Notes under the pieces: model-generated | Seen by the model: only the letters and a program-made list of their open reading frames with translations | Database searches by the model: none | What the model was told of the DNA's origin: nothing | In this document: piece by piece, positions 1 to 64,000 of the stretch | Layout of the letters: the number at the start of each line of letters is the position of its first letter | Numbering within the stretch: the first letter of the stretch is position 1 | Position numbers and translations under genes: made by a program | Source of the DNA: Patescibacteria group bacterium | GTDB taxonomy: Bacteria; Patescibacteriota; Minisyncoccia; UBA6257; UBA9933 | Length of the DNA stretch: 64,000 nt | Assembly: GCA_038065955.1 (NCBI GenBank) | Contig: JBBTPY010000001.1 | Location: forward strand, 1,890-65,889 | Reading direction: 5' to 3'

Positions 1-1
1 A

Positions 2-250
2 AAGGCGAAAACTATCGCCACGGGCAAAGGCGCCAAGCCGGAAGGAATAAACGGGATAAACGGAATGAACGGGGTAAAATGGCTCGGCGAAACGCTCAAC
101 GAGCCGGCCTGCGTATTTATTTATGCTAATAAAATAGCGCTGGTATCGGCGGACAAAGAAGGCAGCCCGACTAGCGTCCTAATTGAAAACCCGGCCCTTG
201 CCGCCGTCCAAAAAACGGCATTTGAAAAACTTTGGGAGATGATTAAATAA
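2..250 (+). CDS. hypothetical protein (C-terminal part; ORF runs in from before the window)
   Basis: Open frame 2 from base 2 with no upstream stop; stop at 248-250; strong terminator follows. Confidence 0.35.
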   Translation, partial: KAKTIATGKGAKPEGINGINGMNGVKWLGETLNEPACVFIYANKIALVSADKEGSPTSVLIENPALAAVQKTAFEKLWEMIK

Positions 251-257
251 ACAATAA

Positions 258-294
258 AAAAAGGCGGTTTGTTTTATTAAAACCGCCTTTTACG
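258..294. terminator. rho-independent terminator, probably bidirectional
   Basis: 12-bp stem aaaggcggtttt / aaaaccgccttt with A-run on the left and T-run on the right, between convergent genes. Confidence 0.55.
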
Positions 295-300
295 CGTTTT

Positions 301-522
301 CTATCTTCTCCAGCGGTTTTTGATACTTTGCAAAGCAAAAATTTCTTGTTTGACCTCCTTTTGCTTTCCAAAATTCAGCAGAAAGTTTTTTGTTTGCAGT
401 AATAATAATTTTAGCTTCTTTAAAACAAATATTATTATTACCGCTACCAATGAAATCGTTAAAATCACTATCCAACCAGAAATTAACGTCGCAAAATATC
501 CAGTAAATATCAGCCCGTTCAT
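301..522 (-). CDS. small membrane protein (73 aa)
   Basis: Hydrophobic segment WIVILTISLVAVIIIFVL; near-perfect Shine-Dalgarno AAGGAGGTG 5 nt before the ATG on the minus strand. Confidence 0.55.
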   Translation of the reverse strand: MNGLIFTGYFATLISGWIVILTISLVAVIIIFVLKKLKLLLLQTKNFLLNFGKQKEVKQEIFALQSIKNRWRR

Positions 523-638
523 ATCACACCTCCTTTTATTAAGGTTAATATGACACTTCTTTATTCATTTATTAAATAGCTATTTTAAATATATTAATAT
601 ATTAATCAATTTTTATTAAAAAGTCAATAGCAATATCT

Positions 639-693
639 GTCCTCAATTCTTCCACATATGTGGACATTTTGAGGACAACCACAAATATTGACA
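639..693 (+). promoter_or_regulatory. palindromic operator-like site plus -35-like TTGACA upstream of gene 774
   Basis: gtcctcaa..TCCACATATGTGGA..ttgaggac (14-bp perfect inner palindrome 651-664, 8-bp outer arms) followed by TTGACA at 688-693. Confidence 0.4.
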
Positions 694-773
694 ATTTTTA
701 TAAAAGATATAAACTAACAACTGGTTTTTAATAATTTAATAAGAACGAAAAAATAGAAAAGGAGGGTATTGAA

Positions 774-1562
774 ATGAAAAAAAGGTGGATTTTTACGATT
801 TTGTTGTTTGTTTTGTCAATGTTGTCATTATTAATTTCCGAAGCTTTTTCCAAGGAGAAAGCAGAAAAGAAGGAGGATATTTTTCCGGTTATATCAGTTA
901 TATCAGTGGAAGTTAAAAAAGACGTGTCTGTTAAAGAATTTTACGACACAAACTCGCTGATTCGCTCGCGGATGTTTTATGAGGATTTTTTAAAGCGATT
1001 TGCCAAAGTCAATAATATGGCTGAAGGTGGGCTTGACGTCTTGCCGGTCGGAATATATTTTATTCCGATTGACGGTGTCTTTTTCAAAAACACTAAAACC
1101 GGCATTTATCCGGTGATGACAATTAACGCCGAACCCGGGATGACGCTTGACGAATTTTATAGGACAAATTCTCTTATTAACAGAAAGCTTTCATGGAATT
1201 TTTTCCTTGAACGCTTTGCCGAATTTCAGGAAATTCCGAATAAAGAAACGGAGTTCCGCAAACTTAAACCGGGCGCCTGGTTTGTTCCCATTCCGATGGT
1301 TCAATACTGGACTCAGGAAGGGATAAAATCAGCGGCTGAATTGGGATTTACTCAGGCAAAAGGAGGATTGTATAAAGCGAAGACGAAAATCATAGCGTTG
1401 AAAGAAGCTGTTGGAAAGGTTGAGCCTGTTAAGGAAAAAAGAATAAATCTTGCGACCGCGATAGGGTTAGTAGTGTTGATATTCAGCGTATCTTTTTTAC
1501 TATTCAGAAGTTTTTTCATTAATATTAAAAAGGAAAGAAAATACAATAAGGAGCCTAAATAG
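774..1562 (+). CDS. secreted or membrane-anchored protein with an internally duplicated domain
   Basis: RBS aaaggaggg; N-terminal signal peptide; two copies of EFY(D/R)TNSLI(R/N)...F..F(L)(K/E)RFA; C-terminal TM helix. Confidence 0.6.
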   Translation: MKKRWIFTILLFVLSMLSLLISEAFSKEKAEKKEDIFPVISVISVEVKKDVSVKEFYDTNSLIRSRMFYEDFLKRFAKVNNMAEGGLDVLPVGIYFIPIDGVFFKNTKTGIYPVMTINAEPGMTLDEFYRTNSLINRKLSWNFFLERFAEFQEIPNKETEFRKLKPGAWFVPIPMVQYWTQEGIKSAAELGFTQAKGGLYKAKTKIIALKEAVGKVEPVKEKRINLATAIGLVVLIFSVSFLLFRSFFINIKKERKYNKEPK

Positions 1563-1615
1563 AAAGAAATTTCCAGAAAAAACAAAACTTCGTATATCTG
1601 AAAAGGAGGAATAAA

Positions 1616-2722
1616 ATGAAGAAATTTTTAACAGTATTGATAGTAATAATGATATTTGCGACTAATGCCGTTTTTGCCGGAGGTTTCGGCGAAAACGAAC
1701 ATAAAAAACATGGAAAACAGGAACAAGAGCAGAAACAAGAACAGAATCAGAATCAGAAACAACAACAAAGCGTTGAGGTAATAACCGGAGACGTAAGCGC
1801 TACCGGTGGAAACGCCACTATTGAAAGCGGCGCGGCATCCTCAAATTCTTCCTCTTCAATCGGCGACATTTCTTCGAGCCAATCAGTAAATATTGAATCG
1901 CCGACGGGCGTTCCCTTGATTAATCCTTCGTCCCCGCCCGAAGTTCAACTTTATCAATTATCGGCAACGGCCGTTGAAAAAGGCGTTGATATAACGCTTT
2001 TTTACAACGAAGCATGTAAGCCGGTAAATTCAAAAGAATTTCCGCTTGAAAGCAGAGAAGAAAAAATCAAAAAGATTCAAATTGTATTCACTCCCCATCA
2101 AGATTACTTGATGGAAGAATCAAAAGGCAAAAAATCAGAGGTGAAAGAAGTCAGGACGGAATTGCCGGAAGAAAAAGTGAAATGCCTCGGGGTGTTAAAC
2201 ATTGAGTCAGTCGCCAAAAAGAATATTCCTCTCAGTCAAATTAACGCCGAAGCCGGAAATTACGTTATTTTAAATCTCGGCGGATTTGAAAAGATATATT
2301 TGGTTGATATGAAAAACGCGGTGGCGGCGGCAAGAGGAGTCAATAATTCCGGATTCGGAGCTTTTTTGGCTCCGGGACAATCGTGGCTTCTCGGCTCGGC
2401 GACAGGAGCGATTGGCGGCGGTTTGTCTTACGGCAAAGGGAACGCTTTTAACGCAACCCGGCTGGGAACGACTTTTATCGTATTAGGAAGTGATTCCGAC
2501 GGAATGATTTTTAAACTGCCGGAACCGTCTAAACAAACGAAAGAACCGGAAAAAGCCATTGAAAAACCCTTATCTGAAGAAAAACGCGTTGTTATTGAAA
2601 TAATAACGCCTCAACTTCAACCGGCGCCGCAACCGCAAGTAATATCAGAACCAGAAAAAAAGAAAGAAAAACCGAAAAAGAAAGATATTAGCAGACATTA
2701 TATTATTCCTAATTGGGAATAA
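1616..2722 (+). CDS. secreted low-complexity protein (Q/E/N-rich, G/S-rich)
   Basis: RBS aaaaggagga; signal peptide MKKFLTVLIVIMIFATNAVFA; QEQEQKQEQNQNQKQQQ tract. Confidence 0.55.
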   Translation: MKKFLTVLIVIMIFATNAVFAGGFGENEHKKHGKQEQEQKQEQNQNQKQQQSVEVITGDVSATGGNATIESGAASSNSSSSIGDISSSQSVNIESPTGVPLINPSSPPEVQLYQLSATAVEKGVDITLFYNEACKPVNSKEFPLESREEKIKKIQIVFTPHQDYLMEESKGKKSEVKEVRTELPEEKVKCLGVLNIESVAKKNIPLSQINAEAGNYVILNLGGFEKIYLVDMKNAVAAARGVNNSGFGAFLAPGQSWLLGSATGAIGGGLSYGKGNAFNATRLGTTFIVLGSDSDGMIFKLPEPSKQTKEPEKAIEKPLSEEKRVVIEIITPQLQPAPQPQVISEPEKKKEKPKKKDISRHYIIPNWE

Positions 2723-2754
2723 TATATAAAATTATTTTACAACCCTTGTTCGAT

Positions 2755-3285
2755 TTATCGGACAAGGGATTTTTTTATCATTTCTCCGAATTTTTCCGCC
2801 GCTTTCGGCCCGTTGGCGGTGATTATGTTATTGTCTTTAACAACACTTTCATCAACAAATTCCGCTTTATTGTTTCTTAAAATTTCAACCGCGCTTTTAT
2901 CTGAAACGGAATGCCAGACTGTTGCCTTGCGGTTTTCCAAAACTCCGGCTTTCGCCAAGATTGCCGGCGCGATACAAATCGCCGCCAATAATTTTTTCTT
3001 GGCCGAAACTTCACGCGCCAAACGATAACTTTTTTCGTTGTCCAGATTTTCCAAAGCGCCGGGACCGCCGACAAAAACAACGGCGTCAAAATTTTCAACA
3101 TCAACGTCAATAATATCAATGTCTATTTTAACTTCTCTTCCGTCCGCGCCGAAAGCAGATTCGCCGACTTTTCCGTTGCTCGCGGTCTTTATTTTATGGC
3201 CGGCTTTTTCCAGAATTTCTTTCGGCGCAAAATATTCAACATCCCGAAAATCTTTTTTTGCGATTACAAACAAAACCTTTGCCAT
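2755..3285 (-). CDS. DJ-1/PfpI family protein
   Basis: VVFVGGPGA and nucleophile-elbow-like AAICIAPAILA motifs typical of the DJ-1/PfpI fold. Confidence 0.7.
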   Translation of the reverse strand: MAKVLFVIAKKDFRDVEYFAPKEILEKAGHKIKTASNGKVGESAFGADGREVKIDIDIIDVDVENFDAVVFVGGPGALENLDNEKSYRLAREVSAKKKLLAAICIAPAILAKAGVLENRKATVWHSVSDKSAVEILRNNKAEFVDESVVKDNNIITANGPKAAEKFGEMIKKSLVR

Positions 3286-3298
3286 TGGATTTAAATCC

Positions 3299-3383
3299 TA
3301 TCAATTTCGGTTATTTCAACGATAGTTGAAATAACCGAAATTGACTGAAACATTATGAAACATTAAATATTCTTCTATAAAAT
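3299..3383 (+). repeat. intergenic palindromic repeat element, copy A
   Basis: 42-bp palindrome caatttcggttatttcaacgatAgttgaaataaccgaaattg (one centre mismatch) plus conserved tail TTGACTgaaacatta..aaatattcttcTATAAAATT; between divergent DJ-1 and MBL genes. Confidence 0.8.
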
Positions 3384-3404
3384 TATATAATAATATGTGA
3401 AAAC

Positions 3405-4031
3405 ATGAAAATTGAAATTTTACAACTTGGACAATTACAAACAAATTGTTATATCGCCCATTGCGGCGGCGAGGCGATTATTATTGACCCGGCCGATGAA
3501 GCGGAATTTATCGCGGAAAAAATCCAGCGGCTCAATCTCAAACCGTCGGCGATTCTGGCGACCCACGGCCATTTTGACCACATTCTGGCGGCCGGCGAAC
3601 TACAAATGCTCTTAAATATCCCTTTTTATATTCATCCGGCCGACGAATTTCTGCTTAAAGAAATGAACTCTTCGGCGAGTTTTTGGCTGAAAAATAAATT
3701 TAATTATCCCCTGCCGCGAGCTATTGAATTTATTAAAAAAGAATTTTCTATAAAATTCGGGGGTTGCCGATTAAAAGTTATAGAAACTCCCGGACACACG
3801 CCGGGGTCAGTGTGTTTTTTAAGCGAAGACGTTATTTTCAGCGGCGACACTTTATTTAAAAACGGCGTCGGCAGAACCGATTTTTCTTATTCCGACAAAA
3901 CTCAACTCGAAAAATCATTGGAAAAAATTTTCCGCCTGCCTGCCGGTAGGCACGGCCTACCGGCGGAAACTATTATCTACTCCGGCCACGGCGAAGAAAC
4001 CACGATTAAAGACGAAAAAATTCATAAATAA
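3405..4031 (+). CDS. MBL-fold metallo-hydrolase (glyoxalase II-like)
   Basis: THGHFDH metal-binding motif, GHTPGS, overall beta-lactamase fold pattern. Confidence 0.75.
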   Translation: MKIEILQLGQLQTNCYIAHCGGEAIIIDPADEAEFIAEKIQRLNLKPSAILATHGHFDHILAAGELQMLLNIPFYIHPADEFLLKEMNSSASFWLKNKFNYPLPRAIEFIKKEFSIKFGGCRLKVIETPGHTPGSVCFLSEDVIFSGDTLFKNGVGRTDFSYSDKTQLEKSLEKIFRLPAGRHGLPAETIIYSGHGEETTIKDEKIHK

Positions 4032-4510
4032 AATCTCAATTTACGGCGGGACCAATAAGAGCCGGCGTAATCCACTCCAATTCTTTTGGCAGATTTTATT
4101 TTAGATAGTTTTATTTTCACTCCCCTGTCTTCAATCCAAAGACCGGTTTTTTTATTGGCCGATTTTCCGTTGAATTTTCCGTCAATTTTAAGATATTTTG
4201 TAATCCGAGCCGGACCGCTAATTTTATCCGTTCCCCTGATTAAAACAGCGGCCGGATAATTTTCCGGCCCGACTACGAGATTGAGCATCCAATGCATTCC
4301 GTAAGTGAAATAAACATACCAATTCCCTGCTTTATCGAACATTATTTTATTTTTTTCAGTTATGCCCCGAGAAGCATGCGAGGCCTTATCGGAAAATCCG
4401 TCATAAACTTCAACTTCGGCAATCATTAAGGCAATTTCTTTTTCCCCGATTCGTCGAACTAAAAACTTACCCAATAAATTTTTGGCAATATCAACAGCGC
4501 GCTTTTTCAT
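4022..4510 (-). CDS. DNA-3-methyladenine glycosylase (MPG/AAG family)
   Basis: YFTYGMHWMLN and AAVLIRG motifs characteristic of the AAG/Mpg family; ATGA overlap with the upstream gene. Confidence 0.7.
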   Translation of the reverse strand: MKKRAVDIAKNLLGKFLVRRIGEKEIALMIAEVEVYDGFSDKASHASRGITEKNKIMFDKAGNWYVYFTYGMHWMLNLVVGPENYPAAVLIRGTDKISGPARITKYLKIDGKFNGKSANKKTGLWIEDRGVKIKLSKIKSAKRIGVDYAGSYWSRRKLRFYL

Positions 4511-5265
4511 GCCTCAAGTTCTTTCGCGGCGTTTCTGTAAGAACAAAAATCGCATTCCAAAGAAGATTCCGGCAAAGCGTCTTGCGCCAAGCAATTATAA
4601 GCGTCTGTTATCGCCTGTTCCACCCAGGTATTATTTCCTTCATAAGGCAATATCTTTATATTAAATTCCAATTTCCCGTCAAAAGCCTCTTTATCCGCGT
4701 CGCCGTTGCAATAAACGAAATATCCGACATTGTTTACCTTAAACCCGTTTTTTCGAAAAAGCCATTGATAAATTTCCATCTGCCTTTTATATCCTATCTG
4801 CCAGTCGGCATCCAAACTGACTTCTTCGCTTTTTGAAGTCGCCTTATAATCAACAATACTTAATTCTCCGTCTGCGGGATTAACCCAAACATCGTCAATT
4901 CCTCCTGTAATAAGCAAATTGGTTTTCGGATGTAGATATTGAATGCCGCCGCCGAGCGCGTCGCGCCACTCGTTAATTTTTTCATGCTGAAAAGGAATCA
5001 AATCCAAACCGTACGCTTTCATTAAAGGATGAGCCGTTTTGCCGGAGCGATGAATGTCAAATTCTTTTTTCAATAATTTATCAACGGCGGAATTAAGACT
5101 GAAAGGATATCCCGGCGGCTGGGAAACGCCAAGCCGCCTGTCCAGATAAAAACAACGAGGGCAATTTAAAAATAAATCGATTTTACTCCGGCTCAACCTA
5201 TATGGGATTTTTGAATCCGGCTCAAAAAGATTTCGTTTTCTTTGTGGATTATAAAATTTGGACAT
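4507..5265 (-). CDS. PD-(D/E)XK nuclease superfamily protein (Cas4/RecB-like)
   Basis: N-terminal LNCPRCFYL, central IVDYKAT, C-terminal CDFCSYR cysteines. Pattern matches Cas4/AddB-type nuclease domains. Confidence 0.55.
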   Translation of the reverse strand: MSKFYNPQRKRNLFEPDSKIPYRLSRSKIDLFLNCPRCFYLDRRLGVSQPPGYPFSLNSAVDKLLKKEFDIHRSGKTAHPLMKAYGLDLIPFQHEKINEWRDALGGGIQYLHPKTNLLITGGIDDVWVNPADGELSIVDYKATSKSEEVSLDADWQIGYKRQMEIYQWLFRKNGFKVNNVGYFVYCNGDADKEAFDGKLEFNIKILPYEGNNTWVEQAITDAYNCLAQDALPESSLECDFCSYRNAAKELEA

Positions 5266-5267
5266 TT

Positions 5268-5720
5268 TTAATTTATTTGTAAGAGCTCAACTTCAAAAAT
5301 CAGAGTCGCTTTCGGAGGAATGGCTCCGGGGATGCCGTTTTCTCCATAGGCCAAATTATAAGGAATCGTCAGTTTTCTTTTCTCGCCGATTTTCATTCCC
5401 AAGACGCCTAAATCCCATCCTTTAATCACTTGTCCCGAACCAAGAATAAATTCAAATGGCTGGCCGCGGTCAACGCTGGAATCAAACTTTTTACCATCTT
5501 CAAGCCAGCCGGTGTAATGAACCGAAACCTTATCACCCGCTTTCGCCTCATTCCCTTCTCCTGTTTTCAAAATTTCAATAATCGATTGATTGTCTTGATT
5601 TTGAACGGCTTGATTTTCATTTTTTGAAACGTCAGACATATTAAAATAATTCTGCCCGTAATAAGCGGCTACTAAAACAACTGCCACGGCAAAAATTGCT
5701 AATAAAATATTTTTATCCAT
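5268..5720 (-). CDS. FKBP-type peptidyl-prolyl cis-trans isomerase with N-terminal membrane anchor
   Basis: [54 protein letters not shown]. Confidence 0.85.
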
Positions 5721-5770
5721 AATTAAAATAATATCATTTTCTTATAATACCTCAAATACTTTCTGTACGG

Positions 5771-6421
5771 TTAATCGCGTTCTAATTTAATTTTGTGAAA
5801 CGCGTAAAACATAATCGCGAGAATCATAAAACCAAGAAGTGCTAAGCCGGAAAAAAGCAAAATGTCCCGCGTTATAAACGCCTCGCTGGCATACACGACG
5901 ATAATGACAAACGGCAACTCCGTCGCCAGGCTGGCGAAAAAATATTTCCAAAAATCATAACGGATAATTCCCAAAACATAACCGGGAATTTCGGCGGGCA
6001 TTGCCATTCTGAAAAGCAAAATAAACCAAAACTCCGATTTTTTTGAAATGCGACTTTTATAATAATCAATTTTATCAAACGGCAAAAATTGTTTGGCTAC
6101 CGGATAACCGGCGTAATAGCCGATAAAATAAGTAATGACATATCCGATTAACCAGCCGATAAGAAGAAAAACGGAGGTTAAAGCGATTCCCCAGACCATA
6201 ATCGCTGCCGGCACGAGCGGAACGCTGGAAAAAGGCGAAAACATCGCCGAAACGGCCGCTAAACTGATAAAAATCGCCATTCCCCATAATGGATGCTCTT
6301 CAATATATCCGATAATTAAGAACGAAAAATCGTAAAAAATTTCCTGTAAAAAATCCGAATACCAAAATAAGCCGGTAATTGCCGCCACTAAAAACAAAAT
6401 GTATAAATATTTTGTATTCAA
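5771..6421 (-). CDS. DedA/VTT-family membrane protein
   Basis: Polytopic membrane protein with a VTT-like core (PAEIPGYVLGIIRY). Confidence 0.5.
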   Translation of the reverse strand: MNTKYLYILFLVAAITGLFWYSDFLQEIFYDFSFLIIGYIEEHPLWGMAIFISLAAVSAMFSPFSSVPLVPAAIMVWGIALTSVFLLIGWLIGYVITYFIGYYAGYPVAKQFLPFDKIDYYKSRISKKSEFWFILLFRMAMPAEIPGYVLGIIRYDFWKYFFASLATELPFVIIVVYASEAFITRDILLFSGLALLGFMILAIMFYAFHKIKLERD

Positions 6422-6427
6422 TTTATC

Positions 6428-6901
6428 TTATTTTAATCCGTGTTCGTTGAAAAATTTCGTGTATTTTTTATCCACTTCAAGTATATGATGAGAAAGCCAG
6501 TTGCCGGAATAAGAAGCGATTTCTTCAACTAATTTTTTAACGTCGGCTTCTTCGTTTCTGGCGCTGTTAAGATATTTTTTAATCATTTCCCGATATTTAT
6601 TGTGGTTGTCAATATGAAGAACGGCGTCCGGATATTTAAATGCGTCAAAATATTCTTCTTCGGTTCCAAGATGATACATGGCGTAATTTCCGAGTTCATT
6701 GACAAGGGAGAATAATTCTTCTTTTGTTGATTTTTCTTTATCCGCGAGAGCGAATATTTTATTGACGATTTCAAAAAAATGCCTGTGTTGTTCATCAATT
6801 ATTTGTATTCCCACGCCATATTCATCCGTCCAAATAAATTTATTGTTCATATAAAAATAATTTAGCATCTCCGACCTTTTTATTTTATTTAATTTTAACA
6901 A
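6428..6901 (-). CDS. hemerythrin-like metal-binding protein (bacteriohemerythrin)
   Basis: IDEQHRHFF, H..G.EEEYF, H.D.H.KY, H and H motifs in the correct order. The true start may be the internal Met at MNNKFIW. Confidence 0.7.
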   Translation of the reverse strand: MLKLNKIKRSEMLNYFYMNNKFIWTDEYGVGIQIIDEQHRHFFEIVNKIFALADKEKSTKEELFSLVNELGNYAMYHLGTEEEYFDAFKYPDAVLHIDNHNKYREMIKKYLNSARNEEADVKKLVEEIASYSGNWLSHHILEVDKKYTKFFNEHGLK

Positions 6902-6963
6902 ATCCAGCGGTTTCTTACAATTTTAGATATTTCTTCATTTTTATTATATCAGTAAAATTAAAA

Positions 6964-6999
6964 ACAAAAAAACCGCCCTTGATAAAAGGACGGTTTTTA
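6964..6999 (-). terminator. rho-independent terminator of csp
   Basis: Hairpin aaccgccctt..aaggacggtt followed by a U-run on the minus transcript. Confidence 0.6.
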
Positions 7000-7010
7000 T
7001 TTCGCAACGC

Positions 7011-7208
7011 TTACGCGAGCGATACATTTGTGGCGGCCTGGCCTTTTTCGCCATTAACGACTTCAAAAACGACGGCATCGCCAACTTTTAATTCGTCAAA
7101 TGTCACGCCGCTTAATTCTTTAGAATGAAAGAAAATGTCTTTTGTTTCGCCTTCGCGAGAAATAAATCCAAATCCTCTATCCGTAAGAGTTTTAATTGTT
7201 CCGTTCAT
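7011..7208 (-). CDS. cspA: cold-shock protein (CspA family)
   Basis: GTIKTLTDRGFGFI (RNP1) and VFFH (RNP2) motifs; 65 aa. Confidence 0.9.
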   Translation of the reverse strand: MNGTIKTLTDRGFGFISREGETKDIFFHSKELSGVTFDELKVGDAVVFEVVNGEKGQAATNVSLA

Positions 7209-7300
7209 GTGATTATTTTAAAATTATTTTTTCCAGAAACTCGACAGCGTCTCTTGGTATGATTATATTTTTCTATCATATCATAAAAATAATATCTTTG

Positions 7301-8428
7301 TCAAATTAAATATTTTTTGTTTATTAATTTTTCCGGCAAGAAATTGTCTTTGGAATATTTTTCATATCCTTTGCCATAATTTAATTCTTTCATCAGTTTA
7401 GTTTCGGGATTCCGCAATTTCAAAGGAATTGGCAGATTTCCGAATTTTTTAACGTCTTCCATTGCCTTTATGTAAGCTTCGTAAGCTCCTCTGTCTTTTT
7501 TGCATTGAGAAAGATAAGCTACGCCATGAGCCAGATTGATAGCGGCCTCAGGCAACCCTACCGTTTCCACTGCCCTAAAAACATCATTTGCCACCATAAG
7601 GGCCGCCGGTTGCGCCAGACCGATATCTTCACTGGCAAAAATAACCATTCTTCTGGCTATAAATTTTGGGTCTTCGCCGGCGTCAACCATCCGAGCTAAA
7701 TAATACAAAGCGGCGTCCGGCTGGCTCGTCCGCATACTCTTGATAAAAGCCGAGATAACGTTGTAATGCTCCCCTCCTTTTTTATCATAACGTAAAAATT
7801 TTGACTGGAGAGTATTTTTTAATGTTTCAACTGTAATCTTCCCGTAAAGATTTTGAGCATTTTCAAGAACCGTAATCGCCTGCCTCGCGTCGCCGTTAGC
7901 CATGTTAACAAGCCAATCCTCCGCCTCTTTGTCCATTTTCAATCCGGTTCTTTTAATGATGGCCTTTATCTCGTTTTCCGAAAGCTCGTTTAAAACGAAA
8001 ACGCGGCATCGCGAAAGAAGAGGCGAAATAACCTCAAAGCTGGGGTTTTCCGTGGTGGCTCCGATTAAAATTATTTCCCCTTTTTCAACGTAAGGAAGCA
8101 GAAAATCCTGTTGAGCTTTGTTAAAGCGATGAATCTCGTCCAAAAATAAAACCTTGGGAACTCTTTCCGAATCTTCTTCTAATATCTTTTTAATATCCGC
8201 TTTTCCGGCCGAAACCGCGGACAATTCATAAATTTTCGCGTTCAGGCTGTTGGCATATATTTTAGCCAAGGTCGTTTTACCGCTTCCCGGCGGCCCCCAC
8301 AAAATAAACGAAAACATATGTTTTTGTTTAATGGCGATATTTAAAGGTTTCTCATCGCCAACTAAGTGTTCTTGACCGATAAAGTCTTTTAAATCCCGCG
8401 GTCTGATTTTAGAAGCAAGCGGTTCCAT
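7301..8428 (-). CDS. rarA: replication-associated recombination protein A (AAA+ ATPase RarA/MgsA)
   Basis: Walker A GPPGSGKTT, LFLDEIHR, conserved C-terminal MgsA region. Start moved to the internal Met (MEPLASKIRP) to avoid overlap with the upstream gene. Confidence 0.8.
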   Translation of the reverse strand: MEPLASKIRPRDLKDFIGQEHLVGDEKPLNIAIKQKHMFSFILWGPPGSGKTTLAKIYANSLNAKIYELSAVSAGKADIKKILEEDSERVPKVLFLDEIHRFNKAQQDFLLPYVEKGEIILIGATTENPSFEVISPLLSRCRVFVLNELSENEIKAIIKRTGLKMDKEAEDWLVNMANGDARQAITVLENAQNLYGKITVETLKNTLQSKFLRYDKKGGEHYNVISAFIKSMRTSQPDAALYYLARMVDAGEDPKFIARRMVIFASEDIGLAQPAALMVANDVFRAVETVGLPEAAINLAHGVAYLSQCKKDRGAYEAYIKAMEDVKKFGNLPIPLKLRNPETKLMKELNYGKGYEKYSKDNFLPEKLINKKYLI

Positions 8429-8438
8429 ATAAAAACAA

Positions 8439-9932
8439 TTAATTTCCTCGCTGTTCGGGCTGGCCGCCGCGGATTTCCCGATATTTATTTTTATATTTTT
8501 CAATTATTTCTTCAACTTCTTTATTTGAAATTTCCACTCGTAAAAGGTCAATGGCATTTATAGTGTCGTAAATATCAAGTTTGTTTTCAAGCTTATAAAT
8601 GGCATCGCGCCAAAGAATCGCTTTTTCATATTCGCCTTTTAAAGTCGCTTCCTTTTCTAATCGCTTCATCATATTAATAAAAGCCCAATAAACTCCTTCT
8701 TCGGCGCCCCCGCGGCCGATAGTTCTGTCCTTAAAAGGAATGCGAATAATGGATTTTTGTTCCTTCATCATCTGTCTGATTTTCCCGGTTCGCTGCCAAT
8801 TAAAAGCGGTAGTTATTATTTTTTCATAATAGTTGCGCGCTTCTTCAAAATTTTTTTTAGAAACATCGGGAATATGTCTCATTGTATCAAGCAACCGATA
8901 CGCGCCCGCTTCAATCATTTCAAGACTCCACCACGGCTTAGCCGAAGCCCACCAAAAATGGTCGCTTGACAGCGCCAAATCAGTTTTTTCTCTAACAAGA
9001 ACGTATCGCGGATTATTTTTATCCATCGCGTAAACTTCTTTAAGAATAAGTTCCGTAAATTCTCTTTGCCACTTATGAATTATATTTCCGGAATCAGCCC
9101 ATGAAAGAAATTGATTGTTTTCTTCAATGTCTTTTCGGCTTGAAGCCCAAGTTGATTTTACCGGCAAAACTTCTTTAATCTCGCCATAATAAGAAAGAAT
9201 GTCGGAAATTTTAATTAATTCAAATTCCGGCGCGTCAAAAACGTCAAAAATCATTTTTTCCAAACCGGGGCGATGATGGCCGAATGTTTCACCGTCCATC
9301 GCCGTCAAAACATAACGGCCGCTTTTCAAGTCTTGAGCCATCGCTTCAAAAAGCGATTCGCGAGAACGGACAACGGCGCTCATGATAAGATTGCTCAAAC
9401 GCCGCTCGCGGAAAAAAACCTTAAGATTGCCGCCGGCAATTTTATAAATTTTTTTATAATCAACGCGTTCAATATAACCGTCATACGCGATTTCGTCCAA
9501 AATAATCCATTCAAAACCCAGTGAAGAAATAATAGCGGGCAGATTTTCGCTATAAGCCATTTCCGGCGGGAAAAATCCCCGCGGTTTGTAAGCGCCGCCT
9601 AAAAAAAACTTATTGGTTTCATCGTTGATTTTTACCTGCCTGATAATTTCATCCTCGCTTAAAAACGGCAAAAGCGCGTGATATTTTGTGGAAGAAGTAA
9701 ACTCAATTCTATTTTCTTTTCCTAAATCGCGCAAAATATCAATAAGGTCTTTATATCCGTATTTGTCGAAAAGCTCGAAAAGAGCGCCGCTTATATTTAA
9801 AGTAAGGTTTACGCGTTTGTGTTTTTTTAATCCTTCAAGAAGAGGACGATAACTTTGGGCGACAATAGCTTCAAGAACATCCGGTTGTTGTTCCGCCGGC
9901 TGATAAATATGTAAAAAATTCGCCCAATACAT
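8439..9932 (-). CDS. glycoside hydrolase family 57 protein (alpha-glucan processing)
   Basis: N-terminal WANFLHIYQP (HxHQP-type GH57 signature), EWIILDE region; adjacent to glgA. Confidence 0.65.
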   Translation of the reverse strand: MYWANFLHIYQPAEQQPDVLEAIVAQSYRPLLEGLKKHKRVNLTLNISGALFELFDKYGYKDLIDILRDLGKENRIEFTSSTKYHALLPFLSEDEIIRQVKINDETNKFFLGGAYKPRGFFPPEMAYSENLPAIISSLGFEWIILDEIAYDGYIERVDYKKIYKIAGGNLKVFFRERRLSNLIMSAVVRSRESLFEAMAQDLKSGRYVLTAMDGETFGHHRPGLEKMIFDVFDAPEFELIKISDILSYYGEIKEVLPVKSTWASSRKDIEENNQFLSWADSGNIIHKWQREFTELILKEVYAMDKNNPRYVLVREKTDLALSSDHFWWASAKPWWSLEMIEAGAYRLLDTMRHIPDVSKKNFEEARNYYEKIITTAFNWQRTGKIRQMMKEQKSIIRIPFKDRTIGRGGAEEGVYWAFINMMKRLEKEATLKGEYEKAILWRDAIYKLENKLDIYDTINAIDLLRVEISNKEVEEIIEKYKNKYREIRGGQPEQRGN

Positions 9933-9938
9933 TTAAAG

Positions 9939-11435
9939 TTAGCCGTTCGGCTGTTGATGATATTCAATAGCCTTTTTGAATAAATTAACGTATTCGTAAG
10001 CCGATTTAACCCATGAAAAATCGGTTTTCATTGCCCGCTTTTGAATATTGCGCCAGAATTTCGGATATTGATAAGTTTCAATCGCCCTTACCATTGCGCC
10101 ATAAAAAGCGCGGTTATCAAATTTTTCAAAAATAAAACCTGTGCCTTCTTGCGTCCGAGGATTATAATTTATTACGCTATCGGCCAACCCTCCGGTTTTT
10201 CTGACAATCGGAACGGCGCCATAACGCATCGCCTCCATTTGCGCTAAACCGCAAGGTTCAAAACGCGAAGGAATGATAATCGCGTCGGAACCCGCATAAA
10301 CCATGTGAGATAAAACCTCGTCATAATTTAAATCAATACCGACTTTTTTAGGATATTTCTTAGCGAGTTCCTGAAAAAAATTCATAAAATAGCCGTCTCC
10401 AGAACCGCTAACTACCAACTGAATGTCAAAATTTTCAAGTAATGATTCGCTGGCATCAATAAACAAACCTATTCCTTTTTGGTCGGTCAGCCGCGAAACA
10501 ATGCCGAAAAGAATAGTATTTTCGGAAACCGGCAAATTAAATTTACGCTGAAGAACGGCTTTATTTTTTAATTTTAAATCAAGATTTTTCTGACCGTAAT
10601 GAAATTCAATATGAGAATCTGTTTCGGGATTATAAATGTCGGCGTCAATGCCGTTTAAAATTCCGAAAAGTCTTGAACGCCTTTCGCTTAAAAGATCATT
10701 TAATCCTTCTCCATATTCGGGAGTGGTAATTTCTTGAGCGTAAGTCGGAGAAACGGTATTAACAATATCCGCATGCATAATGCCTCTCCTCATAAAATTA
10801 AGTTTTAAAAGTCTCGGGTCGTTAAAAGCCGGTATTGCTTCTCTTCCGGAATCATAATCCATTTCAGACACAAAATGATAGTCAAACATCGATTGAAAAA
10901 AAAGATTATGAATAGAAAAAGCAATGGCAACGGAAGAAAGTTTAGGGTCCCCTTTATAAATAGTGTGAAAATAATTAGGAATAAGACCGGATTGCCAATC
11001 GGCGGCGATAATCACATCCGGCCGCCAAGATGAATGTCTTAAAAATTCAAGAACCGCCCTCGAAAGAAGCGCCCATCTTATCGCATCATCGGCGTAACCG
11101 TAAACATTCGCCCGCTTTTCGTAATACTCAAGATTTTCAAGAAAATACGCTATTGTTTCGCCGGAATCATTGTCATATTTTAAAACATTGGAAACAAAAA
11201 GACCGTGAGGGTCTTCTTCTTCGGAAGACGCCGGCTTTAAACCTTCAAGTTCTAAACGCAAAGGATATTTTTCAGTATCAATAATAGCGTATTTAGGAAG
11301 AAAAATACGGGCATCGTGGCCTAATACCCGAAGAGCGCTTGGCAAAGAACGCATTACTTCTCCCAATCCGCCGACTTTAATAAACGGCGCCGCTTCAGAA
11401 GCGACAAAAAGAAGCTTAAGTTTTGATTCTTTCAT
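9939..11435 (-). CDS. glgA: glycogen/starch synthase (GT5)
   Basis: KVGGLGEV ADP-glucose binding motif near the N-terminus; FEPCGL near the C-terminus. Confidence 0.85.
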   Translation of the reverse strand: MKESKLKLLFVASEAAPFIKVGGLGEVMRSLPSALRVLGHDARIFLPKYAIIDTEKYPLRLELEGLKPASSEEEDPHGLFVSNVLKYDNDSGETIAYFLENLEYYEKRANVYGYADDAIRWALLSRAVLEFLRHSSWRPDVIIAADWQSGLIPNYFHTIYKGDPKLSSVAIAFSIHNLFFQSMFDYHFVSEMDYDSGREAIPAFNDPRLLKLNFMRRGIMHADIVNTVSPTYAQEITTPEYGEGLNDLLSERRSRLFGILNGIDADIYNPETDSHIEFHYGQKNLDLKLKNKAVLQRKFNLPVSENTILFGIVSRLTDQKGIGLFIDASESLLENFDIQLVVSGSGDGYFMNFFQELAKKYPKKVGIDLNYDEVLSHMVYAGSDAIIIPSRFEPCGLAQMEAMRYGAVPIVRKTGGLADSVINYNPRTQEGTGFIFEKFDNRAFYGAMVRAIETYQYPKFWRNIQKRAMKTDFSWVKSAYEYVNLFKKAIEYHQQPNG

Positions 11436-11556
11436 AAATGTATTATTAAAATTATAATCTATTTTAGAGCTTTTTCAAATATCACTTCAATATTTTTTCC
11501 GTTCCCTTAGCTAAAATTTTTGCCTTTAACTAATAATCTAATATGGCGGTTTTATT

Positions 11557-12330
11557 TTATATCATCAATAAAAAGAAAAATAAAACGGCGAGAATAATTC
11601 TATAAACGCCAAAACCGGCAAAAGATTTTTTTCCGATATAATTGAGCAGAAATTTTATTCCCAACATCGCAAAAATAAAAGACGCCAAAAATCCGACCAT
11701 TAATGTATCAAATTGATTTGTAGAAAATTCCGAAAAGTTTTTTAAAAAATCATAACCGGCCGCCGCCGCCATTGTCGGCGCCGCCAATAAAAACGAAAAT
11801 TCCACTATAGTTTTTCTTTCTATTCCTAAAAGCAAACCGCCTATAATCGTAGCCGCCGCCCGCGAAACGCCGGGAATAACCGCCAAAGATTGCGCCAGAC
11901 CGATTAAAAAAGCTTTTTTATAAGAAATTATTTCCGAGGCGTTTTTTGACATCGGACTTTTTTTATAAAAAACTTCAAAAACAATTAAAAATGCGCCGCC
12001 GATAAAAAGAGAAGCCAATATCAGTGGAATATATACGAGAAAAAATCCCTTGATTATTTTATAAAGCCCGAAGCCGATAATCGCGGTCGGGATAAAAGCG
12101 ACAATAATTCGCTTGACCGTCTCCCAATCTTTTAAAAATGTTCGCCAATATAACGCAACCACCGCCAAAATTGCCCCAAATTGAATGACAATAGTAAAAG
12201 TCTTTAAAAATTCCGATTCGGCCAATCCCAATATTCTGGAAGTTAAAATAATATGAGCGGTTGAAGAAATAGGCAAAAATTCGGTAAACCCCTCAACTGC
12301 GCCCAATATGATTGAATGTAAAAAATTCAT
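11557..12330 (-). CDS. uppP: undecaprenyl-diphosphatase
   Basis: N-terminal GAVEGFTEFLPISSTAHI and C-terminal SRSAATIIGGL BacA/UppP motifs. Confidence 0.85.
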   Translation of the reverse strand: MNFLHSIILGAVEGFTEFLPISSTAHIILTSRILGLAESEFLKTFTIVIQFGAILAVVALYWRTFLKDWETVKRIIVAFIPTAIIGFGLYKIIKGFFLVYIPLILASLFIGGAFLIVFEVFYKKSPMSKNASEIISYKKAFLIGLAQSLAVIPGVSRAAATIIGGLLLGIERKTIVEFSFLLAAPTMAAAAGYDFLKNFSEFSTNQFDTLMVGFLASFIFAMLGIKFLLNYIGKKSFAGFGVYRIILAVLFFFLLMI

Positions 12331-12418
12331 TATTTATATTGTAATCCGGATATTAATAAAATACTAACGGCTTCTTTATTAATTTTAAATTATGGCTTAA
12401 TTATGGCTGTTTTTCAAA

Positions 12419-12449
12419 CAAAAAAACAGAGGTTTTGTCTCTGTTTTTT
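12419..12449 (-). terminator. rho-independent terminator of the Cys-rich protein gene
   Basis: cagag-gttttgt-ctctg hairpin flanked by an A-run and a T-run. Confidence 0.6.
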
Positions 12450-12526
12450 GTTGGCTCGCCCTGAGCTTGTCGAATGGGCTCCGCGCGCTTTTAATGAGTT
12501 CTTTGGCGTGAGGGTAAACTTTAACT

Positions 12527-14194
12527 TTAAAAATTAAATAATATATTTAAGATTAAACCGAACAACAATTCCGGACTAATGAGAGTACTGGGAGGCGGCA
12601 TTACGCCTTCCGGCGGCATCATACCATTAGGGGCTGTTCCTTCCGGAAATTCTTGACCTTCAATTGAACTGGGAATCTGCGGACCCATTGGGATTGTCGG
12701 CGCCGAATAAAAACGCTGGCATTCTTCAAGATGAAACTGGCAATAAGATTGGCATTCTTCTTTTGTTAAACAACCGCCCGGCCCTTCGGGCATCCTTTCT
12801 GGTATTCCTATAGACGCGTCTCCTCTCATATCCCTGGTTGGAACTTGAAAATTTTTACATTCTTCCGGATTCGTTTCGCAATATGTTTTACATTCTTCCG
12901 AAGTTTTACAACCGCCGGGCCCGGTCATTTCCATCGGCATTTGGCCATTGGATTTAATCGGAGGGCCTATAAATTTCGGACCACCGGCCGGACCCATATT
13001 TTTTTCAAAACACTCTCTCATTTTATCGCCGATTTCCCGTCCCGGCATAACAGCTCCGCTTTGAAATTTTTCCATTTGTTCCGCCCCCATCGCGGCGCCA
13101 AGACATTCTTTCACTTCCGGCGGCGCTTGATTTAACGATTCTTGAAATTTCTGTCTGCCTTCTTCCATTTGGCGCAAATCCGCTTCCGGAATTAAACCAT
13201 GCTCTTTGCCGAAATTAAAACAAGTTTCCTGATTATCCGGATTATTGCAAAATGCCTCGCATTCGTTTCTACCTTTGCATCCGCTCGGACCTTTTCCGCC
13301 GGTTTTTCTCGCCATCGCCGCTTCTTCGGCGCTCATAAAACCGGCCGCCTCGGCAAATTTCATACATTCTTCAAGATGACTTTCTTCTGAACAATAAACA
13401 TCGCATTCTTCTCTGCCCCTGCAAGGCGGCGGTTTAACGCCTTTTTTAAGGGCCTGCAGCATTTTTTGACCATCCTCTTTTTCCCGCTCGTCCATAAAAC
13501 CCGCTTCAATGGCAAAATTTATACACGCTTCCATATTATCGGGATTGCCGCAGTATTCATCGCAATCTTTTTTGCCACTGCACGGAGGAGGTCTTATTCC
13601 TCTTTTAATTGCCATCAACATTTTTTGAGCGTCTTCAAATTCTTTGCCCTGAATAAAGCCTGCTTCCATACCGAAAGCTATACATTCTTCCATGTGATCC
13701 GGCTCGCCGCAATAAACATCGCATTGTTTTTTATTGCCGCAAGGAGGCGGTTTAACTCCTCTTTTAATGGCGGCCTGAACTTTTTTGGCTTCGGCCAATT
13801 CATCCGGCGGTATTAAATTATTTTTCTCGGCGAAAGAAATACATTCATCTATATGAGATATGTTATTGCAATATTCTTCGCAATTATCTTTACCCGTACA
13901 GCCGCCCGGTCCCTTGGCTCCGGCCGCTATAAATTTTTTCGCCCGCTCAATTTCTTCTTCGTCCATTAAATTATTCTTTTCGGCAAAATTTATACAGGCC
14001 TTAATATTCTCCGACTTGTCGCAATAAGCCCGACAATCGGCTTCATTCCGACAATTACCCAATTCTTTGACCGGATATTGAATATCCGGCTCCGTTTGAG
14101 CCGATATTTGAGCCAATGTCTGGCCAATTAAAACGCCAAAAATCGCGATTCCAAAACTTAAAACAATAAAACTAAGAAAATATTTTGTGTTCAT
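12527..14194 (-). CDS. secreted cysteine-rich repeat protein (about 9 four-Cys modules, Pro-rich C-terminus)
   Basis: Signal peptide; reiterated module C-x4-C-x3-C-x8-C-x2-F(A/G)..(A/E)G(F/L); KPPPC linkers; PEGVMPPP tail. Confidence 0.6.
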   Translation of the reverse strand: MNTKYFLSFIVLSFGIAIFGVLIGQTLAQISAQTEPDIQYPVKELGNCRNEADCRAYCDKSENIKACINFAEKNNLMDEEEIERAKKFIAAGAKGPGGCTGKDNCEEYCNNISHIDECISFAEKNNLIPPDELAEAKKVQAAIKRGVKPPPCGNKKQCDVYCGEPDHMEECIAFGMEAGFIQGKEFEDAQKMLMAIKRGIRPPPCSGKKDCDEYCGNPDNMEACINFAIEAGFMDEREKEDGQKMLQALKKGVKPPPCRGREECDVYCSEESHLEECMKFAEAAGFMSAEEAAMARKTGGKGPSGCKGRNECEAFCNNPDNQETCFNFGKEHGLIPEADLRQMEEGRQKFQESLNQAPPEVKECLGAAMGAEQMEKFQSGAVMPGREIGDKMRECFEKNMGPAGGPKFIGPPIKSNGQMPMEMTGPGGCKTSEECKTYCETNPEECKNFQVPTRDMRGDASIGIPERMPEGPGGCLTKEECQSYCQFHLEECQRFYSAPTIPMGPQIPSSIEGQEFPEGTAPNGMMPPEGVMPPPSTLISPELLFGLILNILFNF

Positions 14195-14201
14195 TTTGTT
14201 T

Positions 14202-14486
14202 TTATTTAAATGGATTGGTTTTAATATCCTTAAAAGGATTAGCTTGGCTGGCAGGATTAATGTCCGGCGCTTCTTCTAAAGGATTTTTATTAATATCCAA
14301 AGACGGCAAAGCGCTTTTGGCGGCGCTTTCGGTTATTTTCTCGGCCGCTTCGCCGGCTTCTCCAATCGCCTGCTCTTCGGGCGTTAATTTCGGCGCTTTG
14401 AATTTTTGCCAGTAAAAATAACCGGCTATGCTTAATACAATCAACGCAACAATCGCTATTGTTATAATAAGTATTTTTTTATTCAT
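14202..14486 (-). CDS. small single-pass membrane protein
   Basis: N-terminal TM helix ILIITIAIVALIVLSIAGYFY; acidic tail. Confidence 0.45.
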   Translation of the reverse strand: MNKKILIITIAIVALIVLSIAGYFYWQKFKAPKLTPEEQAIGEAGEAAEKITESAAKSALPSLDINKNPLEEAPDINPASQANPFKDIKTNPFK

Positions 14487-14701
14487 CTTTAATTTTTATT
14501 ATATCAAATTAATCAATAAATAAATACTTCACCTGTGGATAACTTTTCAAAAGTTAAAATATGGCGGTTTTATTTATTTAAAAAACTGCGGTATACTTTT
14601 AACAGCAAATTGACGCTTTTAGTTCTTTAACAAAAGGGGCTTTGATAATCATTGCCTTAATAATAATGATTTAAAGGTCGAAAGTAAGCTTATTATTGAT
14701 T

Positions 14702-15433
14702 ATGAAAAACATTATTATTCTCTTTGTGTTTGTAATGAGTTTTAGTTTCGCGATTTTACCGGCTTTTGCCGACGTGGCGGAAACACTCACCGCTATCAGT
14801 CCCGAAAAAACAAAAATACTCAATGAAAAACTGAATGTTTTGAAAAATACCCTGGTTGAAATGCAAAAACAGGCGGCGGCCAAAGCGGCTTCGGAGGCGC
14901 CGGCGCCTATAGTAATTGAGATATCAACCGGCAAAGAAATAAAACCGCTTAGCGCTCAAGAAATTGAAGCTCTTGGAAAAACTCTTCAAGTTCTTCAATT
15001 AACGCTTATTGATTTGCAATCGCGCTTGAAAATCTCGGAAAATTCCGTGGATAAAACCGCGGTTGTTTCCAGTTTGAAAAAAATCACCGAAAACCTTGCC
15101 GTTGTCAGTCAAACCATTGGAACGCGCCTGCCTCAAACTCTGGCTGCTTTTAATAAAACCAAAACCGCGCCGCGAATTTCGGCCGCGACGGTAGAAAAAG
15201 AAATTTCGGAAGAAACCGCTGTCGTGAAAAGCGATGATTCTTCGGAAATTTTTACCGCAGAAACAGCCGCTTCGCCGACGTCAAATAAATCGGCGACGCT
15301 GGTTTCAACCGTAAAAAACATTCCCTGGCAGCTTATCGTATTTTTTATGGCAGTAGTCGCGATTGCTTCAATACCGATGTTTAAAAAATATATCTGGAAA
15401 GAAAACGACAAATCCTCTTTAGTAAAGCAATAA
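14702..15433 (+). CDS. secreted coiled-coil protein with C-terminal membrane anchor
   Basis: ATG at 14702 (the ORF track begins at an upstream TTG); signal peptide with AFA cleavage-like site; heptad-rich middle; C-terminal TM. Confidence 0.5.
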   Translation: MKNIIILFVFVMSFSFAILPAFADVAETLTAISPEKTKILNEKLNVLKNTLVEMQKQAAAKAASEAPAPIVIEISTGKEIKPLSAQEIEALGKTLQVLQLTLIDLQSRLKISENSVDKTAVVSSLKKITENLAVVSQTIGTRLPQTLAAFNKTKTAPRISAATVEKEISEETAVVKSDDSSEIFTAETAASPTSNKSATLVSTVKNIPWQLIVFFMAVVAIASIPMFKKYIWKENDKSSLVKQ

Positions 15434-15482
15434 ATCAGGCGAAACAATAAAAAGAAAATCCGCTCAAAAGAGCGGATTTTCT

Positions 15483-15878
15483 TTACGTGATTTTGCCGTC
15501 AAAGTGTTCGTCGTCCGCCATCGCCTGCTCTTTAGTTTGGTGAATCACGCCGTCGCGATGATGCGGAGGAGAATAAATAGTATAGAGTTTAAGCGCTTCG
15601 GTTTCTGAAGTGTTAATGCAGTTATGTTTGGCGCCGGCCGGCACAACCACCGCGAAGCCGTCGGAAACATCGTATTCATTGTCGTCAATTACGATTTTCC
15701 CCGTCCCCTTTTCAAATCTAAAAAACTGGTCATTATCTTCGTGAACCTCTTCGCCGATTTCTTCTTTCGGTTTCAAAGACATTAAAACCAGCTGGTTGTT
15801 TTTGGCGGTATACAAAACTTTTCGGAAATTTTCATTTTCCTCGGTTTCTTTTTCAATATTTATAACGTACCCTTTCAT
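15483..15878 (-). CDS. cupin-domain protein
   Basis: G..H.H...E.F.....G and P.G..H..N two-motif cupin pattern (EEVHEDNDQFFRFEKGTG, VVVPAGAKHNCIN). Confidence 0.55.
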   Translation of the reverse strand: MKGYVINIEKETEENENFRKVLYTAKNNQLVLMSLKPKEEIGEEVHEDNDQFFRFEKGTGKIVIDDNEYDVSDGFAVVVPAGAKHNCINTSETEALKLYTIYSPPHHRDGVIHQTKEQAMADDEHFDGKIT

Positions 15879-15911
15879 AATTTTATAATCTTAAATATCC
15901 CCCGACCTTTC

Positions 15912-16148
15912 TTATATTATACGGCCGCGAAAATTTATTTCAATTATTTTGTTTTTGCCGTTTTTGCCGGAAATAAAGAGAATTTGCGACTTGGAAACGC
16001 CAAAATGTTTCGCCAAAACTCGCGCAATTGCCGCGTTCGCTTTTCCGTCTTTCGACGGCTCTTTTATGAACACCGCAAAACGCGAATCACTGGTTTGCTC
16101 AATTCTTTCCTCTTTTGCGTTTGGCTTGGCTTTCACGAATATTTTCAT
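15912..16148 (-). CDS. DUF167/YggU-family protein
   Basis: KAKPNAKEERIE..DGKANAAIARVLAKHFGVSKSQI..SGKNGKNKIIEI matches the UPF0235 pattern. Confidence 0.6.
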   Translation of the reverse strand: MKIFVKAKPNAKEERIEQTSDSRFAVFIKEPSKDGKANAAIARVLAKHFGVSKSQILFISGKNGKNKIIEINFRGRII

Positions 16149-16679
16149 GAATTTATTTTATTTTTTCTTTTTGTCGCGGAATTTATGATTGACATTTGTT
16201 ATATAATTTGTTTTTTTTATAAAATCGAAAAGATAGTTTTTGACTGAATAACGTTTTTTGCAACTTAATAAATAAAAGGGGTGATAAAATGGATAGTTTT
16301 TATGAATTATTAAAGATTCTTAATAAAAAAGAAGGGAAGCTGAAGAAGAAATATCGGCATTGGACAAAAGAATAGAAAAAATAAAACAGGCGGGTTTTTG
16401 GAAAAGATTATATTTTAATCTTAATTATCTAAAAAAAGAAAAGAGACGGGTTAGAAATATGGCACTCGCTTGTTGTCCATTTAGCGTCGGTAATAGCAAA
16501 GAAGACAAAATAAACACTTCCTATCCGCGGTTAATTCTTAAGGGTTATATGATAAAACATAAACTTACGTTATCATACAACCCTTTTATTTTTTAAAAAA
16601 AATCTAAAATCAATATCCGAACGCATTTCCGACAAGCCCCCGACAAATGCCGCCCCGCCGTTGGCTGACGGATTGATTT

Positions 16680-16787
16680 TTACATAAACGCCATTCCCTT
16701 AAGCGCTTCTTTAAAAAGACCTTTCAAATCGCCGGCTTTTACCAACATCCTAATATCGGCCGTATATTTTAAAAATTCAAAAGACAT
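16680..16787 (-). pseudogene. possible archease N-terminal remnant (35 codons, then stop)
   Basis: MSFEFLKYTADIRMLVKAGDLKGLFKEALKGMAF resembles the conserved archease N-terminus (F/YE.L.HTAD...G.....F..A); the frame is truncated after 35 aa, directly beside repeat copy B. Confidence 0.25.
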
Positions 16788-16825
16788 TTCGTAATTCAAT
16801 ATAATTATATTCAAAAATAATTATA

Positions 16826-16945
16826 TCATATCAATTTCGGTTATTTCAACGATCGTTGAAATAACCGAAATTGACTGAAACATTAATTGACTAAAACATT
16901 AAAAACATTAAATGTTCTTCTGTAAAATTGTCTGTAAAATTAATA
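16826..16945 (+). repeat. intergenic palindromic repeat element, copy B (longest, with internal tail duplication)
   Basis: Perfect 42-bp palindrome caatttcggttatttcaacgatcgttgaaataaccgaaattg at 16832-16873 plus duplicated gactgaaacattaa tail and ..ctgtaaaattaataaatga. Confidence 0.85.
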
Positions 16946-17136
16946 AATGATTGTACTGTTTTAAAAACCGAATCTTACAAAACCGCTCTCTTGAATTTTT
17001 AACAATTTTGAATATCCCCTTACGAGTCCGCTTTTTATTTAATTTACTCAATCAACTTTTTTCACCGCCGTAAAAAAGATTGGAAGCGTCAATAAAAGCG
17101 AATGTTTTCATAAATTTATTTTATCGCTATCTAAAT

Positions 17137-17172
17137 TAAAAACAAAAAGCGCCGTTTTTGACGACGCTTTTC
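17137..17172 (-). terminator. rho-independent terminator of gene 17210..18358
   Basis: gcgccg/cgacgc hairpin with U-run on the minus transcript. Confidence 0.45.
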
Positions 17173-17209
17173 TTATTTAGGCTCGAAATTATGGACAATG
17201 TTAAAACTA

Positions 17210-18358
17210 TTAATATCTCTCCTCTTCCGCTTCCTTCTGTTCTTCTTGCGATTTCTCTAATATCTCTTTCTCTATTTGAATGTCTTGCTCAAGAAATTTT
17301 TTCTTTATCTCATACTCTTCCTTACTCGAGCTGTTTTTTAATTGTTCAATGTCTTTCTTCGTCTGTTCGGCCTTATTTTCAAAATCTTCATTTTCTATTT
17401 GAAGTAAGTTTTCAAGTTGTTTCTTTTCATATTTATCATATTTATCCATGTCTTCATCATCTTCCTCAAATTTATTCATGTCTTCATCATCTTCCTCAAA
17501 TTCCTCTATGACATCTTCAATTTTTTCAATGGCATCTTCTGCCTGTTCGGCAAAACGCTCTGCTTCCTGATAGTTGCCTGCTTGATACACGCTTTCGGCT
17601 TTAGCGAGAAGTTGGTCAAATGCGGTAAAGACGTTTGCGGGAAGCGCTACTCCTTCCCCTGTGGCTTCCTCAATTATTTCTGCCTTTTCTTCTTTGGCTT
17701 CTCGTATATCTTCCTCAGCTTCTTCATGGACGTCCATCTCATCCTCTAATTTTTCTTCTTCATCATCCAAATCGTCTTCCAGTTCTTCTTTTTTGAGTTC
17801 AAGAAGATCCAGTTGCGCTTTTACCTGTCCGAGTTCTTGGGCGAGAGCTTCCGCTTTAGCAGTATCGCCAGCGCGGTAAGCGGCTTTCATCTGATCTTTA
17901 AGTTTATCTTCTTTCGCTTCTAATGCCTTTTTCTGGGCCTTGAAACTATCAACAAGGGTGGATTTCGGTTTTTCAAAGTCATCGTTTAGCTCTTTAGCGA
18001 GCTGAGAGACATCTTTACCTTTGCCCTTTTGTTTGACAACGATTTCCGCCGCGTCGCCGATATGTTCTCGCAATCGCGCTTCGGCAACTTCCAGTCCTTT
18101 TGCGTCTACGCCTTTTGTTTCCAAGATAATTTTAATTTCAGCAACCCGCTCTGCGGCAAAGACAACTTGAAGGCGAGCTTTGCCTTCTGGACTAAAAGTA
18201 AAGAACTCTCGCAATGCCTCGCCCAATTTATCAAAAAAATAAAAGGGGCTTTCGGGCGTAAGGCCTGCGTTGGGCAATGTCGTTCCATTTTGAGCGTAGA
18301 CAACGCCGCCACCGAAAAGCATCACTGCAACCGCTAAATAAAAAAATGTGTTTTTCAT
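17210..18358 (-). CDS. secreted acidic coiled-coil protein
   Basis: Signal peptide MKNTFFYLAVAVMLFGGGVVYA; long E/D/K-rich heptad regions; contains an in-frame 30-bp tandem duplication. Confidence 0.6.
   Translation of the reverse strand: MKNTFFYLAVAVMLFGGGVVYAQNGTTLPNAGLTPESPFYFFDKLGEALREFFTFSPEGKARLQVVFAAERVAEIKIILETKGVDAKGLEVAEARLREHIGDAAEIVVKQKGKGKDVSQLAKELNDDFEKPKSTLVDSFKAQKKALEAKEDKLKDQMKAAYRAGDTAKAEALAQELGQVKAQLDLLELKKEELEDDLDDEEEKLEDEMDVHEEAEEDIREAKEEKAEIIEEATGEGVALPANVFTAFDQLLAKAESVYQAGNYQEAERFAEQAEDAIEKIEDVIEEFEEDDEDMNKFEEDDEDMDKYDKYEKKQLENLLQIENEDFENKAEQTKKDIEQLKNSSSKEEYEIKKKFLEQDIQIEKEILEKSQEEQKEAEEERY
17445..17504 (-). repeat. in-frame 2 x 30 bp tandem repeat inside the coiled-coil gene
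   Basis: tcatgtcttcatcatcttcctcaaatttat / tcatgtcttcatcatcttcctcaaattcct, encoding (E)DDEDM(N/D)KF(E) twice. Confidence 0.8.
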
Positions 18359-18517
18359 ATTTTAATTATATTTATTATAGATTACTATTTTGAAAAAATA
18401 AAGCTTTCTTTGATTTTCATAAATTTATTTTAGTATAATCGCAAGTTTTAAAAAAGAAAAGTTCTTTGATGTTGTCGCAGGACTTTTATTTTGGATAAAA
18501 TATCAATATCAATATAT

Positions 18518-18874
18518 TTATCCAATCTTTTCTTTTAGAACATTGAGAAATTTTTCAAGTACGGCCTTGGCGAGTTCCCTGTCTTTGCCGACATTCGCTT
18601 CTTGCTCAACCCAATAACATTCTTCTTGTAATTCCGGCGTAAGGCCATCGTAATCATATTCATAAAGACTCTCAAGAAGTTTTTCAATGTCCGCGTCAAT
18701 TTCTTTGACTTTCTCGGGGGTGATATCGCCACTTTCCTCAAGGCCATACTCCTTTCTCCTCTGCCGCGTCATTTCCGCGGCTTTCTCGGGAGTTGTCGCT
18801 TTACGCTCATTTTCTTCCATAATTTCCTCCTTTGATTGTTTGGGCAATTCGCCCATTTGTTCCGGTGATTTCAT
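18518..18874 (-). CDS. hypothetical acidic protein
   Basis: 118-aa ORF; no recognisable domain. Confidence 0.4.
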   Translation of the reverse strand: MKSPEQMGELPKQSKEEIMEENERKATTPEKAAEMTRQRRKEYGLEESGDITPEKVKEIDADIEKLLESLYEYDYDGLTPELQEECYWVEQEANVGKDRELAKAVLEKFLNVLKEKIG

Positions 18875-19095
18875 AAAAAACTAATTGTAAATTAACATAA
18901 AAATTTTATTTTGTAAATAAGACGTTTAAAAAATATCGTTGATTTTTGTAAATTTATTTCTCAATTATTTCTTCGACCTTTAATTTCGCTTTCTCTAATA
19001 ATTGTTTCGCTTTTTTGCTTTATGCTTTTAAAAATGCGGCTATTGATCGAAACTTCTTTAGAGTTCCAAAATTGTTTAGAAAATATTGCCTCGCT

Positions 19096-19533
19096 TCATC
19101 TTTTTTGTTCATTTTTTAAATTAAAAATCTTGGAATATTCTACACCATCAACGTTTTGACCACTCACATGAACTTCTACGTTGCCGTTATCGGAGTATAG
19201 AGGACATTCACAAGCTTTTTTTGTTTCGCCCTTTTTCAACGAGCCGGGCATATGAGATTTATCTCGAAGAGGATCATCTGTGGCATTTAGAAATTTAGTC
19301 AATGTTCTCGGCTCTTCTTTTCCGTCCCGCAACCATTTTATCGCTATTACAAGACGTAAAAGATCGCCGCCGTGATTCGTTATTTCAAAGAGATTAAATC
19401 GCTCTTGAAACGGGCCAATAGATACTATTGGTTTCTTATCGTCCTTGCGAAACTTTCGCGGTAAATATATGCCGGCAATAAATCCAATAATCAAGGAGGT
19501 GAGAGAAAATATAATTGTAATCAAAATATCCAT
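19096..19533 (-). CDS. hypothetical membrane-anchored protein
   Basis: N-terminal TM ILITIIFSLTSLIIGFIAGIYL. Confidence 0.4.
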   Translation of the reverse strand: MDILITIIFSLTSLIIGFIAGIYLPRKFRKDDKKPIVSIGPFQERFNLFEITNHGGDLLRLVIAIKWLRDGKEEPRTLTKFLNATDDPLRDKSHMPGSLKKGETKKACECPLYSDNGNVEVHVSGQNVDGVEYSKIFNLKNEQKR

Positions 19534-19539
19534 AAAAAT

Positions 19540-19758
19540 TTAATCGTTTACTTTTTTATCGTATATTTGTTTCATTTCTTCAATATATTTTTTCCTGGTA
19601 TATAAAAATCCAATAATAAAACCTACTCCCCCGGAAAATATTCTAAGTTTTGATAATCCTAATAGAGCAAGAAAGATGCCTGATATTATTCCTATTGTCG
19701 TCCAAAGCAAAAGAAATCTTCCCAATGCTTTCAAATATATTTTATTCTTCGCTTTCAT
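19540..19758 (-). CDS. small membrane protein
   Basis: ATG at 19758 (the ORF track starts at an upstream TTG); two hydrophobic segments. Confidence 0.4.
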   Translation of the reverse strand: MKAKNKIYLKALGRFLLLWTTIGIISGIFLALLGLSKLRIFSGGVGFIIGFLYTRKKYIEEMKQIYDKKVND

Positions 19759-19762
19759 AATT

Positions 19763-20284
19763 TTATTTCTCAATTATTTTTTTCGATTTTTTGTTTGGCT
19801 TGTTTAATAAATATTGTATTCGTTTATCATAATGAATGGCAAATAATATTGCGCGAAGTAGCGGATAATTTTCAGGAATCGTATTCGTAAAAGGATGATA
19901 TTGAGAAAGATAATCTGTTACTTTTTCAATAAATTGAGGGATAGATTGAACCGGAGCCACTTTCCCAAAAAAATCTTTTCTAGGCGGATTAGAACCAACA
20001 ATTACCATCCATTCTACTTTTTTAATGTCAAATTTAAATAATTTATTATAATATTTATTCGCTGTATCAAATTTTCTTTTAAATTTAATCATGCGTTTAT
20101 CCCACGAATCGGCATCCATTGATGTTTCTATATGTAAAAGCGTCAAACTCTGGGGGTGATAAGCAATTACATCCATCTCGCCTTCATATCCTCCACGCGT
20201 TCGCCTACCATACTTAATATTGGTTCTGACAAAATACCCCATATGAGAATACCATTCGGCTGTAAGTTGTTCTAAAAAATTCAT
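19763..20284 (-). CDS. hypothetical protein (weak restriction-endonuclease-like D..E pattern)
   Basis: 173-aa ORF; GEMDVIAY...LLHIETS is vaguely PD-(D/E)XK-like but the lysine is missing. Confidence 0.4.
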   Translation of the reverse strand: MNFLEQLTAEWYSHMGYFVRTNIKYGRRTRGGYEGEMDVIAYHPQSLTLLHIETSMDADSWDKRMIKFKRKFDTANKYYNKLFKFDIKKVEWMVIVGSNPPRKDFFGKVAPVQSIPQFIEKVTDYLSQYHPFTNTIPENYPLLRAILFAIHYDKRIQYLLNKPNKKSKKIIEK

Positions 20285-20550
20285 AAATTTATTTTATCAT
20301 TTTCTTATAATTTTTTGTTGTCCGAGATATAAAAATAAACGCAACAGGCAATTATTCTCTGAAAGATTTGCGTAAGTTGATAACTTCCGCCGGATTATTG
20401 AGCCGCAAAGGAAATATGCTTTCCGTCTCCAATATTCAAATACTTTCCACGTTTTGCGCTCGCAAGCGATTTGTTTTGAACCAAAAAAGTCGTGGAGAAT
20501 TCTTGCCGATTTGCCCGCCGAGGGGCGAAGCCCCGAGGCGGTGAACTCGT

Positions 20551-21010
20551 ATCATACTATCTGGCTCCCCGGGTAGGATGGTTCGACAAGCTCACCATTT
20601 TTACCTACCCTAAAGACATATCGCCAATCTCACGGCTTTTACTCAGCTTTTTCAATAATTCCTTATCGCTGTTAATTAAAGCTTTCTTTTTTGCGATGGA
20701 CCACTTTTTAATTTGCTTTTCTCGTTTTTCAGCAACTATTCTTTTTTGATATTCCTCTTTATATACAAGCTTTATATCAGAAAACTTTTTAGTGTAAAAA
20801 GATTCTCTTCGTTTATGTTGAGTTAATCGTCTTTCAATATTATCGGTAACACCGACATAAAAAGTTTTCTGGTCGCAAAAAAGAATATACACAGCCCAGG
20901 ACATATCATAATTATATTGTAAAAGCCCTGAGCTTGTCGAAGGGCTCCCCGGGTAGGATGGTTCGACAAGCTCACCATTTTTACCTACCCCAAAGACATA
21001 TCGCCAATCT
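20551..21010 (-). mobile_element. GIY-YIG nuclease cassette flanked by 69-bp direct repeats derived from the tRNA-Asn 3' end
   Basis: ggctccccgggtaggatggttcgacaagctcaccatttttacctaccc(t/c)aaagacatatcgccaatctc occurs at 20551-20619 and 20941-21009 (one mismatch). Both copy the acceptor and T-stem strand of the adjacent tRNA-Asn with an insertion in the T-loop. Confidence 0.6.
20605..20904 (-). CDS. GIY-YIG domain nuclease (UPF0213-like, 99 aa)
   Basis: MSWAVYILFCDQKTFYVGVTDNIERRLTQHK matches the GIY-x10-YIG...R...H motif. Start set at the internal Met; the longer ORF in the track reads through the repeat. Confidence 0.7.
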   Translation of the reverse strand: MSWAVYILFCDQKTFYVGVTDNIERRLTQHKRRESFYTKKFSDIKLVYKEEYQKRIVAEKREKQIKKWSIAKKKALINSDKELLKKLSKSREIGDMSLG

Positions 21011-21059
21011 CTTTTTCTATTCATAATTATATTGTAAAAGCCCTGAGCTTGTCGAAGGG

Positions 21060-21131
21060 CTCCCCGGGTAGGATTCGAACCTACGACCAAGTGCTTAACA
21101 GGCACCTGCGCTACCACTGCGCTACCGGGGA
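21060..21131 (-). tRNA. tRNA-Asn (anticodon GTT)
   Basis: Manual fold: acceptor TCCCCGG/CCGGGGA, D-arm GCGC-AGTGGTA-GCGC, anticodon loop CTGTTAA, T-arm GTAGG-TTCGAAT-CCTAC, discriminator G, then CC. Confidence 0.85.
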
Positions 21132-21233
21132 ATGCTTGCCCCGCATAAAGCTTCGCTTTTGTGCGGAGTTTAATTGTCAATATTCTATCGCTGACAAAAA
21201 TCAGTTTAGCAAAAATCAAAAAAATATGCAATA

Positions 21234-21300
21234 AAATCAATTTCGGTTATTTCAACGATCGTTGAAATAACCGAAATTGATAGCGAAAATTTCTTCTGCC
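21234..21300 (+). repeat. intergenic palindromic repeat element, copy C (tail truncated)
   Basis: Perfect 42-bp palindrome at 21238-21279, immediately upstream (on the minus strand) of tRNA-Asn. Confidence 0.8.
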
Positions 21301-21407
21301 GAACGAAGACCGCAGCGTGTTTCTCTCTTTACCCCGTTAGAAGCAGAATGCCCCGTGGCTTGCCGCGGGAATAAATGCTCTTCTGTTGTTTTAGCTTCTA
21401 ACGGGAT

Positions 21408-22142
21408 TTATTTAAATAACCCCGTTAAAAACCAAACCGCGGCCAAACCAATCACTATCGCGATATAATGAGTGAATTCCGAACCGCGAATTTTATGGCG
21501 AAGCTCCGGAATTAAATCGGCAACGGCGATATAAATAAACATTCCGGCCGCAAAAGCGATAAATTGCGGCAAAATCGCCGAAGTAAAAGGCAAAAAGAAA
21601 TAACCAATAATTGCGCCTAGAGGCGTAGTCAAGGCGGTAAAAATATTATATAAAATAATTTTATTTTTTTTGTAACCGGCGTGAAGAAGCACTCCAAAAT
21701 CGCCGATTTCCTGCGGCACTTCGTGAAGAAAAACCGCCAATGTGGAAATTATTCCAACTTGAACATTAACGGCAAAACTGAAAGAGATAATCAATCCGTC
21801 AATAAAATTATGAATCACGTCGCCAAAGATTACGCTTTTTGACAAAATTGGAAAATCGCAAACCTCGCGGTCGTGGCAATGATGCCATTTCAAAACTTTT
21901 TCAAACATTAGAAGCGTGAAAATTCCTAAAATGGCAAAGGGAAGAATTTGGTCGTGATTTTTTATTTCCAGCGCCTCCGGCAAAAGGTCAAAAAAGGCCG
22001 CTCCCAAAAGAGCGCCGGCGGCGAAACCGACTAAAATCAAACTGATTTTTTTCGCCAGCTGTTCTTTAAACAATAAAATTATCCCGCCGATTAAAGCGAA
22101 AACGCTGCCTATTAAACTGGCAATGAGAATATAAAAAAACAT
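21408..22142 (-). CDS. ZIP-family metal cation transporter (ZupT-like)
   Basis: HNFIDGLII and HEVPQEIGDFGVLLHAG signature motifs; about 8 TM segments. Confidence 0.8.
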   Translation of the reverse strand: MFFYILIASLIGSVFALIGGIILLFKEQLAKKISLILVGFAAGALLGAAFFDLLPEALEIKNHDQILPFAILGIFTLLMFEKVLKWHHCHDREVCDFPILSKSVIFGDVIHNFIDGLIISFSFAVNVQVGIISTLAVFLHEVPQEIGDFGVLLHAGYKKNKIILYNIFTALTTPLGAIIGYFFLPFTSAILPQFIAFAAGMFIYIAVADLIPELRHKIRGSEFTHYIAIVIGLAAVWFLTGLFK

Positions 22143-22148
22143 TTTAAT

Positions 22149-23927
22149 TTATCCGATAGAGGCGCGGACGCGGCGAATTCCGGAAGACACCGCCTCTTCT
22201 TTTAAAATTTTAAATCCGCCGATTTCCGAAGTCCGTTCTACATGCGGGCCGCCGCAAAATTCAACGCTTACGGGAGCTTGTTCTGAGTCTGTCGAAGAAC
22301 CGATAAAATACACTTTTACCGCTTCAGGATATTTTGCCTTAAAAAACGCCAAAGCGCCAATTTTTTCCGCCTCGATTTTATTCATTTCTTTACAATAAAC
22401 CGGCAGATTTTCGTTTATTTTCTGATTGACTAAATCCTCGGTTTTTTTTATTTCTTCCGGTGTCATTTTGCGGCTTAAAGAAAAATCAAAGCGCAATCTT
22501 TCTGGATTAATATCCGAACCGGTTTGCCGAACTTCCTTCCCTAAAACTTCACGCAAAGCCCATTGAAGCAAATGAGTGGCAGTATGTAAGCGAATGACTT
22601 TTTTCGCTTCTTCTTCGCTTCCCGCTTTCAATTCGCTGGTGTTTAAAACCAATCCGTGTCCGCCGAATTTTTTCTCCGCTCCGGCGCGAGAAATTTCCTG
22701 ATGTTTTTCAAATTCTTTTTCTAATCCTTCTTTTGTAATCCCTTCAGTTATATTTTTAGGGGCCAGTTCTTTTATTAATTCTGTCGGAAGACCAAAAGTT
22801 TCATAAATCTGAAAAGCTCTTGTTGAATCAATTGAGCCACCAACACGGACAATATTATCAATTTCTTTAATTCCCCTGCCTATCGCTTCCTGAAATTTTT
22901 GGGCTTCATTTTCTAGAACTTCAAGAATTATTTTGGCATTTTTTAATTCCGGATAAATTTCCCCGAATTTTTCTTTAATAATTTCAACGCTTTCCGGAAA
23001 CAAATCCGCGTGGATGTCATATTTAATCCGATAAGCCATAATTCTGCGAAGCAAACGCCTTAAAATATAACCGGCTTCTTTATTTGACGGCCGGACACCG
23101 TCGGCGATTAAAAACGCCGAAGCGCGCAAATGGTCCGCCAAAATTTTTATAATTCTTTTATCCAAAGCCGGCGCTAATTCGCTTATTTTAAAAACCAAAG
23201 GCTTGAATAAATCGGTTTCAAAAACATCGTCCGTTCCCTGAATAATGGAGCATAATCTTTCAAGCCCCATTCCCGTATCAACGCCGGGATTTTCAACTTT
23301 TCTGAACTTTCCGTTTTTTTCTTTATAATATTCGTTAAAAACCAAATTCCAAATCTCCACTCCGTCAACATAAATTTCCGCGCACGGCCCGCACGGTCCT
23401 TCATCGCCGGTCGGCCCCCAGAAATTATCTTCCCTGCCGTTTAAAATAATTTTATCTTTTGAAATACCGATTTCTTCATTCCAGATTTTATAGGATTCTT
23501 CATCCAAAGGAATAGCTTGTCCTGAGCCTGCCGAAGGATCACCTCTGAAAACCGAAACCGTTATTCTTTCGGAGCTGATTCCCAGAATATCAACGATAAA
23601 TTCATAAGCCCAAAAAATCGCCTCTCGCTTGAAATAATCGCCGAAAGAAAAATTGCCGAGCATTTCAAAAAAAGTCAGATGAGTTTTATCGCCTATTTCC
23701 TCAATATCGCTGGTTCGGAAGCATTTTTGAATGGAAACGGTTTTCCGCGAGCCGAAATCTTTCAAGGCGTCAAGTTCGCCGGTGAAATATCTTTTGAATT
23801 GCTGCATGCCGGCCGTCGTCAAAAGCACCGACGGGTCATCGGGAATCAAAGACGAAGAAGAAACGATTTCATGCCCCTTCTTTTCAAAAAAATCTAAAAA
23901 TGATTGGCGAATTTTCTCGGAAGACAT
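22149..23927 (-). CDS. alaS: alanine--tRNA ligase, short form lacking the C-terminal DHHA1 region
   Basis: N-terminal class II catalytic core (FLDFFEKKGH, TTAGMQQFK, FRTSDIEEIGD) and editing-domain HTATHLL..CGGPHV; only 592 aa. Confidence 0.85.
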   Translation of the reverse strand: MSSEKIRQSFLDFFEKKGHEIVSSSSLIPDDPSVLLTTAGMQQFKRYFTGELDALKDFGSRKTVSIQKCFRTSDIEEIGDKTHLTFFEMLGNFSFGDYFKREAIFWAYEFIVDILGISSERITVSVFRGDPSAGSGQAIPLDEESYKIWNEEIGISKDKIILNGREDNFWGPTGDEGPCGPCAEIYVDGVEIWNLVFNEYYKEKNGKFRKVENPGVDTGMGLERLCSIIQGTDDVFETDLFKPLVFKISELAPALDKRIIKILADHLRASAFLIADGVRPSNKEAGYILRRLLRRIMAYRIKYDIHADLFPESVEIIKEKFGEIYPELKNAKIILEVLENEAQKFQEAIGRGIKEIDNIVRVGGSIDSTRAFQIYETFGLPTELIKELAPKNITEGITKEGLEKEFEKHQEISRAGAEKKFGGHGLVLNTSELKAGSEEEAKKVIRLHTATHLLQWALREVLGKEVRQTGSDINPERLRFDFSLSRKMTPEEIKKTEDLVNQKINENLPVYCKEMNKIEAEKIGALAFFKAKYPEAVKVYFIGSSTDSEQAPVSVEFCGGPHVERTSEIGGFKILKEEAVSSGIRRVRASIG

Positions 23928-23942
23928 TTTTTTAAATATTCT

Positions 23943-25094
23943 TTATCTTATTACCGCTCCCAGTTCTTCCTTGGTTTTTTCTATAATCTTTTCTTGAATT
24001 TTATTAACTTCTTCATTGGTTAAAGTTCTTTCCGGAGAACGATAAACTATTCTAAACGTATAACTTATTTTATCGCCGCCGAATTTTTTCTCATCAACAT
24101 ATTTATCAAGCAATTCAACCTGTTCCACCAGATTTCCCGCGCAATCCCTGACTATTTCGTAATAATTATTCAAACTTGCGCTTTGAACGACAATAAAAGA
24201 AATATCTCGATAAGTCATGGGGAACCTGCTGACTTCCTCATATTGGCTGTCTATATTTTTAAATTGGCCGGTAATTCTTGAATCGTCGGACCAAAAAATT
24301 CTGATGTCAGGGATATTCATTTTGGCCATAGCGATTCTTTCCATGCCGAATCCGAAAGCCCACCCGTTATAAACAGAAGGGTTTATGCCAAGATTGGAAA
24401 GCACTTGAGCGTGAACCACTCCCGCCCCCACTATCTCCAGCCACTTATCTTCTCTTTGTATCTCTATTTGAGTGCTTGGTTCCGTAAAAGGAAAAGTGTC
24501 TTCCAAAAAACGAAACACCACGGAATCTCCATAAATAGCTTTGGTAATAGCCGTTAATATTTCCTGAAGTTCCAAGATGCCGATAATTTTTTTCTCTTTT
24601 TTACAAATATAAAGGCCGTCTATTTGATGAAAAACGGGAAAATGGTTTCTGTCTATTTCATCTTTGCGAAAAACTTTTCCATAACACAGAAGTCCTATTT
24701 CTCCTTCTTTTTCCAATTTTTTTATTTCTTCTTCTTTTTGAAGATAAAAAGGCCACATCACCGTGGTTTGGGTCCTTAAAATATAATCTTTATCAAGGTA
24801 ATAAGTGTCCGTTTCCTTGCGGCTGGGATGGTCCAAGGGAGCGTTCAATAAATCAAAATTATTTCTAACGCTTACAATTTCAGGAACCTCAATAACATCG
24901 AAATCTTTAAACATTTCCATCGCCAAAATTTTATCCACGATAAATTTAAGAGGAGAATTTTCTTTCCGCGTTAAATCAGGAAGAGCCAAAAGTTTTTTTA
25001 TTCTTTGAGCGGTTATGTCGTCTTTTTGCCTTAATCTTTCCAATAATTGTTCACTTACCGCGTCTTTGACAGTTAAGTAATTTCTTTTATTCAT
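23943..25094 (-). CDS. pheS: phenylalanine--tRNA ligase alpha subunit-like class II synthetase; no pheT adjacent
   Basis: Motif 2 FRKDEIDRNHFPVFHQIDG and motif 3 GWAFGFGMERIAMAKMNIPDIR. Confidence 0.75.
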   Translation of the reverse strand: MNKRNYLTVKDAVSEQLLERLRQKDDITAQRIKKLLALPDLTRKENSPLKFIVDKILAMEMFKDFDVIEVPEIVSVRNNFDLLNAPLDHPSRKETDTYYLDKDYILRTQTTVMWPFYLQKEEEIKKLEKEGEIGLLCYGKVFRKDEIDRNHFPVFHQIDGLYICKKEKKIIGILELQEILTAITKAIYGDSVVFRFLEDTFPFTEPSTQIEIQREDKWLEIVGAGVVHAQVLSNLGINPSVYNGWAFGFGMERIAMAKMNIPDIRIFWSDDSRITGQFKNIDSQYEEVSRFPMTYRDISFIVVQSASLNNYYEIVRDCAGNLVEQVELLDKYVDEKKFGGDKISYTFRIVYRSPERTLTNEEVNKIQEKIIEKTKEELGAVIR

Positions 25095-25111
25095 AAAAAT
25101 AAAATCATTAA

Positions 25112-26296
25112 TTAGTATTCCTCCAGCGCTTGTGATTTTTCATGTTTCTTGATTTTTTCCAGCGCCTTAGCTTCAATCTGGCGGATGCGTTCCCGCGTAA
25201 CATTGAATTTCTTCCCCACCTCTTCAAGGGTATGAGTAATGCCGTCCGTCAAACCGAATCTTAACCTCAAAATTTCCTGTTCACGGGGAGTTAAATCAAT
25301 CATAATTTCCCCGAGTTTTTCTTTTAATAAAACCTGAGCGACCAGTTGCGAAGAATTAAGACTTTTATCGTCCCGAATAAATTCCGACAGCGTTGATTCT
25401 TCATCATCATTGCCGAGCGGCGTCTCCAATGAAAGCACATCTTGAGAAATTTTTTGAATATGGTGAATTTTATCAACTGTTGTTCCGATTTCAATGGCTA
25501 TCTCATTGGCCAATGGTTCGCGCCCAAGTTCCTGAAACAACCGCTTCTTAACTTGGCTGTATTTGGAAATAGTTTCAATCATATGAACTGGAATTCTGAT
25601 AGTTCGACCTTGGTCCGCCAAAGCCCGAGTTACCGCCTGCCTAATCCACCAAGTAGCGTAAGTTGAAAATTTAAATCCCTTGCGATAATCAAATTTTTCC
25701 ACCGCTTTGGAAAGACCGATGTTCCCTTCCTGAATTAAATCAAGAATGCTTAAATTGGGACTGCGATAAACATAACGTTTGGCAATAGAGACTACTAAGC
25801 GCAAATTGGCAAGCATTAATTGCTGTCTGGCCTCTTCATCTCCTTTTTCCGATCGCTTAGCCAGCTCTTTTTCTCTGTCGCCCGTTAAAAGCGAAGTTTT
25901 CCCGATAGTTTTAAGATACATTTGAACGGCATCCGGAAATTCCGGTTCCATTTTAACGGATTCCCGCAATTCGCGTTCGCTTACTTCGCTTTTCTCCGGC
26001 AATTCTATTAAATGAGAGGTTTCAATAACTTTAATATTGGCATCTTCTAAATTTTTATAAATTCTTTCCAAAAAAACAATGTCTTCCTCAATATTTGGAA
26101 AATAATGTAAAATCTCCGCGTCGGTGACAAAACCGCGCGGCCTTCCTTTTTTTATAAGTTCGTCTATCAGTAATTCGTCAAATTTCGACTTTTTGCTTCG
26201 TTTGATTTTTTTTACCGACTTTTTAATTTTACGAATTTTCGCTTTCTTTCCGGCGGCTTTTTTAAATTTTTTATTATTTTTAATTTTCTTTTTCAT
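25112..26296 (-). CDS. rpoD: RNA polymerase sigma-70 factor
   Basis: Region 2 [37 protein letters not shown] and region 4 [24 protein letters not shown]; lies downstream of dnaG in the classic operon order. Confidence 0.9.
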
Positions 26297-26490
26297 TTTT
26301 TAAATTTTAATTAACAATCACTACAAAAATAATCATTATTTTGATGTTTATTTCCGCATAAACGACAAATTAATTTATAATTAATATATGACGATGCGGC
26401 AGATGAAGAATAATAAATATTTGAATTTATATTTATTGGACAATTTTTATTAAAAGCATTTTTTCTATCTTTATTCCAGTTTCGTCAATG

Positions 26491-28260
26491 TTAATTTTTA
26501 GAATTATGCATTAATTTTGATATTTCGTCAAACTCTTTTAAAATAGAAGCTGTTTTTTCTTCACTGCCTTCGGCCTCGGAGATTTTTATTTCTCTGGCCA
26601 ATTTTTCTTTTTTCTCTTTAAAATATTCTTCTTTTAATCTGTGTAGGAGTTCATTAAATTCGCCGATAATCATTTCCGGTTCTTTATTTTCCGCGCCAAG
26701 CGAAAATTTCAGCGAAATTTGAAATAATAAATCCGCCAAACGCTTATCTTCCAATTTTATTCCGTCAATCAAACTGCGGGCGATTTTCAAATAATTATCA
26801 GGCAAATAATCAAAATAATCCGCGAGCGCGTTTTGTAAATTTTTTTGCGTTGAAGCCAAAGCTAAAATTCTTTGGCAAATTAACTCACGCTTATTTAGCG
26901 GTTGATTAATTGATAAATTAAACGATTTAAATTGAGCGGCCGTAATGGAACGCTGTTCATTAACCGATTTCAACTGCGCCATCTCCTCCACCAAAATATC
27001 TTCTTTAACGCCGGTGATTTCGGAAAGCTTTTTTAACCAGTGAAATTTTTCCACCGCGCTGGTTAAAATTTTAATTTTTGCCAAAACTAATCTAAGATTA
27101 TTTTTTAGTTCGTTAATTTTATTATTTTCCGTTGATTGTTGATTATTTATTAAATTATATCTGTAAAAATAAAACTCCATCGCTTGTTTGGCTTCGCCGA
27201 CTAATTTTCCAATCAAACCCGGCTCTTTCTGAACCGCTTCGGCCGGATCTTTGTATTTATTAATCACTAATACTTTAACGCTGAAATCTTCATTGTGCGC
27301 CAAATCAATGCTTCTTTCCGCGGCTTTTAACCCCGCCTCGTCATTGTCAAAACAAAAAGTTAAAGCGTCCGTCTGCCTGCGCAAAACTTTTAAATGGTCA
27401 TGCGTTAAGGCCGTTCCCGAAGTCGCCGCCGCGTTTTTTACGCCGTCTTGCCAGCAAAGCAAAAAATCCATCTGCCCTTCCACTAAAACGGCGGATTTTA
27501 ATTCGCGAATTGAATTTTTAGTCTTATGAAAACCGTATAAAACTTTTGATTTATTAAATATCAGCGTTTCCGGGCTGTTGACATATTTGCCGGTCTCGCC
27601 GACGTCAAATTCCGGAAGAATCCGGCCGCTAAAGCCGATTGTTTTGCCGAAATGATTATAGAGCGGGAACATTATTCTATTGCGAAATCTATCAATATAG
27701 CCGCCTTTCTCAGTTTTAAAATTCAAACCCGCCCTTTCAATGTCTTTAATGTTATAACCTGATTTTATCAAATAAACGGTTAAATTATCGTAGCCGTTCG
27801 GCGCTAAACCGATTTCAAATTCTTCAATAGTTTCTTTTTTTAAGCCCCGTTCTTTTAAATAATTCAGCGCTTTTTGGTTAACGCTTTCCGTTAGTTGGCG
27901 AATAAAAAAATTTTTAGCCAACTCATTGATTTCATATAAAACGCCGAATTGCTTTTGTTCTTGAAAGCCGACACTCTTTAATTCTATTCCAACTTTCTCG
28001 GCTAAAATTTTTAAGGCTTCGTGAAATTCCAGATTCTCGTATTTCATTAAAAACTTAAAAATATCGCCGCCTTCGGAACACGCCCCAAAACAATGCCAAG
28101 TTTGCCGTTCCGGCGAAACGATAAAAGAAGGCGTTTTTTCCTTGTGAAACGGACAATTTGCCTTGAAATTCTTGCCGGCCGGCAAAAGCGTGATATAGGA
28201 GCGAATAAAATCAACAATATCAATTTTTTCCTTAATTTGTTCAACAGGAGAAGAAACCAT
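26491..28260 (-). CDS. dnaG: DNA primase
   Basis: Zinc ribbon CPFHKEKTPSF..WHCFGAC, TOPRIM EGQMD..DND. Confidence 0.9.
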   Translation of the reverse strand: MVSSPVEQIKEKIDIVDFIRSYITLLPAGKNFKANCPFHKEKTPSFIVSPERQTWHCFGACSEGGDIFKFLMKYENLEFHEALKILAEKVGIELKSVGFQEQKQFGVLYEINELAKNFFIRQLTESVNQKALNYLKERGLKKETIEEFEIGLAPNGYDNLTVYLIKSGYNIKDIERAGLNFKTEKGGYIDRFRNRIMFPLYNHFGKTIGFSGRILPEFDVGETGKYVNSPETLIFNKSKVLYGFHKTKNSIRELKSAVLVEGQMDFLLCWQDGVKNAAATSGTALTHDHLKVLRRQTDALTFCFDNDEAGLKAAERSIDLAHNEDFSVKVLVINKYKDPAEAVQKEPGLIGKLVGEAKQAMEFYFYRYNLINNQQSTENNKINELKNNLRLVLAKIKILTSAVEKFHWLKKLSEITGVKEDILVEEMAQLKSVNEQRSITAAQFKSFNLSINQPLNKRELICQRILALASTQKNLQNALADYFDYLPDNYLKIARSLIDGIKLEDKRLADLLFQISLKFSLGAENKEPEMIIGEFNELLHRLKEEYFKEKKEKLAREIKISEAEGSEEKTASILKEFDEISKLMHNSKN

Positions 28261-28368
28261 GGCTTAATTATATAACTTTTTATCAATTTGCCAATAATTT
28301 TTATTTTGGTAAAAGGGCGATGTTTTTATAATCGCTTTATTTTTAAAATTATCGCGATTTATGCTAAA

Positions 28369-29676
28369 ATGTATCGCATGCGCAACAATATCGTTCATAG
28401 CGGGGCGGGAGAGCTTACTTACGAAATAAGAGAAATCGTCAGCATTGCCGAAAAATTTGAAAAACTGGACGTTGAAATTTTCTGGGAAAACATCGGCGAT
28501 CCGGTGGCCAAGGGAGAAAAAATACCTTTATGGATAAAAGAAATAGTCAAAAAAGAAATAGATTCCGACAAAAGTTTCGCTTATTGTCCGACCAAAGGTC
28601 TGCTTGAAACACGCGAATTTCTGGCCAAAAAATGTAATTCCAACGGCGGCGCGAAAATTACGGCCGATGACATTATTTTTTTCAATGGCCTGGGAGACGC
28701 CATTTCCAAAATTTACACTTATTTAAACGCCGAATCGCGAATCATTGGCCCTTCGCCGGCTTATTCCACCCATTCATCCGCCGAAGCGGCCCACGCCGGC
28801 TCGCCACACATCACTTACAATCTCCTGCCCGAAATGAATTGGCTGCCGGACATCAACGATTTAAGAAATAAAGTCCATTACAATCCGGCAATCAGCGGAA
28901 TTTTAATTATCAATCCCGACAACCCGACCGGCATGATTTATCCCCGGCGGGTGCTTCAAGAAATCGTCAAAATCGCCGAAGAACACGATTTATTCATTAT
29001 TTCCGACGAAATTTACGCCAACATCATTTACGGAAGCGAAAAAACCGCCCGGCTTTCTAATATTATCAACGGCGTTCCAGCAATTGCCATGAAAGGCATT
29101 TCCAAAGAACTGCCCTGGCCCGGTAGCCGGTGCGGCTGGATTGAAATTTACAATAAAGACAAAGACGCCGTTTTCGCGCGTTATATTAAAACCCTTCTTG
29201 ACGCCAAAATGCTTGAAGTCTGCTCAACCACTCTTCCCCAATCGGTTATTCCAGAAATTATGTCCGACCCCAGATATGAAAAACATCTCAAAGAAAGAAA
29301 CGACGAATATCGCCGGCGCGCGGAAACCGCTTATAAAATTTTCCAGAGCGTTGACGGCGTTGAAGCGCCAAAGCCTTCGGGGGCTTTTTATATATCGGCT
29401 GTTTTCAAAAACAACGCGCTGAACAACGGCCAAAAACTGAAAATAGAAAATGAAAAAGCGCGGGAATTCGTTGAAAAAATAACGCCCGGTATCCCGCCCG
29501 ACAAACGCTTCGCTTATTATTTGATGGCGGCGAGCGGCATCTGCGTCGTGCCGCTTTCCGGTTTTAATTCCGACCTTTACGGTTTTAGAATGACCCTTCT
29601 TGAACCGGACGAAAAAAAATTCAAATTCATTTTTGAAACCGTGGCGGAAAAAATCAAAGAATACTTAAAAAGCTAA
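28369..29676 (+). CDS. PLP-dependent class I aminotransferase (AlaT/AspC-like)
   Basis: SKELPWPGSRCGW lysine-loop motif and DEIY; ATG at 28369 chosen over the track's upstream start. Confidence 0.7.
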   Translation: MYRMRNNIVHSGAGELTYEIREIVSIAEKFEKLDVEIFWENIGDPVAKGEKIPLWIKEIVKKEIDSDKSFAYCPTKGLLETREFLAKKCNSNGGAKITADDIIFFNGLGDAISKIYTYLNAESRIIGPSPAYSTHSSAEAAHAGSPHITYNLLPEMNWLPDINDLRNKVHYNPAISGILIINPDNPTGMIYPRRVLQEIVKIAEEHDLFIISDEIYANIIYGSEKTARLSNIINGVPAIAMKGISKELPWPGSRCGWIEIYNKDKDAVFARYIKTLLDAKMLEVCSTTLPQSVIPEIMSDPRYEKHLKERNDEYRRRAETAYKIFQSVDGVEAPKPSGAFYISAVFKNNALNNGQKLKIENEKAREFVEKITPGIPPDKRFAYYLMAASGICVVPLSGFNSDLYGFRMTLLEPDEKKFKFIFETVAEKIKEYLKS

Positions 29677-29688
29677 CATTATGAATAT

Positions 29689-30933
29689 ATGACATTTCAA
29701 AAGATAAAAATTTCAATTTTCCTGCTATTCATCTTGTTGGCGCCATTAGGTCTGTTTTTAAGCGCCGAAAATTCATTAGCCGAAGCCGATAAAATGATTA
29801 TTTATTTTTTCGGCAGAGACGACTGTAAATATTGCCTGGCGGAAAAAGCTTTTTTTGAAAATCTTAAAGCGGAAAGAAGCGATTTTGAAGTCGTTTATTA
29901 CGACGTCGCGGCAAAAGAAAACAGGGAAAAATTTTACGAGCTCGCAATCGCGAAAAGCCTTCCGAAAATCACTCCGCTTACTCTCGTCAGCGGTGTTTTA
30001 ATTCAAGGTTTTGACTCGTCTGAAACAACCGGGGCGAGAATTATAAAAATTTTAGATTCCAACGCCGGCAAAAAAAGCCCAAGCCTTGAAGAATTTTTAG
30101 CTTCCGACTCCAATGAAATTTTAAAAACTGGCAGCGGCTGCGAAGAAGACAGCTTAATCCCCTGCGAAATCAACGGCCAAAAAGAGTTTATGTTTAAGCT
30201 CCCATTTCTTGGCGTCGTCAATCTTTCCGATTATTCGCTTTTCGCTTTGGCGGCGATTTTGGGTTTCGTTGACGGCTTTAATCCTTGCGCGATGTGGGTG
30301 CTTTTGGTTTTTCTCTTAATACTCCTTCAAATCGGCGACCGTAAAAAAATGTGGCAAATCGCCGGACTTTTTATTTTAGCTGAAGCGGCGATGTATTATT
30401 TGATTTTAAATGTCTGGTATAAAACTTGGGATTTTGTCGGCCTTGATTATATTGTAACTCCGCTTATAGGAATCTTGGCGAGCGGAGCCGGAATTTATTT
30501 TCTTTACAAATATTTTACGGTAAAAACTTTGGTTTGCGATGCTTCCGACGCCAAACAAAAACAAAAAATAGAAGGGAAAATTATGCGCTTGGCGCATTCG
30601 CCGCTGACGATTATCACCGCTCTGGGCGTAATCGGCGTGGCTTTTTCAGTCAATATTATAGAATTCGCCTGTTCAATTGGCATTCCGCAAGCGTTCACGA
30701 AAATTCTGGAAATAAACAACCTCGGATTTATATCCGTCCAGTTTTACACTTTCGTTTATATTCTTCTTTATATGATTGACGATTTAATCGTTTTCGGCCT
30801 GGCTTTGTACGGCTTTAATAAACTTCAAACCGCCAGCTATAAATATTCGCGGCTTTCAAGTTTAATCGGCGGAATTCTAATGCTGATTTTGGGGCTGCTC
30901 TTGATTTTTTATCCGGAACTGCTGGTTTTTTAA
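29689..30933 (+). CDS. thioredoxin-fold (CxxC) domain fused to a CcdA/DsbD-like membrane thiol-disulfide transporter
   Basis: Signal/TM, then FGRDDCKYC; polytopic domain with GFVDGFNPCAMW (first DsbD-family Cys) and EFACSIGIP (second). Confidence 0.6.
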   Translation: MTFQKIKISIFLLFILLAPLGLFLSAENSLAEADKMIIYFFGRDDCKYCLAEKAFFENLKAERSDFEVVYYDVAAKENREKFYELAIAKSLPKITPLTLVSGVLIQGFDSSETTGARIIKILDSNAGKKSPSLEEFLASDSNEILKTGSGCEEDSLIPCEINGQKEFMFKLPFLGVVNLSDYSLFALAAILGFVDGFNPCAMWVLLVFLLILLQIGDRKKMWQIAGLFILAEAAMYYLILNVWYKTWDFVGLDYIVTPLIGILASGAGIYFLYKYFTVKTLVCDASDAKQKQKIEGKIMRLAHSPLTIITALGVIGVAFSVNIIEFACSIGIPQAFTKILEINNLGFISVQFYTFVYILLYMIDDLIVFGLALYGFNKLQTASYKYSRLSSLIGGILMLILGLLLIFYPELLVF

Positions 30934-30935
30934 AA

Positions 30936-30967
30936 AAATATCGCTATCTTATAAGATAGCGATATTT
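30936..30967. terminator. bidirectional terminator between convergent redox genes
   Basis: Perfect palindrome aaatatcgctatcttataagatagcgatattt flanked by A and T runs. Confidence 0.6.
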
Positions 30968-30973
30968 AAAAAA

Positions 30974-31633
30974 TTAACTATTGATTTTGCTTTCCATTAT
31001 TTGCTTAAACTCTTCATAACTTCTCGACTGGATTTTTTCGCCGTTCAGGAAAAACGTCGGCGTGGAATTGACGCCGGCCGATTGCCCGCCTCTTAAATCG
31101 GACGCGACTTTATTTTTCAATTCTTTTGATTTTAAGTCATTTTTAAATTGTTCAACGTTCAATTCAATTTTTTCGGCGTATTTTATAAAAATTTCCTCTG
31201 CATTGCCGGCTTTTTCCCATTCTTCCTGATTTTCAAAAATTGCGTCATGCATCTGCCAGAATTTATTTTGCCGGCCGCCGGCCTCCGAAGCCAAAGCCGC
31301 CAGTTCGGCGTTTTTATGCTGAGGCAAAGGAAAATGGCGATAAACAAACGCCATTTTGTCATTAAATTCTTCAACTATTTTTTTTGTTATTGGCGCGTAA
31401 ACGGCGCAAGCCGGACATTGAAAATCGCTGTATTCAATTAAAATTGTTTTGGCTTCGCGGCTTCCTTTGATTTGGTCCGTTGAAACTACCGCGTTAACCG
31501 GTAAAGCCGCGGAATTTGAAGAATCACCTTTTAATTTTACAGCGGCAAAAATAAAACCGCCGACAACGGCCAAAATCGCCATTCCAAAAATAATTTTTTC
31601 AATCATTATTCTTTTTTCGCTTATTAAGGGCAT
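30974..31633 (-). CDS. membrane-anchored DsbA-family thiol:disulfide oxidoreductase
   Basis: N-terminal TM; DFQCPACAVY active site within a thioredoxin fold. Confidence 0.8.
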   Translation of the reverse strand: MPLISEKRIMIEKIIFGMAILAVVGGFIFAAVKLKGDSSNSAALPVNAVVSTDQIKGSREAKTILIEYSDFQCPACAVYAPITKKIVEEFNDKMAFVYRHFPLPQHKNAELAALASEAGGRQNKFWQMHDAIFENQEEWEKAGNAEEIFIKYAEKIELNVEQFKNDLKSKELKNKVASDLRGGQSAGVNSTPTFFLNGEKIQSRSYEEFKQIMESKINS

Positions 31634-31776
31634 AAACTTTAATATATCTTGTTTCCTATTGTAATTTTTAAAACATCGGTTATAATACCATCATTACTTG
31701 TAATAACTCCTTTAGCTTATTAATTAGCGTAAGGTTCGGTCGAGTACAAGAATATTATAAAAAATTAAAAAAGTAA

Positions 31777-32121
31777 ATGGCTAAAAAATTATTTATTGGA
31801 AGTCTTTCTTTTGGAACTACCGACGAGCAGTTGAAAGATTTCTTCAGTCAAGCCGGCGCAGTTGATTCAGCCGTGGTAATCACCGATAAATTCTCGGGAA
31901 GAAGCCGCGGATTCGGATTCGTTGAAATGCCGAATGACGAAGAAGCCCAGAAAGCGATTGAAACGCTTAATGGCAAAGAATTAGACGGAAGAACGATTGT
32001 CGTCAACGAAGCCAAACCGCGCGAAGACAGAAAAGGCGGTTTTGACAGAGGACGCGGCGGATTTGATCGCGGCGGACGCGGCGGCGGACGAGACGATTTC
32101 AGAAGAAGAGATAATTTCTAA
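31777..32121 (+). CDS. RRM-type RNA-binding protein with RGG/RGD tail
   Basis: RNP2 LFIGSL, RNP1 RGFGFVEM; C-terminal GGFDRGRGGFDRGGRGG. Confidence 0.85.
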   Translation: MAKKLFIGSLSFGTTDEQLKDFFSQAGAVDSAVVITDKFSGRSRGFGFVEMPNDEEAQKAIETLNGKELDGRTIVVNEAKPREDRKGGFDRGRGGFDRGGRGGGRDDFRRRDNF

Positions 32122-32132
32122 TTAAACTTAGA

Positions 32133-32169
32133 ATAAAAAAACAGGCGCCTTAAAGCGCCTGTTTTTTTA
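32133..32169 (+). terminator. rho-independent terminator
   Basis: caggcgcc-ttaaa-ggcgcctg hairpin plus T7 run. Confidence 0.7.
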
Positions 32170-32205
32170 TTTGCCAATTATATTTTTCTTCGTTATTATT
32201 AAAAT

Positions 32206-32508
32206 ATGAACAAATTTGAAAATATCAAAACTCAACCAGAAAATGGAATGGAACGGCGGCAAAGAATTAAAAATGAAATTATTATTAAAGTGGCGGCAAA
32301 ACTTGCCGAAGAAGACGCTGAAAAAAGATGGGAAGGCAGACCGATTAAAGAAGAACTCCAAAGCCATTACGACGCCGACAGAGTAAAAAAATCCGAAGAA
32401 ATAAAAGAAATTTTGGAGCGCGTTTACGAAGAATACGGCGATATGATACTTTCCGCGTCGAATCCCCAGGAAGCGCTGGAAAAACTTTATTTTAAGGAAA
32501 ATGAATAA
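32206..32508 (+). CDS. hypothetical acidic protein
   Basis: 100-aa ORF, no domain recognised; 3' end overlaps the convergent patatin gene. Confidence 0.35.
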   Translation: MNKFENIKTQPENGMERRQRIKNEIIIKVAAKLAEEDAEKRWEGRPIKEELQSHYDADRVKKSEEIKEILERVYEEYGDMILSASNPQEALEKLYFKENE

Positions 32509-33475
32509 ATTTATCCGGTTCTCCGAAATGCGCCAATGTTTTTTTCGCCGACGCTTCCGCTAAGGCGCGGAGTTTTAAAGAATTTCTTGTCAAAGAATGA
32601 GCGTTATTATTCGGCGCCCATAAAATTCCAAAATTAAGATTATATTGAGATTTAAGATAATCAAGAGTCTCTTGATGATAAAAATGTCTATTCAAAAAAG
32701 GTTGCCTTAGATGTTTAGGAACATTTCGCAACGCAAAACGCTCAAAAGCGCTTTTTAAAATTGATTGACCGCTTTTTTTATAATCATAAGCCGGCCGATT
32801 GGCAATAATAAGTAAATCTGTGGGGTTAAAATCATTAATTATTTTTTTAATCGGAAAAGAGTCTCCAACCATTCCGTCTATATACGCGCGTCCATTAATA
32901 TACACCTCTTTATTGTATAATCCAATTATGGCCGTTGACGCCTTTATCGCGGTTATCATATCGGGGACTGTTTTAGCGTTTAATAAAACGCCTTCTCCTT
33001 TTTGAGCGTCGGTTGCGGCAACAAAAAATTTGGAACGATGAGAATGAATCGCGTCAATATCAAGTTTTTTTGAACCAATTCTAAAAATTGACTCTAAAAA
33101 GTCGATATCCGCTATCGGTGTCCGGCTATATTTAATAAATCGCGGCGGCAAATCTTGATAATAAATTGACGTTCCAATCGCCGACTGTTCAGGCCCGGCC
33201 AAATAATACGCGCCTATCGGAGCGCCGGTAGAAACCCCTATTACAACATCAAACACATCATTAAGACCGAGAGAATGAAAGGCATTGACAACTCCTCCTC
33301 CGGATACCCCTCTCATCCCGCCGCCAAGTATAAGCAACGCGGTTTTAATATTTTTATGCCGCTCATCGTTCTTTAAAAGAAAATCGCGTTTTTTATATAA
33401 ATTTTGAATAAGTTTTAAAGAAGGCGAAAAATCGTCTTCTCTTAAAAAGTTTTTCCGCTTATTAAAATTTTGCAT
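32492..33475 (-). CDS. patatin-like phospholipase
   Basis: GGGMRG oxyanion motif, GVSTGA (GxSxG) nucleophile elbow, later DGG/DG catalytic Asp region. Confidence 0.8.
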   Translation of the reverse strand: MQNFNKRKNFLREDDFSPSLKLIQNLYKKRDFLLKNDERHKNIKTALLILGGGMRGVSGGGVVNAFHSLGLNDVFDVVIGVSTGAPIGAYYLAGPEQSAIGTSIYYQDLPPRFIKYSRTPIADIDFLESIFRIGSKKLDIDAIHSHRSKFFVAATDAQKGEGVLLNAKTVPDMITAIKASTAIIGLYNKEVYINGRAYIDGMVGDSFPIKKIINDFNPTDLLIIANRPAYDYKKSGQSILKSAFERFALRNVPKHLRQPFLNRHFYHQETLDYLKSQYNLNFGILWAPNNNAHSLTRNSLKLRALAEASAKKTLAHFGEPDKFIHFP

Positions 33476-33499
33476 GTTTAATTTCCCTCAATTTGCGGT

Positions 33500-33696
33500 G
33501 TCTGTTTGAAAATATCCCTGCCTGCCTGCCGGCAGGCAGGTCCCCCCGAACCCTTGCCTGCCCGACGAATAGGCGGGAACCGGAGCGGAAAGCATGCCCC
33601 GTAGTGAACGCGGAGCGTTCTACTACTGGGAGACGATTTTCCGCCAGAGGCGGATCTGCCTCAGACATGACAAGTTTTTCTTTAGCGGCAAATTCT
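33500..33696. other. GC-rich noncoding islet (about 60% GC in a roughly one-third-GC genome) with a 24-bp palindrome
   Basis: No credible ORF (only R/P/A-rich overlapping frames). Contains (CCTG)3CCGG(CAGG)2 at 33517-33540 and a motif gacgatttc..aagtttttctttRgcggcaaattctt repeated at about 34395. Confidence 0.5.
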
Positions 33697-33743
33697 TCAA
33701 AAAGAAAGGGGCACTACCTTTCTTTTTGAAAATTAGTGCCCCT
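33697..33743 (-). terminator. rho-independent terminator of the NUDIX gene
   Basis: 9-bp stem ggggcacta/tagtgcccc followed by UUUCUUUUU on the minus transcript. Confidence 0.6.
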
Positions 33744-33748
33744 ACTTG

Positions 33749-34267
33749 CTAACCGTGACGATATCGCTTGATATTTAAGAAACGCTTTACAATTTCCGAT
33801 TCATCAAAATCTGTTCGCTTCATACGTCTTCCTTGTTTCTTCATTTGTGTAATAAGCCATCGCGCCAGTTTCCACTCGAGAGTGCTTCCTTTTCCAAAAT
33901 GTCCCGTCCGCGTCTCGGCAGAGATAATCCATTTCGGATCCTGTGCGATTGGAGTACAGAGAAAATAGAGAGTGGCTTTCTGAAGCATCGCACCTTCCCA
34001 ATTCCGAAACGAGCTTTCAAGAGAACCGAGATATGCGATAACGCGAGCTTTCATTCCGAATTCTTCTTTGAGGCCGCGTGCGAGTGCCCCCTCAAGTGAT
34101 TCGTATGGTTTCAAGGTTTTCCGCATAAGAAGCACAAATTCAGGGTTAGTGTTGCCTTTCGGAAAATGATGGCAATAAATCTCTCCTTTCCGATTGACTA
34201 CTATCGCGCCAACCGAAAGATGATATGGCGAACGCCTTGTGCCGATGAAATAGTGTAATTTTTTCAT
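33749..34267 (-). CDS. NUDIX hydrolase
   Basis: NUDIX box GALARGLKEEFGM (Gx5Ex7REuxEExGu pattern); GC content visibly above the genome average. Confidence 0.7.
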   Translation of the reverse strand: MKKLHYFIGTRRSPYHLSVGAIVVNRKGEIYCHHFPKGNTNPEFVLLMRKTLKPYESLEGALARGLKEEFGMKARVIAYLGSLESSFRNWEGAMLQKATLYFLCTPIAQDPKWIISAETRTGHFGKGSTLEWKLARWLITQMKKQGRRMKRTDFDESEIVKRFLNIKRYRHG

Positions 34268-34438
34268 GCGTTTTACTCCTTTCTTTTTCTTTGTTAAGTT
34301 GCGACCTTTATTATATATGAAAATTTTCTTTTACCAAAATGTGGTTCGAGCCGATATTTTTAACTAGCTCTTTGGCAGTTTTTGCCTCGCACAGCGAGAC
34401 GACGATTTCAAGTTTTTCTTTGGCGGCAAATTCTTATA

Positions 34439-34978
34439 TTATTCTATTCCTTTGGCTAAATTTTTCAAACCATTTGTTCCTTCGTAAAAATCTTTAGCCC
34501 AAAGTATTCGGTCAAAATCTCGTAGCGAAAAATTATATTTACGAGCCAATCTTTTACATTTTCCCAAATATTCAAAATATGTAGAGATTTTTGCGGTTGG
34601 GTTTCCGGCTATTTCCTCACCAAAGTTTTTCAGGGACGCACAAGCCCGATAATCTGCAACCGTAAATTCATCAGGATAGCATACGGTCAAAATCGCGGAG
34701 GCCATGGGTATACCGATACTAGGGATTGAAGTAAGAATATTGATTTTCTCTTCGAGCGATTTGGCTCGAAACACTTCTGATGTAATTGCCAAAATAGTTT
34801 TTCTGCTTTTCTCAATTCCTCTACTGACATTCGTTTTCGCTCGGTTGGATTTCCAAATTATAATTGCAAAAAATTCTTCGGGAGTTAGATAACCTCGTTT
34901 CTGAAAATTTTGGCTCACATCGTTAAATAGATAATTTTCTAAGAAATAGTATTTTAAAAATTTTTCTAAATCATTCAT
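34439..34978 (-). CDS. hypothetical protein with helix-hairpin-helix (HhH-GPD-like) motif
   Basis: LTSIPSIGIPMASAILTVCYPDEFTVADYRA aligns with the EndoIII-type L..LPGIG..TA..IL....P.D.H..R pattern; only 179 aa. Confidence 0.35.
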   Translation of the reverse strand: MNDLEKFLKYYFLENYLFNDVSQNFQKRGYLTPEEFFAIIIWKSNRAKTNVSRGIEKSRKTILAITSEVFRAKSLEEKINILTSIPSIGIPMASAILTVCYPDEFTVADYRACASLKNFGEEIAGNPTAKISTYFEYLGKCKRLARKYNFSLRDFDRILWAKDFYEGTNGLKNLAKGIE

Positions 34979-34982
34979 ATTT

Positions 34983-35600
34983 TTATTTCTTTGCTATTAC
35001 TACGAATTTATTAAAACCAAACTCTTCTTTGCTTTCTGCTCGCCTAGAAAACTCGACCAAAATGGAAAATCCTATTTTATTGAGAATTTCTTTGATTTCC
35101 TTAGATGACATAATATTAAGAAAAATTTTTTCGTCCGGCTTTAGCGGTTCGGCTAGAAGTACTTCTTGCGAGTCTCCTTCTTGGATTCCAATATAAATAA
35201 CTCCTTTGGGTTTTAGCAATTTATAAAAATTACCAACCGTTTTATCAATATCTTTTTTGGGAATATGAATAAGCGAAAAAGAAGCAATAATGCCGTCAAA
35301 AGTATTTGGCTTAAAATTTAATTTACGTATGTCAGCTTTTTTGAAATGTACTTTCGGATTTTTCTTTCTTGCTATTTCAAGAATTCTTTCAGAAATATCA
35401 ACCCCGATTACGTCAAAATCTTTTGAGATAATATAAGCAACATCCACTCCTGGCCCACAGCCTGCATCTAAAATTTTTCCTCCTTTCTTAATCAACTTTA
35501 GAAAATCATCTATGTTATCAGAAGGTTCATTAAATTTGTCAGCATAAGAAACACTTATCTCGTCATATACACTTGCAGTTAATTTGGTTTTATCTTTCAT
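34983..35600 (-). CDS. class I SAM-dependent methyltransferase (small-molecule/protein type, not a DNA MTase)
   Basis: Motif I ILDAGCGPGVD, motif II DVIGVD; no DPPY/NPPY. Confidence 0.7.
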   Translation of the reverse strand: MKDKTKLTASVYDEISVSYADKFNEPSDNIDDFLKLIKKGGKILDAGCGPGVDVAYIISKDFDVIGVDISERILEIARKKNPKVHFKKADIRKLNFKPNTFDGIIASFSLIHIPKKDIDKTVGNFYKLLKPKGVIYIGIQEGDSQEVLLAEPLKPDEKIFLNIMSSKEIKEILNKIGFSILVEFSRRAESKEEFGFNKFVVIAKK

Positions 35601-35604
35601 GGGA

Positions 35605-35817
35605 TTATTTCATTAAATCATCAATTGAAACGCCCAGTCCTCTTGCGATTTTTGCCATAGTTTCAATTGTAGGGTTAGGCGTTGCGCCAGATTCAATTTT
35701 AATAATCACATTGTAAGCAATATCAGCCAGCTTTGAGAGCTTATCCTGTGAAATGCCTTGTTTCTGCCTGTATTTCTTAATGTTCTTTGCAATTGTTGGT
35801 AATTCTTTTGACTTCAT
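35605..35817 (-). CDS. XRE-family HTH transcriptional regulator
   Basis: IKKYRQKQGISQDKLSKLADIAYNVIIKIESG is a Cro/C1-type HTH; 70 aa. Confidence 0.8.
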   Translation of the reverse strand: MKSKELPTIAKNIKKYRQKQGISQDKLSKLADIAYNVIIKIESGATPNPTIETMAKIARGLGVSIDDLMK

Positions 35818-35837
35818 AGTATAATTATACTAGTATA
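35818..35837. promoter_or_regulatory. candidate autoregulatory operator of the XRE gene
   Basis: Overlapping perfect palindromes agtataattatact (35818-35831) and tatactagtata (35826-35837) abut the start codon. Confidence 0.4.
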
Positions 35838-36101
35838 GATAGCGAGATAAGTTTTACTACTATAACTTTACCAAAAATTATGAATTTAATCAATAAGAAT
35901 TCAAAAAGCCCGCTTCTGGCGTTCCGCTTTGCGGAACAAAGGCAAAAAATTTGATTTTGAACCGAAAATCGGCTGGCGAGCCCGCGTAGCGGGCGAGCCA
36001 ATGACTGCATTTCCTAACTGGCGGTATGTATTTGACAAAGTTCGAATGTATTTCGGACAAAAAATACCGCCAATAGAAACTTCACGATTTGAAAGGGTTG
36101 C

Positions 36102-37442
36102 TCAATGGCTCCGCTTGTTTTGCGCCCCCGCAACAGTAGAATCTGACTGCGCGCGGAATTCGGCATCTTTTATTAATACATCCGGATGCACCCGGAAAGT
36201 ACGCTCGTTCCAGCCGAAAAGATACAAACCCGAAAGCCGCCTGACGCGTGAAAGCGCGACATAGCCCTGCCCAAATTCAAATACATTACTTAAATCCATA
36301 GCCGCCTCGTCCAAACTCATGCCCTGACTCTTATGTACCGTGATTGCCCAAGCGAGACGAAGCGGCAATTGAGAAATTCGCGCGCGGATATTGCCGTCCT
36401 CTTCCATCGACCAATCCATCGACTCAACCTTAATCCATCTTCCATTCCGCGTCTTAACAGTTGGATAGCCGCTGTGTTTATCAAATTCTTCAACCACGCC
36501 GAGCGTGCCATTTACGAAACTTCCTTTCTGATTATTCTTTGTGAACATCACCGCCGCGCCAACTTTGAGATAAAGCATCTCCGGCGAAAGACACCCTCTC
36601 TTAAGCGCGGAAACAAGCGCGTCCGGGCCTTGCGAAGACATAGTGAATACTCGCGGTTTGCCGGAAAGTTTAGAGAGCACCTCGTTATTTACGCGATCCA
36701 CATCGGCATTATGCGAAAATAGTTTCGGTACGCCGTCCGGCGCGGCATGAGGATCAATTTTTCTTGTTTCAATGCGGCTCAAGTGATCGCTGTCAAAAAT
36801 ATTATTCCGAATCGCCGAGAGCAGAACGAGAAAATTACTGTCATCCTGCCGGTACTGTTCGGTGAGATAACAGACGGTTGGGTTTGCGCGTTTCCACGCG
36901 GGAGAGTCATAAGCAAAACGAGCCGGCGGTTCTTCTCGGCCCAAGGCTGATCCGCCTTCGGCGGAAATGAGCGCCGTTTGCGCATCGTCTCCAATTTCTG
37001 TTTTTACAATCGGCGGCAATTGGAAAAAGTCGCCGACTAAAACAATTTGAACGCCGCCGAACGGCTCCGAACTCTGTTTTATTTCGCGACATACGGCATC
37101 AACCATGGATAGTGTTTCGGGAGAAAGCATGGAAACTTCGTCTATAATAAGTATTTTGGAGCGCTGGACGCGTTTTGCGATGCGTCTATTTGACGCGATT
37201 TTATTAAGACCATATTTGTCCAATTTTGTTTTAATTCCTATACCGCTCCAAGAGTGGATTGTCATCCCACCTATATGCGTCGCGGCAATGCCGGTTGAGG
37301 CCGTAATCGCCGGCTCAATGCCATGCGCGCGCGAATATGCCGCATATTCATTGATAGTATGCGTCTTGCCGGATCCGGGCTCGCCTGTTAAAAAAACATT
37401 TGCGCCGGTCTTCAATATTGACAGCGCTTGGGATTGGGTCAT
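36102..37442 (-). CDS. Pif1/RecD-like SF1B DNA helicase
   Basis: Walker A GEPGSGKT, DEVSM (Walker B), VGDFFQLPP, C-terminal AITVHKSQGMSLD..GQGYVALSRVR; about 50% GC; start overlaps the upstream stop (TAATG). Confidence 0.8.
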   Translation of the reverse strand: MTQSQALSILKTGANVFLTGEPGSGKTHTINEYAAYSRAHGIEPAITASTGIAATHIGGMTIHSWSGIGIKTKLDKYGLNKIASNRRIAKRVQRSKILIIDEVSMLSPETLSMVDAVCREIKQSSEPFGGVQIVLVGDFFQLPPIVKTEIGDDAQTALISAEGGSALGREEPPARFAYDSPAWKRANPTVCYLTEQYRQDDSNFLVLLSAIRNNIFDSDHLSRIETRKIDPHAAPDGVPKLFSHNADVDRVNNEVLSKLSGKPRVFTMSSQGPDALVSALKRGCLSPEMLYLKVGAAVMFTKNNQKGSFVNGTLGVVEEFDKHSGYPTVKTRNGRWIKVESMDWSMEEDGNIRARISQLPLRLAWAITVHKSQGMSLDEAAMDLSNVFEFGQGYVALSRVRRLSGLYLFGWNERTFRVHPDVLIKDAEFRAQSDSTVAGAQNKRSH

Positions 37443-38296
37443 TAAATTTCTAAATTATAAAAATAGATATCTTGTCCGTAACCTCCAACGCCGAGATACT
37501 CCGCTTGTCCTTTTAAAATGGCCTCAAATGGTTTGCACGCAAAGCAACCCCCGTCCCCGCGAGGACAATTAAATGCTTTTTTCTCTCGCGCAACTTTCAC
37601 TTGCATCGCAATTTCAAGAACTTTTTTTCTGGCTTCATCGATATCGGGTAAAATCATATCAACGGGTTTGTCGTCTCTATCAAGATACCAATACGCCGCG
37701 CCGGAAATTTTACGCTTTTGCAAGGCATTCAAAAGTAAAAGATAAATTGGAAGCTGAAGAGAATCTCCGCCTTCATTATGTTTGCCCGTTTTAAAATCAA
37801 TAACGCGAATGCTATCATCTTGCTCAATATATTCCAACCAGTCAATGCGTCCGTTTAAAATTATATTTTCTTCTTCGGAAAGAAAAAAATTTGGCGCCAT
37901 GCCGTTATGGCCTTCTTTGAGGCGTATTATTTTTCGAACGATTGGCCCCGGATTTTTTATAACCCGTTCTATCATCGCTTTGCCACGAGCTTTTATTTCA
38001 GATTCCTCAGTATCATTCTTAAAGCCCCCTTTTTTTCCCGATACATCGTTCCATGCCTTTTCAAAGTCCGCCAAAAGATCGCGCTTGGTTCTTTTATTAA
38101 AAGGAATGTTTTTTAAAGGCTCAAGAGTAGAATGAACCGCCTGGCCAAGCGAAAGCGTCGGATTCACAATATTTATTTTTCGTCCCGTTTTGGGATCTTT
38201 ATAAACATTGCGCAAATAGTACGCCCGCGGGCACTTTAAAAAATCCCCCATGGAAGAATGCGATACCCATATTGCCGTGTATTTATCTTGAGACAT
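37442..38296 (-). CDS. Cas4-like PD-(D/E)XK nuclease with Fe-S cysteine cluster
   Basis: N-terminal Cys (FLKCPRAYYL), central IDFKTGK, C-terminal CPRGDGGCFACKP (C-x5-C-x2-C), the Cas4/AddB nuclease-domain arrangement. Confidence 0.65.
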   Translation of the reverse strand: MSQDKYTAIWVSHSSMGDFLKCPRAYYLRNVYKDPKTGRKINIVNPTLSLGQAVHSTLEPLKNIPFNKRTKRDLLADFEKAWNDVSGKKGGFKNDTEESEIKARGKAMIERVIKNPGPIVRKIIRLKEGHNGMAPNFFLSEEENIILNGRIDWLEYIEQDDSIRVIDFKTGKHNEGGDSLQLPIYLLLLNALQKRKISGAAYWYLDRDDKPVDMILPDIDEARKKVLEIAMQVKVAREKKAFNCPRGDGGCFACKPFEAILKGQAEYLGVGGYGQDIYFYNLEI

Positions 38297-38306
38297 TTTT
38301 ACTCGC

Positions 38307-39797
38307 TTAAATTAAATTTTTTAAAGTTTTCCAAATTGCGTACATGGCATAGGTGTCAAGCCCGCAGTAAATCTTTAAGTCATTAATGGCCTTCTCCTTT
38401 TCTACCGCGTCAAAAGAGCCGTTTGTAATTTTATTCCAAGTCTCCGCCGCATTTCCTCCTTCCTGTATTTCAAGTTCTTTATATGATAATTCGGGGGCAA
38501 GAACAGGCAAAATGTTTTTGATAGAGGTTTTTCCCTTAAAATCAGGATGTATAAAATGTTGTTCAGTAAAAATATCCCTAATATCAATAATTCTATTATT
38601 TAAATCCTCTAAAAAAATTTTGTATTCAGGATTGCGCTCCGCAAGTTCTTTGTTTCTCCCCTTTTCAAAAGGCTTGTACCACACTACAACAGCCCCATTA
38701 CTTGGGAGATTTTTCCGTAAGGCTTCAATAATCGCTTCATCGGGGTTTTTATTCTCTGTAAAAATAAACTCTGAATGGGTTGGTTCTATTTCATCCTGTT
38801 TAAAAATATGAAGTGAAAATTGAAATGGTATTTGATTAAACGGGCCATATCCGGTAAATCTCGGGATGGCCGCCGGAAAAGTTTCATAATCCAAAAAAGA
38901 AACCTGGTTGGAAATAACACTTAAAAAATTATCAATCTCCTGTTTATCAATAAAAGTCTTCCCTGATTGTGCGGCGTCAACTTGATTTCGTTGTTTGTCG
39001 CTTAATTTGAATTCTTTAGGAATATCTTGTACTGAAAAAATACCACTGTCAATAAGTTCCCTAAGTTTCTTTTTTGACTGGCCAATGCGAGAAATATCGT
39101 GGACGCTATATTCTGGGACTTCTGGATTGGCGTGCTGAAAAGTTGAGCAATGGTTTGATCTGCCTTTATAGATACACGGACAAGAACCTTTCGGCTCTGA
39201 ATCCTGCGAGATATATTTTAATGCTTCTGCCGCCTCTGTATTAACGCTGGCGGCAATACTTTCCACTTCAGCGCTCACGTCAACAATCTTAAAAAGTCCT
39301 TCTATATTCAACTCGCCGGAACGAATATATTCTGAATTAAGATGAATAAGGTGCGCTTTATTTATTTTCAGGCCACACTTCCTAAGTAAATTTACCTGAA
39401 AAGCCAAATCGTGATAATGCGCTTTTTCATCAATACTACGCGTTGATTTCACTTCGTATATCGAATATCCCTGCGCCACTGATTCAAACTTTAAAATATC
39501 AACGGCGGCCAAATAGTTGTCTTTAATAAAAATTGGCTGAAATAGTATTTCTTGTTTTTTTGAGATGAAATCTTTTGTAATTTTTTGTGATTCCTCGCCT
39601 CTTCCTTCAATTAAAATTCCGGCTGGAAATAATTTTCTCGCTTCCAATTCAACTTCATTGCCCGTTTCTATAATTGATTTCTCAAACCCCGACAGTTCCG
39701 ATTGAAAATATATGTCCGGCTTACGGATTTTGTACCAAACGTTTTTCGGACATTCACGAAATAAAACATAGTCCGTTTTGGATAATATGACTTTCAT
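38307..39797 (-). CDS. DUF2779-family protein (N-terminal Cas4-like nuclease fused to C-terminal RNase H-like exonuclease)
   Basis: Start LSKTDYVLFRECPKNVWYK typical of DUF2779, central SCPCIYKGRSNHC, C-terminal FLDYETF; 10-nt gap to the next gene. Confidence 0.55.
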   Translation of the reverse strand: MKVILSKTDYVLFRECPKNVWYKIRKPDIYFQSELSGFEKSIIETGNEVELEARKLFPAGILIEGRGEESQKITKDFISKKQEILFQPIFIKDNYLAAVDILKFESVAQGYSIYEVKSTRSIDEKAHYHDLAFQVNLLRKCGLKINKAHLIHLNSEYIRSGELNIEGLFKIVDVSAEVESIAASVNTEAAEALKYISQDSEPKGSCPCIYKGRSNHCSTFQHANPEVPEYSVHDISRIGQSKKKLRELIDSGIFSVQDIPKEFKLSDKQRNQVDAAQSGKTFIDKQEIDNFLSVISNQVSFLDYETFPAAIPRFTGYGPFNQIPFQFSLHIFKQDEIEPTHSEFIFTENKNPDEAIIEALRKNLPSNGAVVVWYKPFEKGRNKELAERNPEYKIFLEDLNNRIIDIRDIFTEQHFIHPDFKGKTSIKNILPVLAPELSYKELEIQEGGNAAETWNKITNGSFDAVEKEKAINDLKIYCGLDTYAMYAIWKTLKNLI

Positions 39798-40100
39798 AAA
39801 TGTTGGCTAAGTTATCCAACTACTGACTCCCACGCTTCAAATATAGATACTAAATTCATACACGCATTATATCTCAACGACCGCCCCTCATCAAATTGCT
39901 CTCTGGAAAAATCGCCTGAAAATCCCTACCGCGTCCTTCCGAAGCGCTTACAGAAGCTGGCGCGAAGGAGGATAATCCTTATTGCCGAGCGGACGCTTTC
40001 GTTCCCCATCAAAAATGCTTGGATTCTCGCGGGGAAATACCATGCCGAGGCGCGAAGCGCCGAGGCAACATCCTCCCCAAAATGGGATTTAGATAAAATG

Positions 40101-40185
40101 CGGAGGGTACAGGATTTGAACCTGTGATGCCTTTCGGCATACTCGCTTTCCAAGCGAGCGCACTAGACCACTATGCGAACCCTCC
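40101..40185 (-). tRNA. tRNA-Ser (anticodon GGA), class II with long variable arm
   Basis: Manual fold: acceptor GGAGGGT/ACCCTCC, anticodon loop TTGGAAA, variable hairpin ATGCC-GAAA-GGCAT, T-arm ACAGG-TTCAAAT-CCTGT. Confidence 0.8.
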
Positions 40186-40481
40186 ATATTTCCTCTTTAA
40201 TTCTTCTCGTTTATAACCATTTTTATATTCTAACTCAAGTTTAATGGATTTCTCTTCTGAAAAAGTCGCTATTTTTTCTAGAAGAATAAATGGTTTTCTG
40301 GACTTCGTAGATCTAACCTTGCCAGAATTATGTTCATTGAATCTTCTTTTAAAATCCTTTGTCCTGCCAATGTATAGATTATTATCTTTCAAACTTTTCA
40401 GAATGTAGACGAAATACATAATTTATAAACGCACTAGACCCCTGCCTGCCTGCCGGCAGGCAGGACTATGCGAACCCTCCA
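40157..40481 (-). mobile_element. GIY-YIG cassette inserted at the 5' end of tRNA-Ser with duplication of tRNA nucleotides 1-27
   Basis: cgcactagacc + actatgcgaaccctcc (tRNA 5' part) recurs at 40430-40480, interrupted by the 24-bp palindrome cctgcctgcctgccggcaggcagg; the GIY-YIG ORF lies between the copies and ends inside the tRNA. Confidence 0.6.
40171..40419 (-). CDS. GIY-YIG domain nuclease (82 aa)
   Basis: MYFVYILKSLKDNNLYIGRTKDFKRRFNEHN matches GIY-YIG; last 15 nt are tRNA-Ser nucleotides 1-15 (GGAGGGTTCGCATAG encodes GGFA-stop). Confidence 0.7.
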   Translation of the reverse strand: MYFVYILKSLKDNNLYIGRTKDFKRRFNEHNSGKVRSTKSRKPFILLEKIATFSEEKSIKLELEYKNGYKREELKRKYGGFA

Positions 40482-40500
40482 TAAACTTTTACATCTTATC

Positions 40501-41091
40501 TTATTTATAAACAATTACCAAGCCATTGCCTTTGTTTTTTTTCGCTTTATACATATTTTTATCGGCTTTTTCTATAAGCAAACGAATATTGGAAACAACT
40601 TTTTTTCCGCTTTTTGCCGAAACTGCGCCGAAACTGGCGCTCGGCTTGAACGAGCGAGGCGCGCCGTAAATTTTTACCGCCGATAATTTTTTCCGCAATT
40701 TTTCGGCTACTTTCACGGAATTGCCCAAATCGACATTGACAAGCCCTATCACGAATTCATCGCCGCCCCATCTGCCGACAATGTCCAAATCCCTGAGATT
40801 TTTCGTAAAAACTTTGGCGGCTAATTTTATAAAACTGTCGCCGGCTTTATGGCCGTATTTATCGTTTAATTTTTTCAAATTGTCCAAATCAACGAATATT
40901 ATTGAAAAATCAAAAACGACAAAACGGCTCCCCTCTTTTATTTCAACTCCGCCGCGCCTGATTGTTTCAAGAAACTTTTCCGCCTGCCGGACAAATCCTT
41001 CGCGATTGTAAACGCCCGTTAAAAAATCGCGTTCCGCCAAAATTTTCAATCTTCTGACTTCTTTTTCCAGTTCCCTGATTTTTTTATTCAT
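40501..41091 (-). CDS. GGDEF-domain diguanylate cyclase with N-terminal coiled coil
   Basis: RWGGDEFVIGL active-site motif, FIFVDLDNLKKLND; ATG at 41091 (the track starts at an upstream TTG). Confidence 0.8.
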   Translation of the reverse strand: MNKKIRELEKEVRRLKILAERDFLTGVYNREGFVRQAEKFLETIRRGGVEIKEGSRFVVFDFSIIFVDLDNLKKLNDKYGHKAGDSFIKLAAKVFTKNLRDLDIVGRWGGDEFVIGLVNVDLGNSVKVAEKLRKKLSAVKIYGAPRSFKPSASFGAVSAKSGKKVVSNIRLLIEKADKNMYKAKKNKGNGLVIVYK

Positions 41092-41103
41092 AATAACCAA
41101 CGG

Positions 41104-42021
41104 TTAAACGCGCATTCCGCGCAATGCGGCAATTCTTTCTTCTACCGGCGGATGGGTCATAAATAATCTGTGCAGCCAATTAACTTTTTTCCCTTCGCCG
41201 ATGCCATGAGTAAAAGGGTCGTCAAACCAAAGATGAGATGTTGTGTTTCTGGCGACCGGCAAAGGCGTCGGGTCGCTTGCGATTTTTTCCAGCGCGCTTG
41301 CCAATCCGTCGGGGTATCTCGTAAGTAAAGACCCTGAAGCGTCTGCAAGAAATTCCCTTTTACGGGAAATCGCCAGTTGAATAAGCATGGCGCTAATCGG
41401 CGCCAAAATCGCCAAAATAATTCCAATCAACATTAAAACCGTTTGCGCTTGGCCGCCGCCTCCTCTGTCTCGCCGACGGCCGAAACCAAAAAAACTGGAA
41501 CGCAAAAACATATCGGAAAGAATAGAAATAAATCCGACAAGCACTACGACAACCGTTGACAACAACATGTCGCGGTTCCCGATATGCGACAATTCATGAG
41601 CAATCACGCCTTCCAATTCGTTCCGATTAAGTTTTTTTAATAAACCTTCCGTTACCGCCACAACGGCGCGCTTCGGATTTCGGCCGGTGGCGAAAGCGTT
41701 CGGCTGATTTTCATTGACAATATAAATTTTCGGCAGAGGCAGCCCGGCGGTAATCGCTAAATTTTCCACGATATTATAAAGTTCCGGAGCGTCTTTTTTT
41801 TCAATTGGCTTAGCTCCGGCCATTTTTAAAACAATTTTATCGCTAAACCAATAAGCGATAACATTCATTAAAACGCTGAAAATAACGGCAAAATATAAAA
41901 TTGAAGAGTCTCTATAAGTCTGGCTAAAAAACCAGCCGACACCGATTACAATAATTAAGAATAAGCCGAAAAGCAGCCAAGTCTTTCTAATATTGGAATC
42001 TTTGTGAGTATATAAAGTCAT
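41104..42021 (-). CDS. htpX: zinc metalloprotease HtpX (M48)
   Basis: HELSH zinc motif between TM segments; overall HtpX topology. Confidence 0.8.
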   Translation of the reverse strand: MTLYTHKDSNIRKTWLLFGLFLIIVIGVGWFFSQTYRDSSILYFAVIFSVLMNVIAYWFSDKIVLKMAGAKPIEKKDAPELYNIVENLAITAGLPLPKIYIVNENQPNAFATGRNPKRAVVAVTEGLLKKLNRNELEGVIAHELSHIGNRDMLLSTVVVVLVGFISILSDMFLRSSFFGFGRRRDRGGGGQAQTVLMLIGIILAILAPISAMLIQLAISRKREFLADASGSLLTRYPDGLASALEKIASDPTPLPVARNTTSHLWFDDPFTHGIGEGKKVNWLHRLFMTHPPVEERIAALRGMRV

Positions 42022-42030
42022 TACTAAAAA

Positions 42031-43074
42031 TTATAATTTAATAATATCTTTTATCGTAATCACAAGCATTAAAAATATTAAAAGACTGAAACCGATGGCA
42101 TTGATTATTTTTTCAAATTTTTGATTAACCGGCGAACCCTTGATTTTTTCAATTGCCAGAAAAATCAAGCGGCCGCCGTCAAGCGCCGGAAAAGGCAAGA
42201 TATTGATTACCGCCAAATTTAAAGAAATTAAAGCCAAAAGCTGAAGCAGGTAAACAAAACCGAGTGTGCCGGCCTGAGACGTGATTTTGACGATGCCGAT
42301 AGGCCCGGTTACTTGTTCAAAAGACGCTTTCCCGACAAAAGCCTTGGTAATCAACCCGAAAATTGAAACGGTGATTGTTTTAATAAGCTCAATAGATGTT
42401 TTAAACCCTTCCCAAAAACTTATCAAAATATTTTTTTTCGGCAGGCCGGCATCAACTAAGCCGATTCCCAAAGCTCCTTGGCCGAGCGGCGGATTGATTC
42501 GCGGCACAGCGTTAAATTTAAGAGTTTCGCCGTTCCTTTGAATTTCCAAATTCACTTCTTTACCGCGCCGCTCATCAATAAATTTAATAAAACTTCCGAC
42601 TTTTAGCGCCTCTCCTTCAAGATAATTTGAATCCGCTCCGGCCGAAATTATTTTATCGCCGGCTTTTAATCCTATTTCCATCGCCGGAGTATTTTCCCGA
42701 ACTTCGGTGATTACCACGGCCGGCGGCAAACCAATGGAAAAAACAACGGAAATTACCAGCCAGCCGAACAAAAAATTCATCAACACTCCGGCGGCAATGA
42801 TTATTGCCCGCCTGCCGAGAGACAATGACGGAAAACTCCGCGTTCCGGCGGCTTCGCCGTCTTCGCCGAATATTTTCACAAATCCGCCGAAAGGCAAAGC
42901 GTTAAGGCTATAAACCGTCTCCCCTATTTTTTTGCTCCAGATTTTCGGCGGCAAGCCAAAGCCGAATTCCTCAACCAGAAGCCCGAATTTTTTCGCCGCC
43001 CAAAAATGCCCCAACTCGTGGATTAAAATCAAAATTGAAAGAAAAATTATTACCGCGATTATTCCTATTAACAT
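42031..43074 (-). CDS. rseP: RIP site-2 metalloprotease RseP with PDZ domain
   Basis: HELGHFWAAKKFG in TM1; PDZ-like middle; C-terminal LDGG motif. Confidence 0.85.
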   Translation of the reverse strand: MLIGIIAVIIFLSILILIHELGHFWAAKKFGLLVEEFGFGLPPKIWSKKIGETVYSLNALPFGGFVKIFGEDGEAAGTRSFPSLSLGRRAIIIAAGVLMNFLFGWLVISVVFSIGLPPAVVITEVRENTPAMEIGLKAGDKIISAGADSNYLEGEALKVGSFIKFIDERRGKEVNLEIQRNGETLKFNAVPRINPPLGQGALGIGLVDAGLPKKNILISFWEGFKTSIELIKTITVSIFGLITKAFVGKASFEQVTGPIGIVKITSQAGTLGFVYLLQLLALISLNLAVINILPFPALDGGRLIFLAIEKIKGSPVNQKFEKIINAIGFSLLIFLMLVITIKDIIKL

Positions 43075-43075
43075 T

Positions 43076-43621
43076 TTATTCGTTAATTTCTTTTATTTTA
43101 TTTTCTAATATTTGCTCTATTTCGCCATTCACTTCGTCAATCGCTTTTTGCGTATCTTCTTTTAATCTGAATTTTTGGTCTTCGCTGATTTCTTTATTTT
43201 CCTCCCGTTGGCTGTTTTTTTTATTCTGCTCATCACGCGAATGGCGAATTTTTATCCGCGCTTCTTCGGCTTCTTTTTTAACCAATTTAACAAGTTCTTG
43301 TCTTCGTTCTTCGGAAAGCGCCGGCAGATTAATTCTGATTAAATTGCCGTCAATATTGGCGGCAACGTTTAAACCGGAAGATTCTATCGTTTTGGCAACC
43401 GAATTAATCACTTGATTATCCCAGATTGAAATTTGAATTTCACGGGGCGGGATAACGCTTATTGAACCGAGTTGTTTAATCGGCAATTTCTGCCCAAAAT
43501 AATCAACCAAAATATCTTCAACGAGTTTTGCCGACGGCCTGTTGCTTCTGATACCGGCCATTTGTTCCTTAAAAAATTTTAAAATTCCGCTTATTTTTTC
43601 GTCAAATTCGCTTGTATTCAT
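43076..43621 (-). CDS. frr: ribosome recycling factor
   Basis: 181 aa; FKEQMAGIRSNRPSAKLVE..IRINLPALSEERRQELVK..EEARIKIRHSR. Confidence 0.9.
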   Translation of the reverse strand: MNTSEFDEKISGILKFFKEQMAGIRSNRPSAKLVEDILVDYFGQKLPIKQLGSISVIPPREIQISIWDNQVINSVAKTIESSGLNVAANIDGNLIRINLPALSEERRQELVKLVKKEAEEARIKIRHSRDEQNKKNSQREENKEISEDQKFRLKEDTQKAIDEVNGEIEQILENKIKEINE

Positions 43622-43824
43622 AAATTAAATAACGTTTGACATCTGATATCTGACATACGACATATGATATTTTACCATAAAAAATGAATAATAGAACCTA
43701 AAAGAGTGTCCGAAGAAGACATTGAATTCAGCGCATACAAAATCTCCTTCAGATGCGACTGAAGAAGCATAAGAAATCCTCCCCAAATTATTGCCAAAAC
43801 TATTACTCCCATATTACTTTCAAA

Positions 43825-44646
43825 TTATTTAATCGCGCGGGACAAAGCGCGCAATTGCAGTTTTTTATTAACATTAAACATTTTCATTAAAGCCAATCTT
43901 TTCAGCGCTTCTTTGAGAGCGTCTAAATTTTTATCAGCGTCTTTAATTAAATCGGCGATTAAAAATTCAAAAAATTGAGCCAATTTATCGTTATTGTCTA
44001 AAATTTCTTCCGGCAATTCGCCGCGAAAATTTTTAACCGCTTTTTTTATTTCTTCAAACTCTTTATTCGTCAATAAATCAATCGCCCGACCGGGCCGGCC
44101 AAATGATTCCAGGGCCGCTGATTTTATTTTTTCTTCCGCGAATTTTTCACCGTAAGCCGAAATTAAAAATTTTTCAATCTCATTATTTGAAATTCTTGGA
44201 AAATAAATTTTCTGGAGCCGAGAAACAAGCGGTGGCAAAAGAGAATCTCTGTCCGTTGAAATAAAAATTATTAGGTTTTCCGGCGGTAATTCTTCAACGG
44301 TTTTCAAAATCGCGCTTTGGGCTTCAGGAGTCAAATTTTCCGCGTCCCTGACAATCGCAAGCCGCTTCTTGGAAAACACAGGCTTCTGATGCAGAAAATA
44401 CAGCAAAGAACGGATTTTATCAATGCCGAGCGCGCCTCCTTCTTCGGGGGCGGCGATAAAAACTTCTCTTAATAATTTCGAATTTTCAGGCGCCTGAAAA
44501 TCTTTTTTTTCCAGATAATTGGCCAGTGAAACGGCGAAAAGAAATTTTCCGACTTGCGGCTCTCCGAAAAAAAGATAAGCGTGGGACAATTTATCCTTAT
44601 CGGAAAGTTTTTTGAATAATTTTATTAAATTATCGTGACCAACCAT
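43825..44646 (-). CDS. holB: DNA polymerase III delta-prime-like subunit
   Basis: AAA+ clamp-loader pattern LSHAYLFFGEPQVGK, degenerate box VII; 273 aa. Confidence 0.65.
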   Translation of the reverse strand: MVGHDNLIKLFKKLSDKDKLSHAYLFFGEPQVGKFLFAVSLANYLEKKDFQAPENSKLLREVFIAAPEEGGALGIDKIRSLLYFLHQKPVFSKKRLAIVRDAENLTPEAQSAILKTVEELPPENLIIFISTDRDSLLPPLVSRLQKIYFPRISNNEIEKFLISAYGEKFAEEKIKSAALESFGRPGRAIDLLTNKEFEEIKKAVKNFRGELPEEILDNNDKLAQFFEFLIADLIKDADKNLDALKEALKRLALMKMFNVNKKLQLRALSRAIK

Positions 44647-44650
44647 TTTA

Positions 44651-45658
44651 TTAATTTTTATTCAGCAATGTTCTTTTATACGCGTCCAAATGATTTAAAA
44701 TCATTCCCGTGCCTTTAGCTACGCAGAAAAGCGGCTCTTCCGCCACATAAGTGTTGACGCCAAAATACCGCTTAAAAAATTCTGGTAAATTGGCGATTTG
44801 CGCTCCGCCGCCGGAAAGAATAATTCCTTTGTCCATTACATCTGCCACCAACTCCGGCGGCGTCTCATTGAAAACTTTCTGCACTGCCGCGATAATTTCC
44901 AAAAGATGAGGATTAATGGCTTCGGCGATTTCGTTGGAATTAATGATGACATCTTTTGGCAAGCCGCTGACTAAATTTCTTCCTCTTACCTGATAAGTAA
45001 TTTTGCTTTTGGTCGGCAAAGCGGAGCCGATTTCAATTTTAATCGCCTCAGCCGTCTGCTCGCCGATGGCCAGCGAATATTTCTTTTTAAGATAATCAAT
45101 AATGGCAGTGTCAAACCTGTTGCCGGCGATTCTCACGCTCGCCCAAGACACTATGCCTCCTAAAGATATAATCGCCGCTTCCATCGTGCCGCCGCCGATA
45201 TTGACGATCATATTACCGGAACGAGCGTTAATCGGAATGCCGGCGCCCAATGCCGCCAAAATCGGTTCTCTGACTATATACGCTTTTTTAGCGCCAGCTT
45301 CTTTGGCGGCATTGATTACCGCCCGCCGCTCCGTCTGCGTAATGCCGGCCGGCGCCGAAATCACCACATCTGGTTTAAAAATATTAAAAGAACCGATGGC
45401 GTGACCGATAAAATATTTCAACATCGCTTTGGTAATATAATAATCGGCAATTACTCCGTTTTTAAGCGGCCGATAAGCTTTAATATCGCTGGGAGTGCGG
45501 CCGATCATTTCTTTCGCTTCTTTACCAACCGCCAAAACCGTATTTTCCGGCGCGCTAAGCGCCACAATGGTCGGCTCAAAAATCACAAAACCCCGTTTTG
45601 GCGTAAAAACGATAGTATTGGCCGTTCCCAAATCTATGCCGATTTTGCGAGTAAACAT
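44651..45658 (-). CDS. mreB: rod-shape determining actin homolog MreB
   Basis: IGIDLGTANT phosphate-1, DIGGGT, actin-fold signatures throughout. Confidence 0.9.
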   Translation of the reverse strand: MFTRKIGIDLGTANTIVFTPKRGFVIFEPTIVALSAPENTVLAVGKEAKEMIGRTPSDIKAYRPLKNGVIADYYITKAMLKYFIGHAIGSFNIFKPDVVISAPAGITQTERRAVINAAKEAGAKKAYIVREPILAALGAGIPINARSGNMIVNIGGGTMEAAIISLGGIVSWASVRIAGNRFDTAIIDYLKKKYSLAIGEQTAEAIKIEIGSALPTKSKITYQVRGRNLVSGLPKDVIINSNEIAEAINPHLLEIIAAVQKVFNETPPELVADVMDKGIILSGGGAQIANLPEFFKRYFGVNTYVAEEPLFCVAKGTGMILNHLDAYKRTLLNKN

Positions 45659-45722
45659 AATTATAGATTCTTATTATATCCGCTTAATTGAAAAATTCAA
45701 GAAAAAAAGATATGCTAATAAA

Positions 45723-47045
45723 ATGTCTTTTAGATTTCGCCGTTTTTTATTTTATTCGTTTTTCATTATTTTTATCCCCTTAAGCGCGGGGATTATTCTT
45801 TATTCCCAAGGATGGCGATTTAATTTTAAAACTTTTTCCGCGCAAAAAACCGGCGGCATTTATATTGAAACAGAGCCAAGAGACATTACCATAAAAATAG
45901 ACGGAAAATATTTCTCCGACCGTTCGGGAATTATTCAAAACGGCACCCTGATTACCGACCTTCTGCCGAAAACCTATCAATTGACGATTCAAAAAAACGA
46001 CTATTCCCCTTATTATAAAAATCTTGAAGTGAAGCCGTCTATGGTGAGCGAACTTATCAATACTGTTTTGATTCCGGAAAAAATTGAAGAAATAGAAATA
46101 ATGCCGCAACGCCTCAAGGGAGACGAAATAACGGAATGGGACGCCGCTCGTCAAAAAATTATCGTCAAAAATTCAAAAAGCGGGATTTATTATCTTTATG
46201 AATTAAATAATGCTTCATCCGTTTTTAATATCAACATTAGCGTGAATAATTTTTCCAAAGAATCCGTTATAAAAAAAATCGCTTTCCATCCGTTTAACGA
46301 AAATAAATTGATTATTGAACTGGAATCAAAAACCAAAAGCGGACTTTATATTTTTGACGAAAATAAACTCAAATTAGAACCGCTCTTTTTAAATTCACAA
46401 AATTCTCGGATAATCGCTTGGGACATAAAAAACTCAAATATTCATCTGATAAAAAAAATAGCTGCCCCAAAAATCCGCCTCGCGCTTTTTTCATCCAACT
46501 TAACTTCAAAAACCGAAACTGAACTTGTTGAAATGCCGATTAAAGATAAAAAAACGGCGGAAAATATTAAAATTAAAATTTCTCCGTCAGGCGGCAAAAT
46601 TGGCGTTTTGGACGCTCTTGACGACCTTTATATTTTTGACATTAAAGCGCAAAGCTTGAAACAAATCGCTCATAACGCCGAAATTTTCGCCTTTTCTTAT
46701 GATGATAAAAAAATCGCTTTTGTTGACAGAGACGGAAAATTAAATATTTATTTTATAGAAGATTATTTTAAAAATATTTCCAAAAAAGCCGGCGATATCA
46801 TCGATTTTAATCTTGAAAATAAAAAACTGATTAAAAATATCTCTTGGCACAATGATTCATATCATTTATTCATTGAATACGGCGGAGAAAACGGAAAAAT
46901 AAATTTTATGGAAATTGACGACCGGCCGCCGCTAAATATTTATCTGATTATTGAAAAAGTCAAAGATTTTTATTACGCTCCCGAAACGGAATTTCTGTAT
47001 TTTATCAAAGACGAAAAACTTTATAAAGCGGATATTAATCCTTAA
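45723..47045 (+). CDS. membrane-anchored PEGA-like domain protein with beta-propeller-like C-terminal region
   Basis: ATG at 45723 chosen (the track's upstream start overlaps mreB); TM helix; IYIETEPRDITIKIDGKY resembles PEGA. Confidence 0.5.
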   Translation: MSFRFRRFLFYSFFIIFIPLSAGIILYSQGWRFNFKTFSAQKTGGIYIETEPRDITIKIDGKYFSDRSGIIQNGTLITDLLPKTYQLTIQKNDYSPYYKNLEVKPSMVSELINTVLIPEKIEEIEIMPQRLKGDEITEWDAARQKIIVKNSKSGIYYLYELNNASSVFNINISVNNFSKESVIKKIAFHPFNENKLIIELESKTKSGLYIFDENKLKLEPLFLNSQNSRIIAWDIKNSNIHLIKKIAAPKIRLALFSSNLTSKTETELVEMPIKDKKTAENIKIKISPSGGKIGVLDALDDLYIFDIKAQSLKQIAHNAEIFAFSYDDKKIAFVDRDGKLNIYFIEDYFKNISKKAGDIIDFNLENKKLIKNISWHNDSYHLFIEYGGENGKINFMEIDDRPPLNIYLIIEKVKDFYYAPETEFLYFIKDEKLYKADINP

Positions 47046-47096
47046 TAAATAAAAAAAATCTGATTGTCTATTCGCTTTTATTTATTTTATCCAAGT

Positions 47097-47161
47097 CTTC
47101 AAAATATCCACATATGTGGCTATTTTGAAGACAAAAAAAAGGTTGACCGACCGGTCAACCC
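47097..47161. terminator. 38-bp near-perfect palindrome plus a second hairpin between convergent genes
   Basis: gtcttcaaaataTCCACATATGTGGCtattttgaagac, then A8, then ggttgacc-gacc-ggtcaacc. The latter plus the U-run terminates the minus-strand gene. Confidence 0.5.
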
Positions 47162-47165
47162 AAAC

Positions 47166-47522
47166 TTATTTTATTCTGAGAATTATTATTTCAGATAATT
47201 TTAATTTATTACTCACTATTTCTGTCATATCTTTGACCGCATCGCTTTCATTTTTAACTAAATATTCCAATAAATCTTCTGCGCTCTCTAATTCAAATGG
47301 AGAATTTGAACATTCAACGCATAAATCAAGAGAAGCTTTTTTAAATTTGTCGTTATAACTCCCATACGGACACTCGCGTTTTTCAGCCCAACATCCATTA
47401 GTTCCAAGCAAATCTTTAACTATCTTAGTAAGTTTTGTTTCACATCCTGCTTCTTCGCAAACTTTAATTAATTCTTCCACGTATTTTTCTAATAAATCAG
47501 ACATAAATTTCCCTCCTTTCAT
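47166..47522 (-). CDS. hypothetical small cysteine-containing protein
   Basis: 118-aa ORF with CEEAGCE, GCWAEKRECPYGS and CVEC cysteine pairs. Confidence 0.4.
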   Translation of the reverse strand: MKGGKFMSDLLEKYVEELIKVCEEAGCETKLTKIVKDLLGTNGCWAEKRECPYGSYNDKFKKASLDLCVECSNSPFELESAEDLLEYLVKNESDAVKDMTEIVSNKLKLSEIIILRIK

Positions 47523-47617
47523 ATTTAATTTTAATATTTACTATTCAGTAAAATATCACAATCGCCAAAAATTACAAGTTGCTTTCAATTTTTTTTAAAA
47601 TTATACTTAATTGAATT

Positions 47618-50600
47618 ATGAAATTCGTTCATCTCCATACTCATTCTCATTATTCTCTTTTGGACGGCCTGGCAAAAATTAAAGACTTAATCGCCACGGC
47701 CAAAGAACTTAAGATGAATTCCTTGGCTCTTACCGACCACGGCAATCTCTACGGCGCGATTGAATTTTATAAAGAAGCGAAGGCGGCGGGAATCAAACCT
47801 ATTTTGGGAGCGGAAATTTACGTCGCGCCGAGGACCCGTTTTAACAAAGAAGCGAAAATTGACGACCAATATTTTCATCTGACGCTTTTGGCCGAAAATA
47901 ATATCGGATGGCATAATCTCATTAAATTAATAAGCTCCGCTTATTTGGAAGGTTTTTATTACAAACCGCGGGCCGACAAAGAACTTTTAGAAAAGTACCG
48001 TGAAGGAATTATCGCGCTTTCGGGATGTCTTGGAGGAGAAATCCCCCAGTTTCTCGTAAATGACAATTTTGACGAAGCAAAAAAAACGGCTGAAAAATAC
48101 CGTGAAATTTTCGGCGCGGAAAATTTTTTTCTAGAAATCGGCCATCATCAAAACATTAAAGAATCCGTCAAAGCGAACGCAGTAATGAAAAAACTTTCCG
48201 CGGAAACAGGCATTCCTTTGGTCGCCACCCAAGACATTCATTATCTGAAAAAAGAAGACGCCCAATATCACGATATTCTTTTAGCAGTTCAAACCGGCAA
48301 TAAATTAAGCGACGATGACCGGCTTACCTTAAAAATTGACGATTTTTCAATGCGTTCGCCCGAAGAAATGATTGAATTTTTCAAAGACGCGCCCGAAGCC
48401 ATTGAAAACACCGTTAAAATCGCCGAACGATGCAATGTTAATTTAACTCTCGGGAAAACTCTTCTGCCGTCTTTCCCTATTGAAGAAAATATTTCCGCTA
48501 ACCAATGTTTGGAAAAATTGATTTCAGAAAAATTTCCTAAAAGATTTCCAAATCCCGACGAAAAAATTTTAACGCGCCTGAAATACGAATTGAACGTCAT
48601 TGAAAAAACCGAGTTTGCCGATTATTTTTTAATCGTCGCCGATTTCGTCAACTGGGCGAAAAATCACGGCATTACCGTCGGTCCGGGCCGGGGTTCGGCG
48701 GCCGGCAGTTTAGTGTCTTATATTTTAGGCATTACCGACATTGACCCGCTTAAATACGGCCTGCTTTTTGAAAGATTTTTAAATCCGGACAGAATATCAA
48801 TGCCCGATATTGATTTGGATTTCGCCGATAACCGACGGGACGAAGTGGTGGCTTACGTGCGGCAAAAATATGGCGAAGACCGGGTGGCCCAAATAATCAC
48901 TTTTGGGACGATGGCGGCCCGGGCGGCGATAAGAGACGCCGGCCGGGCATTGGGACTTCCCTACAGCCTTTGCGACCAAATTGCCAAACTGATTCCATTT
49001 AATTTCAAACTGGAAGAAGCGGTTAAAAAAATAAAAGAATTGAACGATTTATATCAAAAAGACCCGGACGCCAAACGCATTATTGAATCGGCTATCCACT
49101 TAGAAGGCGTTGCCCGCCACGCTTCGGTGCACGCCTGCGGCGTGGTGATTTCCAAAGAACCGTTAACCGATTACACGCCGCTCCAATTCGCGCCCAAAGA
49201 TTCAAGCACTATTATCACTCAATTTGAAATGCACAGCATTGAAGATTTGGGACTTCTGAAAATGGATTTTTTGGGACTTAAAAACCTGACTATTATTGAA
49301 GAAACTCTCCGCCTGGTTAAAGAAATGAAAGGCGAGGAAATTGATATTTCTAAAATTCCGCTTAATGACAAAAAGACTTTTGAATTGCTTCAAAAAGCCG
49401 AAACCGTTTCGGTTTTTCAACTGGAATCGGACGGTATGCGGCGTTATTTAAAGGAATTAAAGCCAACTGAATTTGAAGACATTATCGCGATGGTATCGCT
49501 CTATCGCCCCGGACCGATGGAACTGATTCCTTCGTTTATCAACCGCAAACACGGCCGGGAAAAAGTTGAATATCTCCATCCGAAACTTGAACCGATTTTA
49601 AAAAACACTTACGGCATCGGCATTTATCAGGAACAAATGATGAGAATCGCCCAAGACCTGTCCGGCTTTACGCTGGCCGAAGCCGATATTTTAAGAAAAG
49701 CCATCGGTAAAAAAATAAAATCGCTTCTTGATTCCCAGAAAGAAAAATTAATCAAAGGAATGCTGAAAAACGGCATTGAACAAAAAACAGCCAACGCCGT
49801 CTGGGAACTTTTCCCGCCGTTCGCCAAATACGGATTTAACAAATCCCATGCCGCCTGCTACGCGCTTATCGCTTACCAGACCGCCTACTTAAAATCTCAT
49901 TATCCGATTGAATTTATGACCGCCTTATTTAACGCTAATGCCGGCGACATTGAAAGAATCGCTTTTCTGGTTGAAGAAGCAAAAAAAAATAATGTTGCCG
50001 TATTTCCGCCAGACATTAATAAAAGTTTCGTAAATTTCGCTCCTGAACAAAACAATATTCGTTTCGGACTTTTAACCGTTAAAAATGTCGGCGCCAATGT
50101 TATTGAAAGTATTATCGATGAACGGCTTAAAAACAACGATTTCAAAGATTTCTCAGATTTTTTAAACCGAACGCTTCATAAAGATTTAAATAAGAAATCG
50201 TTGGAGAGTTTAATTAAGGCCGGAGTTTTTGACAGTTTTAATATTGAAAGGGGGCTGCTTTTGGCAAATATTGAAAATATCCTGTCTTTCAGTCAAGGCG
50301 TCAAGAAATCGCGAGTATCTTCTCAAAACAATTTATTCGGCTCTGATTTCACAAATGGGTCGCTGAAATTAATTCCCGCTTCGCCGGCGACAAACAAAGA
50401 AAAACTTTCATGGGAAAAAGAACTTGTCGGCTTATACATTTCCGACCATCCGCTTAAAGAATATTCAAATAAATTAAAAGAACTGAAAGTAATGTCCATT
50501 AAAGAATTAAAAAATAAAAAAACAATCGGCGGCGCCTGCCGCGTGGCCGGAGTTATCGTCAAAATCAGAAAAATTTTGACCAAAAACAACGAACCGATGC

Positions 50601-50773
50601 TGTTCGCTAAAATTGAAGATTTGGACGACAATTTGGAAATAGTCGTTTTCCCCGGCGCTTTGGCGAAAAATCCTTCGCTCTGGCGGGAAAATAACATAAT
50701 TATTATTGAAGGCCGGCTGTCCCACAAAGACGCCGAACCGAAACTAATCTGCCAAGGAGCGATTGAATTGTAA
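47618..50773 (+). CDS. dnaE: DNA polymerase III alpha subunit
   Basis: PHP domain FVHLHTHSHYSLLDG, polymerase core GPGRGSAAGS, PDIDLDF, HHH and OB regions; 1051 aa. Confidence 0.92.
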   Translation: MKFVHLHTHSHYSLLDGLAKIKDLIATAKELKMNSLALTDHGNLYGAIEFYKEAKAAGIKPILGAEIYVAPRTRFNKEAKIDDQYFHLTLLAENNIGWHNLIKLISSAYLEGFYYKPRADKELLEKYREGIIALSGCLGGEIPQFLVNDNFDEAKKTAEKYREIFGAENFFLEIGHHQNIKESVKANAVMKKLSAETGIPLVATQDIHYLKKEDAQYHDILLAVQTGNKLSDDDRLTLKIDDFSMRSPEEMIEFFKDAPEAIENTVKIAERCNVNLTLGKTLLPSFPIEENISANQCLEKLISEKFPKRFPNPDEKILTRLKYELNVIEKTEFADYFLIVADFVNWAKNHGITVGPGRGSAAGSLVSYILGITDIDPLKYGLLFERFLNPDRISMPDIDLDFADNRRDEVVAYVRQKYGEDRVAQIITFGTMAARAAIRDAGRALGLPYSLCDQIAKLIPFNFKLEEAVKKIKELNDLYQKDPDAKRIIESAIHLEGVARHASVHACGVVISKEPLTDYTPLQFAPKDSSTIITQFEMHSIEDLGLLKMDFLGLKNLTIIEETLRLVKEMKGEEIDISKIPLNDKKTFELLQKAETVSVFQLESDGMRRYLKELKPTEFEDIIAMVSLYRPGPMELIPSFINRKHGREKVEYLHPKLEPILKNTYGIGIYQEQMMRIAQDLSGFTLAEADILRKAIGKKIKSLLDSQKEKLIKGMLKNGIEQKTANAVWELFPPFAKYGFNKSHAACYALIAYQTAYLKSHYPIEFMTALFNANAGDIERIAFLVEEAKKNNVAVFPPDINKSFVNFAPEQNNIRFGLLTVKNVGANVIESIIDERLKNNDFKDFSDFLNRTLHKDLNKKSLESLIKAGVFDSFNIERGLLLANIENILSFSQGVKKSRVSSQNNLFGSDFTNGSLKLIPASPATNKEKLSWEKELVGLYISDHPLKEYSNKLKELKVMSIKELKNKKTIGGACRVAGVIVKIRKILTKNNEPMLFAKIEDLDDNLEIVVFPGALAKNPSLWRENNIIIIEGRLSHKDAEPKLICQGAIEL

Positions 50774-50818
50774 TATCTGACATTTGACATCTAACATCTG
50801 ACAATTAACAATTAATTT

Positions 50819-52585
50819 ATGAATAATAATTTAGAAAAAATTCGCCACTCGCTTGCCCATTTATTGGCAATGGCGGTTTTGGAAAAATTTCCAAATGCCA
50901 AATTAGGAATCGGTCCGATAATTGAAAACGGATTTTATTATGATTTTGATAAAATTAAAATCAGCGACATCGACTTGCCGGAATTAGAAAAACGAATGCG
51001 AGAGCTGATTAAACAAAATTTAAAATTCAAAAAAGAAATTATCTCCCCTATCGCGGCAAAAAAACTTTTTATCAAACAACAATATAAATTAGAACTAATT
51101 AAAGAACTCCAAAAAGCAAAAAAGACGGCTTTAATTTATAAAACTGCCGAATTTACGGATTTATGCGCCGGACCTCATATTTCTTCCATGAAAGAAATTA
51201 ATCCCGATGCTTTTAAGTTAACCAAAATTGCAGGCGCTTATTGGCGCGGCGACGAAAAAAATCCGATGCTTACGCGCGTTTACGGCGTGGCGTTTGAGAA
51301 TAAAAAAGAACTTGACGAATATCTTAAAAAAATGGAACTGGCGGAAAAATGCGACCATCGCAATATCGGCGAAAAACTGGATTTATTTATGATTGACGAA
51401 GAAATAGGAAAGGGGCTTCCCTTGTGGCTTCCGAAAGGATACGCCATCCGCAAAAAACTGGAAGATTATATTTATAAAATTGAAAAACAAAACGGATATT
51501 CGCATGTTCTTACGCCGCAAATCGCCAAGGACGAACTTTATAAAAAATCGGGACATTTGGCGCATTACAAAAATGATATGTACGCGCCCATTGCGATTGA
51601 TAATGAAAAATATTATTTAAGGCCGATGAATTGTCCGCATCACCATTCCATTTACAAACACTCTAAACGAAGTTATCGCGAATTGCCATTGCGAATCGCC
51701 GAATTCGGCGCGGTTTACCGATATGAACGCTCGGGAGTTTTATCCGGTCTTATCCGCGTGCGAGGATTTACCCAAAACGACGCCCATATTTATGCCACCG
51801 AAGAAACTTTGGAAAAAGAAATTATTTCCATTTTGAATCTCCATAAAAAAGTTTTTGATGATTTTAATATAAAAGATTATTGGTATCGCCTATCCTTGCC
51901 GGATTTCAAAAATAAAGAAAAATTCGGAGATGTAAAAAATAAAAAAATGTGGGAAAACGGCGCGGCAATTCTTAAAAAATCGCTTAAAAATCTTGGCCAC
52001 AAATTTACCGAAGCCGTCGGCGAAGCGTCTTTTTACGGCCCAAAAATAGACATTCAAATGAAAGATTTATACGGCAAAGAAGACACTATCGCCACTATTC
52101 AGATTGATTATTATTCAGCCGAAAAATTCAATCTTTCTTATATTGACAAAGACGGGAAAGAAAAACCGGCAATTGTCATTCACCGCGCGATTTTCGGCTC
52201 ATTTGAAAGATTTTTCGCTTTTCTGATTGAAAAAACCTGCGGCAATTTGCCATTATGGCTCGCGCCGATTCAGGCAAAAATTCTGGCCGTAAGCGAAAAA
52301 TATGACGATTACGCCAAAAAAATCCTGAAAGAATTGGAGAATAACGATATTGCCGCAGAACTTGCCGCAAGCAATGAAACTTTGGGCAAACGCATCCGCG
52401 AAGCCGAACTCCAAAAAATTCCTTATATTTTAATCGTCGGCGACAAAGAATTTCAAAATCAAACCGTCAATATCCGGCATCGCGGGGAAGGTTTATCCGC
52501 CGAAGCCAAAGCGAAGACGGAAGAAATAAAAATTGACGGACTTATTGAAAAAATTAAAAAAGAAATTGAAAATAAAATCGCCTGA
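50819..52585 (+). CDS. thrS: threonine--tRNA ligase lacking the N-terminal TGS domain
   Basis: Editing/second-domain start HSLAHLLA, class II motifs (FRYERSG, GFTQNDAHIY) and a C-terminal anticodon-binding domain. Confidence 0.85.
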   Translation: MNNNLEKIRHSLAHLLAMAVLEKFPNAKLGIGPIIENGFYYDFDKIKISDIDLPELEKRMRELIKQNLKFKKEIISPIAAKKLFIKQQYKLELIKELQKAKKTALIYKTAEFTDLCAGPHISSMKEINPDAFKLTKIAGAYWRGDEKNPMLTRVYGVAFENKKELDEYLKKMELAEKCDHRNIGEKLDLFMIDEEIGKGLPLWLPKGYAIRKKLEDYIYKIEKQNGYSHVLTPQIAKDELYKKSGHLAHYKNDMYAPIAIDNEKYYLRPMNCPHHHSIYKHSKRSYRELPLRIAEFGAVYRYERSGVLSGLIRVRGFTQNDAHIYATEETLEKEIISILNLHKKVFDDFNIKDYWYRLSLPDFKNKEKFGDVKNKKMWENGAAILKKSLKNLGHKFTEAVGEASFYGPKIDIQMKDLYGKEDTIATIQIDYYSAEKFNLSYIDKDGKEKPAIVIHRAIFGSFERFFAFLIEKTCGNLPLWLAPIQAKILAVSEKYDDYAKKILKELENNDIAAELAASNETLGKRIREAELQKIPYILIVGDKEFQNQTVNIRHRGEGLSAEAKAKTEEIKIDGLIEKIKKEIENKIA

Positions 52586-52680
52586 AGTATATCTTGAAAA
52601 CCGATGGTTTTCAAACTTTCCTATAATATTCCTGCGGCAAGACCGCAGGAAAATCCGCTACGCGTATTTTAAATATTTAC

Positions 52681-52722
52681 TTTTTAGTCATTTACTCGCA
52701 TATACGAGTAAATGACTAAAAA
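52681..52722. terminator. 42-nt perfect palindrome (18-bp stem) after thrS; third of three consecutive hairpins
   Basis: tttttagtcatttactcg-catata-cgagtaaatgactaaaaa, preceded by gaaaacc-gat-ggttttc (52596-52612) and cctgcgg-caaga-ccgcagg (52631-52649). Confidence 0.5.
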
Positions 52723-52745
52723 TAATTATTGCCTATAATTTAGCA

Positions 52746-53339
52746 TTATATTTTTAACAAACCCCACCACGGCAAAGTTTTAAGCCAAAACTCCGTTATT
52801 AAAATAGTAAAAATCGCCGCAACCGGCCAAAAATAATACAAAGAAAGGCGCTCGCCTATTAACGACCAACGACCGACAATTAACGATAAAACAACGGCAA
52901 TCGCGAGAATAAAAACAATATAAAACAGCGTTCCGGGATAACTGGCCAAAAAAATTGAAACCCCGCCGAACCAATATTCTTCCGGATAAAAAAACCGCTC
53001 TTCGTATTTTTGGTTATACTTTTTGGCGGCAAAAATAAATAAAACCGCCGCTAAAAGCGACAGCAAATAAGGCGCGAAAAATCTGGTGCCGACATAAAAT
53101 ATAAAATAACTGATGCTTTGATGAGGGGAAAGAAAAAATTTTGAAATTTCGCCTTGCGACCAATTTTGATATTGCTGATAAGAAAGATAAATTAAATATC
53201 CAAAAATAAATATTACAGAGAAAATAAAAATTCGGCGAAAAAATAGAGATTTATTATTAATCGCCAACGAGGAGCGTCCGCTAAAAGCGGACGCTCCCAT
53301 AATAATTAAAATAATTATTAGCGAAAAGTAAAACAACAT
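52746..53339 (-). CDS. polytopic membrane protein, unknown function
   Basis: About 6 hydrophobic helices; no motif recognised. Confidence 0.45.
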   Translation of the reverse strand: MLFYFSLIIILIIMGASAFSGRSSLAINNKSLFFRRIFIFSVIFIFGYLIYLSYQQYQNWSQGEISKFFLSPHQSISYFIFYVGTRFFAPYLLSLLAAVLFIFAAKKYNQKYEERFFYPEEYWFGGVSIFLASYPGTLFYIVFILAIAVVLSLIVGRWSLIGERLSLYYFWPVAAIFTILITEFWLKTLPWWGLLKI

Positions 53340-53359
53340 CTTTTTTATCTGTTAAAAAA

Positions 53360-53974
53360 TTAAAGATCAAAACCGGGATCAGTACCAGTTTCATAAAAAC
53401 CAGTTGTAGCTGTTATCCCGCATCCTGTCAAAGGCACGGAAACCATAGGCCTGTCTCCTCCATCATCTGCCATTTTTTGCCTGTATTTAGTACTTTCCAA
53501 ACAAGCATTCAACTCAAAAGTTAAGGCTGATTGATCGCAAGCATAACGATATATCAAATCACCAGAATTCGTCGGATCAATTGGCAAAATAGCTAAAGGC
53601 GCGCCGCCAAAAACAGCTGAAATATCAACGGGCAACCAACCATTACCGTTAACTTCTCTAGTTACGTCAACAGCGTTGGTGGTTCTATTTGCAAAACTCT
53701 GTGTTGCTGGTGTTGCTGCTGCATATACGCGTCCGCCGGCGCCGGCAGCGCACTCCGAATTAGCCAACACACCACCATTCAAATCCGGCAACGTTGCGTC
53801 TGAAAGATATAATCCAATAGCAGCGCGAACAGCATCAACATCACTCAATCTTTGGCTGTCTCTCGCCTGCGCCAATAGCTGGGCCGGATTTAAAACCAAA
53901 GTAACGGCCGAGGCCAAAATCGCCAAAATACCGATAACGATCAATAATTCAAGTAAAGTAAAACCTTTTCTCAT
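53360..53974 (-). CDS. type IV pilin / pseudopilin
   Basis: Prepilin leader and N-methylation site MRKGFTLLELLIVIGILAIL. Confidence 0.8.
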   Translation of the reverse strand: MRKGFTLLELLIVIGILAILASAVTLVLNPAQLLAQARDSQRLSDVDAVRAAIGLYLSDATLPDLNGGVLANSECAAGAGGRVYAAATPATQSFANRTTNAVDVTREVNGNGWLPVDISAVFGGAPLAILPIDPTNSGDLIYRYACDQSALTFELNACLESTKYRQKMADDGGDRPMVSVPLTGCGITATTGFYETGTDPGFDL

Positions 53975-54067
53975 AAATTATTACTATATATTAAACTCTT
54001 GCGACCTTTTTATAATTATAGCAAGGATTTTTTAAAAATTAAAAGGAGGGTTGTGGATAACTTTATA

Positions 54068-54442
54068 TTAAGGTTTTTTAAGAAAAGTTTTTATTTTCCC
54101 TATCAGTTCGTCTATGGAAATTTTCGCTTTAATAAAATATTCAATCGCTCCGAGCTGTTTGCTTTTGGCGACATCTTCCGGCTGACCTAAATTAGATATG
54201 ACAATAATCGGCATTCCTTTATTAATTTGAGGGTCGGAAGCCATCTCTTCCATTACTTCAAAACCGGTTTTTTTCGGAAGAATTAAATCTAATAAAATTA
54301 AAGCCGGTGAAAATTCTCGCAAGCGGTTTAAAGCCTCCTCTCCGTCTTTAGCTAAAACCACTTCCAAATCCTCTTTCTGAAGCCGATTTTTCAACAGAGA
54401 AGATAAAAACGGGTCATCTTCAACTAAAAGAATTTTATCCAT
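54068..54442 (-). CDS. response regulator receiver domain protein (CheY-like)
   Basis: ILLVEDD, phospho-acceptor LILLDLILP, conserved K in IEYFIKAK. Confidence 0.8.
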   Translation of the reverse strand: MDKILLVEDDPFLSSLLKNRLQKEDLEVVLAKDGEEALNRLREFSPALILLDLILPKKTGFEVMEEMASDPQINKGMPIIVISNLGQPEDVAKSKQLGAIEYFIKAKISIDELIGKIKTFLKKP

Positions 54443-54487
54443 TGATAAATTTTAACGCTTTATATAAAAGAGAGCAAGGTTTAATCA

Positions 54488-54515
54488 TTGACTAAGTTTA
54501 TTTTTTGACTATATT
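54488..54515 (+). promoter_or_regulatory. sigma-70-like promoter of tRNA-Asp
   Basis: TTGACT - 16 nt - TATATT, ending about 8 nt before the tRNA 5' end. Confidence 0.45.
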
Positions 54516-54524
54516 AAATTAGAC

Positions 54525-54599
54525 GGACCCGTAGTGTAGCCCGGTTAACACGTCTCCCTGTCACGGAGAAGATCGCCGGTTCAAATCCGGTCGGGTCCG
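54525..54599 (+). tRNA. tRNA-Asp (anticodon GTC)
   Basis: Manual fold: acceptor GGACCCG/CGGGTCC, D-arm GTGT..ACAC, anticodon loop CTGTCAC, T-arm GCCGG-TTCAAAT-CCGGT. Confidence 0.85.
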
Positions 54600-54605
54600 C
54601 AAATA

Positions 54606-55103
54606 TCAATCAATCAACCCAAATTCTTGAAAAGCTTTTTTATAAATTTCAATGCACATCCAAGCCTCGCCGCGAGCAAGTTTAAAATCCGGTTCGTGAA
54701 CGATGCGGTTTCTTATTTTGTGCGCCTGCCAAATTTCGGAAATATTAGAAAGCTGAGCCGGAACGATTTGCTTCAAGCGATCGCTCATTGTTTCTCCTTT
54801 GTAACCGCTAAGTTTTAACAGTTCGTCTAAAACCTTATCGGATTCAATAATGGCCAATTTTAAATTAGAATCGTCTCCCGTATTAAATCTTTTTAAAATC
54901 TGTTTCCAAGCTTTAACTGTTCTTCTTTTGGACAGCCGATTTTTTCCCAAAATATCGAAAAAATACCGCGCCTCTTCGCCGATAAAATGAGTTTTGACAA
55001 TAATAAAAATTATCAACCAAAGAAAAATGCCGGAGATAATCAACGATGCCAATTCAAACCAAAATAAATTATTGGAAACAAATTTTAAAAATAATCTAAT
55101 CAT
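54606..55103 (-). CDS. hypothetical membrane-anchored protein
   Basis: N-terminal TM; 8-nt overlap with the gatA stop. Confidence 0.4.
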   Translation of the reverse strand: MIRLFLKFVSNNLFWFELASLIISGIFLWLIIFIIVKTHFIGEEARYFFDILGKNRLSKRRTVKAWKQILKRFNTGDDSNLKLAIIESDKVLDELLKLSGYKGETMSDRLKQIVPAQLSNISEIWQAHKIRNRIVHEPDFKLARGEAWMCIEIYKKAFQEFGLID

Positions 55104-56562
55104 TTTTTATCGCTAGTTGTTCGTAATGTTTTCCTATTCCCAAAATATCCGCTTCATGAAATGGTTTGCCGATTAATTGAAAACCAACCGGCAATTCGTC
55201 TTGATATTTTTTTACCGGTATGGAAATCGCCGGCAAGCCGGCCAAATTAACGGGAATCGTAAAAATATCTTCTAAATACATTTTAAGCGGGTCTTTTGTT
55301 TTCTCGCCGATTTTGAAAGCGGGCGTTGGCGAAACAGGAGTTAAAATCACATCAACTTCCTTAAACGCTTTATCAAAATCTTCTTTTATCAATCGCCTGA
55401 CTTTCTGAGCTTTAATATAATAAGCGTCATAATAACCCGATGAAAGAACGAATGTGCCTAAAATAATTCTTCGTTTTACTTCCTCGCCAAAACCCTCACC
55501 CCGAGTTTTTAAATATATATCTTTAAGATTTAAAATTTCAGATTTCAGATTTAAGAAGCGCGAATAACGAATACCGTCGAATCGCGCCATGTTCGCGCTC
55601 ACTTCCGCCGGCATAATAATATAATAGCAAGACAAAGCGTATTTTGTGTGAGGTAAACTGATTTCCTTAAATTCTATTTTTAGAGATTTTAGATTTTTAA
55701 TCGCTTCTTCTATTCCATTTTCCACTTCTTTGCTTAATCCACCGGCAAAATATTCCTTCGGCAACCCAATGGTAAAATTTTGTATCTTGTATTTTGTATC
55801 TTGTATTTTGTATTTATAATCAATGGATGTTGAATCAAGTTCGTCTTTGCCGGCAATCGCTTCAAATAAAATTGCCGCATCTTCAACGGTTTTGGCAATC
55901 GGCCCGATTTGGTCAAGCGAAGAAGCCATAGCAATCAAACCATAACGCGAAACGGCGCCATAAGTCGGTTTTAATCCGACAACTCCGCAAAAACCGGCCG
56001 GTTGGCGAATAGAACCGCCGGTGTCGGAACCCAAAGCCGCAACGCACATATCCGAAGCCACAGCCGCAGCCGAACCGCCGGAAGAACCGCCCGGCACCCG
56101 CTCCAAATCATTAGGATTTTTAGTAATCTTAAATGCCGAATTTTCCGTTGAAGAACCCATGGCAAACTCATCCATATTGGTTTTGCCGAGAAAAATTACT
56201 CCGGCTGATTTCAATTTCTCAATTACCGCCGCGTCATAACTTGCCCTGTAATTTCCCAAAATTTTTGAAGCGGCAGTTGCCGGCTCGCCATCAATTAAAA
56301 TATTATCTTTAATGGCTATCGGCGCTCCGGACAAAATTCCTAATTCTTTCCCTTTAGCTAATTCAATGTCAACTTTATTCGCCTGCGACAAAGCCAAATC
56401 TTTAGTCAACCTCAAATAAGCGCCGATTTCCCTATCTTTTTCTTCAATATAATCAAAAAAAACCTTTGTGACTTCAAAGGCGGAAAAATCTTTATTTGCC
56501 AATCCATTATGAAATTTTTTAATGGTTAAATTTTTTAAATCCATATTTAAAATATCATTCAA
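55096..56562 (-). CDS. gatA: Glu-tRNA(Gln)/Asp-tRNA(Asn) amidotransferase subunit A
   Basis: Amidase signature GGSSGGSAAAVA and Ser-cisSer-Lys context; 8-nt overlap with gatC. Confidence 0.9.
   Translation of the reverse strand: MNDILNMDLKNLTIKKFHNGLANKDFSAFEVTKVFFDYIEEKDREIGAYLRLTKDLALSQANKVDIELAKGKELGILSGAPIAIKDNILIDGEPATAASKILGNYRASYDAAVIEKLKSAGVIFLGKTNMDEFAMGSSTENSAFKITKNPNDLERVPGGSSGGSAAAVASDMCVAALGSDTGGSIRQPAGFCGVVGLKPTYGAVSRYGLIAMASSLDQIGPIAKTVEDAAILFEAIAGKDELDSTSIDYKYKIQDTKYKIQNFTIGLPKEYFAGGLSKEVENGIEEAIKNLKSLKIEFKEISLPHTKYALSCYYIIMPAEVSANMARFDGIRYSRFLNLKSEILNLKDIYLKTRGEGFGEEVKRRIILGTFVLSSGYYDAYYIKAQKVRRLIKEDFDKAFKEVDVILTPVSPTPAFKIGEKTKDPLKMYLEDIFTIPVNLAGLPAISIPVKKYQDELPVGFQLIGKPFHEADILGIGKHYEQLAIKND
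55779..55813 (-). repeat. (ATACAAR)5 heptanucleotide microsatellite inside the gatA coding sequence
   Basis: Plus strand YTTGTAT x5; encodes YKYKIQDTKYKIQN. Confidence 0.8.
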
Positions 56563-56842
56563 ATACCGCCGGCACTTTTAAAAATCCGTTTTCTTTTTCC
56601 GGAAAAGCGTCAATCAATTTTCTACTCGTACCCGCTCCCATAAATTCGTCTTCGCGAAAAACATTTTTTTCAATCGTTCCGCCCGACATCGACTCAATAT
56701 TTTTCGTGTCAACTTCTTTAAGTTCTTCAAAATAATCAAAAATCGCCTGAATGTCTTTAAGTAATTTGTCCTCGCTTTTTTCATTTAATTCAATTTTTGA
56801 AAGTTCAGCCAAATATTTTAAATTTTGCTTGTCGATTTTCAT
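56555..56842 (-). CDS. gatC: amidotransferase subunit C
   Basis: 95 aa, LAELSKIELNEKSEDKLLKDIQAIFDYFEEL pattern, immediately upstream of gatA. Confidence 0.8.
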   Translation of the reverse strand: MKIDKQNLKYLAELSKIELNEKSEDKLLKDIQAIFDYFEELKEVDTKNIESMSGGTIEKNVFREDEFMGAGTSRKLIDAFPEKENGFLKVPAVFE

Positions 56843-56853
56843 TTTTTATTTTT

Positions 56854-57237
56854 TTATTTACGAGATTTTAATTCTTCAAGGTCTTTATCTATATGTTCAA
56901 TTTGTAATTGAATTTCTTTAAGCGAATCTTTTTCCATTTTGATTTCTTCTTCGGTTTTTTCAATCATCTTTTTCTCTTGTTTTAATCCTGAAATAATTAC
57001 CTTATCGCCGATAAAAAAATAAACAAAAAGGCCGGTTAAAAGAAGAAGAACAACGCTTACAAAAATCGAAACGGGACCATTCATAAACGGAAACATATCA
57101 GCTGTCATCCACACCCCGCGCCAAAAAAGCACTATTCCAACAGCTCCGATAAAAGCGTATAAAATAGGCCGACGGCTCAAAATAGTTCTGATTTTATCTT
57201 CTAATTTGTCAAAAAATTTTACAATTTTATGTATCAT
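56854..57237 (-). CDS. hypothetical membrane protein with C-terminal coiled coil
   Basis: Two TM helices then a heptad-rich tail. Confidence 0.4.
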   Translation of the reverse strand: MIHKIVKFFDKLEDKIRTILSRRPILYAFIGAVGIVLFWRGVWMTADMFPFMNGPVSIFVSVVLLLLTGLFVYFFIGDKVIISGLKQEKKMIEKTEEEIKMEKDSLKEIQLQIEHIDKDLEELKSRK

Positions 57238-57290
57238 AATTAAAAATATTATACCTTTTCCATGGCCGTTTGCAATTTAATTAATATATC

Positions 57291-58292
<1,002 letters not shown>

Positions 58293-58390
58293 TTATCAAA
58301 ATTACGCTTGTTTTTCAATAAAAAAATAGGCCAAGCTTTTTAGGGCTTGACCTTAGTGAATCCTCGGCAAAAGGACTAAATTTAACGCTA

Positions 58391-59197
58391 CTACCGCGAG
58401 AACGCCGGGGTAAGAGAAATCTTATTCCCTCCAACAGCCGCAGTGAATTCTTTTAATCTCAAAAACGCGTGAGGCGCTTGTTCCTTATGGTTAAGCGCTG
58501 TTGACGTTGATGGCGACGACAAATCAATGGAAACAATGAAATCATCTCCAGTCGCAATCACCCTGTTATTCTGCACCCTGTCAAGGAACAGAATATCGCC
58601 CTTCTCTTTATAAACAATACCTGATAACTGCCAGCGATTATTAATCGCATCATTCACCTTAATCTTCATCACCCTATTTCCTTCAGTGAAAAGAAGATTG
58701 TCGCTGTCTAATATCCTAATGTTTCTTACGTTAATATCGGGAACAGTTTTAAGATAAAACATACCGAAAGAATCGGCGATGTAGCACCTTATAGGCATAA
58801 TGGGCGCCGACAAAAACGCGTAAGCCGGGAAAAATGCCGATGTCATGCTTTTTTCAAGCATAACGGAGACGATTTTTTCCGCCGCAAGTTTTACTTGCGA
58901 CGAAATATTTCCTGCCGCTCCAATGTTTCCTGCCGCCTCAATGATTGTTCTCTCAATCCTGTTCCCGTTTTTCAAAATCTGAATCGAGAACAGTCTCGCA
59001 TAATACCTTTGATTATCCACATTCGGAAGAGGTAATAAAACCTTTTCCTTCACAGAGACAATCCTTGATAATCTCATTACCTCAATATCGTCTCCGTCAA
59101 ACGGAAACGCCATAGAGATGATTCTTTTCGGGTCCTCCTTGGTAATATTGTTAATAGATACTCTTCCAACTTCCAACGACACTTTTTCCATAATCAA
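58391..59197 (-). CDS. hypothetical protein
   Basis: 268-aa ORF with slightly elevated GC; no motif recognised. Confidence 0.4.
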   Translation of the reverse strand: MIMEKVSLEVGRVSINNITKEDPKRIISMAFPFDGDDIEVMRLSRIVSVKEKVLLPLPNVDNQRYYARLFSIQILKNGNRIERTIIEAAGNIGAAGNISSQVKLAAEKIVSVMLEKSMTSAFFPAYAFLSAPIMPIRCYIADSFGMFYLKTVPDINVRNIRILDSDNLLFTEGNRVMKIKVNDAINNRWQLSGIVYKEKGDILFLDRVQNNRVIATGDDFIVSIDLSSPSTSTALNHKEQAPHAFLRLKEFTAAVGGNKISLTPAFSR

Positions 59198-59291
59198 TTT
59201 CCTCCTTATTGTTTTTCAGATTAATAAACATCCCTTTGCCGAGGATATCTGATATTTAAAAGAACAATTTTTAAATATATATTAAACAATT

Positions 59292-59780
59292 CTATTTGTC
59301 AAGAAACACGCGTTCTTCTTCGCCGTAAACGGCTTCAAAATCAAGTTTTTTATAATCAAAAAGTTCATCCGCGTTGAAAAATCGCCAAATTTCTTTTTCA
59401 GCGTTTTCAATAGAATCCGAAGCGTGAATAATATTCATCTGGGAGGAAACGGAAAAATCACCGCGGATTGTCCCCATATCGGCGTTTCTTCCGGAAGTCG
59501 CTCCGCAAACCATTCTAACGACTTTTACCGCTTCTATTCCTTCTAAAACCATTACCGTTACCGGAGACTGCTTCATATATTTTTTTAACCCTTCAAAAAA
59601 CGGCTTATCTTTATGATGAATATAATGTTCCTCTAAAAGAATATCGCTCAATTGCATCATTTTAAGACCGACTATTTTTAATCCTTTTTGTTCAAAACGC
59701 CCGATTATTTTTCCAAGAATATTTCTCTGTAAAGCGTCGGGCTTAATTATTACTAAAGTTTTTTCTTCGTATAATTTCAT
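59292..59780 (-). CDS. ndk: nucleoside-diphosphate kinase
   Basis: KTLVIIKPDA, NIIHASD (active-site His). Confidence 0.9.
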   Translation of the reverse strand: MKLYEEKTLVIIKPDALQRNILGKIIGRFEQKGLKIVGLKMMQLSDILLEEHYIHHKDKPFFEGLKKYMKQSPVTVMVLEGIEAVKVVRMVCGATSGRNADMGTIRGDFSVSSQMNIIHASDSIENAEKEIWRFFNADELFDYKKLDFEAVYGEEERVFLDK

Positions 59781-59797
59781 GATAAATATAATACCAA

Positions 59798-61189
59798 TTA
59801 TCTTTTCTTTTTTATTTCAATACTAAGTTCATTTAATTGTTCTTTTCCTACCTCGGCCGGGGCGCCCATCATTAAATCGCGGCCGTCGCCGGTTTTAGGA
59901 AACGCAATGACTTCGCGAATATTCGGTTCGTCCAATAAAATCGCCATCAACCTGTCAACCCCCAAAGCGATGCCGCCGTGAGGCGGAGCGCCAAAATTAA
60001 AAGCTTCAAGCAAATGACCGAAGCGTTCCCGATAAATTTCCTGTTTCAATCCGAGAATGCCGAAAATTTTTTCCTGTAAATCTTTTTGATAAATTCTGAT
60101 TGAACCTCCGCCTATTTCAAAGCCGTTAAGCACAATATCATAGGCTCTTGCCCGGACGTTTTTAGGATTTTTATCAAGCGTTTCCAAATCTTCCAGATGA
60201 GGCGAAGTAAAAAGATGATGCATTGAAACAAGTTTCTTTTCCGTTTCGGAATATTCAAAAAGCGGAAAATCAGTCACCCATAAAAACGCCAATTCGCCGT
60301 TATTATTTTTATCGCTCCGCACATCCGGCTTATCGGTTTTATGCTTTTCTAAAATATGACCGTAAATTTCTTGAGGAAACGGCTTTTGCCAGATTTTCTT
60401 TTCAGGAAAGAATTTTTCAATAATGGAGATTAAAAGTTCTTCTGTTAATCCGATTATTTCATTTTCATCGGTAAAACTCATTTCTAAATCCAACTGCGTA
60501 AATTCCGGTTGGCGGTCGCCACGAGTGTCTTCATCGCGGAAACATTTGGCAATTTGAAAATATCTTTCAAATCCGGCAACCATTAAAAGCTGTTTATATT
60601 GCTGAGGAGATTGCGGCAAAGCGTAAAATTTTCCCGATTCCAAACGCGAAGGCACCAAATAATCGCGCGCTCCCTCAGGAGTTGATTTTCCTAAAATCGG
60701 AGTTTCAATTTCAACGAAATCTTTTTCAATTAAAAAATCGCGGATAAATTTAATGATTTCGGCGCGCATTTTCAAATTTTTTTGGAGCCGGCTTCTTCGT
60801 AGGTCAAGATAACGGTATTTCATCCGCGCTTCTTCGCCGATTTCGCGACCGTCGGTATCAATGAAAATAGGCAATGTTTCCGAAGGATTCAAAATTTCCA
60901 ATTTTTCCGCCTGAATTTCAAATTCGCCGGTAATAATTTCCGGATTTTCCATTCCTTTGGGTCGGCGGCTGATTTTGCCGATTATTTTAATCACCCATTC
61001 GGAACGCAATTTTTGGGCGTTTTCATAAACTTCTTTATTGACCGGCAAAAACACCGTTTGAACAACGCCGCTTCGGTCGCGCAAATCAATAAAAATAAGT
61101 TTGCCGTGGTCTCTTCGTGTCGTCACCCAACCCATTAATTCCACCTGCTCTCCTTCTTTGTTAATAATTTCCCTGGTTAAAACGCGCAT
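59798..61189 (-). CDS. aspS: aspartate--tRNA ligase, compact (no GAD insertion), presumably non-discriminating
   Basis: OB anticodon-binding N-terminus, class II motifs FRDEDTRGDRQPEFTQLD and GGGSIR...GAPPHGGIALGVDR; gatCA present nearby. Confidence 0.85.
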   Translation of the reverse strand: MRVLTREIINKEGEQVELMGWVTTRRDHGKLIFIDLRDRSGVVQTVFLPVNKEVYENAQKLRSEWVIKIIGKISRRPKGMENPEIITGEFEIQAEKLEILNPSETLPIFIDTDGREIGEEARMKYRYLDLRRSRLQKNLKMRAEIIKFIRDFLIEKDFVEIETPILGKSTPEGARDYLVPSRLESGKFYALPQSPQQYKQLLMVAGFERYFQIAKCFRDEDTRGDRQPEFTQLDLEMSFTDENEIIGLTEELLISIIEKFFPEKKIWQKPFPQEIYGHILEKHKTDKPDVRSDKNNNGELAFLWVTDFPLFEYSETEKKLVSMHHLFTSPHLEDLETLDKNPKNVRARAYDIVLNGFEIGGGSIRIYQKDLQEKIFGILGLKQEIYRERFGHLLEAFNFGAPPHGGIALGVDRLMAILLDEPNIREVIAFPKTGDGRDLMMGAPAEVGKEQLNELSIEIKKKR

Positions 61190-61201
61190 TTAAAAAGTTT
61201 A

Positions 61202-62062
61202 TCATTTATTTTTAAAAATGTTAATCATTCCTCTGTCATTAATTATTAATTTAATCGTTCCATCATTGTCTGTGCGGAAAATACGCGCGCCGGCCGATGT
61301 CAGACGATTTAAAGCCGCGACCGTCGGATGGCCGTAATTATTTTTACCGACCTCAATTACCGCAATTTTTGCTCCTATTTTTTTTAAAAATTCTTCTCCC
61401 GAAGAAAATTTGGAACCATGATGGCCGACTTTCAAAATATCGGCTTTAATGTCAAAATTTTTCGCCAAATAATCCTCCACATTTTTGCCAATATCGCCGG
61501 TAAATAAAATATCCGCCGCCGAATTTAAACCGCCAAGCTTCATCACAAGAGTCGTATCATTTAATTCCGAACTTTTCAAAAAATCGGACGTGGGCGAAAG
61601 AATGTCAAACCGGCTGTCTTGATATTTTATTTTATCGTTACCGGCTAAAATAATTTCCGGAATTTTATTTTCTTTTAGAGCTTTTTTCAAATCGGCAAAG
61701 GATTTCGCCTCTCCTTCGCGGCCGTTATAAATAAAAGCGCCAACTTTGTATCTTTTTAAAACTTCAATTAAACCGGCAAAATGGTCGTATTGAGGATGAG
61801 ATAAAATCACCAAATCAATATAACGGTCGGTCGGCGCCAAAACCGAAGACAATTCATTTAAAACTTTTTTATTCGGACCGCCGTCAATTAAAACTTGAAC
61901 GCCTGACGGCAAATTCACCAGCTGGCTATCCCCTTGCCCGACATCTAAAAAATAAACTTCCAGATTTTTATTCGGCCCGCCCAAAACAATTTGAGACCAA
62001 ACAAAAAAATCAAAAATGATTAAAAAGATTCCGATTAAAATCAGCCGGTCGCGCGAAAACAT
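61202..62062 (-). CDS. ComEC-family metallo-beta-lactamase-fold protein (standalone)
   Basis: N-terminal TM, VLIDGGP, SHPQYDHFAG (HxHxDH-like), KVGHHGS. Confidence 0.7.
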   Translation of the reverse strand: MFSRDRLILIGIFLIIFDFFVWSQIVLGGPNKNLEVYFLDVGQGDSQLVNLPSGVQVLIDGGPNKKVLNELSSVLAPTDRYIDLVILSHPQYDHFAGLIEVLKRYKVGAFIYNGREGEAKSFADLKKALKENKIPEIILAGNDKIKYQDSRFDILSPTSDFLKSSELNDTTLVMKLGGLNSAADILFTGDIGKNVEDYLAKNFDIKADILKVGHHGSKFSSGEEFLKKIGAKIAVIEVGKNNYGHPTVAALNRLTSAGARIFRTDNDGTIKLIINDRGMINIFKNK

Positions 62063-62115
62063 AAAATTAGCTATTTTTATTGCTTCTGCCTTTTTTTAAT
62101 AATACAATTAAATCA

Positions 62116-62394
62116 ATGGATAACAAAGATTATTTAAAAACCCTTAAAGAACGCGCCAAAAAATCCCGCGTTTACAAAAAATACCAATTTACCGGCCTTT
62201 TAATCGCCCAACTATTGAACGACGAAAAGCACAAATCGCTTTATATTAAACTGGCGAAAAAACATTCCGGCGACCATTTATTAAGTATCGCCAAAGACGT
62301 TTCCGAAAGAAAAAAAATAGAAAATAAAGGAGCTTATTTTATGAAAGTGCTGATAAAAACGCATCCGGATATTTTGAAAGATAAAAAGAGTTAA
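62116..62394 (+). CDS. hypothetical basic protein
   Basis: ATG at 62116 (the track starts at a TTG); 92 aa. Confidence 0.35.
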   Translation: MDNKDYLKTLKERAKKSRVYKKYQFTGLLIAQLLNDEKHKSLYIKLAKKHSGDHLLSIAKDVSERKKIENKGAYFMKVLIKTHPDILKDKKS

Positions 62395-62456
62395 AAAAAT
62401 ATGGGATTATTACTAATCCCATATAATGTACTATTTTATTCTTATGCGAAATAACA

Positions 62457-62651
62457 CTATAAACCCTTAATAAAGAGTCTGATGCCTCCTATACCATCGA
62501 AAAAATATGCGCTATTTGGACTCAACAGACTCGGCAAGCGACCGTCAGAACAAAAAATCGTGGCGTGGTCTATTTTACATCTCTTCAATAATTTTTCTGC
62601 TTTTTCGCTTTCTTCTGATTGATCCCTTAATAAAATTATTTTTCCTTCCAT
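62457..62651 (-). CDS. hypothetical small protein
   Basis: 64-aa ORF; overlaps the next ORF by 16 nt. Confidence 0.3.
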   Translation of the reverse strand: MEGKIILLRDQSEESEKAEKLLKRCKIDHATIFCSDGRLPSLLSPNSAYFFDGIGGIRLFIKGL

Positions 62652-62821
62652 ATTAATCCCCCTTTCTTTATTTTTAAATCTAATCTTATTAAATAATCTT
62701 CTTCGTAATGCTCATTCAATCTATTTGGACAAGATTCATTACAACGATCGCAAGCATCACTGTCTTTAAATTTACATGATTTTTCTTCCTCATAATCGTC
62801 GTTATATCGCGTCATAAACAC
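62636..62821 (-). CDS. hypothetical small Cys-rich protein
   Basis: CKFKDSDACDRCNESCP (four Cys), suggesting a Zn-ribbon-like fold. Confidence 0.35.
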   Translation of the reverse strand: MFMTRYNDDYEEEKSCKFKDSDACDRCNESCPNRLNEHYEEDYLIRLDLKIKKGGLIWKEK

Positions 62822-62954
62822 CTCCTTTTATTGTTTTAAACAACCTAATTCTTATTTTTTATTTAAAAGAACAAAATAATAAATAACTGGTTTTATACGC
62901 AATATCTGCGGATAAAATTTGTATTTTGTATAAAAATACTGAATAATCATACTT

Positions 62955-63509
62955 ATGAAAATCTTAACTGTCAATGACAAAAAAGAGGAAAAATTTTTGC
63001 GGACTAAAACCGCGAATTTTGATTTTTCAAAGTTTACCAAAAAAGACATTGGCGAATTGATTAAAAAAATGCGCGAAGCGATGAATAAAGCCGTTGGCAT
63101 CGGTTTAAGCGCAAATCAGATAGGTTTGGATTTGAGATTGTTTGTCGCCAAAATTTCAAATAAACCGTTAAAACGAGACAAAAATAATAAAATAATCTTG
63201 CCACCGCCGGGAGAAATGAAATTTTACGCGATTTTTAATCCGGAAATTACGAAGTTTTCCGAAAAAAAAATCATAATGGAAGAAGGCTGTTTAAGCGTCC
63301 CGGGAATTTACGGCTTGGTTGAACGACCGGAAAGCGTTGTTTTAAAAGGATACAATCGCTATGCTAAACCGCTCACCGTTAAAGCCGATGGATTATTAGC
63401 CAGAGTTTTCCAGCACGAAACGGACCATCTGAACGGCATACTTTTTATTGATAAATGCGACAAGATATATACAATAAATACTAAATTCCAAAATCCAAAT
63501 TCTAAATAA
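62955..63509 (+). CDS. def: peptide deformylase
   Basis: GIGLSANQIG, EGCLSVPG, QHETDHLNG metal-binding motifs. Confidence 0.9.
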   Translation: MKILTVNDKKEEKFLRTKTANFDFSKFTKKDIGELIKKMREAMNKAVGIGLSANQIGLDLRLFVAKISNKPLKRDKNNKIILPPPGEMKFYAIFNPEITKFSEKKIIMEEGCLSVPGIYGLVERPESVVLKGYNRYAKPLTVKADGLLARVFQHETDHLNGILFIDKCDKIYTINTKFQNPNSK

Positions 63510-63536
63510 ATTACAAATTTTAAAAATTAAATCTCT

Positions 63537-63565
63537 CCGCCGAAGGCGGATCCGCCTTCGGCGGA
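63537..63565 (+). terminator. GC-rich 13-bp-stem hairpin downstream of def
   Basis: ccgccgaaggcgg-atc-ccgccttcggcgg; no clean U-run, so intrinsic termination is uncertain. Confidence 0.4.
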
Positions 63566-63775
63566 AAATCTCAAATTTACATCTTATCTTGCTGTAAAAT
63601 AAAATCTTAAAACAAATACAAAATCCTAAATTCTAAATAATATCAAAATCCAAAATTTAAAACTCAAAATACGCGAATTATTATTTTTTGAATTTTGAAT
63701 TTTAATCATTTGAATTTATTTGGGATTTATCCCCCACATAAAATTATGTGAGGGGATTTAGAATTATAAGACTTA

Positions 63776-63866
63776 TATCATATCAATTTCGGTTATTTCA
63801 ACGATCGTTGAAATAACCGAAATTGGCTGAAACATTAAATATTCTCCTGTAAAATTAATAAATGAT
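63776..63866 (+). repeat. intergenic palindromic repeat element, copy D, upstream of fmt
   Basis: Perfect 42-bp palindrome at 63784-63825 plus tail ..TTGGCTgaaacattaaatattctcctgtaaaattaataaatga. Confidence 0.85.
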
Positions 63867-63934
63867 TTTAGATTTTGAATTTAAAGCTATAGATTTAACA
63901 TTTGATTTGTGTTTTTGAGATTTTAGATTTAATT

Positions 63935-64000
63935 ATGAATTACATTTTTTTCGGTTCTCCCGATTTCGCCGCCATTATACTGGAAAAACTTATTAACGCC
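63935..64000 (+). CDS. fmt: methionyl-tRNA formyltransferase (N-terminal 22 codons; runs off the window)
   Basis: MNYIFFGSPDFAAIILEKLINA matches the Fmt N-terminus (FMGTP.FA); follows def as expected. Confidence 0.6.
   Translation, partial: MNYIFFGSPDFAAIILEKLINA

Follow-up and report, generated by a model that had tools for sequence, protein, structure and literature searches.

A search of the window (the whole 64-kb stretch of Patescibacteria DNA that was analysed) for the 42-mer CAATTTCGGTTATTTCAACGATCGTTGAAATAACCGAAATTG recovered it without mismatch at 16832, 21238 and 63784 and with a single mismatch at 3302. These copies, termed here B, C, D and A, respectively, are all intergenic, as the first-pass annotation of this DNA had claimed; its description of an exact palindrome in four copies holds for B, C and D but not for A, in which the centre reads GATAG instead of GATC, so that the palindrome is not exact. 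The 42-mer had no match in 100 dinucleotide shuffles and, folded as single-stranded DNA, reaches -18.4 kcal/mol (z = -8.4). The promoter-like tail reported for three of the four copies accompanies A, B and D but is missing in C, and covariance model R1 scores these three tailed copies at 64, 65.6 and 64.5 bits, respectively. The shared orientation that had also been reported applies to the tails within the window but not to the palindrome itself, and further copies outside the window vary in how their tails are oriented relative to the adjoining genes.

Palindromes and flanks in the window

Copy A (3302-3343, centre GATAG) separates a DJ-1/PfpI gene (minus strand, start codon at 3285) from an MBL hydrolase gene (plus strand, start at 3405). 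From the DJ-1/PfpI start codon up to the palindrome runs a diverged "-10 flank" (TGGATTTAAATCCTAT; 3286-3301, minus strand), which by eye is identical to the master flank AGAATTATATCACATC at 11 of 16 bases; on this minus side, either TAGGAT or TTTAAA could serve as the -10 partner of the TTGAAA within the palindrome. On the other side, tail A (3344-3384, plus strand) contains an 11-bp tandem duplication of GAAACATTA(T/A) and a promoter-like ATGAAA-17-TAAAAT (3355-3383) pointing to the MBL hydrolase gene, and its right end runs into ancestral AAAATTATATAATAAT, which is present in the empty sites described below.

Copy B (16832-16873, exact) has an archease-like remnant (minus strand, start at 16788) on one side and the 3' end of a DUF5667 gene on the other. 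Its "-10 flank" (16820-16831, minus strand) reads TGATATAAT on the minus strand and, in combination with the TTGAAA within the palindrome (16849-16844), gives TTGAAA-18-TATAAT with an extended -10 (TG), an 11/12 match to sigma-70 that points to the archease-like remnant. Tail B (16874-16952, plus strand) consists of two copies and a partial copy of TTGACTNAAACATTAA, two copies of CTGTAAAATT and a terminal AATAAATGATT, its tandem duplications adding 25 and 12 bp, and includes a promoter-like TTAAAA-18-TAAAAT (16899-16928); beyond it, about 36 more bases (to 16988) are common to a further copy, L037.

Copy C (21238-21279, exact; 46 bp counting the flanking AT..AT) is bare, with neither flank present. 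It is situated upstream of tRNA-Asn (minus strand, 105 nt away) and downstream of the end of a ZIP transporter gene (128 nt away), and, read on the minus strand, it runs into TTTTATTG, which is why a terminator scan picks it up as well.

Copy D (63784-63825, exact), located between def and fmt, forms part of a unit of 106 bp (63762-63867), close to the roughly 115 bp given previously. In an alignment with locus L048, its "-10 flank" (AATTATAAGACTTATATCATAT; 63762-63783, minus strand, reading TGATATAAG on that strand) shows homology with the 5' region of the paaX-like gene. Tail D (GCTGAAACATTAAATATTCTCCTGTAAAATTAATAAATGATT; 63826-63867, plus strand) carries a promoter-like CTGAAA-17-TAAAAT (63827-63855) pointing to fmt (ATG at 63936) and terminates in ATGATT, a copy of the smpB start. 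As had been noticed, units B and D have a left flank, TTATATCATAT, and a right flank, AATTAATAAATGATT, in common.

The long, perfect stem could suggest an element acting in RNA, with a 19-20-bp hairpin serving as terminator, RNase III site or regulatory stem-loop of an untranslated region: the sequence following copy C on the minus strand was called terminator-like, and gene-downstream copies could fall in 3' UTRs. We regard this as very unlikely. Copies A, B and D have no T-tract on either strand, only copy C (minus) having a T-rich tail, and the stem is 31% G+C, unlike an intrinsic terminator; at gathering score, Rfam returned tRNAs only in the window, and E-value scans added sub-threshold, spurious matches to miRNA hairpins. 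Moreover, in complete units both -10 boxes are placed beyond the palindrome and directed outward. Across the sites of the family, 94% of arm cells are Watson-Crick and 17 of 19 pairs show double changes; G.U pairs occupy only 7 of 437 cells (7 of the 33 non-Watson-Crick cells) and are as rare as any other mismatch. Judged by this pattern of substitution, the symmetry of the palindrome acts at the DNA level, and the RNA hairpin offered earlier as one identity is disfavoured. Both RNA gene and terminator were rejected as identities for the palindrome.

Spread, empty sites and source of the unit

In this species, a groundwater bacterium, the element is carried by at least 12 loci, which answers the call for a wider copy count. 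Besides the regulator locus described below, copies occupy at least ten intergenic regions, either as a unit of 90-106 bp or as the palindrome alone, and their neighbours include DJ-1/MBL hydrolase, fmt, tRNA-Asn, glyS, rpsP, rpsO/integrase-like, a wHTH gene and a response regulator gene, among others. The copied unit extends past the palindrome by 12-22 bp in one direction and by 41-79 bp in the opposite one, and these flanks are non-palindromic and promoter-like.

Comparison of orthologous regions, also proposed in the first-pass annotation, established insertion polymorphism at two positions. The DJ-1/MBL spacer measures 119 bp here as opposed to 29 and 57 bp in relatives, and the def-fmt spacer 427 bp as opposed to 85 and 96 bp, with conserved synteny; R1 detected no site in the relatives' loci (L059-L062), and the "-10 flank" of unit A is missing from the empty sites of L061 and L062. 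Because related genomes hold short empty sites at these positions, copies A and D are, by sequence comparison, lineage-specific insertions, although the empty sites are too diverged for the insertion junctions to be placed to the exact base. TTAG is found on both sides of D and a TAAAT-like repeat at A, none was seen at B or at copy L016, and no consistent target-site duplication of fixed length emerged among the copies examined; nor did a transposase adjoin any copy in about 400 kb of loci. The notion of a mobile promoter-carrying unit of MITE or REP type thus gains from the empty sites at A and D, the spread over at least 12 loci and the sigma-70-type flanks, but without a consistent target-site duplication or a transposase it does not amount to a demonstrated MITE or REP.

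Correia elements, MITEs of Neisseria, are intergenic, about 100-150 bp long, and have inverted repeats and outward promoters for neighbouring genes; their 26-bp terminal inverted repeats surround an unrelated core, with a TA duplication. Our unit is likewise a small intergenic repeat with inverted repeats and outward promoters, but is unrelated in sequence, and its inverted repeat is central and contiguous, with the promoters outside, rather than bounding the unit at its ends. Presence/absence polymorphism at orthologous sites, as in MITEs, was observed; a classical MITE identity was rejected for the palindrome. The same genome holds a second, clear MITE-like element.

Over its full length, smpB's ATGATT included, unit D can be aligned with the divergent smpB/paaX-like promoter region of this genome if a 103-bp insertion in the smpB/paaX-like spacer is left out. 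This alignment establishes the homology of the units and points to that region as their source. The simplest account would be plain promoter reuse, in which the bidirectional smpB/paaX-like promoter was duplicated by illegitimate recombination and the palindrome is structural or the site of another factor, unbound by the PaaX-like protein. The homology to the spacer, the strong promoter match in copy B and the near-identical promoters documented before unrelated genes in prokaryotes (PMC3575422) all fit this account, but it explains neither the second palindrome 3' of the paaX-like gene in all lineages nor the perfect bare palindromes without promoter flanks (C, L015b and L012a) nor the symmetric change, lineage by lineage, beside one gene, and we consider it quite unlikely. 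The putative mobile promoters of that study resemble our unit in comprising about 100 bp of near-identical upstream DNA before unrelated genes of one genome and in rewiring regulation. What sets our unit apart is a source that can be pinpointed, the smpB/paaX-like spacer, together with its bidirectional build and a candidate operator for which comparative genomics identified the regulator gene.

The paaX-like gene and its flanking palindromes

The association of the palindrome with a single-copy gene for a PaaX-like protein of about 190 aa was established by comparing eight Patescibacteria (Parcubacteria) lineages (loci L048/L012, L003, L058, L056, L055, L057, L051 and L053/54; protein identity 62-100%), in all eight of which palindromes lie on both sides of the gene; the wHTH gene is also flanked by palindromes. 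The upstream palindrome is near-perfect, spans 34-58 bp and ends 16-62 nt before the paaX-like ATG in 8/8 lineages, and the second occurs up to about 150 nt 3' of the stop, which it overlaps in one lineage. Centres at paaX-like genes are CGATCG, CGATAG or CTATAG throughout, and the palindromes differ symmetrically from lineage to lineage. Within flanks of about 20 kb, R1 found no further family site in L053, L055, L057 or L058 and one extra site in L051. The gene is vertically inherited rather than mobile, the order infC-smpB-paaX-x-argS being kept in L048, L003 and L058; its family, which counts 678 close homologues and 3105 clusters at 50% identity, is found almost throughout Parcubacteria.

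The TTTCA..TGAAA similarity prompted us to consider a chromosome-organisation site, parS- or NBS-like, for a protein of the ParB/Noc type. The parS half-site is TGTTTCAC, and support for this reading consists of the loose likeness of TATTTCAACG to it and the several copies in 64 kb. The palindrome is wholly different in sequence between lineages (L053, L055, L057) yet still tracks the paaX-like gene, every copy is intergenic, and a ParB gene sits beside none of the copies examined, making this reading extremely improbable.

The protein matches Pfam PaaX_M (PF20803, 6e-21), and in an AF2 model (pLDDT 75.7) Foldseek relates its C-terminal half to Cas2 folds and to PaaX of E. coli (8a39). The motif FDIPE aligns with the strand of Cas2 that carries the catalytic Asp. 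Its N-terminal half has the element order helix-helix-helix-beta-hairpin in the model, and no fold or sequence match backs an N-terminal wHTH in the searches made. Because of the PaaX_M match, the match to the Cas2 and 8a39 folds and this order of elements, the predicted protein is a plausible DNA binder. Where the outer arms of the site read AATTNC(G/C), as for five of these proteins, the pre-wing helix keeps L-H-E-(A/S)-I-K, and the three with other outer arms have K, R or CR at that position, which is suggestive of co-variation between protein and site.

Among known systems, the PaaX repressor of E. coli and Pseudomonas comes close; in E. coli it has the operator TGATTC-N27-GAATCA and represses its own gene by blocking RNA polymerase (PMC9493321). 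Both systems have a central Cas2-like domain (PF20803; the Foldseek match to 8a39) and an operator, putative here, of about 40 bp with inverted outer half-sites some 32-33 bp apart; the outer arms here, AATTNCGG/CCGNAATT, are about 32 bp apart centre to centre, which agrees with the PaaX-type spacing (about 33 bp) in geometry, the sequence being different. In both, the site overlaps or abuts the regulator's own promoter, a predicted one here: by eye, in L048, L003, L056 and L058 the palindrome 5' of the paaX-like gene is followed at 6 nt by a -10 box. In contrast to PaaX, the protein is about 190 rather than 305 aa long, lacks the PaaX_C ligand domain and falls far below the equivalog cut-off (TIGR02277; 21.5 bits against 264.5), and no paa catabolic genes adjoin it. 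Its site is palindromic over the whole 42 bp instead of the outer hexamers only, with a second site downstream of the gene and dispersed sites beside housekeeping genes.

A putative operator-promoter cassette

In our preferred explanation, which we give a probability of about 60%, the palindrome serves the PaaX-like repressor as operator and is set between two outward promoters, and the cassette has multiplied by duplication to occupy at least 12 loci of the species. Its ancestral home would be the regulator's own locus, with one copy overlapping or abutting the core promoter of the paaX-like gene (here between divergent smpB and paaX-like genes) and a second just 3' of that gene. In a complete unit, one promoter would comprise the -35-like TTGAAA inside the arm, 18 nt and then TGATATAAT, and the other the tail with CTGAAA-17-TAAAAT; both flanks match sigma-70-type promoters, although the tail reaches only 9/12 of the consensus, a match that shuffled sequence equals. 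Because the palindrome sits between outward-facing promoters, a dimer bound to it would occlude both and repress by steric hindrance, like E. coli PaaX at Px. Copies of the unit would supply or replace promoters of neighbouring genes, and probably place unrelated housekeeping genes in one regulon under one repressor. From position and comparison we infer binding of the protein to the site, firing of the flanks, the sign of the regulation and the way in which copies arise. The first-pass annotation had also raised a global regulator's binding site and a search for its cognate protein; the association in 8/8 lineages supports the former as a candidate site and nominates the PaaX-like protein for the latter.

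A homodimeric repressor nevertheless does not account for the perfect symmetry of each site when, in a single genome (L058, L056 and L015a), symmetric double changes distinguish one site from another. The downstream site lies between convergent genes in L048, L003, L056 and L057, an untypical position for an operator, no obvious promoter lies within about 60 nt of bare copies such as C, and the minus-facing promoter match of copy D points to the 3' end of def. Another account is a selfish, non-autonomous palindromic repeat of REPIN/MITE type that the PaaX-like protein mobilises in trans, as RAYTs do, any promoter effects being incidental. As with REP/REPIN-RAYT systems, short intergenic palindromic repeats occur on both sides of a single-copy, vertically inherited gene (8/8 lineages), and proliferation is confined to some genomes; insertion polymorphism at A and D, near-identical copies within a genome, an upkeep of symmetry per site that would suit a hairpin substrate, the alignment of FDIPE with the catalytic-Asp strand of Cas2 and the further MITE-like element in the genome also agree with it. 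The flanked gene, on the other hand, matches PaaX_M and Cas2 only and is not a Y1/HUH transposase (Pfam), and it occurs as a single copy, its synteny being conserved and its identity 60-80% between candidate phyla. Furthermore, four to five lineages have just two gene-flanking sites per roughly 20 kb, so that most lineages show no proliferation, and a consistent target-site duplication is lacking. What was copied is a promoter region including the smpB start codon, with flanks from a specific gene's upstream region, rather than a unit bounded by inverted repeats, and the 42-bp palindromes are perfect, as opposed to the imperfect 20-40-bp ones arranged as inverted doublets in REPINs. We therefore hold a purely selfish repeat to be unlikely.

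There is a slim chance that the short wHTH-Cas2-like PaaX-like proteins of this phylum recognise an extruded hairpin or cruciform of the 42-bp palindrome and help to copy it. Such copying would account for the flanking of the gene by palindromes, the perfect symmetry per site and the lineage-limited bursts of copies, and a Cas2-derived protein and its palindrome would then constitute a REPIN/RAYT-like partnership doubling as a portable, repressor-controlled promoter system.

The literature searched held no description of such a pairing of palindrome and paaX-like gene. Patescibacteria (CPR) are mostly uncultured and have very few transcription factors, and their gene regulation is almost unexplored. 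The operator-promoter cassette proposed here offers a specific candidate pair of regulator and operator for a protein family nearly ubiquitous in Parcubacteria, with a site predictable from sequence in each genome. Documented by empty sites and an identified source, it would represent a complete bidirectional promoter-operator unit whose duplication can bring housekeeping genes (fmt, glyS, rpsP, tRNA-Asn and DJ-1/MBL) of a streamlined genome under new control.

The palindrome and its predicted flanking promoters

The 42-mer CAATTTCGGTTATTTCAACGATCGTTGAAATAACCGAAATTG, for which no match is expected in shuffled sequence, occurs without mismatch at 16832 (copy B), 21238 (copy C) and 63784 (copy D), and with a single central mismatch (GATAG) at 3302 (copy A). 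A covariance model of the palindrome family (R1), built from 23 distinct sites, detected only these four copies in the window, at 62-66 bits. Copy A lies between divergent genes for a DJ-1/PfpI protein (start 3285, minus strand) and an MBL-fold hydrolase (start 3405, plus strand); copy B between an archease-like remnant (start 16788, minus strand) and the 3' end of a DUF5667 gene; copy C 105 nt upstream of a minus-strand tRNA-Asn and downstream of a ZIP transporter gene; and copy D between def and fmt. The palindrome continues into a tail, RCTGAAACATTAAATRTTCTYCTRTAAAATT, in A, B and D but not in C, and B and D also have TTATATCATAT in common on the opposite side. The first-pass annotation was thus accurate as to the positions, the intergenic location, the tail in three of four copies and the extra flanks of B and D, and erred in describing the palindrome of copy A as exact.

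Complete units carry predicted promoters on both sides. On the first, an 18-nt spacer separates TTGAAA, within the palindrome arm, from TGATATAAT, giving in copy B an 11/12 sigma-70 match with an extended -10, and the -10 lies at the same position, 6 nt past the palindrome end, upstream of a paaX-like gene in four lineages. On the tail side, CTGAAA/ATGAAA-17-TAAAAT matches sigma-70 at 9/12, a score that shuffled sequence can equal. Both predicted -10 boxes point away from the palindrome and lie beyond its ends, which places it upstream of both predicted starts, where it would act as DNA. The tail contains tandem duplications (GAAACATTA(A/T) and CTGTAAAATT) upstream of the TAAAAT-type predicted promoter, which stays intact. 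It is VNTR-like (3344-3384, 16874-16952 and in L016, a unit on another contig), with one to three repeats each of GAAACATTA(A/T) and CTGTAAAATTAT depending on the copy, a variation that suggests slippage with the promoter-proximal copy held at the correct spacing.

The first-pass annotation had also proposed an RNA hairpin with a regulatory role. Permissive E-value Rfam scans of loci B and C turned up nothing but miRNA-hairpin models from plants and animals, all below threshold, as any long hairpin would, and at the gathering score the window yielded only three tRNAs. T-tracts are absent on either side of A, B and D, and a terminator scan fitted only C, on the minus strand. We regard the RNA reading as very improbable; a resemblance to parS/NBS sites was considered and rejected, and that the palindrome is a parS-like site appears extremely improbable. 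A small minus-strand ORF (MFQPISVISTIVEITEIDMI; 20 codons in D, with AGGAG in the tail) was rejected as a gene because its frame, or the spacing of its ribosome-binding site, is disrupted in A and B by the tail duplications of 11 and 25 bp; it is absent in another species, where the MAG copies, read by eye, have no ATG.

Several features adjoin the copies. The ORF beside copy B (16680-16788, minus strand), which by eye we take to resemble an archease N-terminus (MSFEFLKYTADIRMLVKAGDLKGLFKEALKGMAFM), lies directly downstream of unit B's strongest promoter match; a stop closes it and no frame offers an intact continuation, so that it is probably a pseudogene. The def-fmt spacer (63510-63935) contains, besides unit D, a 34-bp palindrome rich in G+C (63534-63567) and the hairpin CCCCCACATAAAATTATGTGAGGGG (63731-63755), a type also present in a Nealsonbacteria contig (L056, 2173-2196). 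Other near-perfect intergenic palindromes of 32-42 bp, outside this family, occur at 47095-47132, 52681-52722 and 30936-30967 (for example GTCTTCAAAATATCCACATATGTGGCTATTTTGAAGAC) and, with a similar CCACATATGTGG-centred one, at 13698-13739 of L048, a contig of the window's species. These may be operators of other regulators; Pfam searches of the genes adjoining those at 30936, 47095 and 52681 found no regulator.

Association with a PaaX-like protein

In L012, a contig of the window's species, two palindromes bracket a 197-aa gene; its product (P0001) has a Pfam match (6e-21) to PaaX_M, which is the Cas2-like domain at the centre of PaaX. Exact-protein look-ups placed the window in Hainich groundwater MAG GCA_964355445.1 and P0001 on the 695,280-bp ERZ1286166 contig_106, a contig to which we infer that the window also belongs. 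An orthologue in another MAG (79% identity) is likewise bracketed, with one site 96 nt downstream and an imperfect variant, AAATTCCTGTTATTCCAACGATCGTTTGAATAACAGGAATTT, 37 nt upstream next to the same TATATCATAT flank. We fetched the surroundings of the gene in six further lineages (62-74% protein identity, including Nealsonbacteria and Wolfebacteria): in all six, a near-perfect palindrome of 34-58 bp ends 16-62 nt before the start codon, and a second is found at the other end of the gene, anywhere from a position overlapping the stop codon to about 150 nt beyond it. The palindromes are lineage-specific (e.g., ATCAATTACGGTTATTCCAGCGATCGCTGGAATAACCGTAATTGAT, ACATATTTTCAAACGATCGTTTGAAAATATGT, AAATTACGTGTATAATTACTATAGTAATTATACACGTAATTT and CACCCATAACAGCGATCGCTGTTATGGGTG), and every gene-flanking one is centred on CGATCG, CGATAG or CTATAG, most with TTAT/ATAA about 10 bp from the centre. 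Within flanks of roughly 20 kb, R1 found only the gene-flanking sites in four loci (L053, L055, L057 and L058) and one extra site in a fifth (L051). A by-eye suspicion of a tmRNA or 23S fragment beside the gene in L012/L048 was dropped after ARAGORN and Rfam found nothing.

The paaX-like family is large and its members are well conserved: there are 678 close homologues and, at 50% identity, 3105 clusters, with proteins of typically 180-200 aa. An AlphaFold model of P0001 from a 56-sequence alignment reached a pLDDT of 75.7 (46 for single-sequence AF2), and residues 112-190 match Cas2 structures 3exc, 2ivy and 5zyf as well as E. coli PaaX 8a39 (Foldseek probability ~1, weak E-values). In the model, the N-terminal 100 residues run through three helices and then a beta hairpin, as a winged helix does, although no fold or sequence match confirmed such a fold. 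P0001 scores far below the NCBIfam PaaX equivalog cut-off and is a relative of PaaX, not PaaX itself. For E. coli PaaX, published work reports the operator TGATTC-N27-GAATCA and an autorepression of Px in which RNA polymerase is sterically hindered (PMC9493321); the present sites share its overall span and half-site separation. In five of eight lineages the outer arms read AATTNC(G/C) and the proteins keep L-H-E-(A/S)-I-K in the helix before the predicted wing, whereas the three with other outer arms have K, R or CR there; this apparent protein-site co-variation is only suggestive, given small numbers and lineages that are not independent.

The sites vary symmetrically. Across the 23 distinct sites, 94.1% of 437 cells are Watson-Crick, compared to 67% with partners shuffled, and an independent symmetry count gave 405/432 against a shuffled mean of 269. 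Both sides had changed in 17 of 19 pairs (108 cells), and G.U accounted for 7 cells only, not above expectation among 33 non-Watson-Crick cells. Symmetric change between lineages is the prediction of a co-evolving homodimer; however, symmetric differences also separate two sites of one genome (L058, L056) and different copies (L015a), which such a homodimer does not predict and which may point to either recognition of an extruded cruciform or template-switch correction within palindromes.

Small stand-alone GIY-YIG proteins (83-99 aa) are encoded near several of the fetched Parcubacteria loci (L051 17914-18174, L056 1142-1393, L057 4081-4380, L058 819-1079). A further contig (L015 2244-2920) encodes a 174-aa protein that combines a LexA-like wHTH domain with a GIY-YIG-like motif (its matches to the UvrC N-terminus are weak). 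Its gene has a palindrome on either side, the symmetric variant CAATTGCGG..CCGCAATTG being one of the two, and is followed by a response-regulator gene.

Origin and dispersal of the unit

In the window's genome, the spacer between smpB (minus strand) and the paaX-like gene (plus strand) holds tail, palindrome and -10 flank, interrupted by a 103-bp element inserted in the -10 of the smpB-side promoter, for which the paralogous units D, B and L016 represent the empty site. Without this element, the spacer can be aligned over its whole length with unit D (63762-63867), starting at AATTATAAGA in the leader of the paaX-like gene and finishing at the ATGATT of smpB. B, L016, L026 and L037 align with it as well, and the dispersed units are thus copies of the smpB/paaX-like promoter region that predate the insertion. 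The 103-bp element belongs to a second, MITE-like repeat family (L048 9788-9890, L012 2580-2682, and a 74-bp relative beside copy C at 21332-21405), with terminal inverted repeats CCCCGTTAGAAGC/GCTTCTAACGGGG and a flanking TAAA duplication.

Orthologous intergenic regions in relatives, which the first-pass annotation had proposed comparing for evidence of mobility, are empty at loci A and D. The DJ-1/MBL spacer measures 29 bp (AAAATTTATTATATAATAATATTTGAAGT) in L062 (6565-6593) and 57 bp in L061 (9944-10000), compared to 119 bp here, where the ancestral AAAATTATATAATAAT can still be recognised on the right-hand side of the insertion; the def-fmt spacer measures 85 bp in syntenic L060 and 96 bp in L059, compared to 427 bp here; and R1 found no site in these four loci. 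In the ancestral 29-bp spacer, a single TATAAT is 7 nt away from the start codon of DJ-1 and 12 nt away from that of MBL, implying that the divergent promoters overlap and that transcripts in these Parcubacteria have no leader or almost none. The insertion split DJ-1 from this TATAAT, and DJ-1 must rely on a promoter borne by the element. We judge reuse of a promoter without binding by the PaaX-like protein (compare PMC3575422) to be quite unlikely. Near-identical strains (L042-L047) showed no polymorphism at D, which appeared only at 75-81% protein identity.

A metagenome scan recovered Hainich groundwater contigs of the window's own species that correspond to B (L023) and D (L029) or are close to A (L028), together with eight further loci. 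Counted as distinct loci, the copies in this species number at least 12: six with both flanks, two with the tail only and four bare palindromes. Among species-representative genomes, the inner 26 bp was found in four contigs of one Saccharibacteria-labelled MAG, CAZXNT01, with symmetrically changed outer arms (CCT/AGG or CCC/GGG instead of TCGG/CCGA), and scanned viral contigs yielded no match.

The metagenome scan also gave high-GC contigs that share the AT-rich 24-bp core: L009, L025, L031, L036, L006/L017, L014 and L039 (GC 0.55-0.58), as well as L013 (154-197) and L041 (8534-8577). In one group the core appears as TTATTTCAACGTACGTTGAAATAA inside a repeat of >100 bp beside unrelated genes; in L013 and L041, TTATTTCAACTATAGTTGAAATAA is part of 42-bp palindromes whose arms are symmetric CGG/CAG. 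Cross-phylum conservation of the core was rejected: the shared bases are uninformative because the search pattern imposed them, a palindromic pattern having only 10 free positions. Beyond the core, R1 is weak in L017 and L031 (22-26 bits), and these high-GC matches are probably unrelated to the Parcubacteria family, to which L013 and L041, at 54-56 bits under R1, may be related.

The dispersed units could also reflect a selfish, REPIN/RAYT-like partnership with the Cas2-like protein as mobiliser. This seems unlikely to us: the paaX-like gene is not mobile, the order infC-smpB-paaX-like-x-argS is kept in three lineages, and we found neither a consistent target duplication at the copies nor a transposase for the unit. 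The functions first proposed for the element are partly supported: mobility and regulator binding agree with the empty sites, the spread and the apparent operator association as read from sequence, and the RNA reading is disfavoured. No description of the palindrome or cassette was found in the paper library searched. We favor, at roughly 60% probability, the reading that a putative operator of the PaaX-like regulator lies within a bidirectional promoter and that this cassette has been copied to 10 or more new sites in the window's species and to three or more in the CAZXNT01 MAG, a finding that combines two known kinds of element, a PaaX-type operator and a mobile promoter.

What the first reader, a model, noticed from the sequence alone, without database searches (positions are those of the whole stretch)
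20500..21135. Second GIY-YIG cassette beside tRNA-Asn, flanked by 69-bp direct repeats that are pseudo-3'-halves of the tRNA
Two copies of a 69-bp sequence (one mismatch) at 20551-20619 and 20941-21009 bracket a 99-aa GIY-YIG gene. Each copy reproduces the tRNA-Asn acceptor 3' strand and T-stem, with a 17-nt insertion in the T-loop. The intact tRNA-Asn (21060-21131) carries the same downstream hairpin motif, GAGCCCTTCGACAAGCTCAGGGC, as repeat copy 2. A third instance of that hairpin motif sits at 12459-12482. Two independent GIY-YIG cassettes at tRNA genes within 20 kb suggests a family of small tRNA-targeting selfish elements in this lineage.
Basis: seen in the sequence. Interest (0 to 1): 0.55.

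Follow-up and report, generated by a model that had tools for sequence, protein, structure and literature searches.

The report
Tiny GIY-YIG mobile element behind tRNA-Asn
Right after an intact tRNA-Asn gene sit two tandem copies (one gutted, one intact) of a ~380-bp selfish DNA element that encodes only a 99-residue GIY-YIG nuclease, ends in conserved hairpins and duplicates the last 17 bases of the tRNA; relatives lie behind or in front of many different tRNA genes across the ultra-small CPR bacteria, and I found no published description.

Summary
On the minus strand the order is:
- tRNA-Asn(GUU)
- a 115-nt ORF-less unit
- a 380-nt full unit
- the native flank

Each unit has five parts:
- a left hairpin, with a 4-bp stem and the 13-nt loop TTCGACAAGCTCA, which also holds a -35 box
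- a -10 box 6 nt before a Shine-Dalgarno-less ATG
- a 99-aa UPF0213/SLX1-like GIY-YIG gene
- a right hairpin with the inverse loop, inside a pseudo T-arm
- a 17-nt copy of the tRNA 3' tail

A metagenome contig carries the empty site, tRNA-Asn joined directly to a 95%-identical flank. This puts the insertion between C75 and A76.

Across 79 species genomes, 40 of 82 relatives lie within 250 nt downstream of a same-strand tRNA of eight amino-acid types, against 10 of 1114 other ORFs. Most carry a matching tail repeat and both hairpins, whose stems covary. The window's tRNA-Ser cassette belongs to a mirror-image sister family that sits in front of tRNAs.

The selfish-element reading is supported. 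The insertion mechanism, and whether the nuclease drives it, are inferred only. Four literature searches on GIY-YIG with CPR/tRNA terms found no description.

The parts
21057..21132 (-). Intact tRNA-Asn(GUU). Its last 17 nt (21058-21074, ATCCTACCCGGGGAGCC) are copy 0 of the tail repeat. The encoded CCA is broken to CCC by the insertion.
   Evidence: ARAGORN; Rfam RF00005 72.6 bits; sequence.
20943..21057 (-). Unit 1: a 115-nt ORF-less (MITE-like) derivative. It has the left hairpin, a 9-nt remnant, the last 9 codons of the ORF, the right hairpin and a tail copy.
   Evidence: 54-nt exact repeat and 69-nt repeat with spacings of 115 and 380 nt; sequence.
21040..21060 (-). Left terminal hairpin of unit 1: GCCC/TTCGACAAGCTCA/GGGC. 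Three of the four outer-strand bases (GCC) are the tRNA's own last bases.
   Evidence: Stem covariation across 39 loci: 99.4% paired, all 4 pairs with double changes, 0/500 shuffles.
21026..21055 (-). Promoter-like site of unit 1: -35 TCGACA inside the 13-nt loop, 18-nt spacer, -10 TATAAT.
   Evidence: 11/12 match to consensus.
20958..20978 (-). Right terminal hairpin of unit 1: ATGG/TGAGCTTGTCGAA/CCAT, with the inverse 13-mer in the loop. It is followed by tail copy 1 (20943-20959).
   Evidence: covariation 95% paired, 0/500 shuffles.
20563..20942 (-). Unit 2: the full 380-nt element.
   Evidence: Repeat spacing of 380 nt; same architecture in about 40 other genomes.
20925..20945 (-). Left terminal hairpin of unit 2.
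20911..20940 (-). Promoter-like site of unit 2. The -10 box ends 6 nt before the ATG and there is no Shine-Dalgarno sequence, so the mRNA is probably leaderless.
   Evidence: Across loci, -10 boxes peak at 17-18 nt after TCGACA (20/55), the -10-to-start distance is mostly 6-7 nt, and 0/55 have a Shine-Dalgarno sequence.
20605..20904 (-). GIY-YIG nuclease gene, 99 aa, UPF0213/SLX1-like. The stop codon TAG lies in the pseudo T-stem.
   Evidence: PF01541 E=2.9e-14; PDB 1zg2 E=1.2e-11; AlphaFold pLDDT 85.7; Foldseek top hits are UPF0213 then SLX1; invariant Y6, Y16, G18, R26, H30, E62.
20563..20610 (-). Pseudo T-arm at the right end of unit 2: GGGTAGG (20604-20610), the right hairpin (20578-20598) and tail copy 2 (20563-20579).
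   Evidence: T-stem mimics matched to the local tRNA are seen in L011, L015, L022, L030, L048 and L054.
20463..20562 (-). Native tRNA-Asn trailer, starting AGATAG and including a GC-rich hairpin at 20515-20541. In contig L104 this flank directly follows an intact tRNA-Asn, which is the empty site.
   Evidence: L104 1-117 is 94.9% identical to window 20463-20579.
40100..40483 (-). Sister 5'-type cassette:
- a pseudo 5' part of tRNA-Ser: 40465-40483 is tRNA positions 1-16 plus 3 nt, 40441-40464 is the palindrome CCTGCCTGCCGGCAGGCAGG(CAGG) inserted in the D-loop, and 40430-40440 is positions 17-27
- an 82-aa GIY-YIG ORF (40171-40419) whose end overlaps the tRNA
- tRNA-Ser(GGA) at 40100-40185
   Evidence: The same palindrome and layout occur in three other lineages, L107-L113.
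12459..12482 (-). Solo copy of the left-type hairpin (GCCC-A-TTCGACAAGCTCA-GGGC). It is preceded by a tRNA-tail-like GCGCGGAGCC, and no tRNA or ORF is present.

Best explanation
The locus holds two tandem copies of a very small selfish insertion element that has landed at the 3' end of the tRNA-Asn gene without damaging it.

A full unit (380 nt) consists of:
- a left terminal hairpin whose 13-nt loop also provides the -35 box of the element's own promoter
- a leaderless 99-aa GIY-YIG nuclease gene of the UPF0213/SLX1 branch
- a right terminal hairpin with the inverse loop, which makes the two ends inverted repeats; it is embedded in a mimic of the tRNA's T-arm
- a 17-nt copy of the tRNA's 3' tail, running from T-loop position 59 to C75

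The insertion point is between C75 and A76 of the encoded CCA. The first unit is an internally deleted, non-autonomous copy.

The element belongs to a large family in CPR/Patescibacteria that occupies the 3' flank of many different tRNA genes. A sister family occupies the 5' flank; the window's tRNA-Ser cassette is a member.

What is shown:
- the anatomy
- conservation across genomes
- covariation of the hairpin stems
- empty and filled alleles
- different tRNA targets, each with a matched tail
- decay products

What is inferred:
- The structure-selective GIY-YIG nuclease recognises hairpin or T-arm-like DNA at the tRNA end and at the element's own ends, and makes the break that leads to copying in. 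This would be homing-like repair or cut-and-paste.
- The tail duplication is made from the target at insertion.
- The 4 bases on the inner side of each terminal loop must pair with target-derived bases on the outer side.
For: Anatomy in the window:
- Repeats, hairpins, ORF and tRNA.
- The ends are inverted: TTCGACAAGCTCAgggcTTTTAC against TTCGACAAGCTCAccatTTTTAC on the other strand.

Empty site and absence in relatives:
- L104 has tRNA-Asn ...GGGGAGCC|AGATAGGATGATACGAG... with a flank 94.9% identical to window 20463-20579 and no cassette.
- L098 (ZIP protein 85% identical) has no cassette after its tRNA-Asn.

Family evidence:
- 40/82 relatives lie within 250 nt downstream of a same-strand tRNA, against 10/1114 other ORFs; odds ratio 105, p=4e-42.
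- An exact 15-19-nt copy of the adjacent tRNA's own tail lies after the ORF in most loci.
- The left hairpin is present in 54/68 cassettes and the right hairpin in 37/68.
- Both 4-bp stems covary around invariant loops.
- In L030 the T-loop ends CT and the inner strand is AGGG instead of ATGG, a compensatory change.

Target switching:
- The nearest-neighbour protein is at the same tRNA type in only 16/38 cases.
- The closest relative (78% aa) is behind tRNA-Gln with a 16-nt Gln-matched repeat.

Decay and amplification:
- Truncated ORFs in L014, L057 and L068.
- Tandem full units in L008 and L054.
- ORF-less units in the window and L039.
- Decaying downstream tails.

Expression: position-specific -35/-10 boxes and no Shine-Dalgarno sequence.

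Protein:
- Catalytic-type invariant residues are retained.
- The fold is nearest to UPF0213 and then to the structure-selective nuclease SLX1, rmsd about 2 A over about 70 residues.

Mirror family at tRNA 5' ends.
Against: - There is no direct evidence that the nuclease cuts tRNA genes or moves the element.
- A 99-aa protein has no separate DNA-binding domain of the kind classical homing endonucleases use.
- Identical proteins were always found at a single locus across many samples, so there is no sign of recent bursts.
- The length of the duplicated tRNA piece varies: 11 nt in L007, 15-19 nt typically, and about 60 nt in L002, L005, L057 and L106. This does not fit a simple fixed staggered cut.
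- In L106 the flanking tails match a foreign tRNA-Asn allele, not the resident one.
- About 8 cassettes have no tRNA upstream.
- Single-sequence folding energies of the hairpins are unremarkable, z = -0.2 to -1.9.
- The empty-site contig L104 is not otherwise syntenic with the window.
Confidence: 0.72

Rival explanations
1. A host-serving gene rather than a parasite. On this view the small GIY-YIG protein acts on tRNA or on nucleic acid at tRNA loci (processing, repair, quality control or defence). It is kept next to tRNA genes for co-expression. The hairpins and the pseudo tail are RNA processing or regulatory signals, for example complementary loops that kiss in a tRNA-mRNA co-transcript.
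For: - Strong purifying conservation of the protein: 60% mean column identity and invariant catalytic residues.
- The locus is stable, with the same protein at the same place in 24 contigs from many samples.
- The two 13-nt loops are exactly complementary and both stems covary, as in a structured RNA.
- The gene always lies on the tRNA's strand.
Against: - Distribution is patchy, and empty alleles exist.
- Eight different tRNA types are involved, and close relatives sit at different tRNAs.
- Pseudogenes, ORF-less units and tandem copies occur.
- The element has its own promoter with a leaderless start, so the left hairpin is not in the mRNA.
- The downstream tail decays.
- The inverted symmetry of the ends is what DNA transposon ends look like.
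Confidence: 0.13
2. Recombination scars. On this view the direct repeats are attL/attR-like remains of a larger integrase-borne island, or of repeated illegitimate recombination at a tRNA hotspot. The GIY-YIG gene is left-over cargo and the hairpins are unrelated small repeats that accumulate in dispensable DNA.
For: - Integrase-type islands classically duplicate the tRNA 3' end from the T-loop onward (established knowledge).
- Duplication length is variable, and a foreign tRNA allele piece occurs in L106.
- GC-rich hairpins are inserted into loops of several pseudo-tRNA pieces.
- The same tRNA-Asn carries a group I intron in relatives, so the site is a hotspot.
Against: - The same ~0.4-kb, single-ORF architecture with the same hairpins at the same positions recurs in more than 40 genomes.
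- No integrase is found in or beside the window cassette.
- Units repeat in tandem with identical ends.
- The hairpin and GIY-YIG association persists outside CPR and away from tRNAs, in L061, L069 and L074.
Confidence: 0.08
3. Ordinary terminator or REP-type repeats that resemble the tRNA by chance, next to an unrelated small ORF.
For: - The left hairpin is followed by a short T run.
- Single-sequence folding energies are weak.
Against: - The 17-nt identity to the tRNA tail is exact, and in other genomes the repeat changes with the tRNA.
- 0 matches to the motif are expected by chance.
- Enrichment next to tRNAs has p=4e-42.
Confidence: 0.02

Closest known systems
UPF0213 / YhbQ / YazA / SLX1 branch of the GIY-YIG (URI) superfamily
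   Same: - The protein is a member by sequence: 1zg2 BH0048 E=1.2e-11 and 1ywl EF2693 E=9e-10.
- It is also a member by predicted fold: top Foldseek hits are 1zg2 and 1ywl, then SLX1 at about 2 A rmsd.
- It is about 100 aa and has a single domain.
- SLX1 is a structure-selective nuclease on branched DNA (PMC7017083).
   Different: - UPF0213 proteins have no assigned biological role.
- SLX1 has a zinc-finger domain and needs SLX4; this protein has only a ~25-aa basic helical tail.
Free-standing GIY-YIG homing endonuclease genes of phages (T4 Seg proteins, notably SegB in the tRNA gene cluster; I-TevI and I-BmoI as intron-borne relatives). This comparison rests on my own knowledge.
   Same: - A lone nuclease gene sits beside or between conserved genes.
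- Presence and absence vary between genomes.
- The presumed spread is by a break in the empty allele followed by repair from the filled one.
- tRNA genes serve as the conserved landing zone.
   Different: - Those enzymes are 200-250 aa and have a dedicated DNA-binding domain; this one is 99 aa.
- They have no terminal inverted hairpins, no target duplication and no ORF-less derivatives.
- By fold, I-TevI ranks far below SLX1.
- No relatives were found in 2.9 million viral contigs.
tRNA-3'-end-targeting integrative elements (tyrosine-integrase islands and prophages) and casposons (TIR plus target duplication at a tRNA 3' end; PMC5137440 was listed, the details are my own knowledge)
   Same: - The target is the 3' end of a tRNA gene.
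- The element is flanked by a direct repeat of the tRNA segment from the T-loop to the 3' end, so the tRNA stays intact.
- For casposons there are also terminal inverted repeats.
   Different: - There is no integrase, Cas1 or polymerase.
- The size is 0.38 kb, against 8-100 kb.
- The repeat tracks many different tRNAs among closely related elements.
Hairpin-ended single-strand transposons and their derivatives (IS200/IS605, REP/RAYT) and MITEs. This comparison rests on my own knowledge.
   Same: - Small conserved hairpins at both ends, with structure-preserving covariation.
- Non-autonomous ORF-less copies, solo hairpins and tandem hairpin arrays occur (window 12459-12482; L012, L074).
- Pairing between element bases and flanking target bases is reminiscent of IS608 guide-to-target pairing.
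   Different: - The enzyme is a GIY-YIG nuclease, not an HUH/Y1 transposase.
- IS200/IS605 elements make no target duplication and have no inverted terminal repeats.
Insertion sequences and homing endonucleases in rRNA genes of CPR bacteria (PMC11270868)
   Same: - The same host group.
- Selfish insertions in or at structural RNA genes.
- That study reports that GIY-YIG proteins in rRNA insertions lie in non-intron sequences.
   Different: - Those insertions are inside rRNA genes and must be removed from the RNA.
- tRNA is not mentioned at all in that paper (0 occurrences).
- Here the element sits outside the mature tRNA and restores it by duplication.

Membership tests
GIY-YIG nuclease superfamily (Pfam PF01541) | Significant match to the GIY-YIG catalytic domain | tested here: met
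   E=2.9e-14, 53.5 bits against a cut-off of 22.6, residues 3-72.
GIY-YIG nuclease superfamily (Pfam PF01541) | Conserved catalytic-core residues (two Tyr motifs, Arg, His/Tyr, Glu) | tested here: met
   Y6, Y16, G18, R26, H30 and E62 are invariant in 34 relatives and present in the window protein. Mapping these to catalytic roles rests on knowledge of I-TevI and UvrC.
UPF0213 (YhbQ/YazA-like, SLX1 branch) | Closest solved relatives are UPF0213 proteins; about 100 aa with a single domain | tested here: met
   1zg2 E=1.2e-11 and 1ywl E=9e-10; Foldseek ranks 1-2 are UPF0213 and ranks 3-11 are SLX1.
Free-standing homing endonuclease gene | Presence/absence polymorphism at a defined site in a conserved gene region | tested here: met
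   Empty site in L104; no cassette in L098.
Free-standing homing endonuclease gene | The encoded enzyme cleaves the empty allele | not testable with these tools
   This needs biochemistry.
Free-standing homing endonuclease gene | A long-target DNA-binding module in addition to the catalytic domain | tested here: not met
   The protein is 99 aa: a catalytic domain plus helices at 70-77 and 81-93 only.
Integrase-type tRNA-targeting integrative element | Direct repeat of the tRNA 3' segment at both ends | tested here: met
   17-nt tail present three times.
Integrase-type tRNA-targeting integrative element | Tyrosine or serine integrase encoded in the element | tested here: not met
   The only ORF in the unit is the GIY-YIG gene. 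Of the four flanking ORFs scanned, two are the ZIP transporter and AlaRS and two have no Pfam match; none matches an integrase.
DNA transposon / insertion sequence | Terminal inverted repeats | tested here: met
   20/23 identical ends in the window; conserved 13-mer hairpins at both ends across loci.
DNA transposon / insertion sequence | Target-site duplication of fixed length | tested here: inconclusive
   17 nt here and 15-19 nt in most loci, but 11 nt in L007 and about 60 nt in L002, L005, L057 and L106.
DNA transposon / insertion sequence | Transposase of a known class (DDE, HUH, serine or tyrosine) | tested here: not met
   Only GIY-YIG (PF01541) and the weak related family T5orf172 match.
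DNA transposon / insertion sequence | Several near-identical copies per genome | tested here: inconclusive
   Two adjacent units share 54 nt (exact) and 69 nt (1 mismatch) ends. However, identical proteins map to one locus only, and whole genomes were not available.
MITE-like non-autonomous derivative | The same ends as the autonomous element with no ORF | tested here: met
   115-nt unit at 20943-21057; an extra ORF-less unit in L039.
Group I intron with GIY-YIG ORF | Group I ribozyme core around the ORF | tested here: not met
   No RF00028 match in the window at the gathering or E-value threshold. By contrast L098 and L053 do have one.
IS200/IS605 or REP/RAYT | HUH Y1 transposase | tested here: not met
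Known anti-phage defence systems (PADLOC) | Full-length match to a defence protein model | tested here: not met
   Only 30-40-residue matches to the GIY-YIG motif of ~300-aa PDC-S14 models.

The most novel reading that the evidence does not exclude
These cassettes may be a previously unrecognised class of minimal autonomous DNA element whose only protein is a ~95-aa structure-selective GIY-YIG nuclease. On this reading, target choice and end recognition are made largely by nucleic-acid structure, not by a protein DNA-binding domain.

- Each terminal 13-nt loop is closed by 4 base pairs. One strand of each stem comes from the target (the tRNA's discriminator-CC end on the left, T-loop positions 59-60 on the right). 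The other strand comes from the element and covaries with it.
- The element would therefore read T-arm-like hairpins and could retarget to any tRNA.
- Two sister lineages would have specialised on the two most conserved tRNA loops, the D-loop side and the T-loop side.
- If so, the widespread UPF0213 family would gain a first biological role.
Probability: 0.25. Interest if true: 0.85.

Novelty: new variant of a known kind. Interest (0 to 1): 0.66.

Why it matters
- It would give a concrete biological role, as the engine of a selfish element, to at least one large clade of the uncharacterised UPF0213/YhbQ-like GIY-YIG proteins.
- At 380 bp it would be one of the smallest apparently autonomous mobile elements in bacteria.
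- It would reveal a layer of tRNA-gene parasitism in CPR bacteria that sits alongside their known rRNA and tRNA introns.
- The element-to-target base pairing at both ends, if functional, suggests a structure-guided way of choosing insertion sites that could be reprogrammed.
- On the practical side, public gene calls at such loci are wrong. Here a 208-aa "GIY-YIG" ORF was called across the tRNA. The repeats also appear to break metagenome assemblies: several contigs end at the hairpins.

Tried and rejected
- **Rfam.** At gathering and at E<=10 thresholds only the tRNA is found; no known RNA family covers either hairpin or the pseudo halves.
- **Single-sequence folding.** Z-scores of -0.2 to -1.9 are not informative, so I used covariation instead.
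- **Multi-copy test.** Looking up identical proteins (P0068, P0094) returned the same locus in every sample, so there is no evidence of recent bursts.
- **Window proteins as handles.** An exact-protein look-up of the window's ZIP neighbour returned only the source contig. I therefore had to go through homologues.
- **Viral contigs.** No relatives were found.
- **Defence-system models.** Only motif-level hits.
- **Literature.** Eight searches in all. Four paired GIY-YIG with CPR or tRNA terms, and others used the 13-mer sequences and UPF0213/YhbQ. None found a description of tRNA-flanking GIY-YIG cassettes.
- **RNA kissing-loop idea.** Considered as the main function and down-weighted, because the promoter and leaderless geometry place the left hairpin outside the mRNA.
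- **Recombination models.** Crossover models at the shared TCGAA of the T-loop and the 13-mer predict junctions that are not observed.
- **Fixed staggered-cut duplication.** Not adopted as certain, because the duplication length varies.
- **ORF-end motif.** The apparent similarity of GAGATTGGCGAT to the tRNA variable region is too weak to use.
Full report
**1. Checking the observation**

The region was read directly.
- ARAGORN finds tRNA-Asn(GTT) on the minus strand at 21057-21132. Rfam agrees at 72.6 bits.
- The repeat finder gives the 69-nt direct repeat at 20563-20631 and 20943-21011 with one mismatch.
- The 23-nt motif GAGCCCTTCGACAAGCTCAGGGC occurs exactly twice, with 0 expected by chance.
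- Its 12-nt core occurs five times, against 0.27 expected. One copy is at 12463-12474, and two lie in the opposite orientation inside the 69-nt repeats.
- The ORF at 20605-20904 (minus strand, 99 aa) is a GIY-YIG domain protein (PF01541, E=2.9e-14). The second cassette's ORF at 40171-40419 (82 aa) is one too, at E=1.2e-15.
- The two proteins share only 34% identity over 29 residues.

**2. Anatomy on the tRNA's strand**

Reading 5' to 3' on the minus strand, the tRNA is followed by two units and then the native flank.
- The tRNA ends ...GGTAGG-TTCGAAT-CCTACC-CGGGGAG-CC.
- Unit 1 is 115 nt (21057 down to 20943). Unit 2 is 380 nt (20942 down to 20563). The flank starts AGATAG.

Each unit has the following parts.
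- It opens with C-TTCGACAAGCTCA-GGGC. Together with the preceding GCC of the tRNA tail, this makes a 4-bp stem around a 13-nt loop.
- Next comes TTTTAC, an AT-rich stretch, and in unit 2 the ORF.
- The ORF's stop codon lies in GGGTAGG, a copy of the T-stem 5' strand.
- Then comes ATGG-TGAGCTTGTCGAA-CCAT, a second 4-bp stem whose loop is the exact reverse complement of the first loop.
- Last is ATCCTACCCGGGGAGCC, the final 17 nt of the tRNA.

The two ends read as inverted repeats, 20 of 23 bases identical: TTCGACAAGCTCAgggcTTTTAC and, on the other strand, TTCGACAAGCTCAccatTTTTAC. Unit 1 keeps both ends and the last nine codons but has lost the rest of the ORF.

**3. Its own promoter**

The consensus scan places a -35 box (TCGACA) inside the 13-nt loop. 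An 18-nt spacer and TATAAT follow, an 11/12 match, in both units.

Across 55 related cassettes:
- -10-like hexamers peak sharply at 17-18 nt after TCGACA: 20 loci, against 0-4 at any other offset.
- The -10 box ends mostly 6-7 nt before the start codon.
- None has a Shine-Dalgarno-like sequence.

The gene is therefore probably expressed as a leaderless mRNA from a promoter built into the left end. This is inference from consensus matches. It also means the left hairpin is not part of that mRNA.

**4. The protein**

- A profile of 34 relatives hits two structural-genomics UPF0213 proteins (1zg2 at E=1.2e-11, 1ywl at E=9e-10), then SLX1.
- The AlphaFold model (pLDDT 85.7) has the expected beta-beta-alpha-beta-alpha core plus two C-terminal helices. 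The last eight residues, which are the ones encoded inside the repeat, are disordered.
- Foldseek ranks UPF0213 first. SLX1, a structure-selective nuclease for branched DNA, comes next at about 2 A rmsd. UvrC and I-TevI rank far lower.
- Y6, Y16, G18, R26, H30 and E62 are invariant in the family.

**5. Relatives elsewhere**

The protein search found 203 relatives, essentially all from Patescibacteria/CPR assemblies. A scan of one genome per species returned 79 loci.
- 40 of 82 matches have a tRNA ending within 250 nt upstream on the same strand, usually 28-60 nt away. Among other ORFs in the same loci the figure is 10 of 1114. The odds ratio is 105 and p=4e-42.
- The tRNAs are Gln, Glu, Ser, Asn, His, Lys, Asp and Arg.
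- Two more loci prove to be tRNA-adjacent once Rfam is used: L035 has a tRNA that ARAGORN missed, and L053 has a group I intron just upstream.
- In most loci an exact 15-19-nt copy of that tRNA's own tail recurs 13-76 nt after the stop codon.
- The left hairpin is present in 54 of 68 cassettes and the right hairpin in 37 of 68.
- The loops are nearly invariant while the stems change in a compensatory way. The left stem is 99.4% paired and the right stem 95% paired. All four pairs in each show double changes, and 0 of 500 shuffles reach the observed score.
- Part of each stem's outer strand is target-derived. On the left this is the tRNA's discriminator-CC end: GCCC, ACCC, GCAC or GCCA. On the right it is T-loop positions 59-60.
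- In L030 the T-loop ends in CT instead of AT, and the element's inner strand is AGGG instead of ATGG.

**6. Evidence for mobility**

- *An empty site.* A metagenome scan for the T-loop-tail-flank junction found six contigs, each with an intact tRNA-Asn followed by CCAGATAG.
  - In L104 the following 100 nt are 94-95% identical to the window's flank beyond the second unit, and there is no cassette.
  - This fixes the insertion between C75 and A76 and the duplication at 17 nt.
  - L104 is not otherwise syntenic with the window.
- *A cassette-free relative.* L098, whose ZIP transporter is 85% identical to the window's, has nothing resembling the cassette after its tRNA-Asn.
- *Target switching.*
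  - The nearest protein neighbour is at the same tRNA type in 16 of 38 cases. Chance expectation is 6.4, so there is some fidelity, but 22 of 38 differ.
  - The closest relative of the window protein (78% identity, a Sungbacteria genome) sits behind tRNA-Gln(CTG) with a 16-nt Gln-matched repeat.
  - The tail therefore tracks the resident tRNA and not the protein lineage.
- *Decay and amplification.*
  - Truncated ORFs occur in L014, L057 and L068.
  - Tandem full units occur in L008 and L054.
  - ORF-less units occur in the window and L039.
  - Downstream tails carry 1-2 mismatches in L002, L020, L043, L048 and L055.

**7. What does not fit neatly**

- Identical proteins always map to one locus across many samples, so recent activity is not evident.
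- The duplicated tRNA piece is 11 nt in L007 and about 60 nt in L002, L005, L057 and L106.
- In L106 the tails flanking the cassette belong to a different tRNA-Asn allele from the resident gene. This suggests arrival by recombination together with donor tRNA sequence.
- About eight cassettes have no tRNA upstream. Their left flank is degenerate and T-loop-like, yet their right tail is a good tRNA-Glu tail.
- These points argue against a simple fixed staggered cut. A break-and-repair (homing-like) route remains a live alternative to transposition. I cannot decide between them.

**8. The tRNA-Ser cassette is a mirror image**

The layout on the minus strand is as follows.
- An upstream pseudo 5' part comes first: tRNA positions 1-16, then the palindrome CCTGCCTGCCGGCAGGCAGG inserted in the D-loop, then positions 17-27.
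- The 82-aa ORF follows.
- The real tRNA comes last, and its first bases supply the ORF's final codons and stop codon.

Evidence that this is a family:
- Relatives of this protein lie 27-86 nt upstream of tRNAs in seven of the species loci. Several tRNAs are flanked on both sides by one cassette of each type.
- Three further lineages (L107, L108-110, L111-113) all sit directly in front of tRNA-Ser with the same palindrome in a pseudo D-loop. L107 has a tandem arrangement.
- There are thus two sister families, one for each flank of tRNA genes.

**9. Comparison with what is known**

- By membership, the protein is a UPF0213/SLX1-branch GIY-YIG nuclease.
- The element works like a free-standing homing endonuclease gene in its lone nuclease and its empty and filled alleles.
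- It works like a tRNA-targeting integrative element or casposon in the duplicated tRNA 3' segment that keeps the tRNA intact.
- It works like hairpin-ended transposons and MITEs in its structured inverted ends, ORF-less derivatives and solo hairpins.
- It fails a defining feature of each of these:
  - no long-target DNA-binding domain
  - no integrase
  - no known transposase class
  - no ribozyme core
- Eight full-text searches found no description. The one detailed study of CPR selfish insertions concerns rRNA genes and does not mention tRNA.
- I rate the element a new variant of known kinds. There is a real chance that it is something more distinct.

**10. Verdict**

- That it is a tRNA-end-targeting selfish element family is well supported by comparative evidence.
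- How it moves, and whether the nuclease does the moving, is inferred.

Noticed in passing
window 22284-22296 and 23523-23535 (minus strand, inside the AlaRS ORF 22149-23927): Two in-frame copies of the same hairpin type lie inside the alanyl-tRNA synthetase gene: GATCC-TTCGGCAGGCTCA-GGAC-AAGCTA (encoding DPSAGSGQAI) and GGTTC-TTCGACAGACTCA-GAAC-AAGCTC (encoding GSSTDSEQAP). At the second site close relatives read GKEGDE----IS, which is 4 aa shorter. The L097 contig begins exactly at the first site. The hairpin may have inserted in-frame into a housekeeping gene.
   Followed up: partly
L098 1618-2245; L097 2265-end; L100; L053 3686-3919: In close relatives of the window organism the orthologous tRNA-Asn is split in the anticodon loop (after CTGT). 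The insert is a group I intron (RF00028, 64.7 bits) carrying a 106-aa HNH-type ORF. The window's tRNA-Asn has no intron. L053 has both an intron-containing tRNA and a downstream GIY-YIG cassette.
   Followed up: partly
window 20463-20562 (GC hairpin at 20515-20541) and 40043-40067: The native trailer of tRNA-Asn is 95% identical in L104, even though the two tRNAs are only 84% identical and the rest of the contigs is not syntenic. It contains a GC-rich hairpin, CCGCC-TC-GGGGC-TTC-GCCCC-TC-GGCGG. A compensatory variant, TTGCC-TC-GGCGC-TTC-GCGCC-TC-GGCA, lies just downstream of tRNA-Ser. This may be another small conserved or mobile hairpin family.
   Followed up: partly
L002, L005, L031, L054, L057, L106 (pseudo-tRNA pieces next to cassettes): Redundant partial tRNA copies beside the cassettes carry GC-rich hairpins inserted exactly in their D-loop, anticodon loop or T-loop. 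One example is L106, with hairpins in both the anticodon loop and the T-loop of a 5'-truncated pseudo-tRNA-Asn.
   Followed up: partly
L105 2806-2850; L106 2050-2095; L041 both ends: Copies of the 13-mer hairpin are nested inside the loop of another copy, for example TGAGC[AGTTCGACAAGCTCACTG]TTGAACGTGTCGAA. This suggests that the hairpin loop is itself an insertion target.
   Followed up: no
L074 3294-3930 (Dehalococcoidia chromosome); L012 1928-2012; L026: Tandem arrays of the hairpin occur. L074 has 17 copies of a 39-nt unit, GGTGG-TTCGACGGGCTCA-CCATGAGCGG..., directly upstream of a GIY-YIG gene in a non-CPR bacterium with no tRNA nearby. L012 has at least 4 copies of a 24-nt unit after tRNA-Ser, interrupted by an assembly gap.
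   Followed up: no
window 20605-21240 (minus strand); L080 4001-4627: The public gene call on the source contig (ENA Hain_PNK108_H32) merges the tRNA, unit 1 and the GIY-YIG gene into one 208-aa 'GIY-YIG' ORF. This is why the true 99-aa protein is not in the protein database as such.
   Followed up: yes
window 21236-21281: A perfect 46-nt palindrome (ATCAATTTCGGTTATTTCAACGA/TCGTTGAAATAACCGAAATTGAT) followed by a T run lies between the ZIP transporter gene and the tRNA-Asn. It is most simply the ZIP gene's terminator.
   Followed up: no
L098 5386-6538: About 3 kb from the intron-containing tRNA-Asn, the relative encodes Archease, a 2'-5' RNA ligase-like protein and RtcB in a row. This is an RNA repair or ligation set.
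   Followed up: no

Follow-up and report, generated by a model that had tools for sequence, protein, structure and literature searches.

Between 33.5 and 40.5 kb of a 64-kb stretch of patescibacterial DNA (the whole analyzed stretch, hereafter "the window"), two Cas4-type nuclease genes and a helicase gene lie side by side among smaller accessory genes, which raises the question of whether this trio belongs to an acquired anti-phage island or to the chromosome's own DNA-processing machinery. A first-pass annotation of the sequence had proposed seven consecutive minus-strand genes without housekeeping character, and ORF and gene calls recovered all seven (n = 7) where it had placed them. Pfam searches supported its NUDIX (weakly), methyltransferase, XRE, PIF1, PDDEXK_1/Cas4, and DUF2779 calls. 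Its flanking patatin, GIY-YIG, and tRNA-Ser features are also present (Pfam; ARAGORN/Rfam), together with a GGDEF gene. Its genes, domains, and junctions thus largely stood while its GC figures and cysteine spacing did not; as to interpretation, an operon for end processing found support, and recent acquisition and an anti-phage role did not. The trio appears to be an inherited module for DNA-end processing or repair that many ultra-small groundwater bacteria share, and the four genes beside it look like mobile add-ons.

Two nucleases and a Pif1 helicase

The DUF2779 gene (38307..39797, minus strand) encodes a 496-aa protein (PF11074, 131.8 bits) that had been described as a Cas4-like nuclease joined to an RNase H-like exonuclease, and both PF11074 and alignment A1 favor this description. 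Its N-terminus is a Cas4-like PD-(D/E)XK domain with D100/E115/K117 invariant in alignment A1 (the PADLOC Cas4 model matches residues 11–182) and four conserved cysteines (C16, C206, C208, and C217; alignment A1), and its C-terminus is a DEDD-type RNase H-like 3'-5' exonuclease (D303/E305, D405, Y477, and D481). The family has previously been described as Cas4-like plus DEDDh (PMC13621843) and as a 3'-5' exonuclease (PMC3985635); it is uncharacterized, and its homologue MMSYN1_0389 is quasi-essential in JCVI-syn3.0 (PMC13621843). The window protein clearly belongs to PF11074 and shares with this DUF2779/UU173 family the architecture of two nucleases and the conserved catalytic residues, but it keeps all four Fe-S cysteines where MMSYN1_0389 retains two (PMC13621843), scores under the NCBIfam cut-off of the UU173 subfamily (75 versus 225 bits), and is operonic with a nuclease–helicase pair. 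About 70 nt upstream of its start codon, a promoter-like site TTGATG-17-TATAAT (39866..39894, minus strand) has 10 of 12 consensus matches but is only suggestive because such sites are no more numerous than in shuffled sequence.

The second gene encodes a stand-alone Cas4/RecB-family nuclease of 284 aa (37442..38296, minus strand; PF12705 E 8.7e-22, PF01930 E 2.2e-6). Alignments A2 and A5 show conserved catalytic residues D152 and D167-x-K169, a QxxxY motif (Q181, Y185), and a predicted 4-Cys Fe-S site (C22, C244, C251, and C254). The C-x5-C-x2-C signature claimed in the first-pass annotation is in fact spaced C244-x6-C251-x2-C254, with C22 added at the N-terminus. An AF2 model of the protein (pLDDT 92.8) found ACE1 as its best Foldseek match (TM 0.60–0.65), followed by the AdnA nuclease domain and AddB. 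ACE1 is also the best match by sequence (E 1e-3), at an identity of just 14–16%. Similarity to EXO5 was insignificant (Foldseek E 0.15), and Dna2 was absent among the Foldseek matches.

The third gene encodes a 446-aa SF1B helicase (36102..37442, minus strand; PF05970 110 bits plus Pif1_2B) with a complete helicase core (alignment A3) and a profile match to PDB PIF1 structures at E 1.9e-90, and sequence comparison identifies it as a true PIF1-family member. It lacks a C-terminal tail of ~70–80 aa (YLPWD...GAIRSRLxKLG) that its closest orthologues carry, and tblastn did not find this tail anywhere in the window. DNA and protein homology with related nuclease–Pif1 loci ends at 36126..36127, where blastn matches to L091, L093, and L094 stop at 36127 and, in tblastn, the tails of L091 and L093 match only as far as 36126. 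A rearrangement with this breakpoint would have removed the tail, and the small accessory cassettes lie to its right.

The nuclease stop overlaps the helicase start in a TAATG at 37442, and a 10-nt gap, GCGAGTAAAA, separates the DUF2779 stop from the nuclease start. Both junctions are as first annotated, and so is the tight operon that they define, with two Cas4/RecB-type nuclease modules and a 5'-3' SF1B (Pif1) helicase. Downstream of Pif1, one or more hairpins followed by a T-run (35900..35940, minus strand; read from the sequence) also appear in the fold of 35890–36101 (z = -3.1) and form a candidate terminator of the operon.

Linkage across Patescibacteria and relation to known systems

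Checking neighborhood conservation showed that the trio arrangement recurs in relatives. Nuclease and DUF2779 loci were kept from at least 546 matching stretches of species-representative genomes, with identities across Patescibacteria of 58–91% for the nuclease (80 kept loci), the same range as for the nuclease–Pif1 pair, and 38–65% for DUF2779 (80 kept loci). Of the nuclease loci, 30 are informative, having at least 3 kb of sequence on either side. In 14 of them a Pif1 gene is no more than 3 kb away (directly adjacent in 9), and in 5 DUF2779 is that close, though these counts overstate independent events because the loci share phylogeny. The nuclease and Pif1 are adjacent in L091 and L093, in unrelated contexts and with a 12-nt gap, and the three families recur in several orders (L015, L030, L034, L101, and L143). 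DUF2779 joins the pair mainly in close relatives; in other species it has dnaG, rpoD, gyrB, or pheST nearby. The stable evolutionary unit is the nuclease–Pif1 pair, and DUF2779 is a looser third partner.

We consider it probable that the trio is a DNA-processing operon that Parcubacteria-type Patescibacteria carry on the chromosome and inherit largely vertically, and that it carries out split Dna2/AddAB-like end processing. Pif1 would load at a single-stranded 5' tail or flap and move 5'->3' while unwinding the duplex, and the translationally coupled Fe-S nuclease would cut the displaced or tracked strand, so that the two together may correspond, in split form, to Dna2 or to the AdnAB/AddAB nuclease modules. 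The opposite strand could be trimmed by DUF2779, which would bring a 3'-5' exonuclease and another PD-(D/E)XK activity. If so, in genomes whose repair repertoires are reduced, the operon would act in the resection of ends, in flap removal, or in the repair of replication forks. End resection had been one of the options raised at first, and the modeled nuclease fold, nearest to end-resection nuclease modules, lends some support to this predicted function.

As initially suspected, the trio is not a recognized described system and scores under curated thresholds for AddB, RecD, RecD2, and Cas4. Its scores against the NCBIfam models of AddB, RexB, RecD, and RecD2 are far under their cut-offs. Pairing with a helicase is the rule for RecB-family nucleases (AddAB, AdnAB, RecBCD, and Dna2). 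The trio resembles AdnAB, AddAB, and RecBCD in combining an SF1 helicase motor with a RecB-family PD-(D/E)XK nuclease module. The modeled nuclease can be superposed on the nuclease domains of AdnA (TMq 0.50–0.56), AddB and AddA (0.35–0.45), and RecB, and shares with AddB a 4-Cys Fe-S site, predicted here. Unlike in these complexes, the nuclease is a free-standing protein of 284 aa instead of being fused to a helicase, its cysteine spacing is C-x6-C-x2-C, a Pif1 SF1B (5'-3') helicase is the sole motor, with no SF1A UvrD-like motor, and there is no RecC or inactive-helicase scaffold in the trio. In eukaryotic Dna2, a 5'-3' SF1B helicase is joined to an Fe-S PD-(D/E)XK nuclease, and the enzyme acts on 5' flaps or ends. 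The same combination is seen here (compare also Pif1/Dna2 and Pif1/EXO5) with a bona fide Pif1 orthologue, but on separate polypeptides, and the helicase of Dna2 is of the Upf1-like rather than the Pif1 type. Finally, the nuclease resembles the solo-Cas4 proteins of the Candidate Phyla Radiation (Hudaiberdiev et al. 2017) as a Cas4-family gene outside CRISPR loci in small-genome CPR bacteria. Those were reported as mainly vertically inherited without an arms-race signature, and a role in repair or defense was proposed (PMC5704561). Unlike here, pfam12705 proteins were linked to UvrD-like and COG1205 helicases in that study, and term searches of the paper counted no occurrence of "RecD" or "Pif1" (PMC5704561).

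Alternatively, the three proteins may be independent housekeeping nucleic-acid enzymes that are neighbors by chance in this lineage and have no joint function, for example an accessory replicative/G4 Pif1 helicase, a solo Cas4, and an unrelated DUF2779 exonuclease, which we regard as unlikely. Synteny is poorly conserved overall in patescibacterial genomes, 75 of 80 species loci have DUF2779 with neither partner nearby, and Pif1 is absent within 3 kb of the nuclease in 16 of the 30 informative loci (14 of 22 among distant nuclease loci of ~58–66% identity). Against this stand linkages of 47% (Pif1) and 17% (DUF2779), far above a rough chance estimate of <1% for a ~1-Mb genome, as well as the overlapping start and stop codons, the 12-nt gap in L091 and L093, the recurrence of the families in several orders, and the established helicase pairing of RecB-family nucleases. 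Less probable still is an uncatalogued helicase–nuclease defense against phages or plasmids that degrades invading DNA from its ends, similar to RecBCD or Hachiman/Gabija. In its favor is the match to ACE1, an Argonaute-associated immune nuclease that acts as ssDNA endonuclease accessory to a partner protein (PMC12094033) and, like our nuclease, is a stand-alone Cas4-family enzyme of similar size with a partner, but this partner is a pAgo rather than a Pif1 helicase, the identity is low, and gene calls revealed no pAgo gene near the trio. PADLOC further reported an Aga_Cas4-like_Nuc match (E 3.8e-10) and matches of the Pif1 P-loop region to the candidate-system models PDC-S68 and RecD-like, yet every one is a partial domain match and a multi-gene system was not recovered, so that this check gave the anti-phage option no support. 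Next to the operon lie accessory cassettes, an XRE regulator among them, and GIY-YIG mobile elements, and Pif1 alleles differ between co-occurring strains. These alleles have apparently been exchanged (L098 versus L099), and Pif1 relatives with as much as 51% identity are present on viral contigs; therefore, some horizontal flow exists. However, no viral contig holds two of the three families, the combination is likewise absent from island-like contexts, and the trio is very highly conserved and widely distributed in Patescibacteria among housekeeping genes of partly conserved synteny. CPR solo Cas4 genes, too, were reported as mainly vertically inherited (PMC5704561). The window contains no CRISPR array.

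A composite region

The first-pass annotation had read the whole segment as recently acquired, with 50–58% GC in the helicase and NUDIX genes against a background of ~30%. These figures were off on both sides: the window has 38.4% GC (gene mean 39.1 ± 4.4%), Pif1 49.6% (52% at its peaks in 300-nt windows), and NUDIX 44.5% (z = 1.2, no outlier). The nuclease (40.4%) and DUF2779 (36.4%) are at background and the methyltransferase is at 31.4%, so that the region is compositionally heterogeneous with Pif1 as the sole outlier. This excess of 11 points recurs in its orthologues, which are GC-richer than their own loci in 28 of 28 cases (helicase cores 45.9–49.4% in genomes of 38–41% GC), and by these comparisons high GC characterizes the gene family. 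An island of 33.5–40.5 kb that integrated recently at tRNA-Ser between direct repeats is thus very improbable, even if a repeat with a palindrome lies exactly at both ends, one end holds tRNA-Ser and a GIY-YIG nuclease gene, and breaks in several independent assemblies fall no more than ~65 nt from the 3' end of the tRNA. The segment lacks any integrase, recombinase, or transposase (Pfam, gene calls), the repeat consists of the palindrome and 8 more matching bases and is not a duplicated tRNA 3' end, and the htpX–tRNA-Ser(gga)–DUF2779 synteny, found in three other species (L025, L029, and L057), is older than the species. Together with conservation of the trio across Patescibacteria, this context also speaks against recent acquisition. 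DNA homology with relatives spans the nuclease–Pif1 pair only and stops inside the segment at 36127; therefore, the region is composite, not one island, and accessory-DNA behavior is limited to the XRE–methyltransferase–Ogg-like–NUDIX part on its right-hand side.

The tRNA-Ser(gga) gene (40100..40185, minus strand; ARAGORN and Rfam) belongs, judging by gene order, to this conserved neighborhood, with tRNA-Ser(gga) beside htpX and upstream of DUF2779 in all three species. Two contigs, L002 and L003, end at 40063 and 40034 in window coordinates, and L004–L010 begin 63–256 nt upstream of where DUF2779 starts (its start codon). The GIY-YIG mini-cassette (40171..40483, minus strand; PF01541 E 1.2e-15) is a separate element whose 82-aa ORF (40171–40419) ends inside the 5' end of tRNA-Ser. 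Upstream of this ORF lies a duplicate of tRNA nt 1–27 (40430–40480) that includes a 19-nt duplicate and is interrupted after nt 16 by the 24-nt palindrome. A second GIY-YIG cassette sits at tRNA-Asn. The supposed integration landmark consists of real features but is better explained by a very small, independent GIY-YIG cassette with tRNA genes as its targets.

To the right of the breakpoint, the accessory cassette starts with a 70-aa XRE-family HTH regulator (35605..35817, minus strand; PF01381 (HTH_3) E 1.4e-15), and L257 has an XRE gene in the same position upstream of an HNH gene and an Ogg-like homologue. The 205-aa class-I SAM methyltransferase (34983..35600, minus strand; UbiE/Methyltransf_25 type in Pfam) is the variable middle gene, its slot being filled by an HNH nuclease in L257 and L258. 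Next follows the 179-aa protein first annotated as "HhH" (34439..34978, minus strand), which has no Pfam match of its own and only a weak Ogg2-type profile match: its family profile (196 members, found in Patescibacteria) matches PDB 9o02, 3knt, and 3fhf weakly (E ~2e-3; Ogg2-type glycosylases), and two homologues match PF22175 Ogg-HhH. The conserved Asp is present as D109, and what we take to be the catalytic-Lys position is apparently replaced. The 172-aa NUDIX-like hydrolase (33749..34267, minus strand; PF00293 E 1.2e-5, weak) is flanked by copies of a 27-nt direct repeat (34409–34435 and 33671–33697).

A 39-nt direct repeat that the first-pass annotation had missed (33516–33554 and 40440–40478) contains the 24-nt palindrome CCTGCCTGCCGGCAGGCAGGCAGG and has no further copy within the 64-kb window. 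At 33517–33540, this palindrome lies in a GC-rich structured non-coding islet (33490..33700, minus strand; fold z = -3.9) without an Rfam family match, of which one segment, ctttccgctccggttc, is shared with the sequence after the Ogg-like gene in another species (L257).

Gene order and protein families of the operon

The DUF2779 gene (38307–39797; 496 aa), the stand-alone Cas4/RecB-family Fe-S nuclease gene (37442–38296; 284 aa) and the Pif1 helicase gene (36102–37442; 446 aa) form a minus-strand operon within a core chromosomal stretch of a groundwater Patescibacterium that is represented by identical or 99.97% identical contigs from Hainich aquifer metagenomes. Their surroundings are of housekeeping character and include DnaE, HolB, MreB, RRF, RseP, HtpX, DnaG and GatA as well as alanyl-, threonyl- and aspartyl/asparaginyl-type tRNA synthetases. 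In minus-strand order, HtpX and a GGDEF gene are followed by a GIY-YIG ORF (40171–40419), tRNA-Ser(gga) (40100–40185), the operon itself and then genes for an XRE protein (35605–35817), a SAM methyltransferase (34983–35600), a 179-aa protein (34439–34978) and a NUDIX-like protein (33749–34267), all on the minus strand, before a GC-rich non-coding islet and a patatin gene are reached. The first-pass annotation of this region was largely correct: The TAATG overlap of nuclease and helicase at 37442 and the 10-nt spacer between DUF2779 and nuclease are exact, and Pfam bears out all of its domain calls but that for the 179-aa protein, which lacks a match of its own.

Members of the Cas4/RecB-family PD-(D/E)XK superfamily are recognized by D, (D/E)xK and QxxxY motifs, a four-cysteine cluster and the RecB-nuclease fold. 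The nuclease scores 78.7 bits with PF12705 (cut-off 22) and 28.3 bits with PF01930 (cut-off 22.7), and its motifs are conserved in 121 aligned sequences, with the cysteines arranged as C22 ... C244-x6-C251-x2-C254 and not in the C-x5-C-x2-C pattern described initially. An AF2 model rebuilt from the 121-sequence alignment (pLDDT 92.8; a first model from 15 sequences had reached 62.5 and was set aside) finds its best structural matches in ACE1, the AdnA nuclease domain, AddB, AddA, RecE and the RecB nuclease, while canonical Cas4 and EXO5 match weakly. ACE1 is an ssDNA endonuclease that has been described as a homologue of repair-complex nuclease domains (PMC12094033).

The helicase is a true Pif1-family SF1B member, with 110.2 bits for PF05970 (cut-off 25.9) and 28.2 bits for PF21530 (cut-off 23.9), matches of its profile to yeast, human and bacterial PIF1 structures over residues 4–424 (E-values 1.9e-90 to 1e-52), and a Walker A motif GEPGSGKT and a DEVSM motif visible in the Pif1 alignment A3. 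It lacks a C-terminal tail of ~70–80 aa that is present in four related loci (L091, L093, L099 and L021) and of which no copy occurs anywhere else in the window. Since the helicase core is intact and more distant orthologues are tail-less too, the protein is probably still functional. Two co-occurring Hainich contigs, L098 (6381–8108) and L099 (8847–10415), agree in their phmmer E-values for both DUF2779 and nuclease, but their Pif1 genes split after the first ~430 nt (window identity 53–71% versus 86–93%), which indicates mosaic or recombinant Pif1 alleles inside one population. Separately, one clade (L117, L118, L119, L122, L126, L127, L128 and L130) encodes a conserved predicted membrane protein of ~95 aa (ending in ...AKIWNWLHR) directly upstream of Pif1, between the nuclease gene and the helicase gene.

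The DUF2779 protein scores 131.8 bits with PF11074 (cut-off 23.3), and the PADLOC Cas4 model covers its residues 11–182. Invariant positions in the DUF2779 alignment A1 comprise D100/E115/K117, four cysteines, D303/E305, D405, Y477 and D481; the protein thus retains the PD-(D/E)XK triad, the four cysteines and the DEDD(y) residues, in agreement with published analyses (PMC13621843, PMC3985635). When the nuclease and DUF2779 profiles were compared by hhalign, the catalytic D...(D/E)xK segments aligned without significance (probability 0.13%, E 0.44), which gives no support for paralogy of the two Cas4-like modules. The 221 nt upstream of DUF2779 fold no better than shuffled sequence (z = -0.04).

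Conservation, linkage and candidate function

Searches of species-representative genomes with DUF2779 yielded at least 546 stretches, of which 80 loci were kept at 38–65% identity (best database homologues up to 66%); the matches listed are mostly from Patescibacteria, with some from Hyphomicrobium and other phyla. A nuclease or Pif1 gene lies nearby in 5 of these 80 loci (L015, L021, L030, L034 and L050), and recurrent DUF2779 neighbours elsewhere are dnaG, rpoD, gyrB, pheS/pheT, DnaQ-like exonucleases and a DsbA-like gene. Conservation is higher still for the nuclease, with 58–91% identity across the 80 loci kept from at least 583 metagenome stretches. Among 30 nuclease loci flanked by 3 kb or more on either side, Pif1 is found within 3 kb in 14 and directly adjacent in 9, and DUF2779 within 3 kb in 5 that are all close relatives; these frequencies are far above chance (less than 1% by our own estimate) for loci that are phylogenetically non-independent. 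The nuclease–Pif1 pair recurs with a gap of 12 nt in L091 and L093, whose contexts are otherwise unrelated. Other arrangements place a gap between DUF2779 and the nuclease–Pif1 pair, a DnaQ-like gene between DUF2779 and Pif1, an RRM gene between nuclease and Pif1, or Pif1 upstream of the nuclease. DNA homology shared with all relatives extends over the nuclease–Pif1 pair only and, for some of them, also into part of DUF2779.

Of the two functions suggested initially, a non-canonical end-resection machine is the best-supported reading, with the nuclease–Pif1 pair as its conserved core. The analysis establishes which domains the three proteins have, which residues they conserve, how their genes are linked and which fold the nuclease model takes. 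Beyond this, we infer a mechanism in which Pif1 would translocate 5'→3' on single-stranded DNA of a tail or flap; strand cleavage would fall to the translationally coupled Fe-S nuclease, comparable to the nuclease parts of AdnAB, AddAB and Dna2, and DUF2779 would contribute a 3'–5' exonuclease and a second PD-(D/E)XK activity. A more far-reaching proposal, which we consider rather unlikely, is that nuclease and Pif1 substitute for RecBCD/AddAB/AdnAB in Patescibacteria by split, Dna2-like 5'-strand resection, with DUF2779 as a physical partner for 3'–5' trimming. If true, this would assign an end- or flap-processing role to the uncharacterized, quasi-essential DUF2779 protein of JCVI-syn3.0.

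In AddAB, AddA is a UvrD-like SF1A helicase–nuclease fusion and AddB a protein of ~1,100 aa in which an inactive helicase is fused to the Fe-S nuclease, whereas the nuclease here has only 284 aa and the operon encodes no SF1A helicase; scores were low with addB_Gpos (16.1 bits versus 903.7) and rexB (19.8 versus 718). The helicase likewise stays far below the RecD and RecD2 thresholds (TIGR01447, 62.1 bits versus 310; TIGR01448, 72.8 versus 500), and no RecB or RecC is encoded at the locus. More generally, all three proteins fall short of the NCBIfam thresholds for AddB, RexB, RecD, RecD2, Cas4 or UU173. A CRISPR-associated Cas4 would be expected to exceed 65 bits with TIGR00372, for which the nuclease scores 33.7, and there are no cas genes among the neighbours of the operon and no CRISPR-like array in the window. 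Systems of the pAgo-ACE1 (APACE1) type, in which Cas4-family ACE1 is co-encoded with a long-A pAgo, share a similar nuclease fold, but no Argonaute-sized or PIWI gene adjoins the three genes. The anti-phage function proposed alongside end resection is not supported either: PADLOC-DB 2.0 returned no catalogued system, only partial domain matches to unrelated ones (the PDC-S68 P-loop region, Aga_Cas4-like_Nuc and Cas4), and no locus on viral contigs carries two of the three families, with viral relatives amounting to one distant nuclease, four DUF2779 proteins (≤34% identity) and Pif1 (≤51% identity).

DNA-end processing is poorly known in Patescibacteria with their tiny genomes and reduced repertoires, and we found nothing relevant in the literature that joins Pif1 with Patescibacteria or Patescibacteria with RecBCD/AddAB. 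A conserved combination of Pif1 with a free-standing Fe-S nuclease of the RecB/Cas4 type would be a new architecture for helicase-coupled DNA resection and would supply bacterial Pif1 helicases, whose role in the cell has stood open since 2011 (PMC3113762), with a concrete partner. The recurrent linkage to DUF2779 also provides a testable lead on a family that is quasi-essential in a minimal synthetic cell.

Composition and the tRNA-Ser neighbourhood

The segment at 33490–40500 had been viewed as a recently acquired, compositionally mosaic island, with 50–58% GC in the helicase and NUDIX genes against about 30% around them. These figures were exaggerated: The window has 38.4% GC with a gene mean of 39.1 ± 4.4%, and individual genes range from Pif1 (49.6%; z = 2.4) and NUDIX (44.5%; z = 1.2) over the nuclease (40.4%) and DUF2779 (36.4%) to the methyltransferase (31.4%). 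In all 28 related loci compared, the Pif1 orthologue exceeds the remainder of its locus in GC, with a mean difference of 4.8 points, and the helicase cores of five close orthologues, taken from the aligned nuclease–Pif1 pair, have 45.9–49.4% GC in genomes of 38–41%, next to 49.6% for the window's gene. Whole-gene values of these orthologues are lower owing to the AT-rich C-terminal tail (34–42% GC) that the window's Pif1 lacks. Because the orthologues share it, the excess is a property of the gene family and does not support recent horizontal transfer; a recent foreign allele as its source was dropped, given that the aligned orthologue cores differ by 0–4 GC points.

A tRNA-integrated island should carry an integrase or other mobility gene and tRNA-derived flanking repeats, be of atypical composition over its whole length and be missing from the same site in close relatives. 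Gene and domain calls of the segment and its neighbours include no integrase, the flanking repeat of 39 nt that is present is essentially a palindromic mini-element, and composition is atypical for Pif1 only; the accessory right-hand part has no counterpart among related loci. The htpX–tRNA-Ser(gga) order upstream of DUF2779 recurs in three other species (L025, L029 and L057), two of which (L029 and L057) continue after DUF2779 with ORFs read as pheS and pheT, and the position of DUF2779 by the tRNA is therefore probably ancestral and not made by integration. With GC content as a family trait and this conserved synteny, a recent island is not supported, illustrating how GC-rich genes beside a tRNA gene can mimic one, here through a GC content that descends with the gene family.

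Breakpoint and small cassettes

Homology with relatives ends at 36126–36127, the point where the window's Pif1 loses its tail, and the region is thus a composite. Downstream of Pif1, the XRE, methyltransferase and 179-aa genes are separated by 4-nt gaps. The 179-aa protein belongs to an Ogg2-like family of 196 proteins found in Patescibacteria; in two other species an HNH nuclease replaces the methyltransferase before the 179-aa homologue, in one of them again with XRE, and both HNH-type contigs terminate just beyond that homologue. This cassette of XRE, variable enzyme and Ogg2-like HhH protein spans 34439–35817 in the window, 5079–6631 in L257 and 5318–6558 in L258, and could represent a mobile or defence-like unit. 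Behind the cassette come a conserved 27-nt motif and a GC-rich tail, where the other assemblies break off; the motif next to the 179-aa gene is shared with L257, as is a portion of the GC-rich islet.

In the window, the 27-nt motif (CAAGTTTTTCTTTRGCGGCAAATTCTT, plus strand) forms a direct repeat at 33671–33697 and 34409–34435, either side of the NUDIX gene, which is equipped with a promoter-like site and a terminator hairpin of its own. With two copies of the motif at its flanks, the NUDIX gene looks like a secondary insertion, suggesting a unit inserted as a 738-bp cassette. Scans for promoters and terminators did not find sites in excess of those in shuffled sequence. The intergenic stretches 35890–36101 and 33490–33700 fold better than shuffles on the minus strand (z = -3.1 and -3.9) and contain several GC-rich hairpins; neither matches an Rfam family, and at gathering cut-offs and E ≤ 1 only tRNAs were found in or near the GC-rich islets.

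The GIY-YIG/tRNA-Ser junction, taken initially as a landmark of the island, is better read as a separate cassette (40171–40483). The last codons of the GIY-YIG ORF are the 5' end of tRNA-Ser, and a duplicate of tRNA-Ser nt 1–27 lies upstream, broken after nt 16 by the 24-nt palindrome CCTGCCTGCCGGCAGGCAGGCAGG. This palindrome has exactly two copies in the 64 kb, one splitting the tRNA-Ser duplicate (40441–40464) and one in the GC-rich islet before patatin (33517–33540), and among 90 loci (L001–L090) it is limited to the same-species contigs L001–L003. A palindromic mini-element peculiar to this species is a possible reading. The sequence AGGGTTCG beside the right-hand copy was considered as a tRNA-derived att site and rejected, as its counterpart GGAAGGGGGTGGGGGGA in L257 suggests chance resemblance. 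A second GIY-YIG gene adjoins tRNA-Asn (20563–21132) between 69-nt repeats that include the 3' end of the tRNA, and a GIY-YIG ORF also abuts tRNA-Asn in L031 (3793–4122). These units are best read as tiny, mobile-looking cassettes that target tRNA genes independently of the operon. Same-species contigs from other samples (L002 and L003) end at window positions 40063 and 40034, and seven further contigs (L004–L010) begin 63–256 nt before the start codon of DUF2779. The nuclease–Pif1 module may be loosely associated with tRNA-Ser genes: In L091, a tRNA-Ser(cga) (9120–9207), 80% identical to the window's tRNA-Ser(gga), lies on the other strand, ~280 nt downstream of Pif1.
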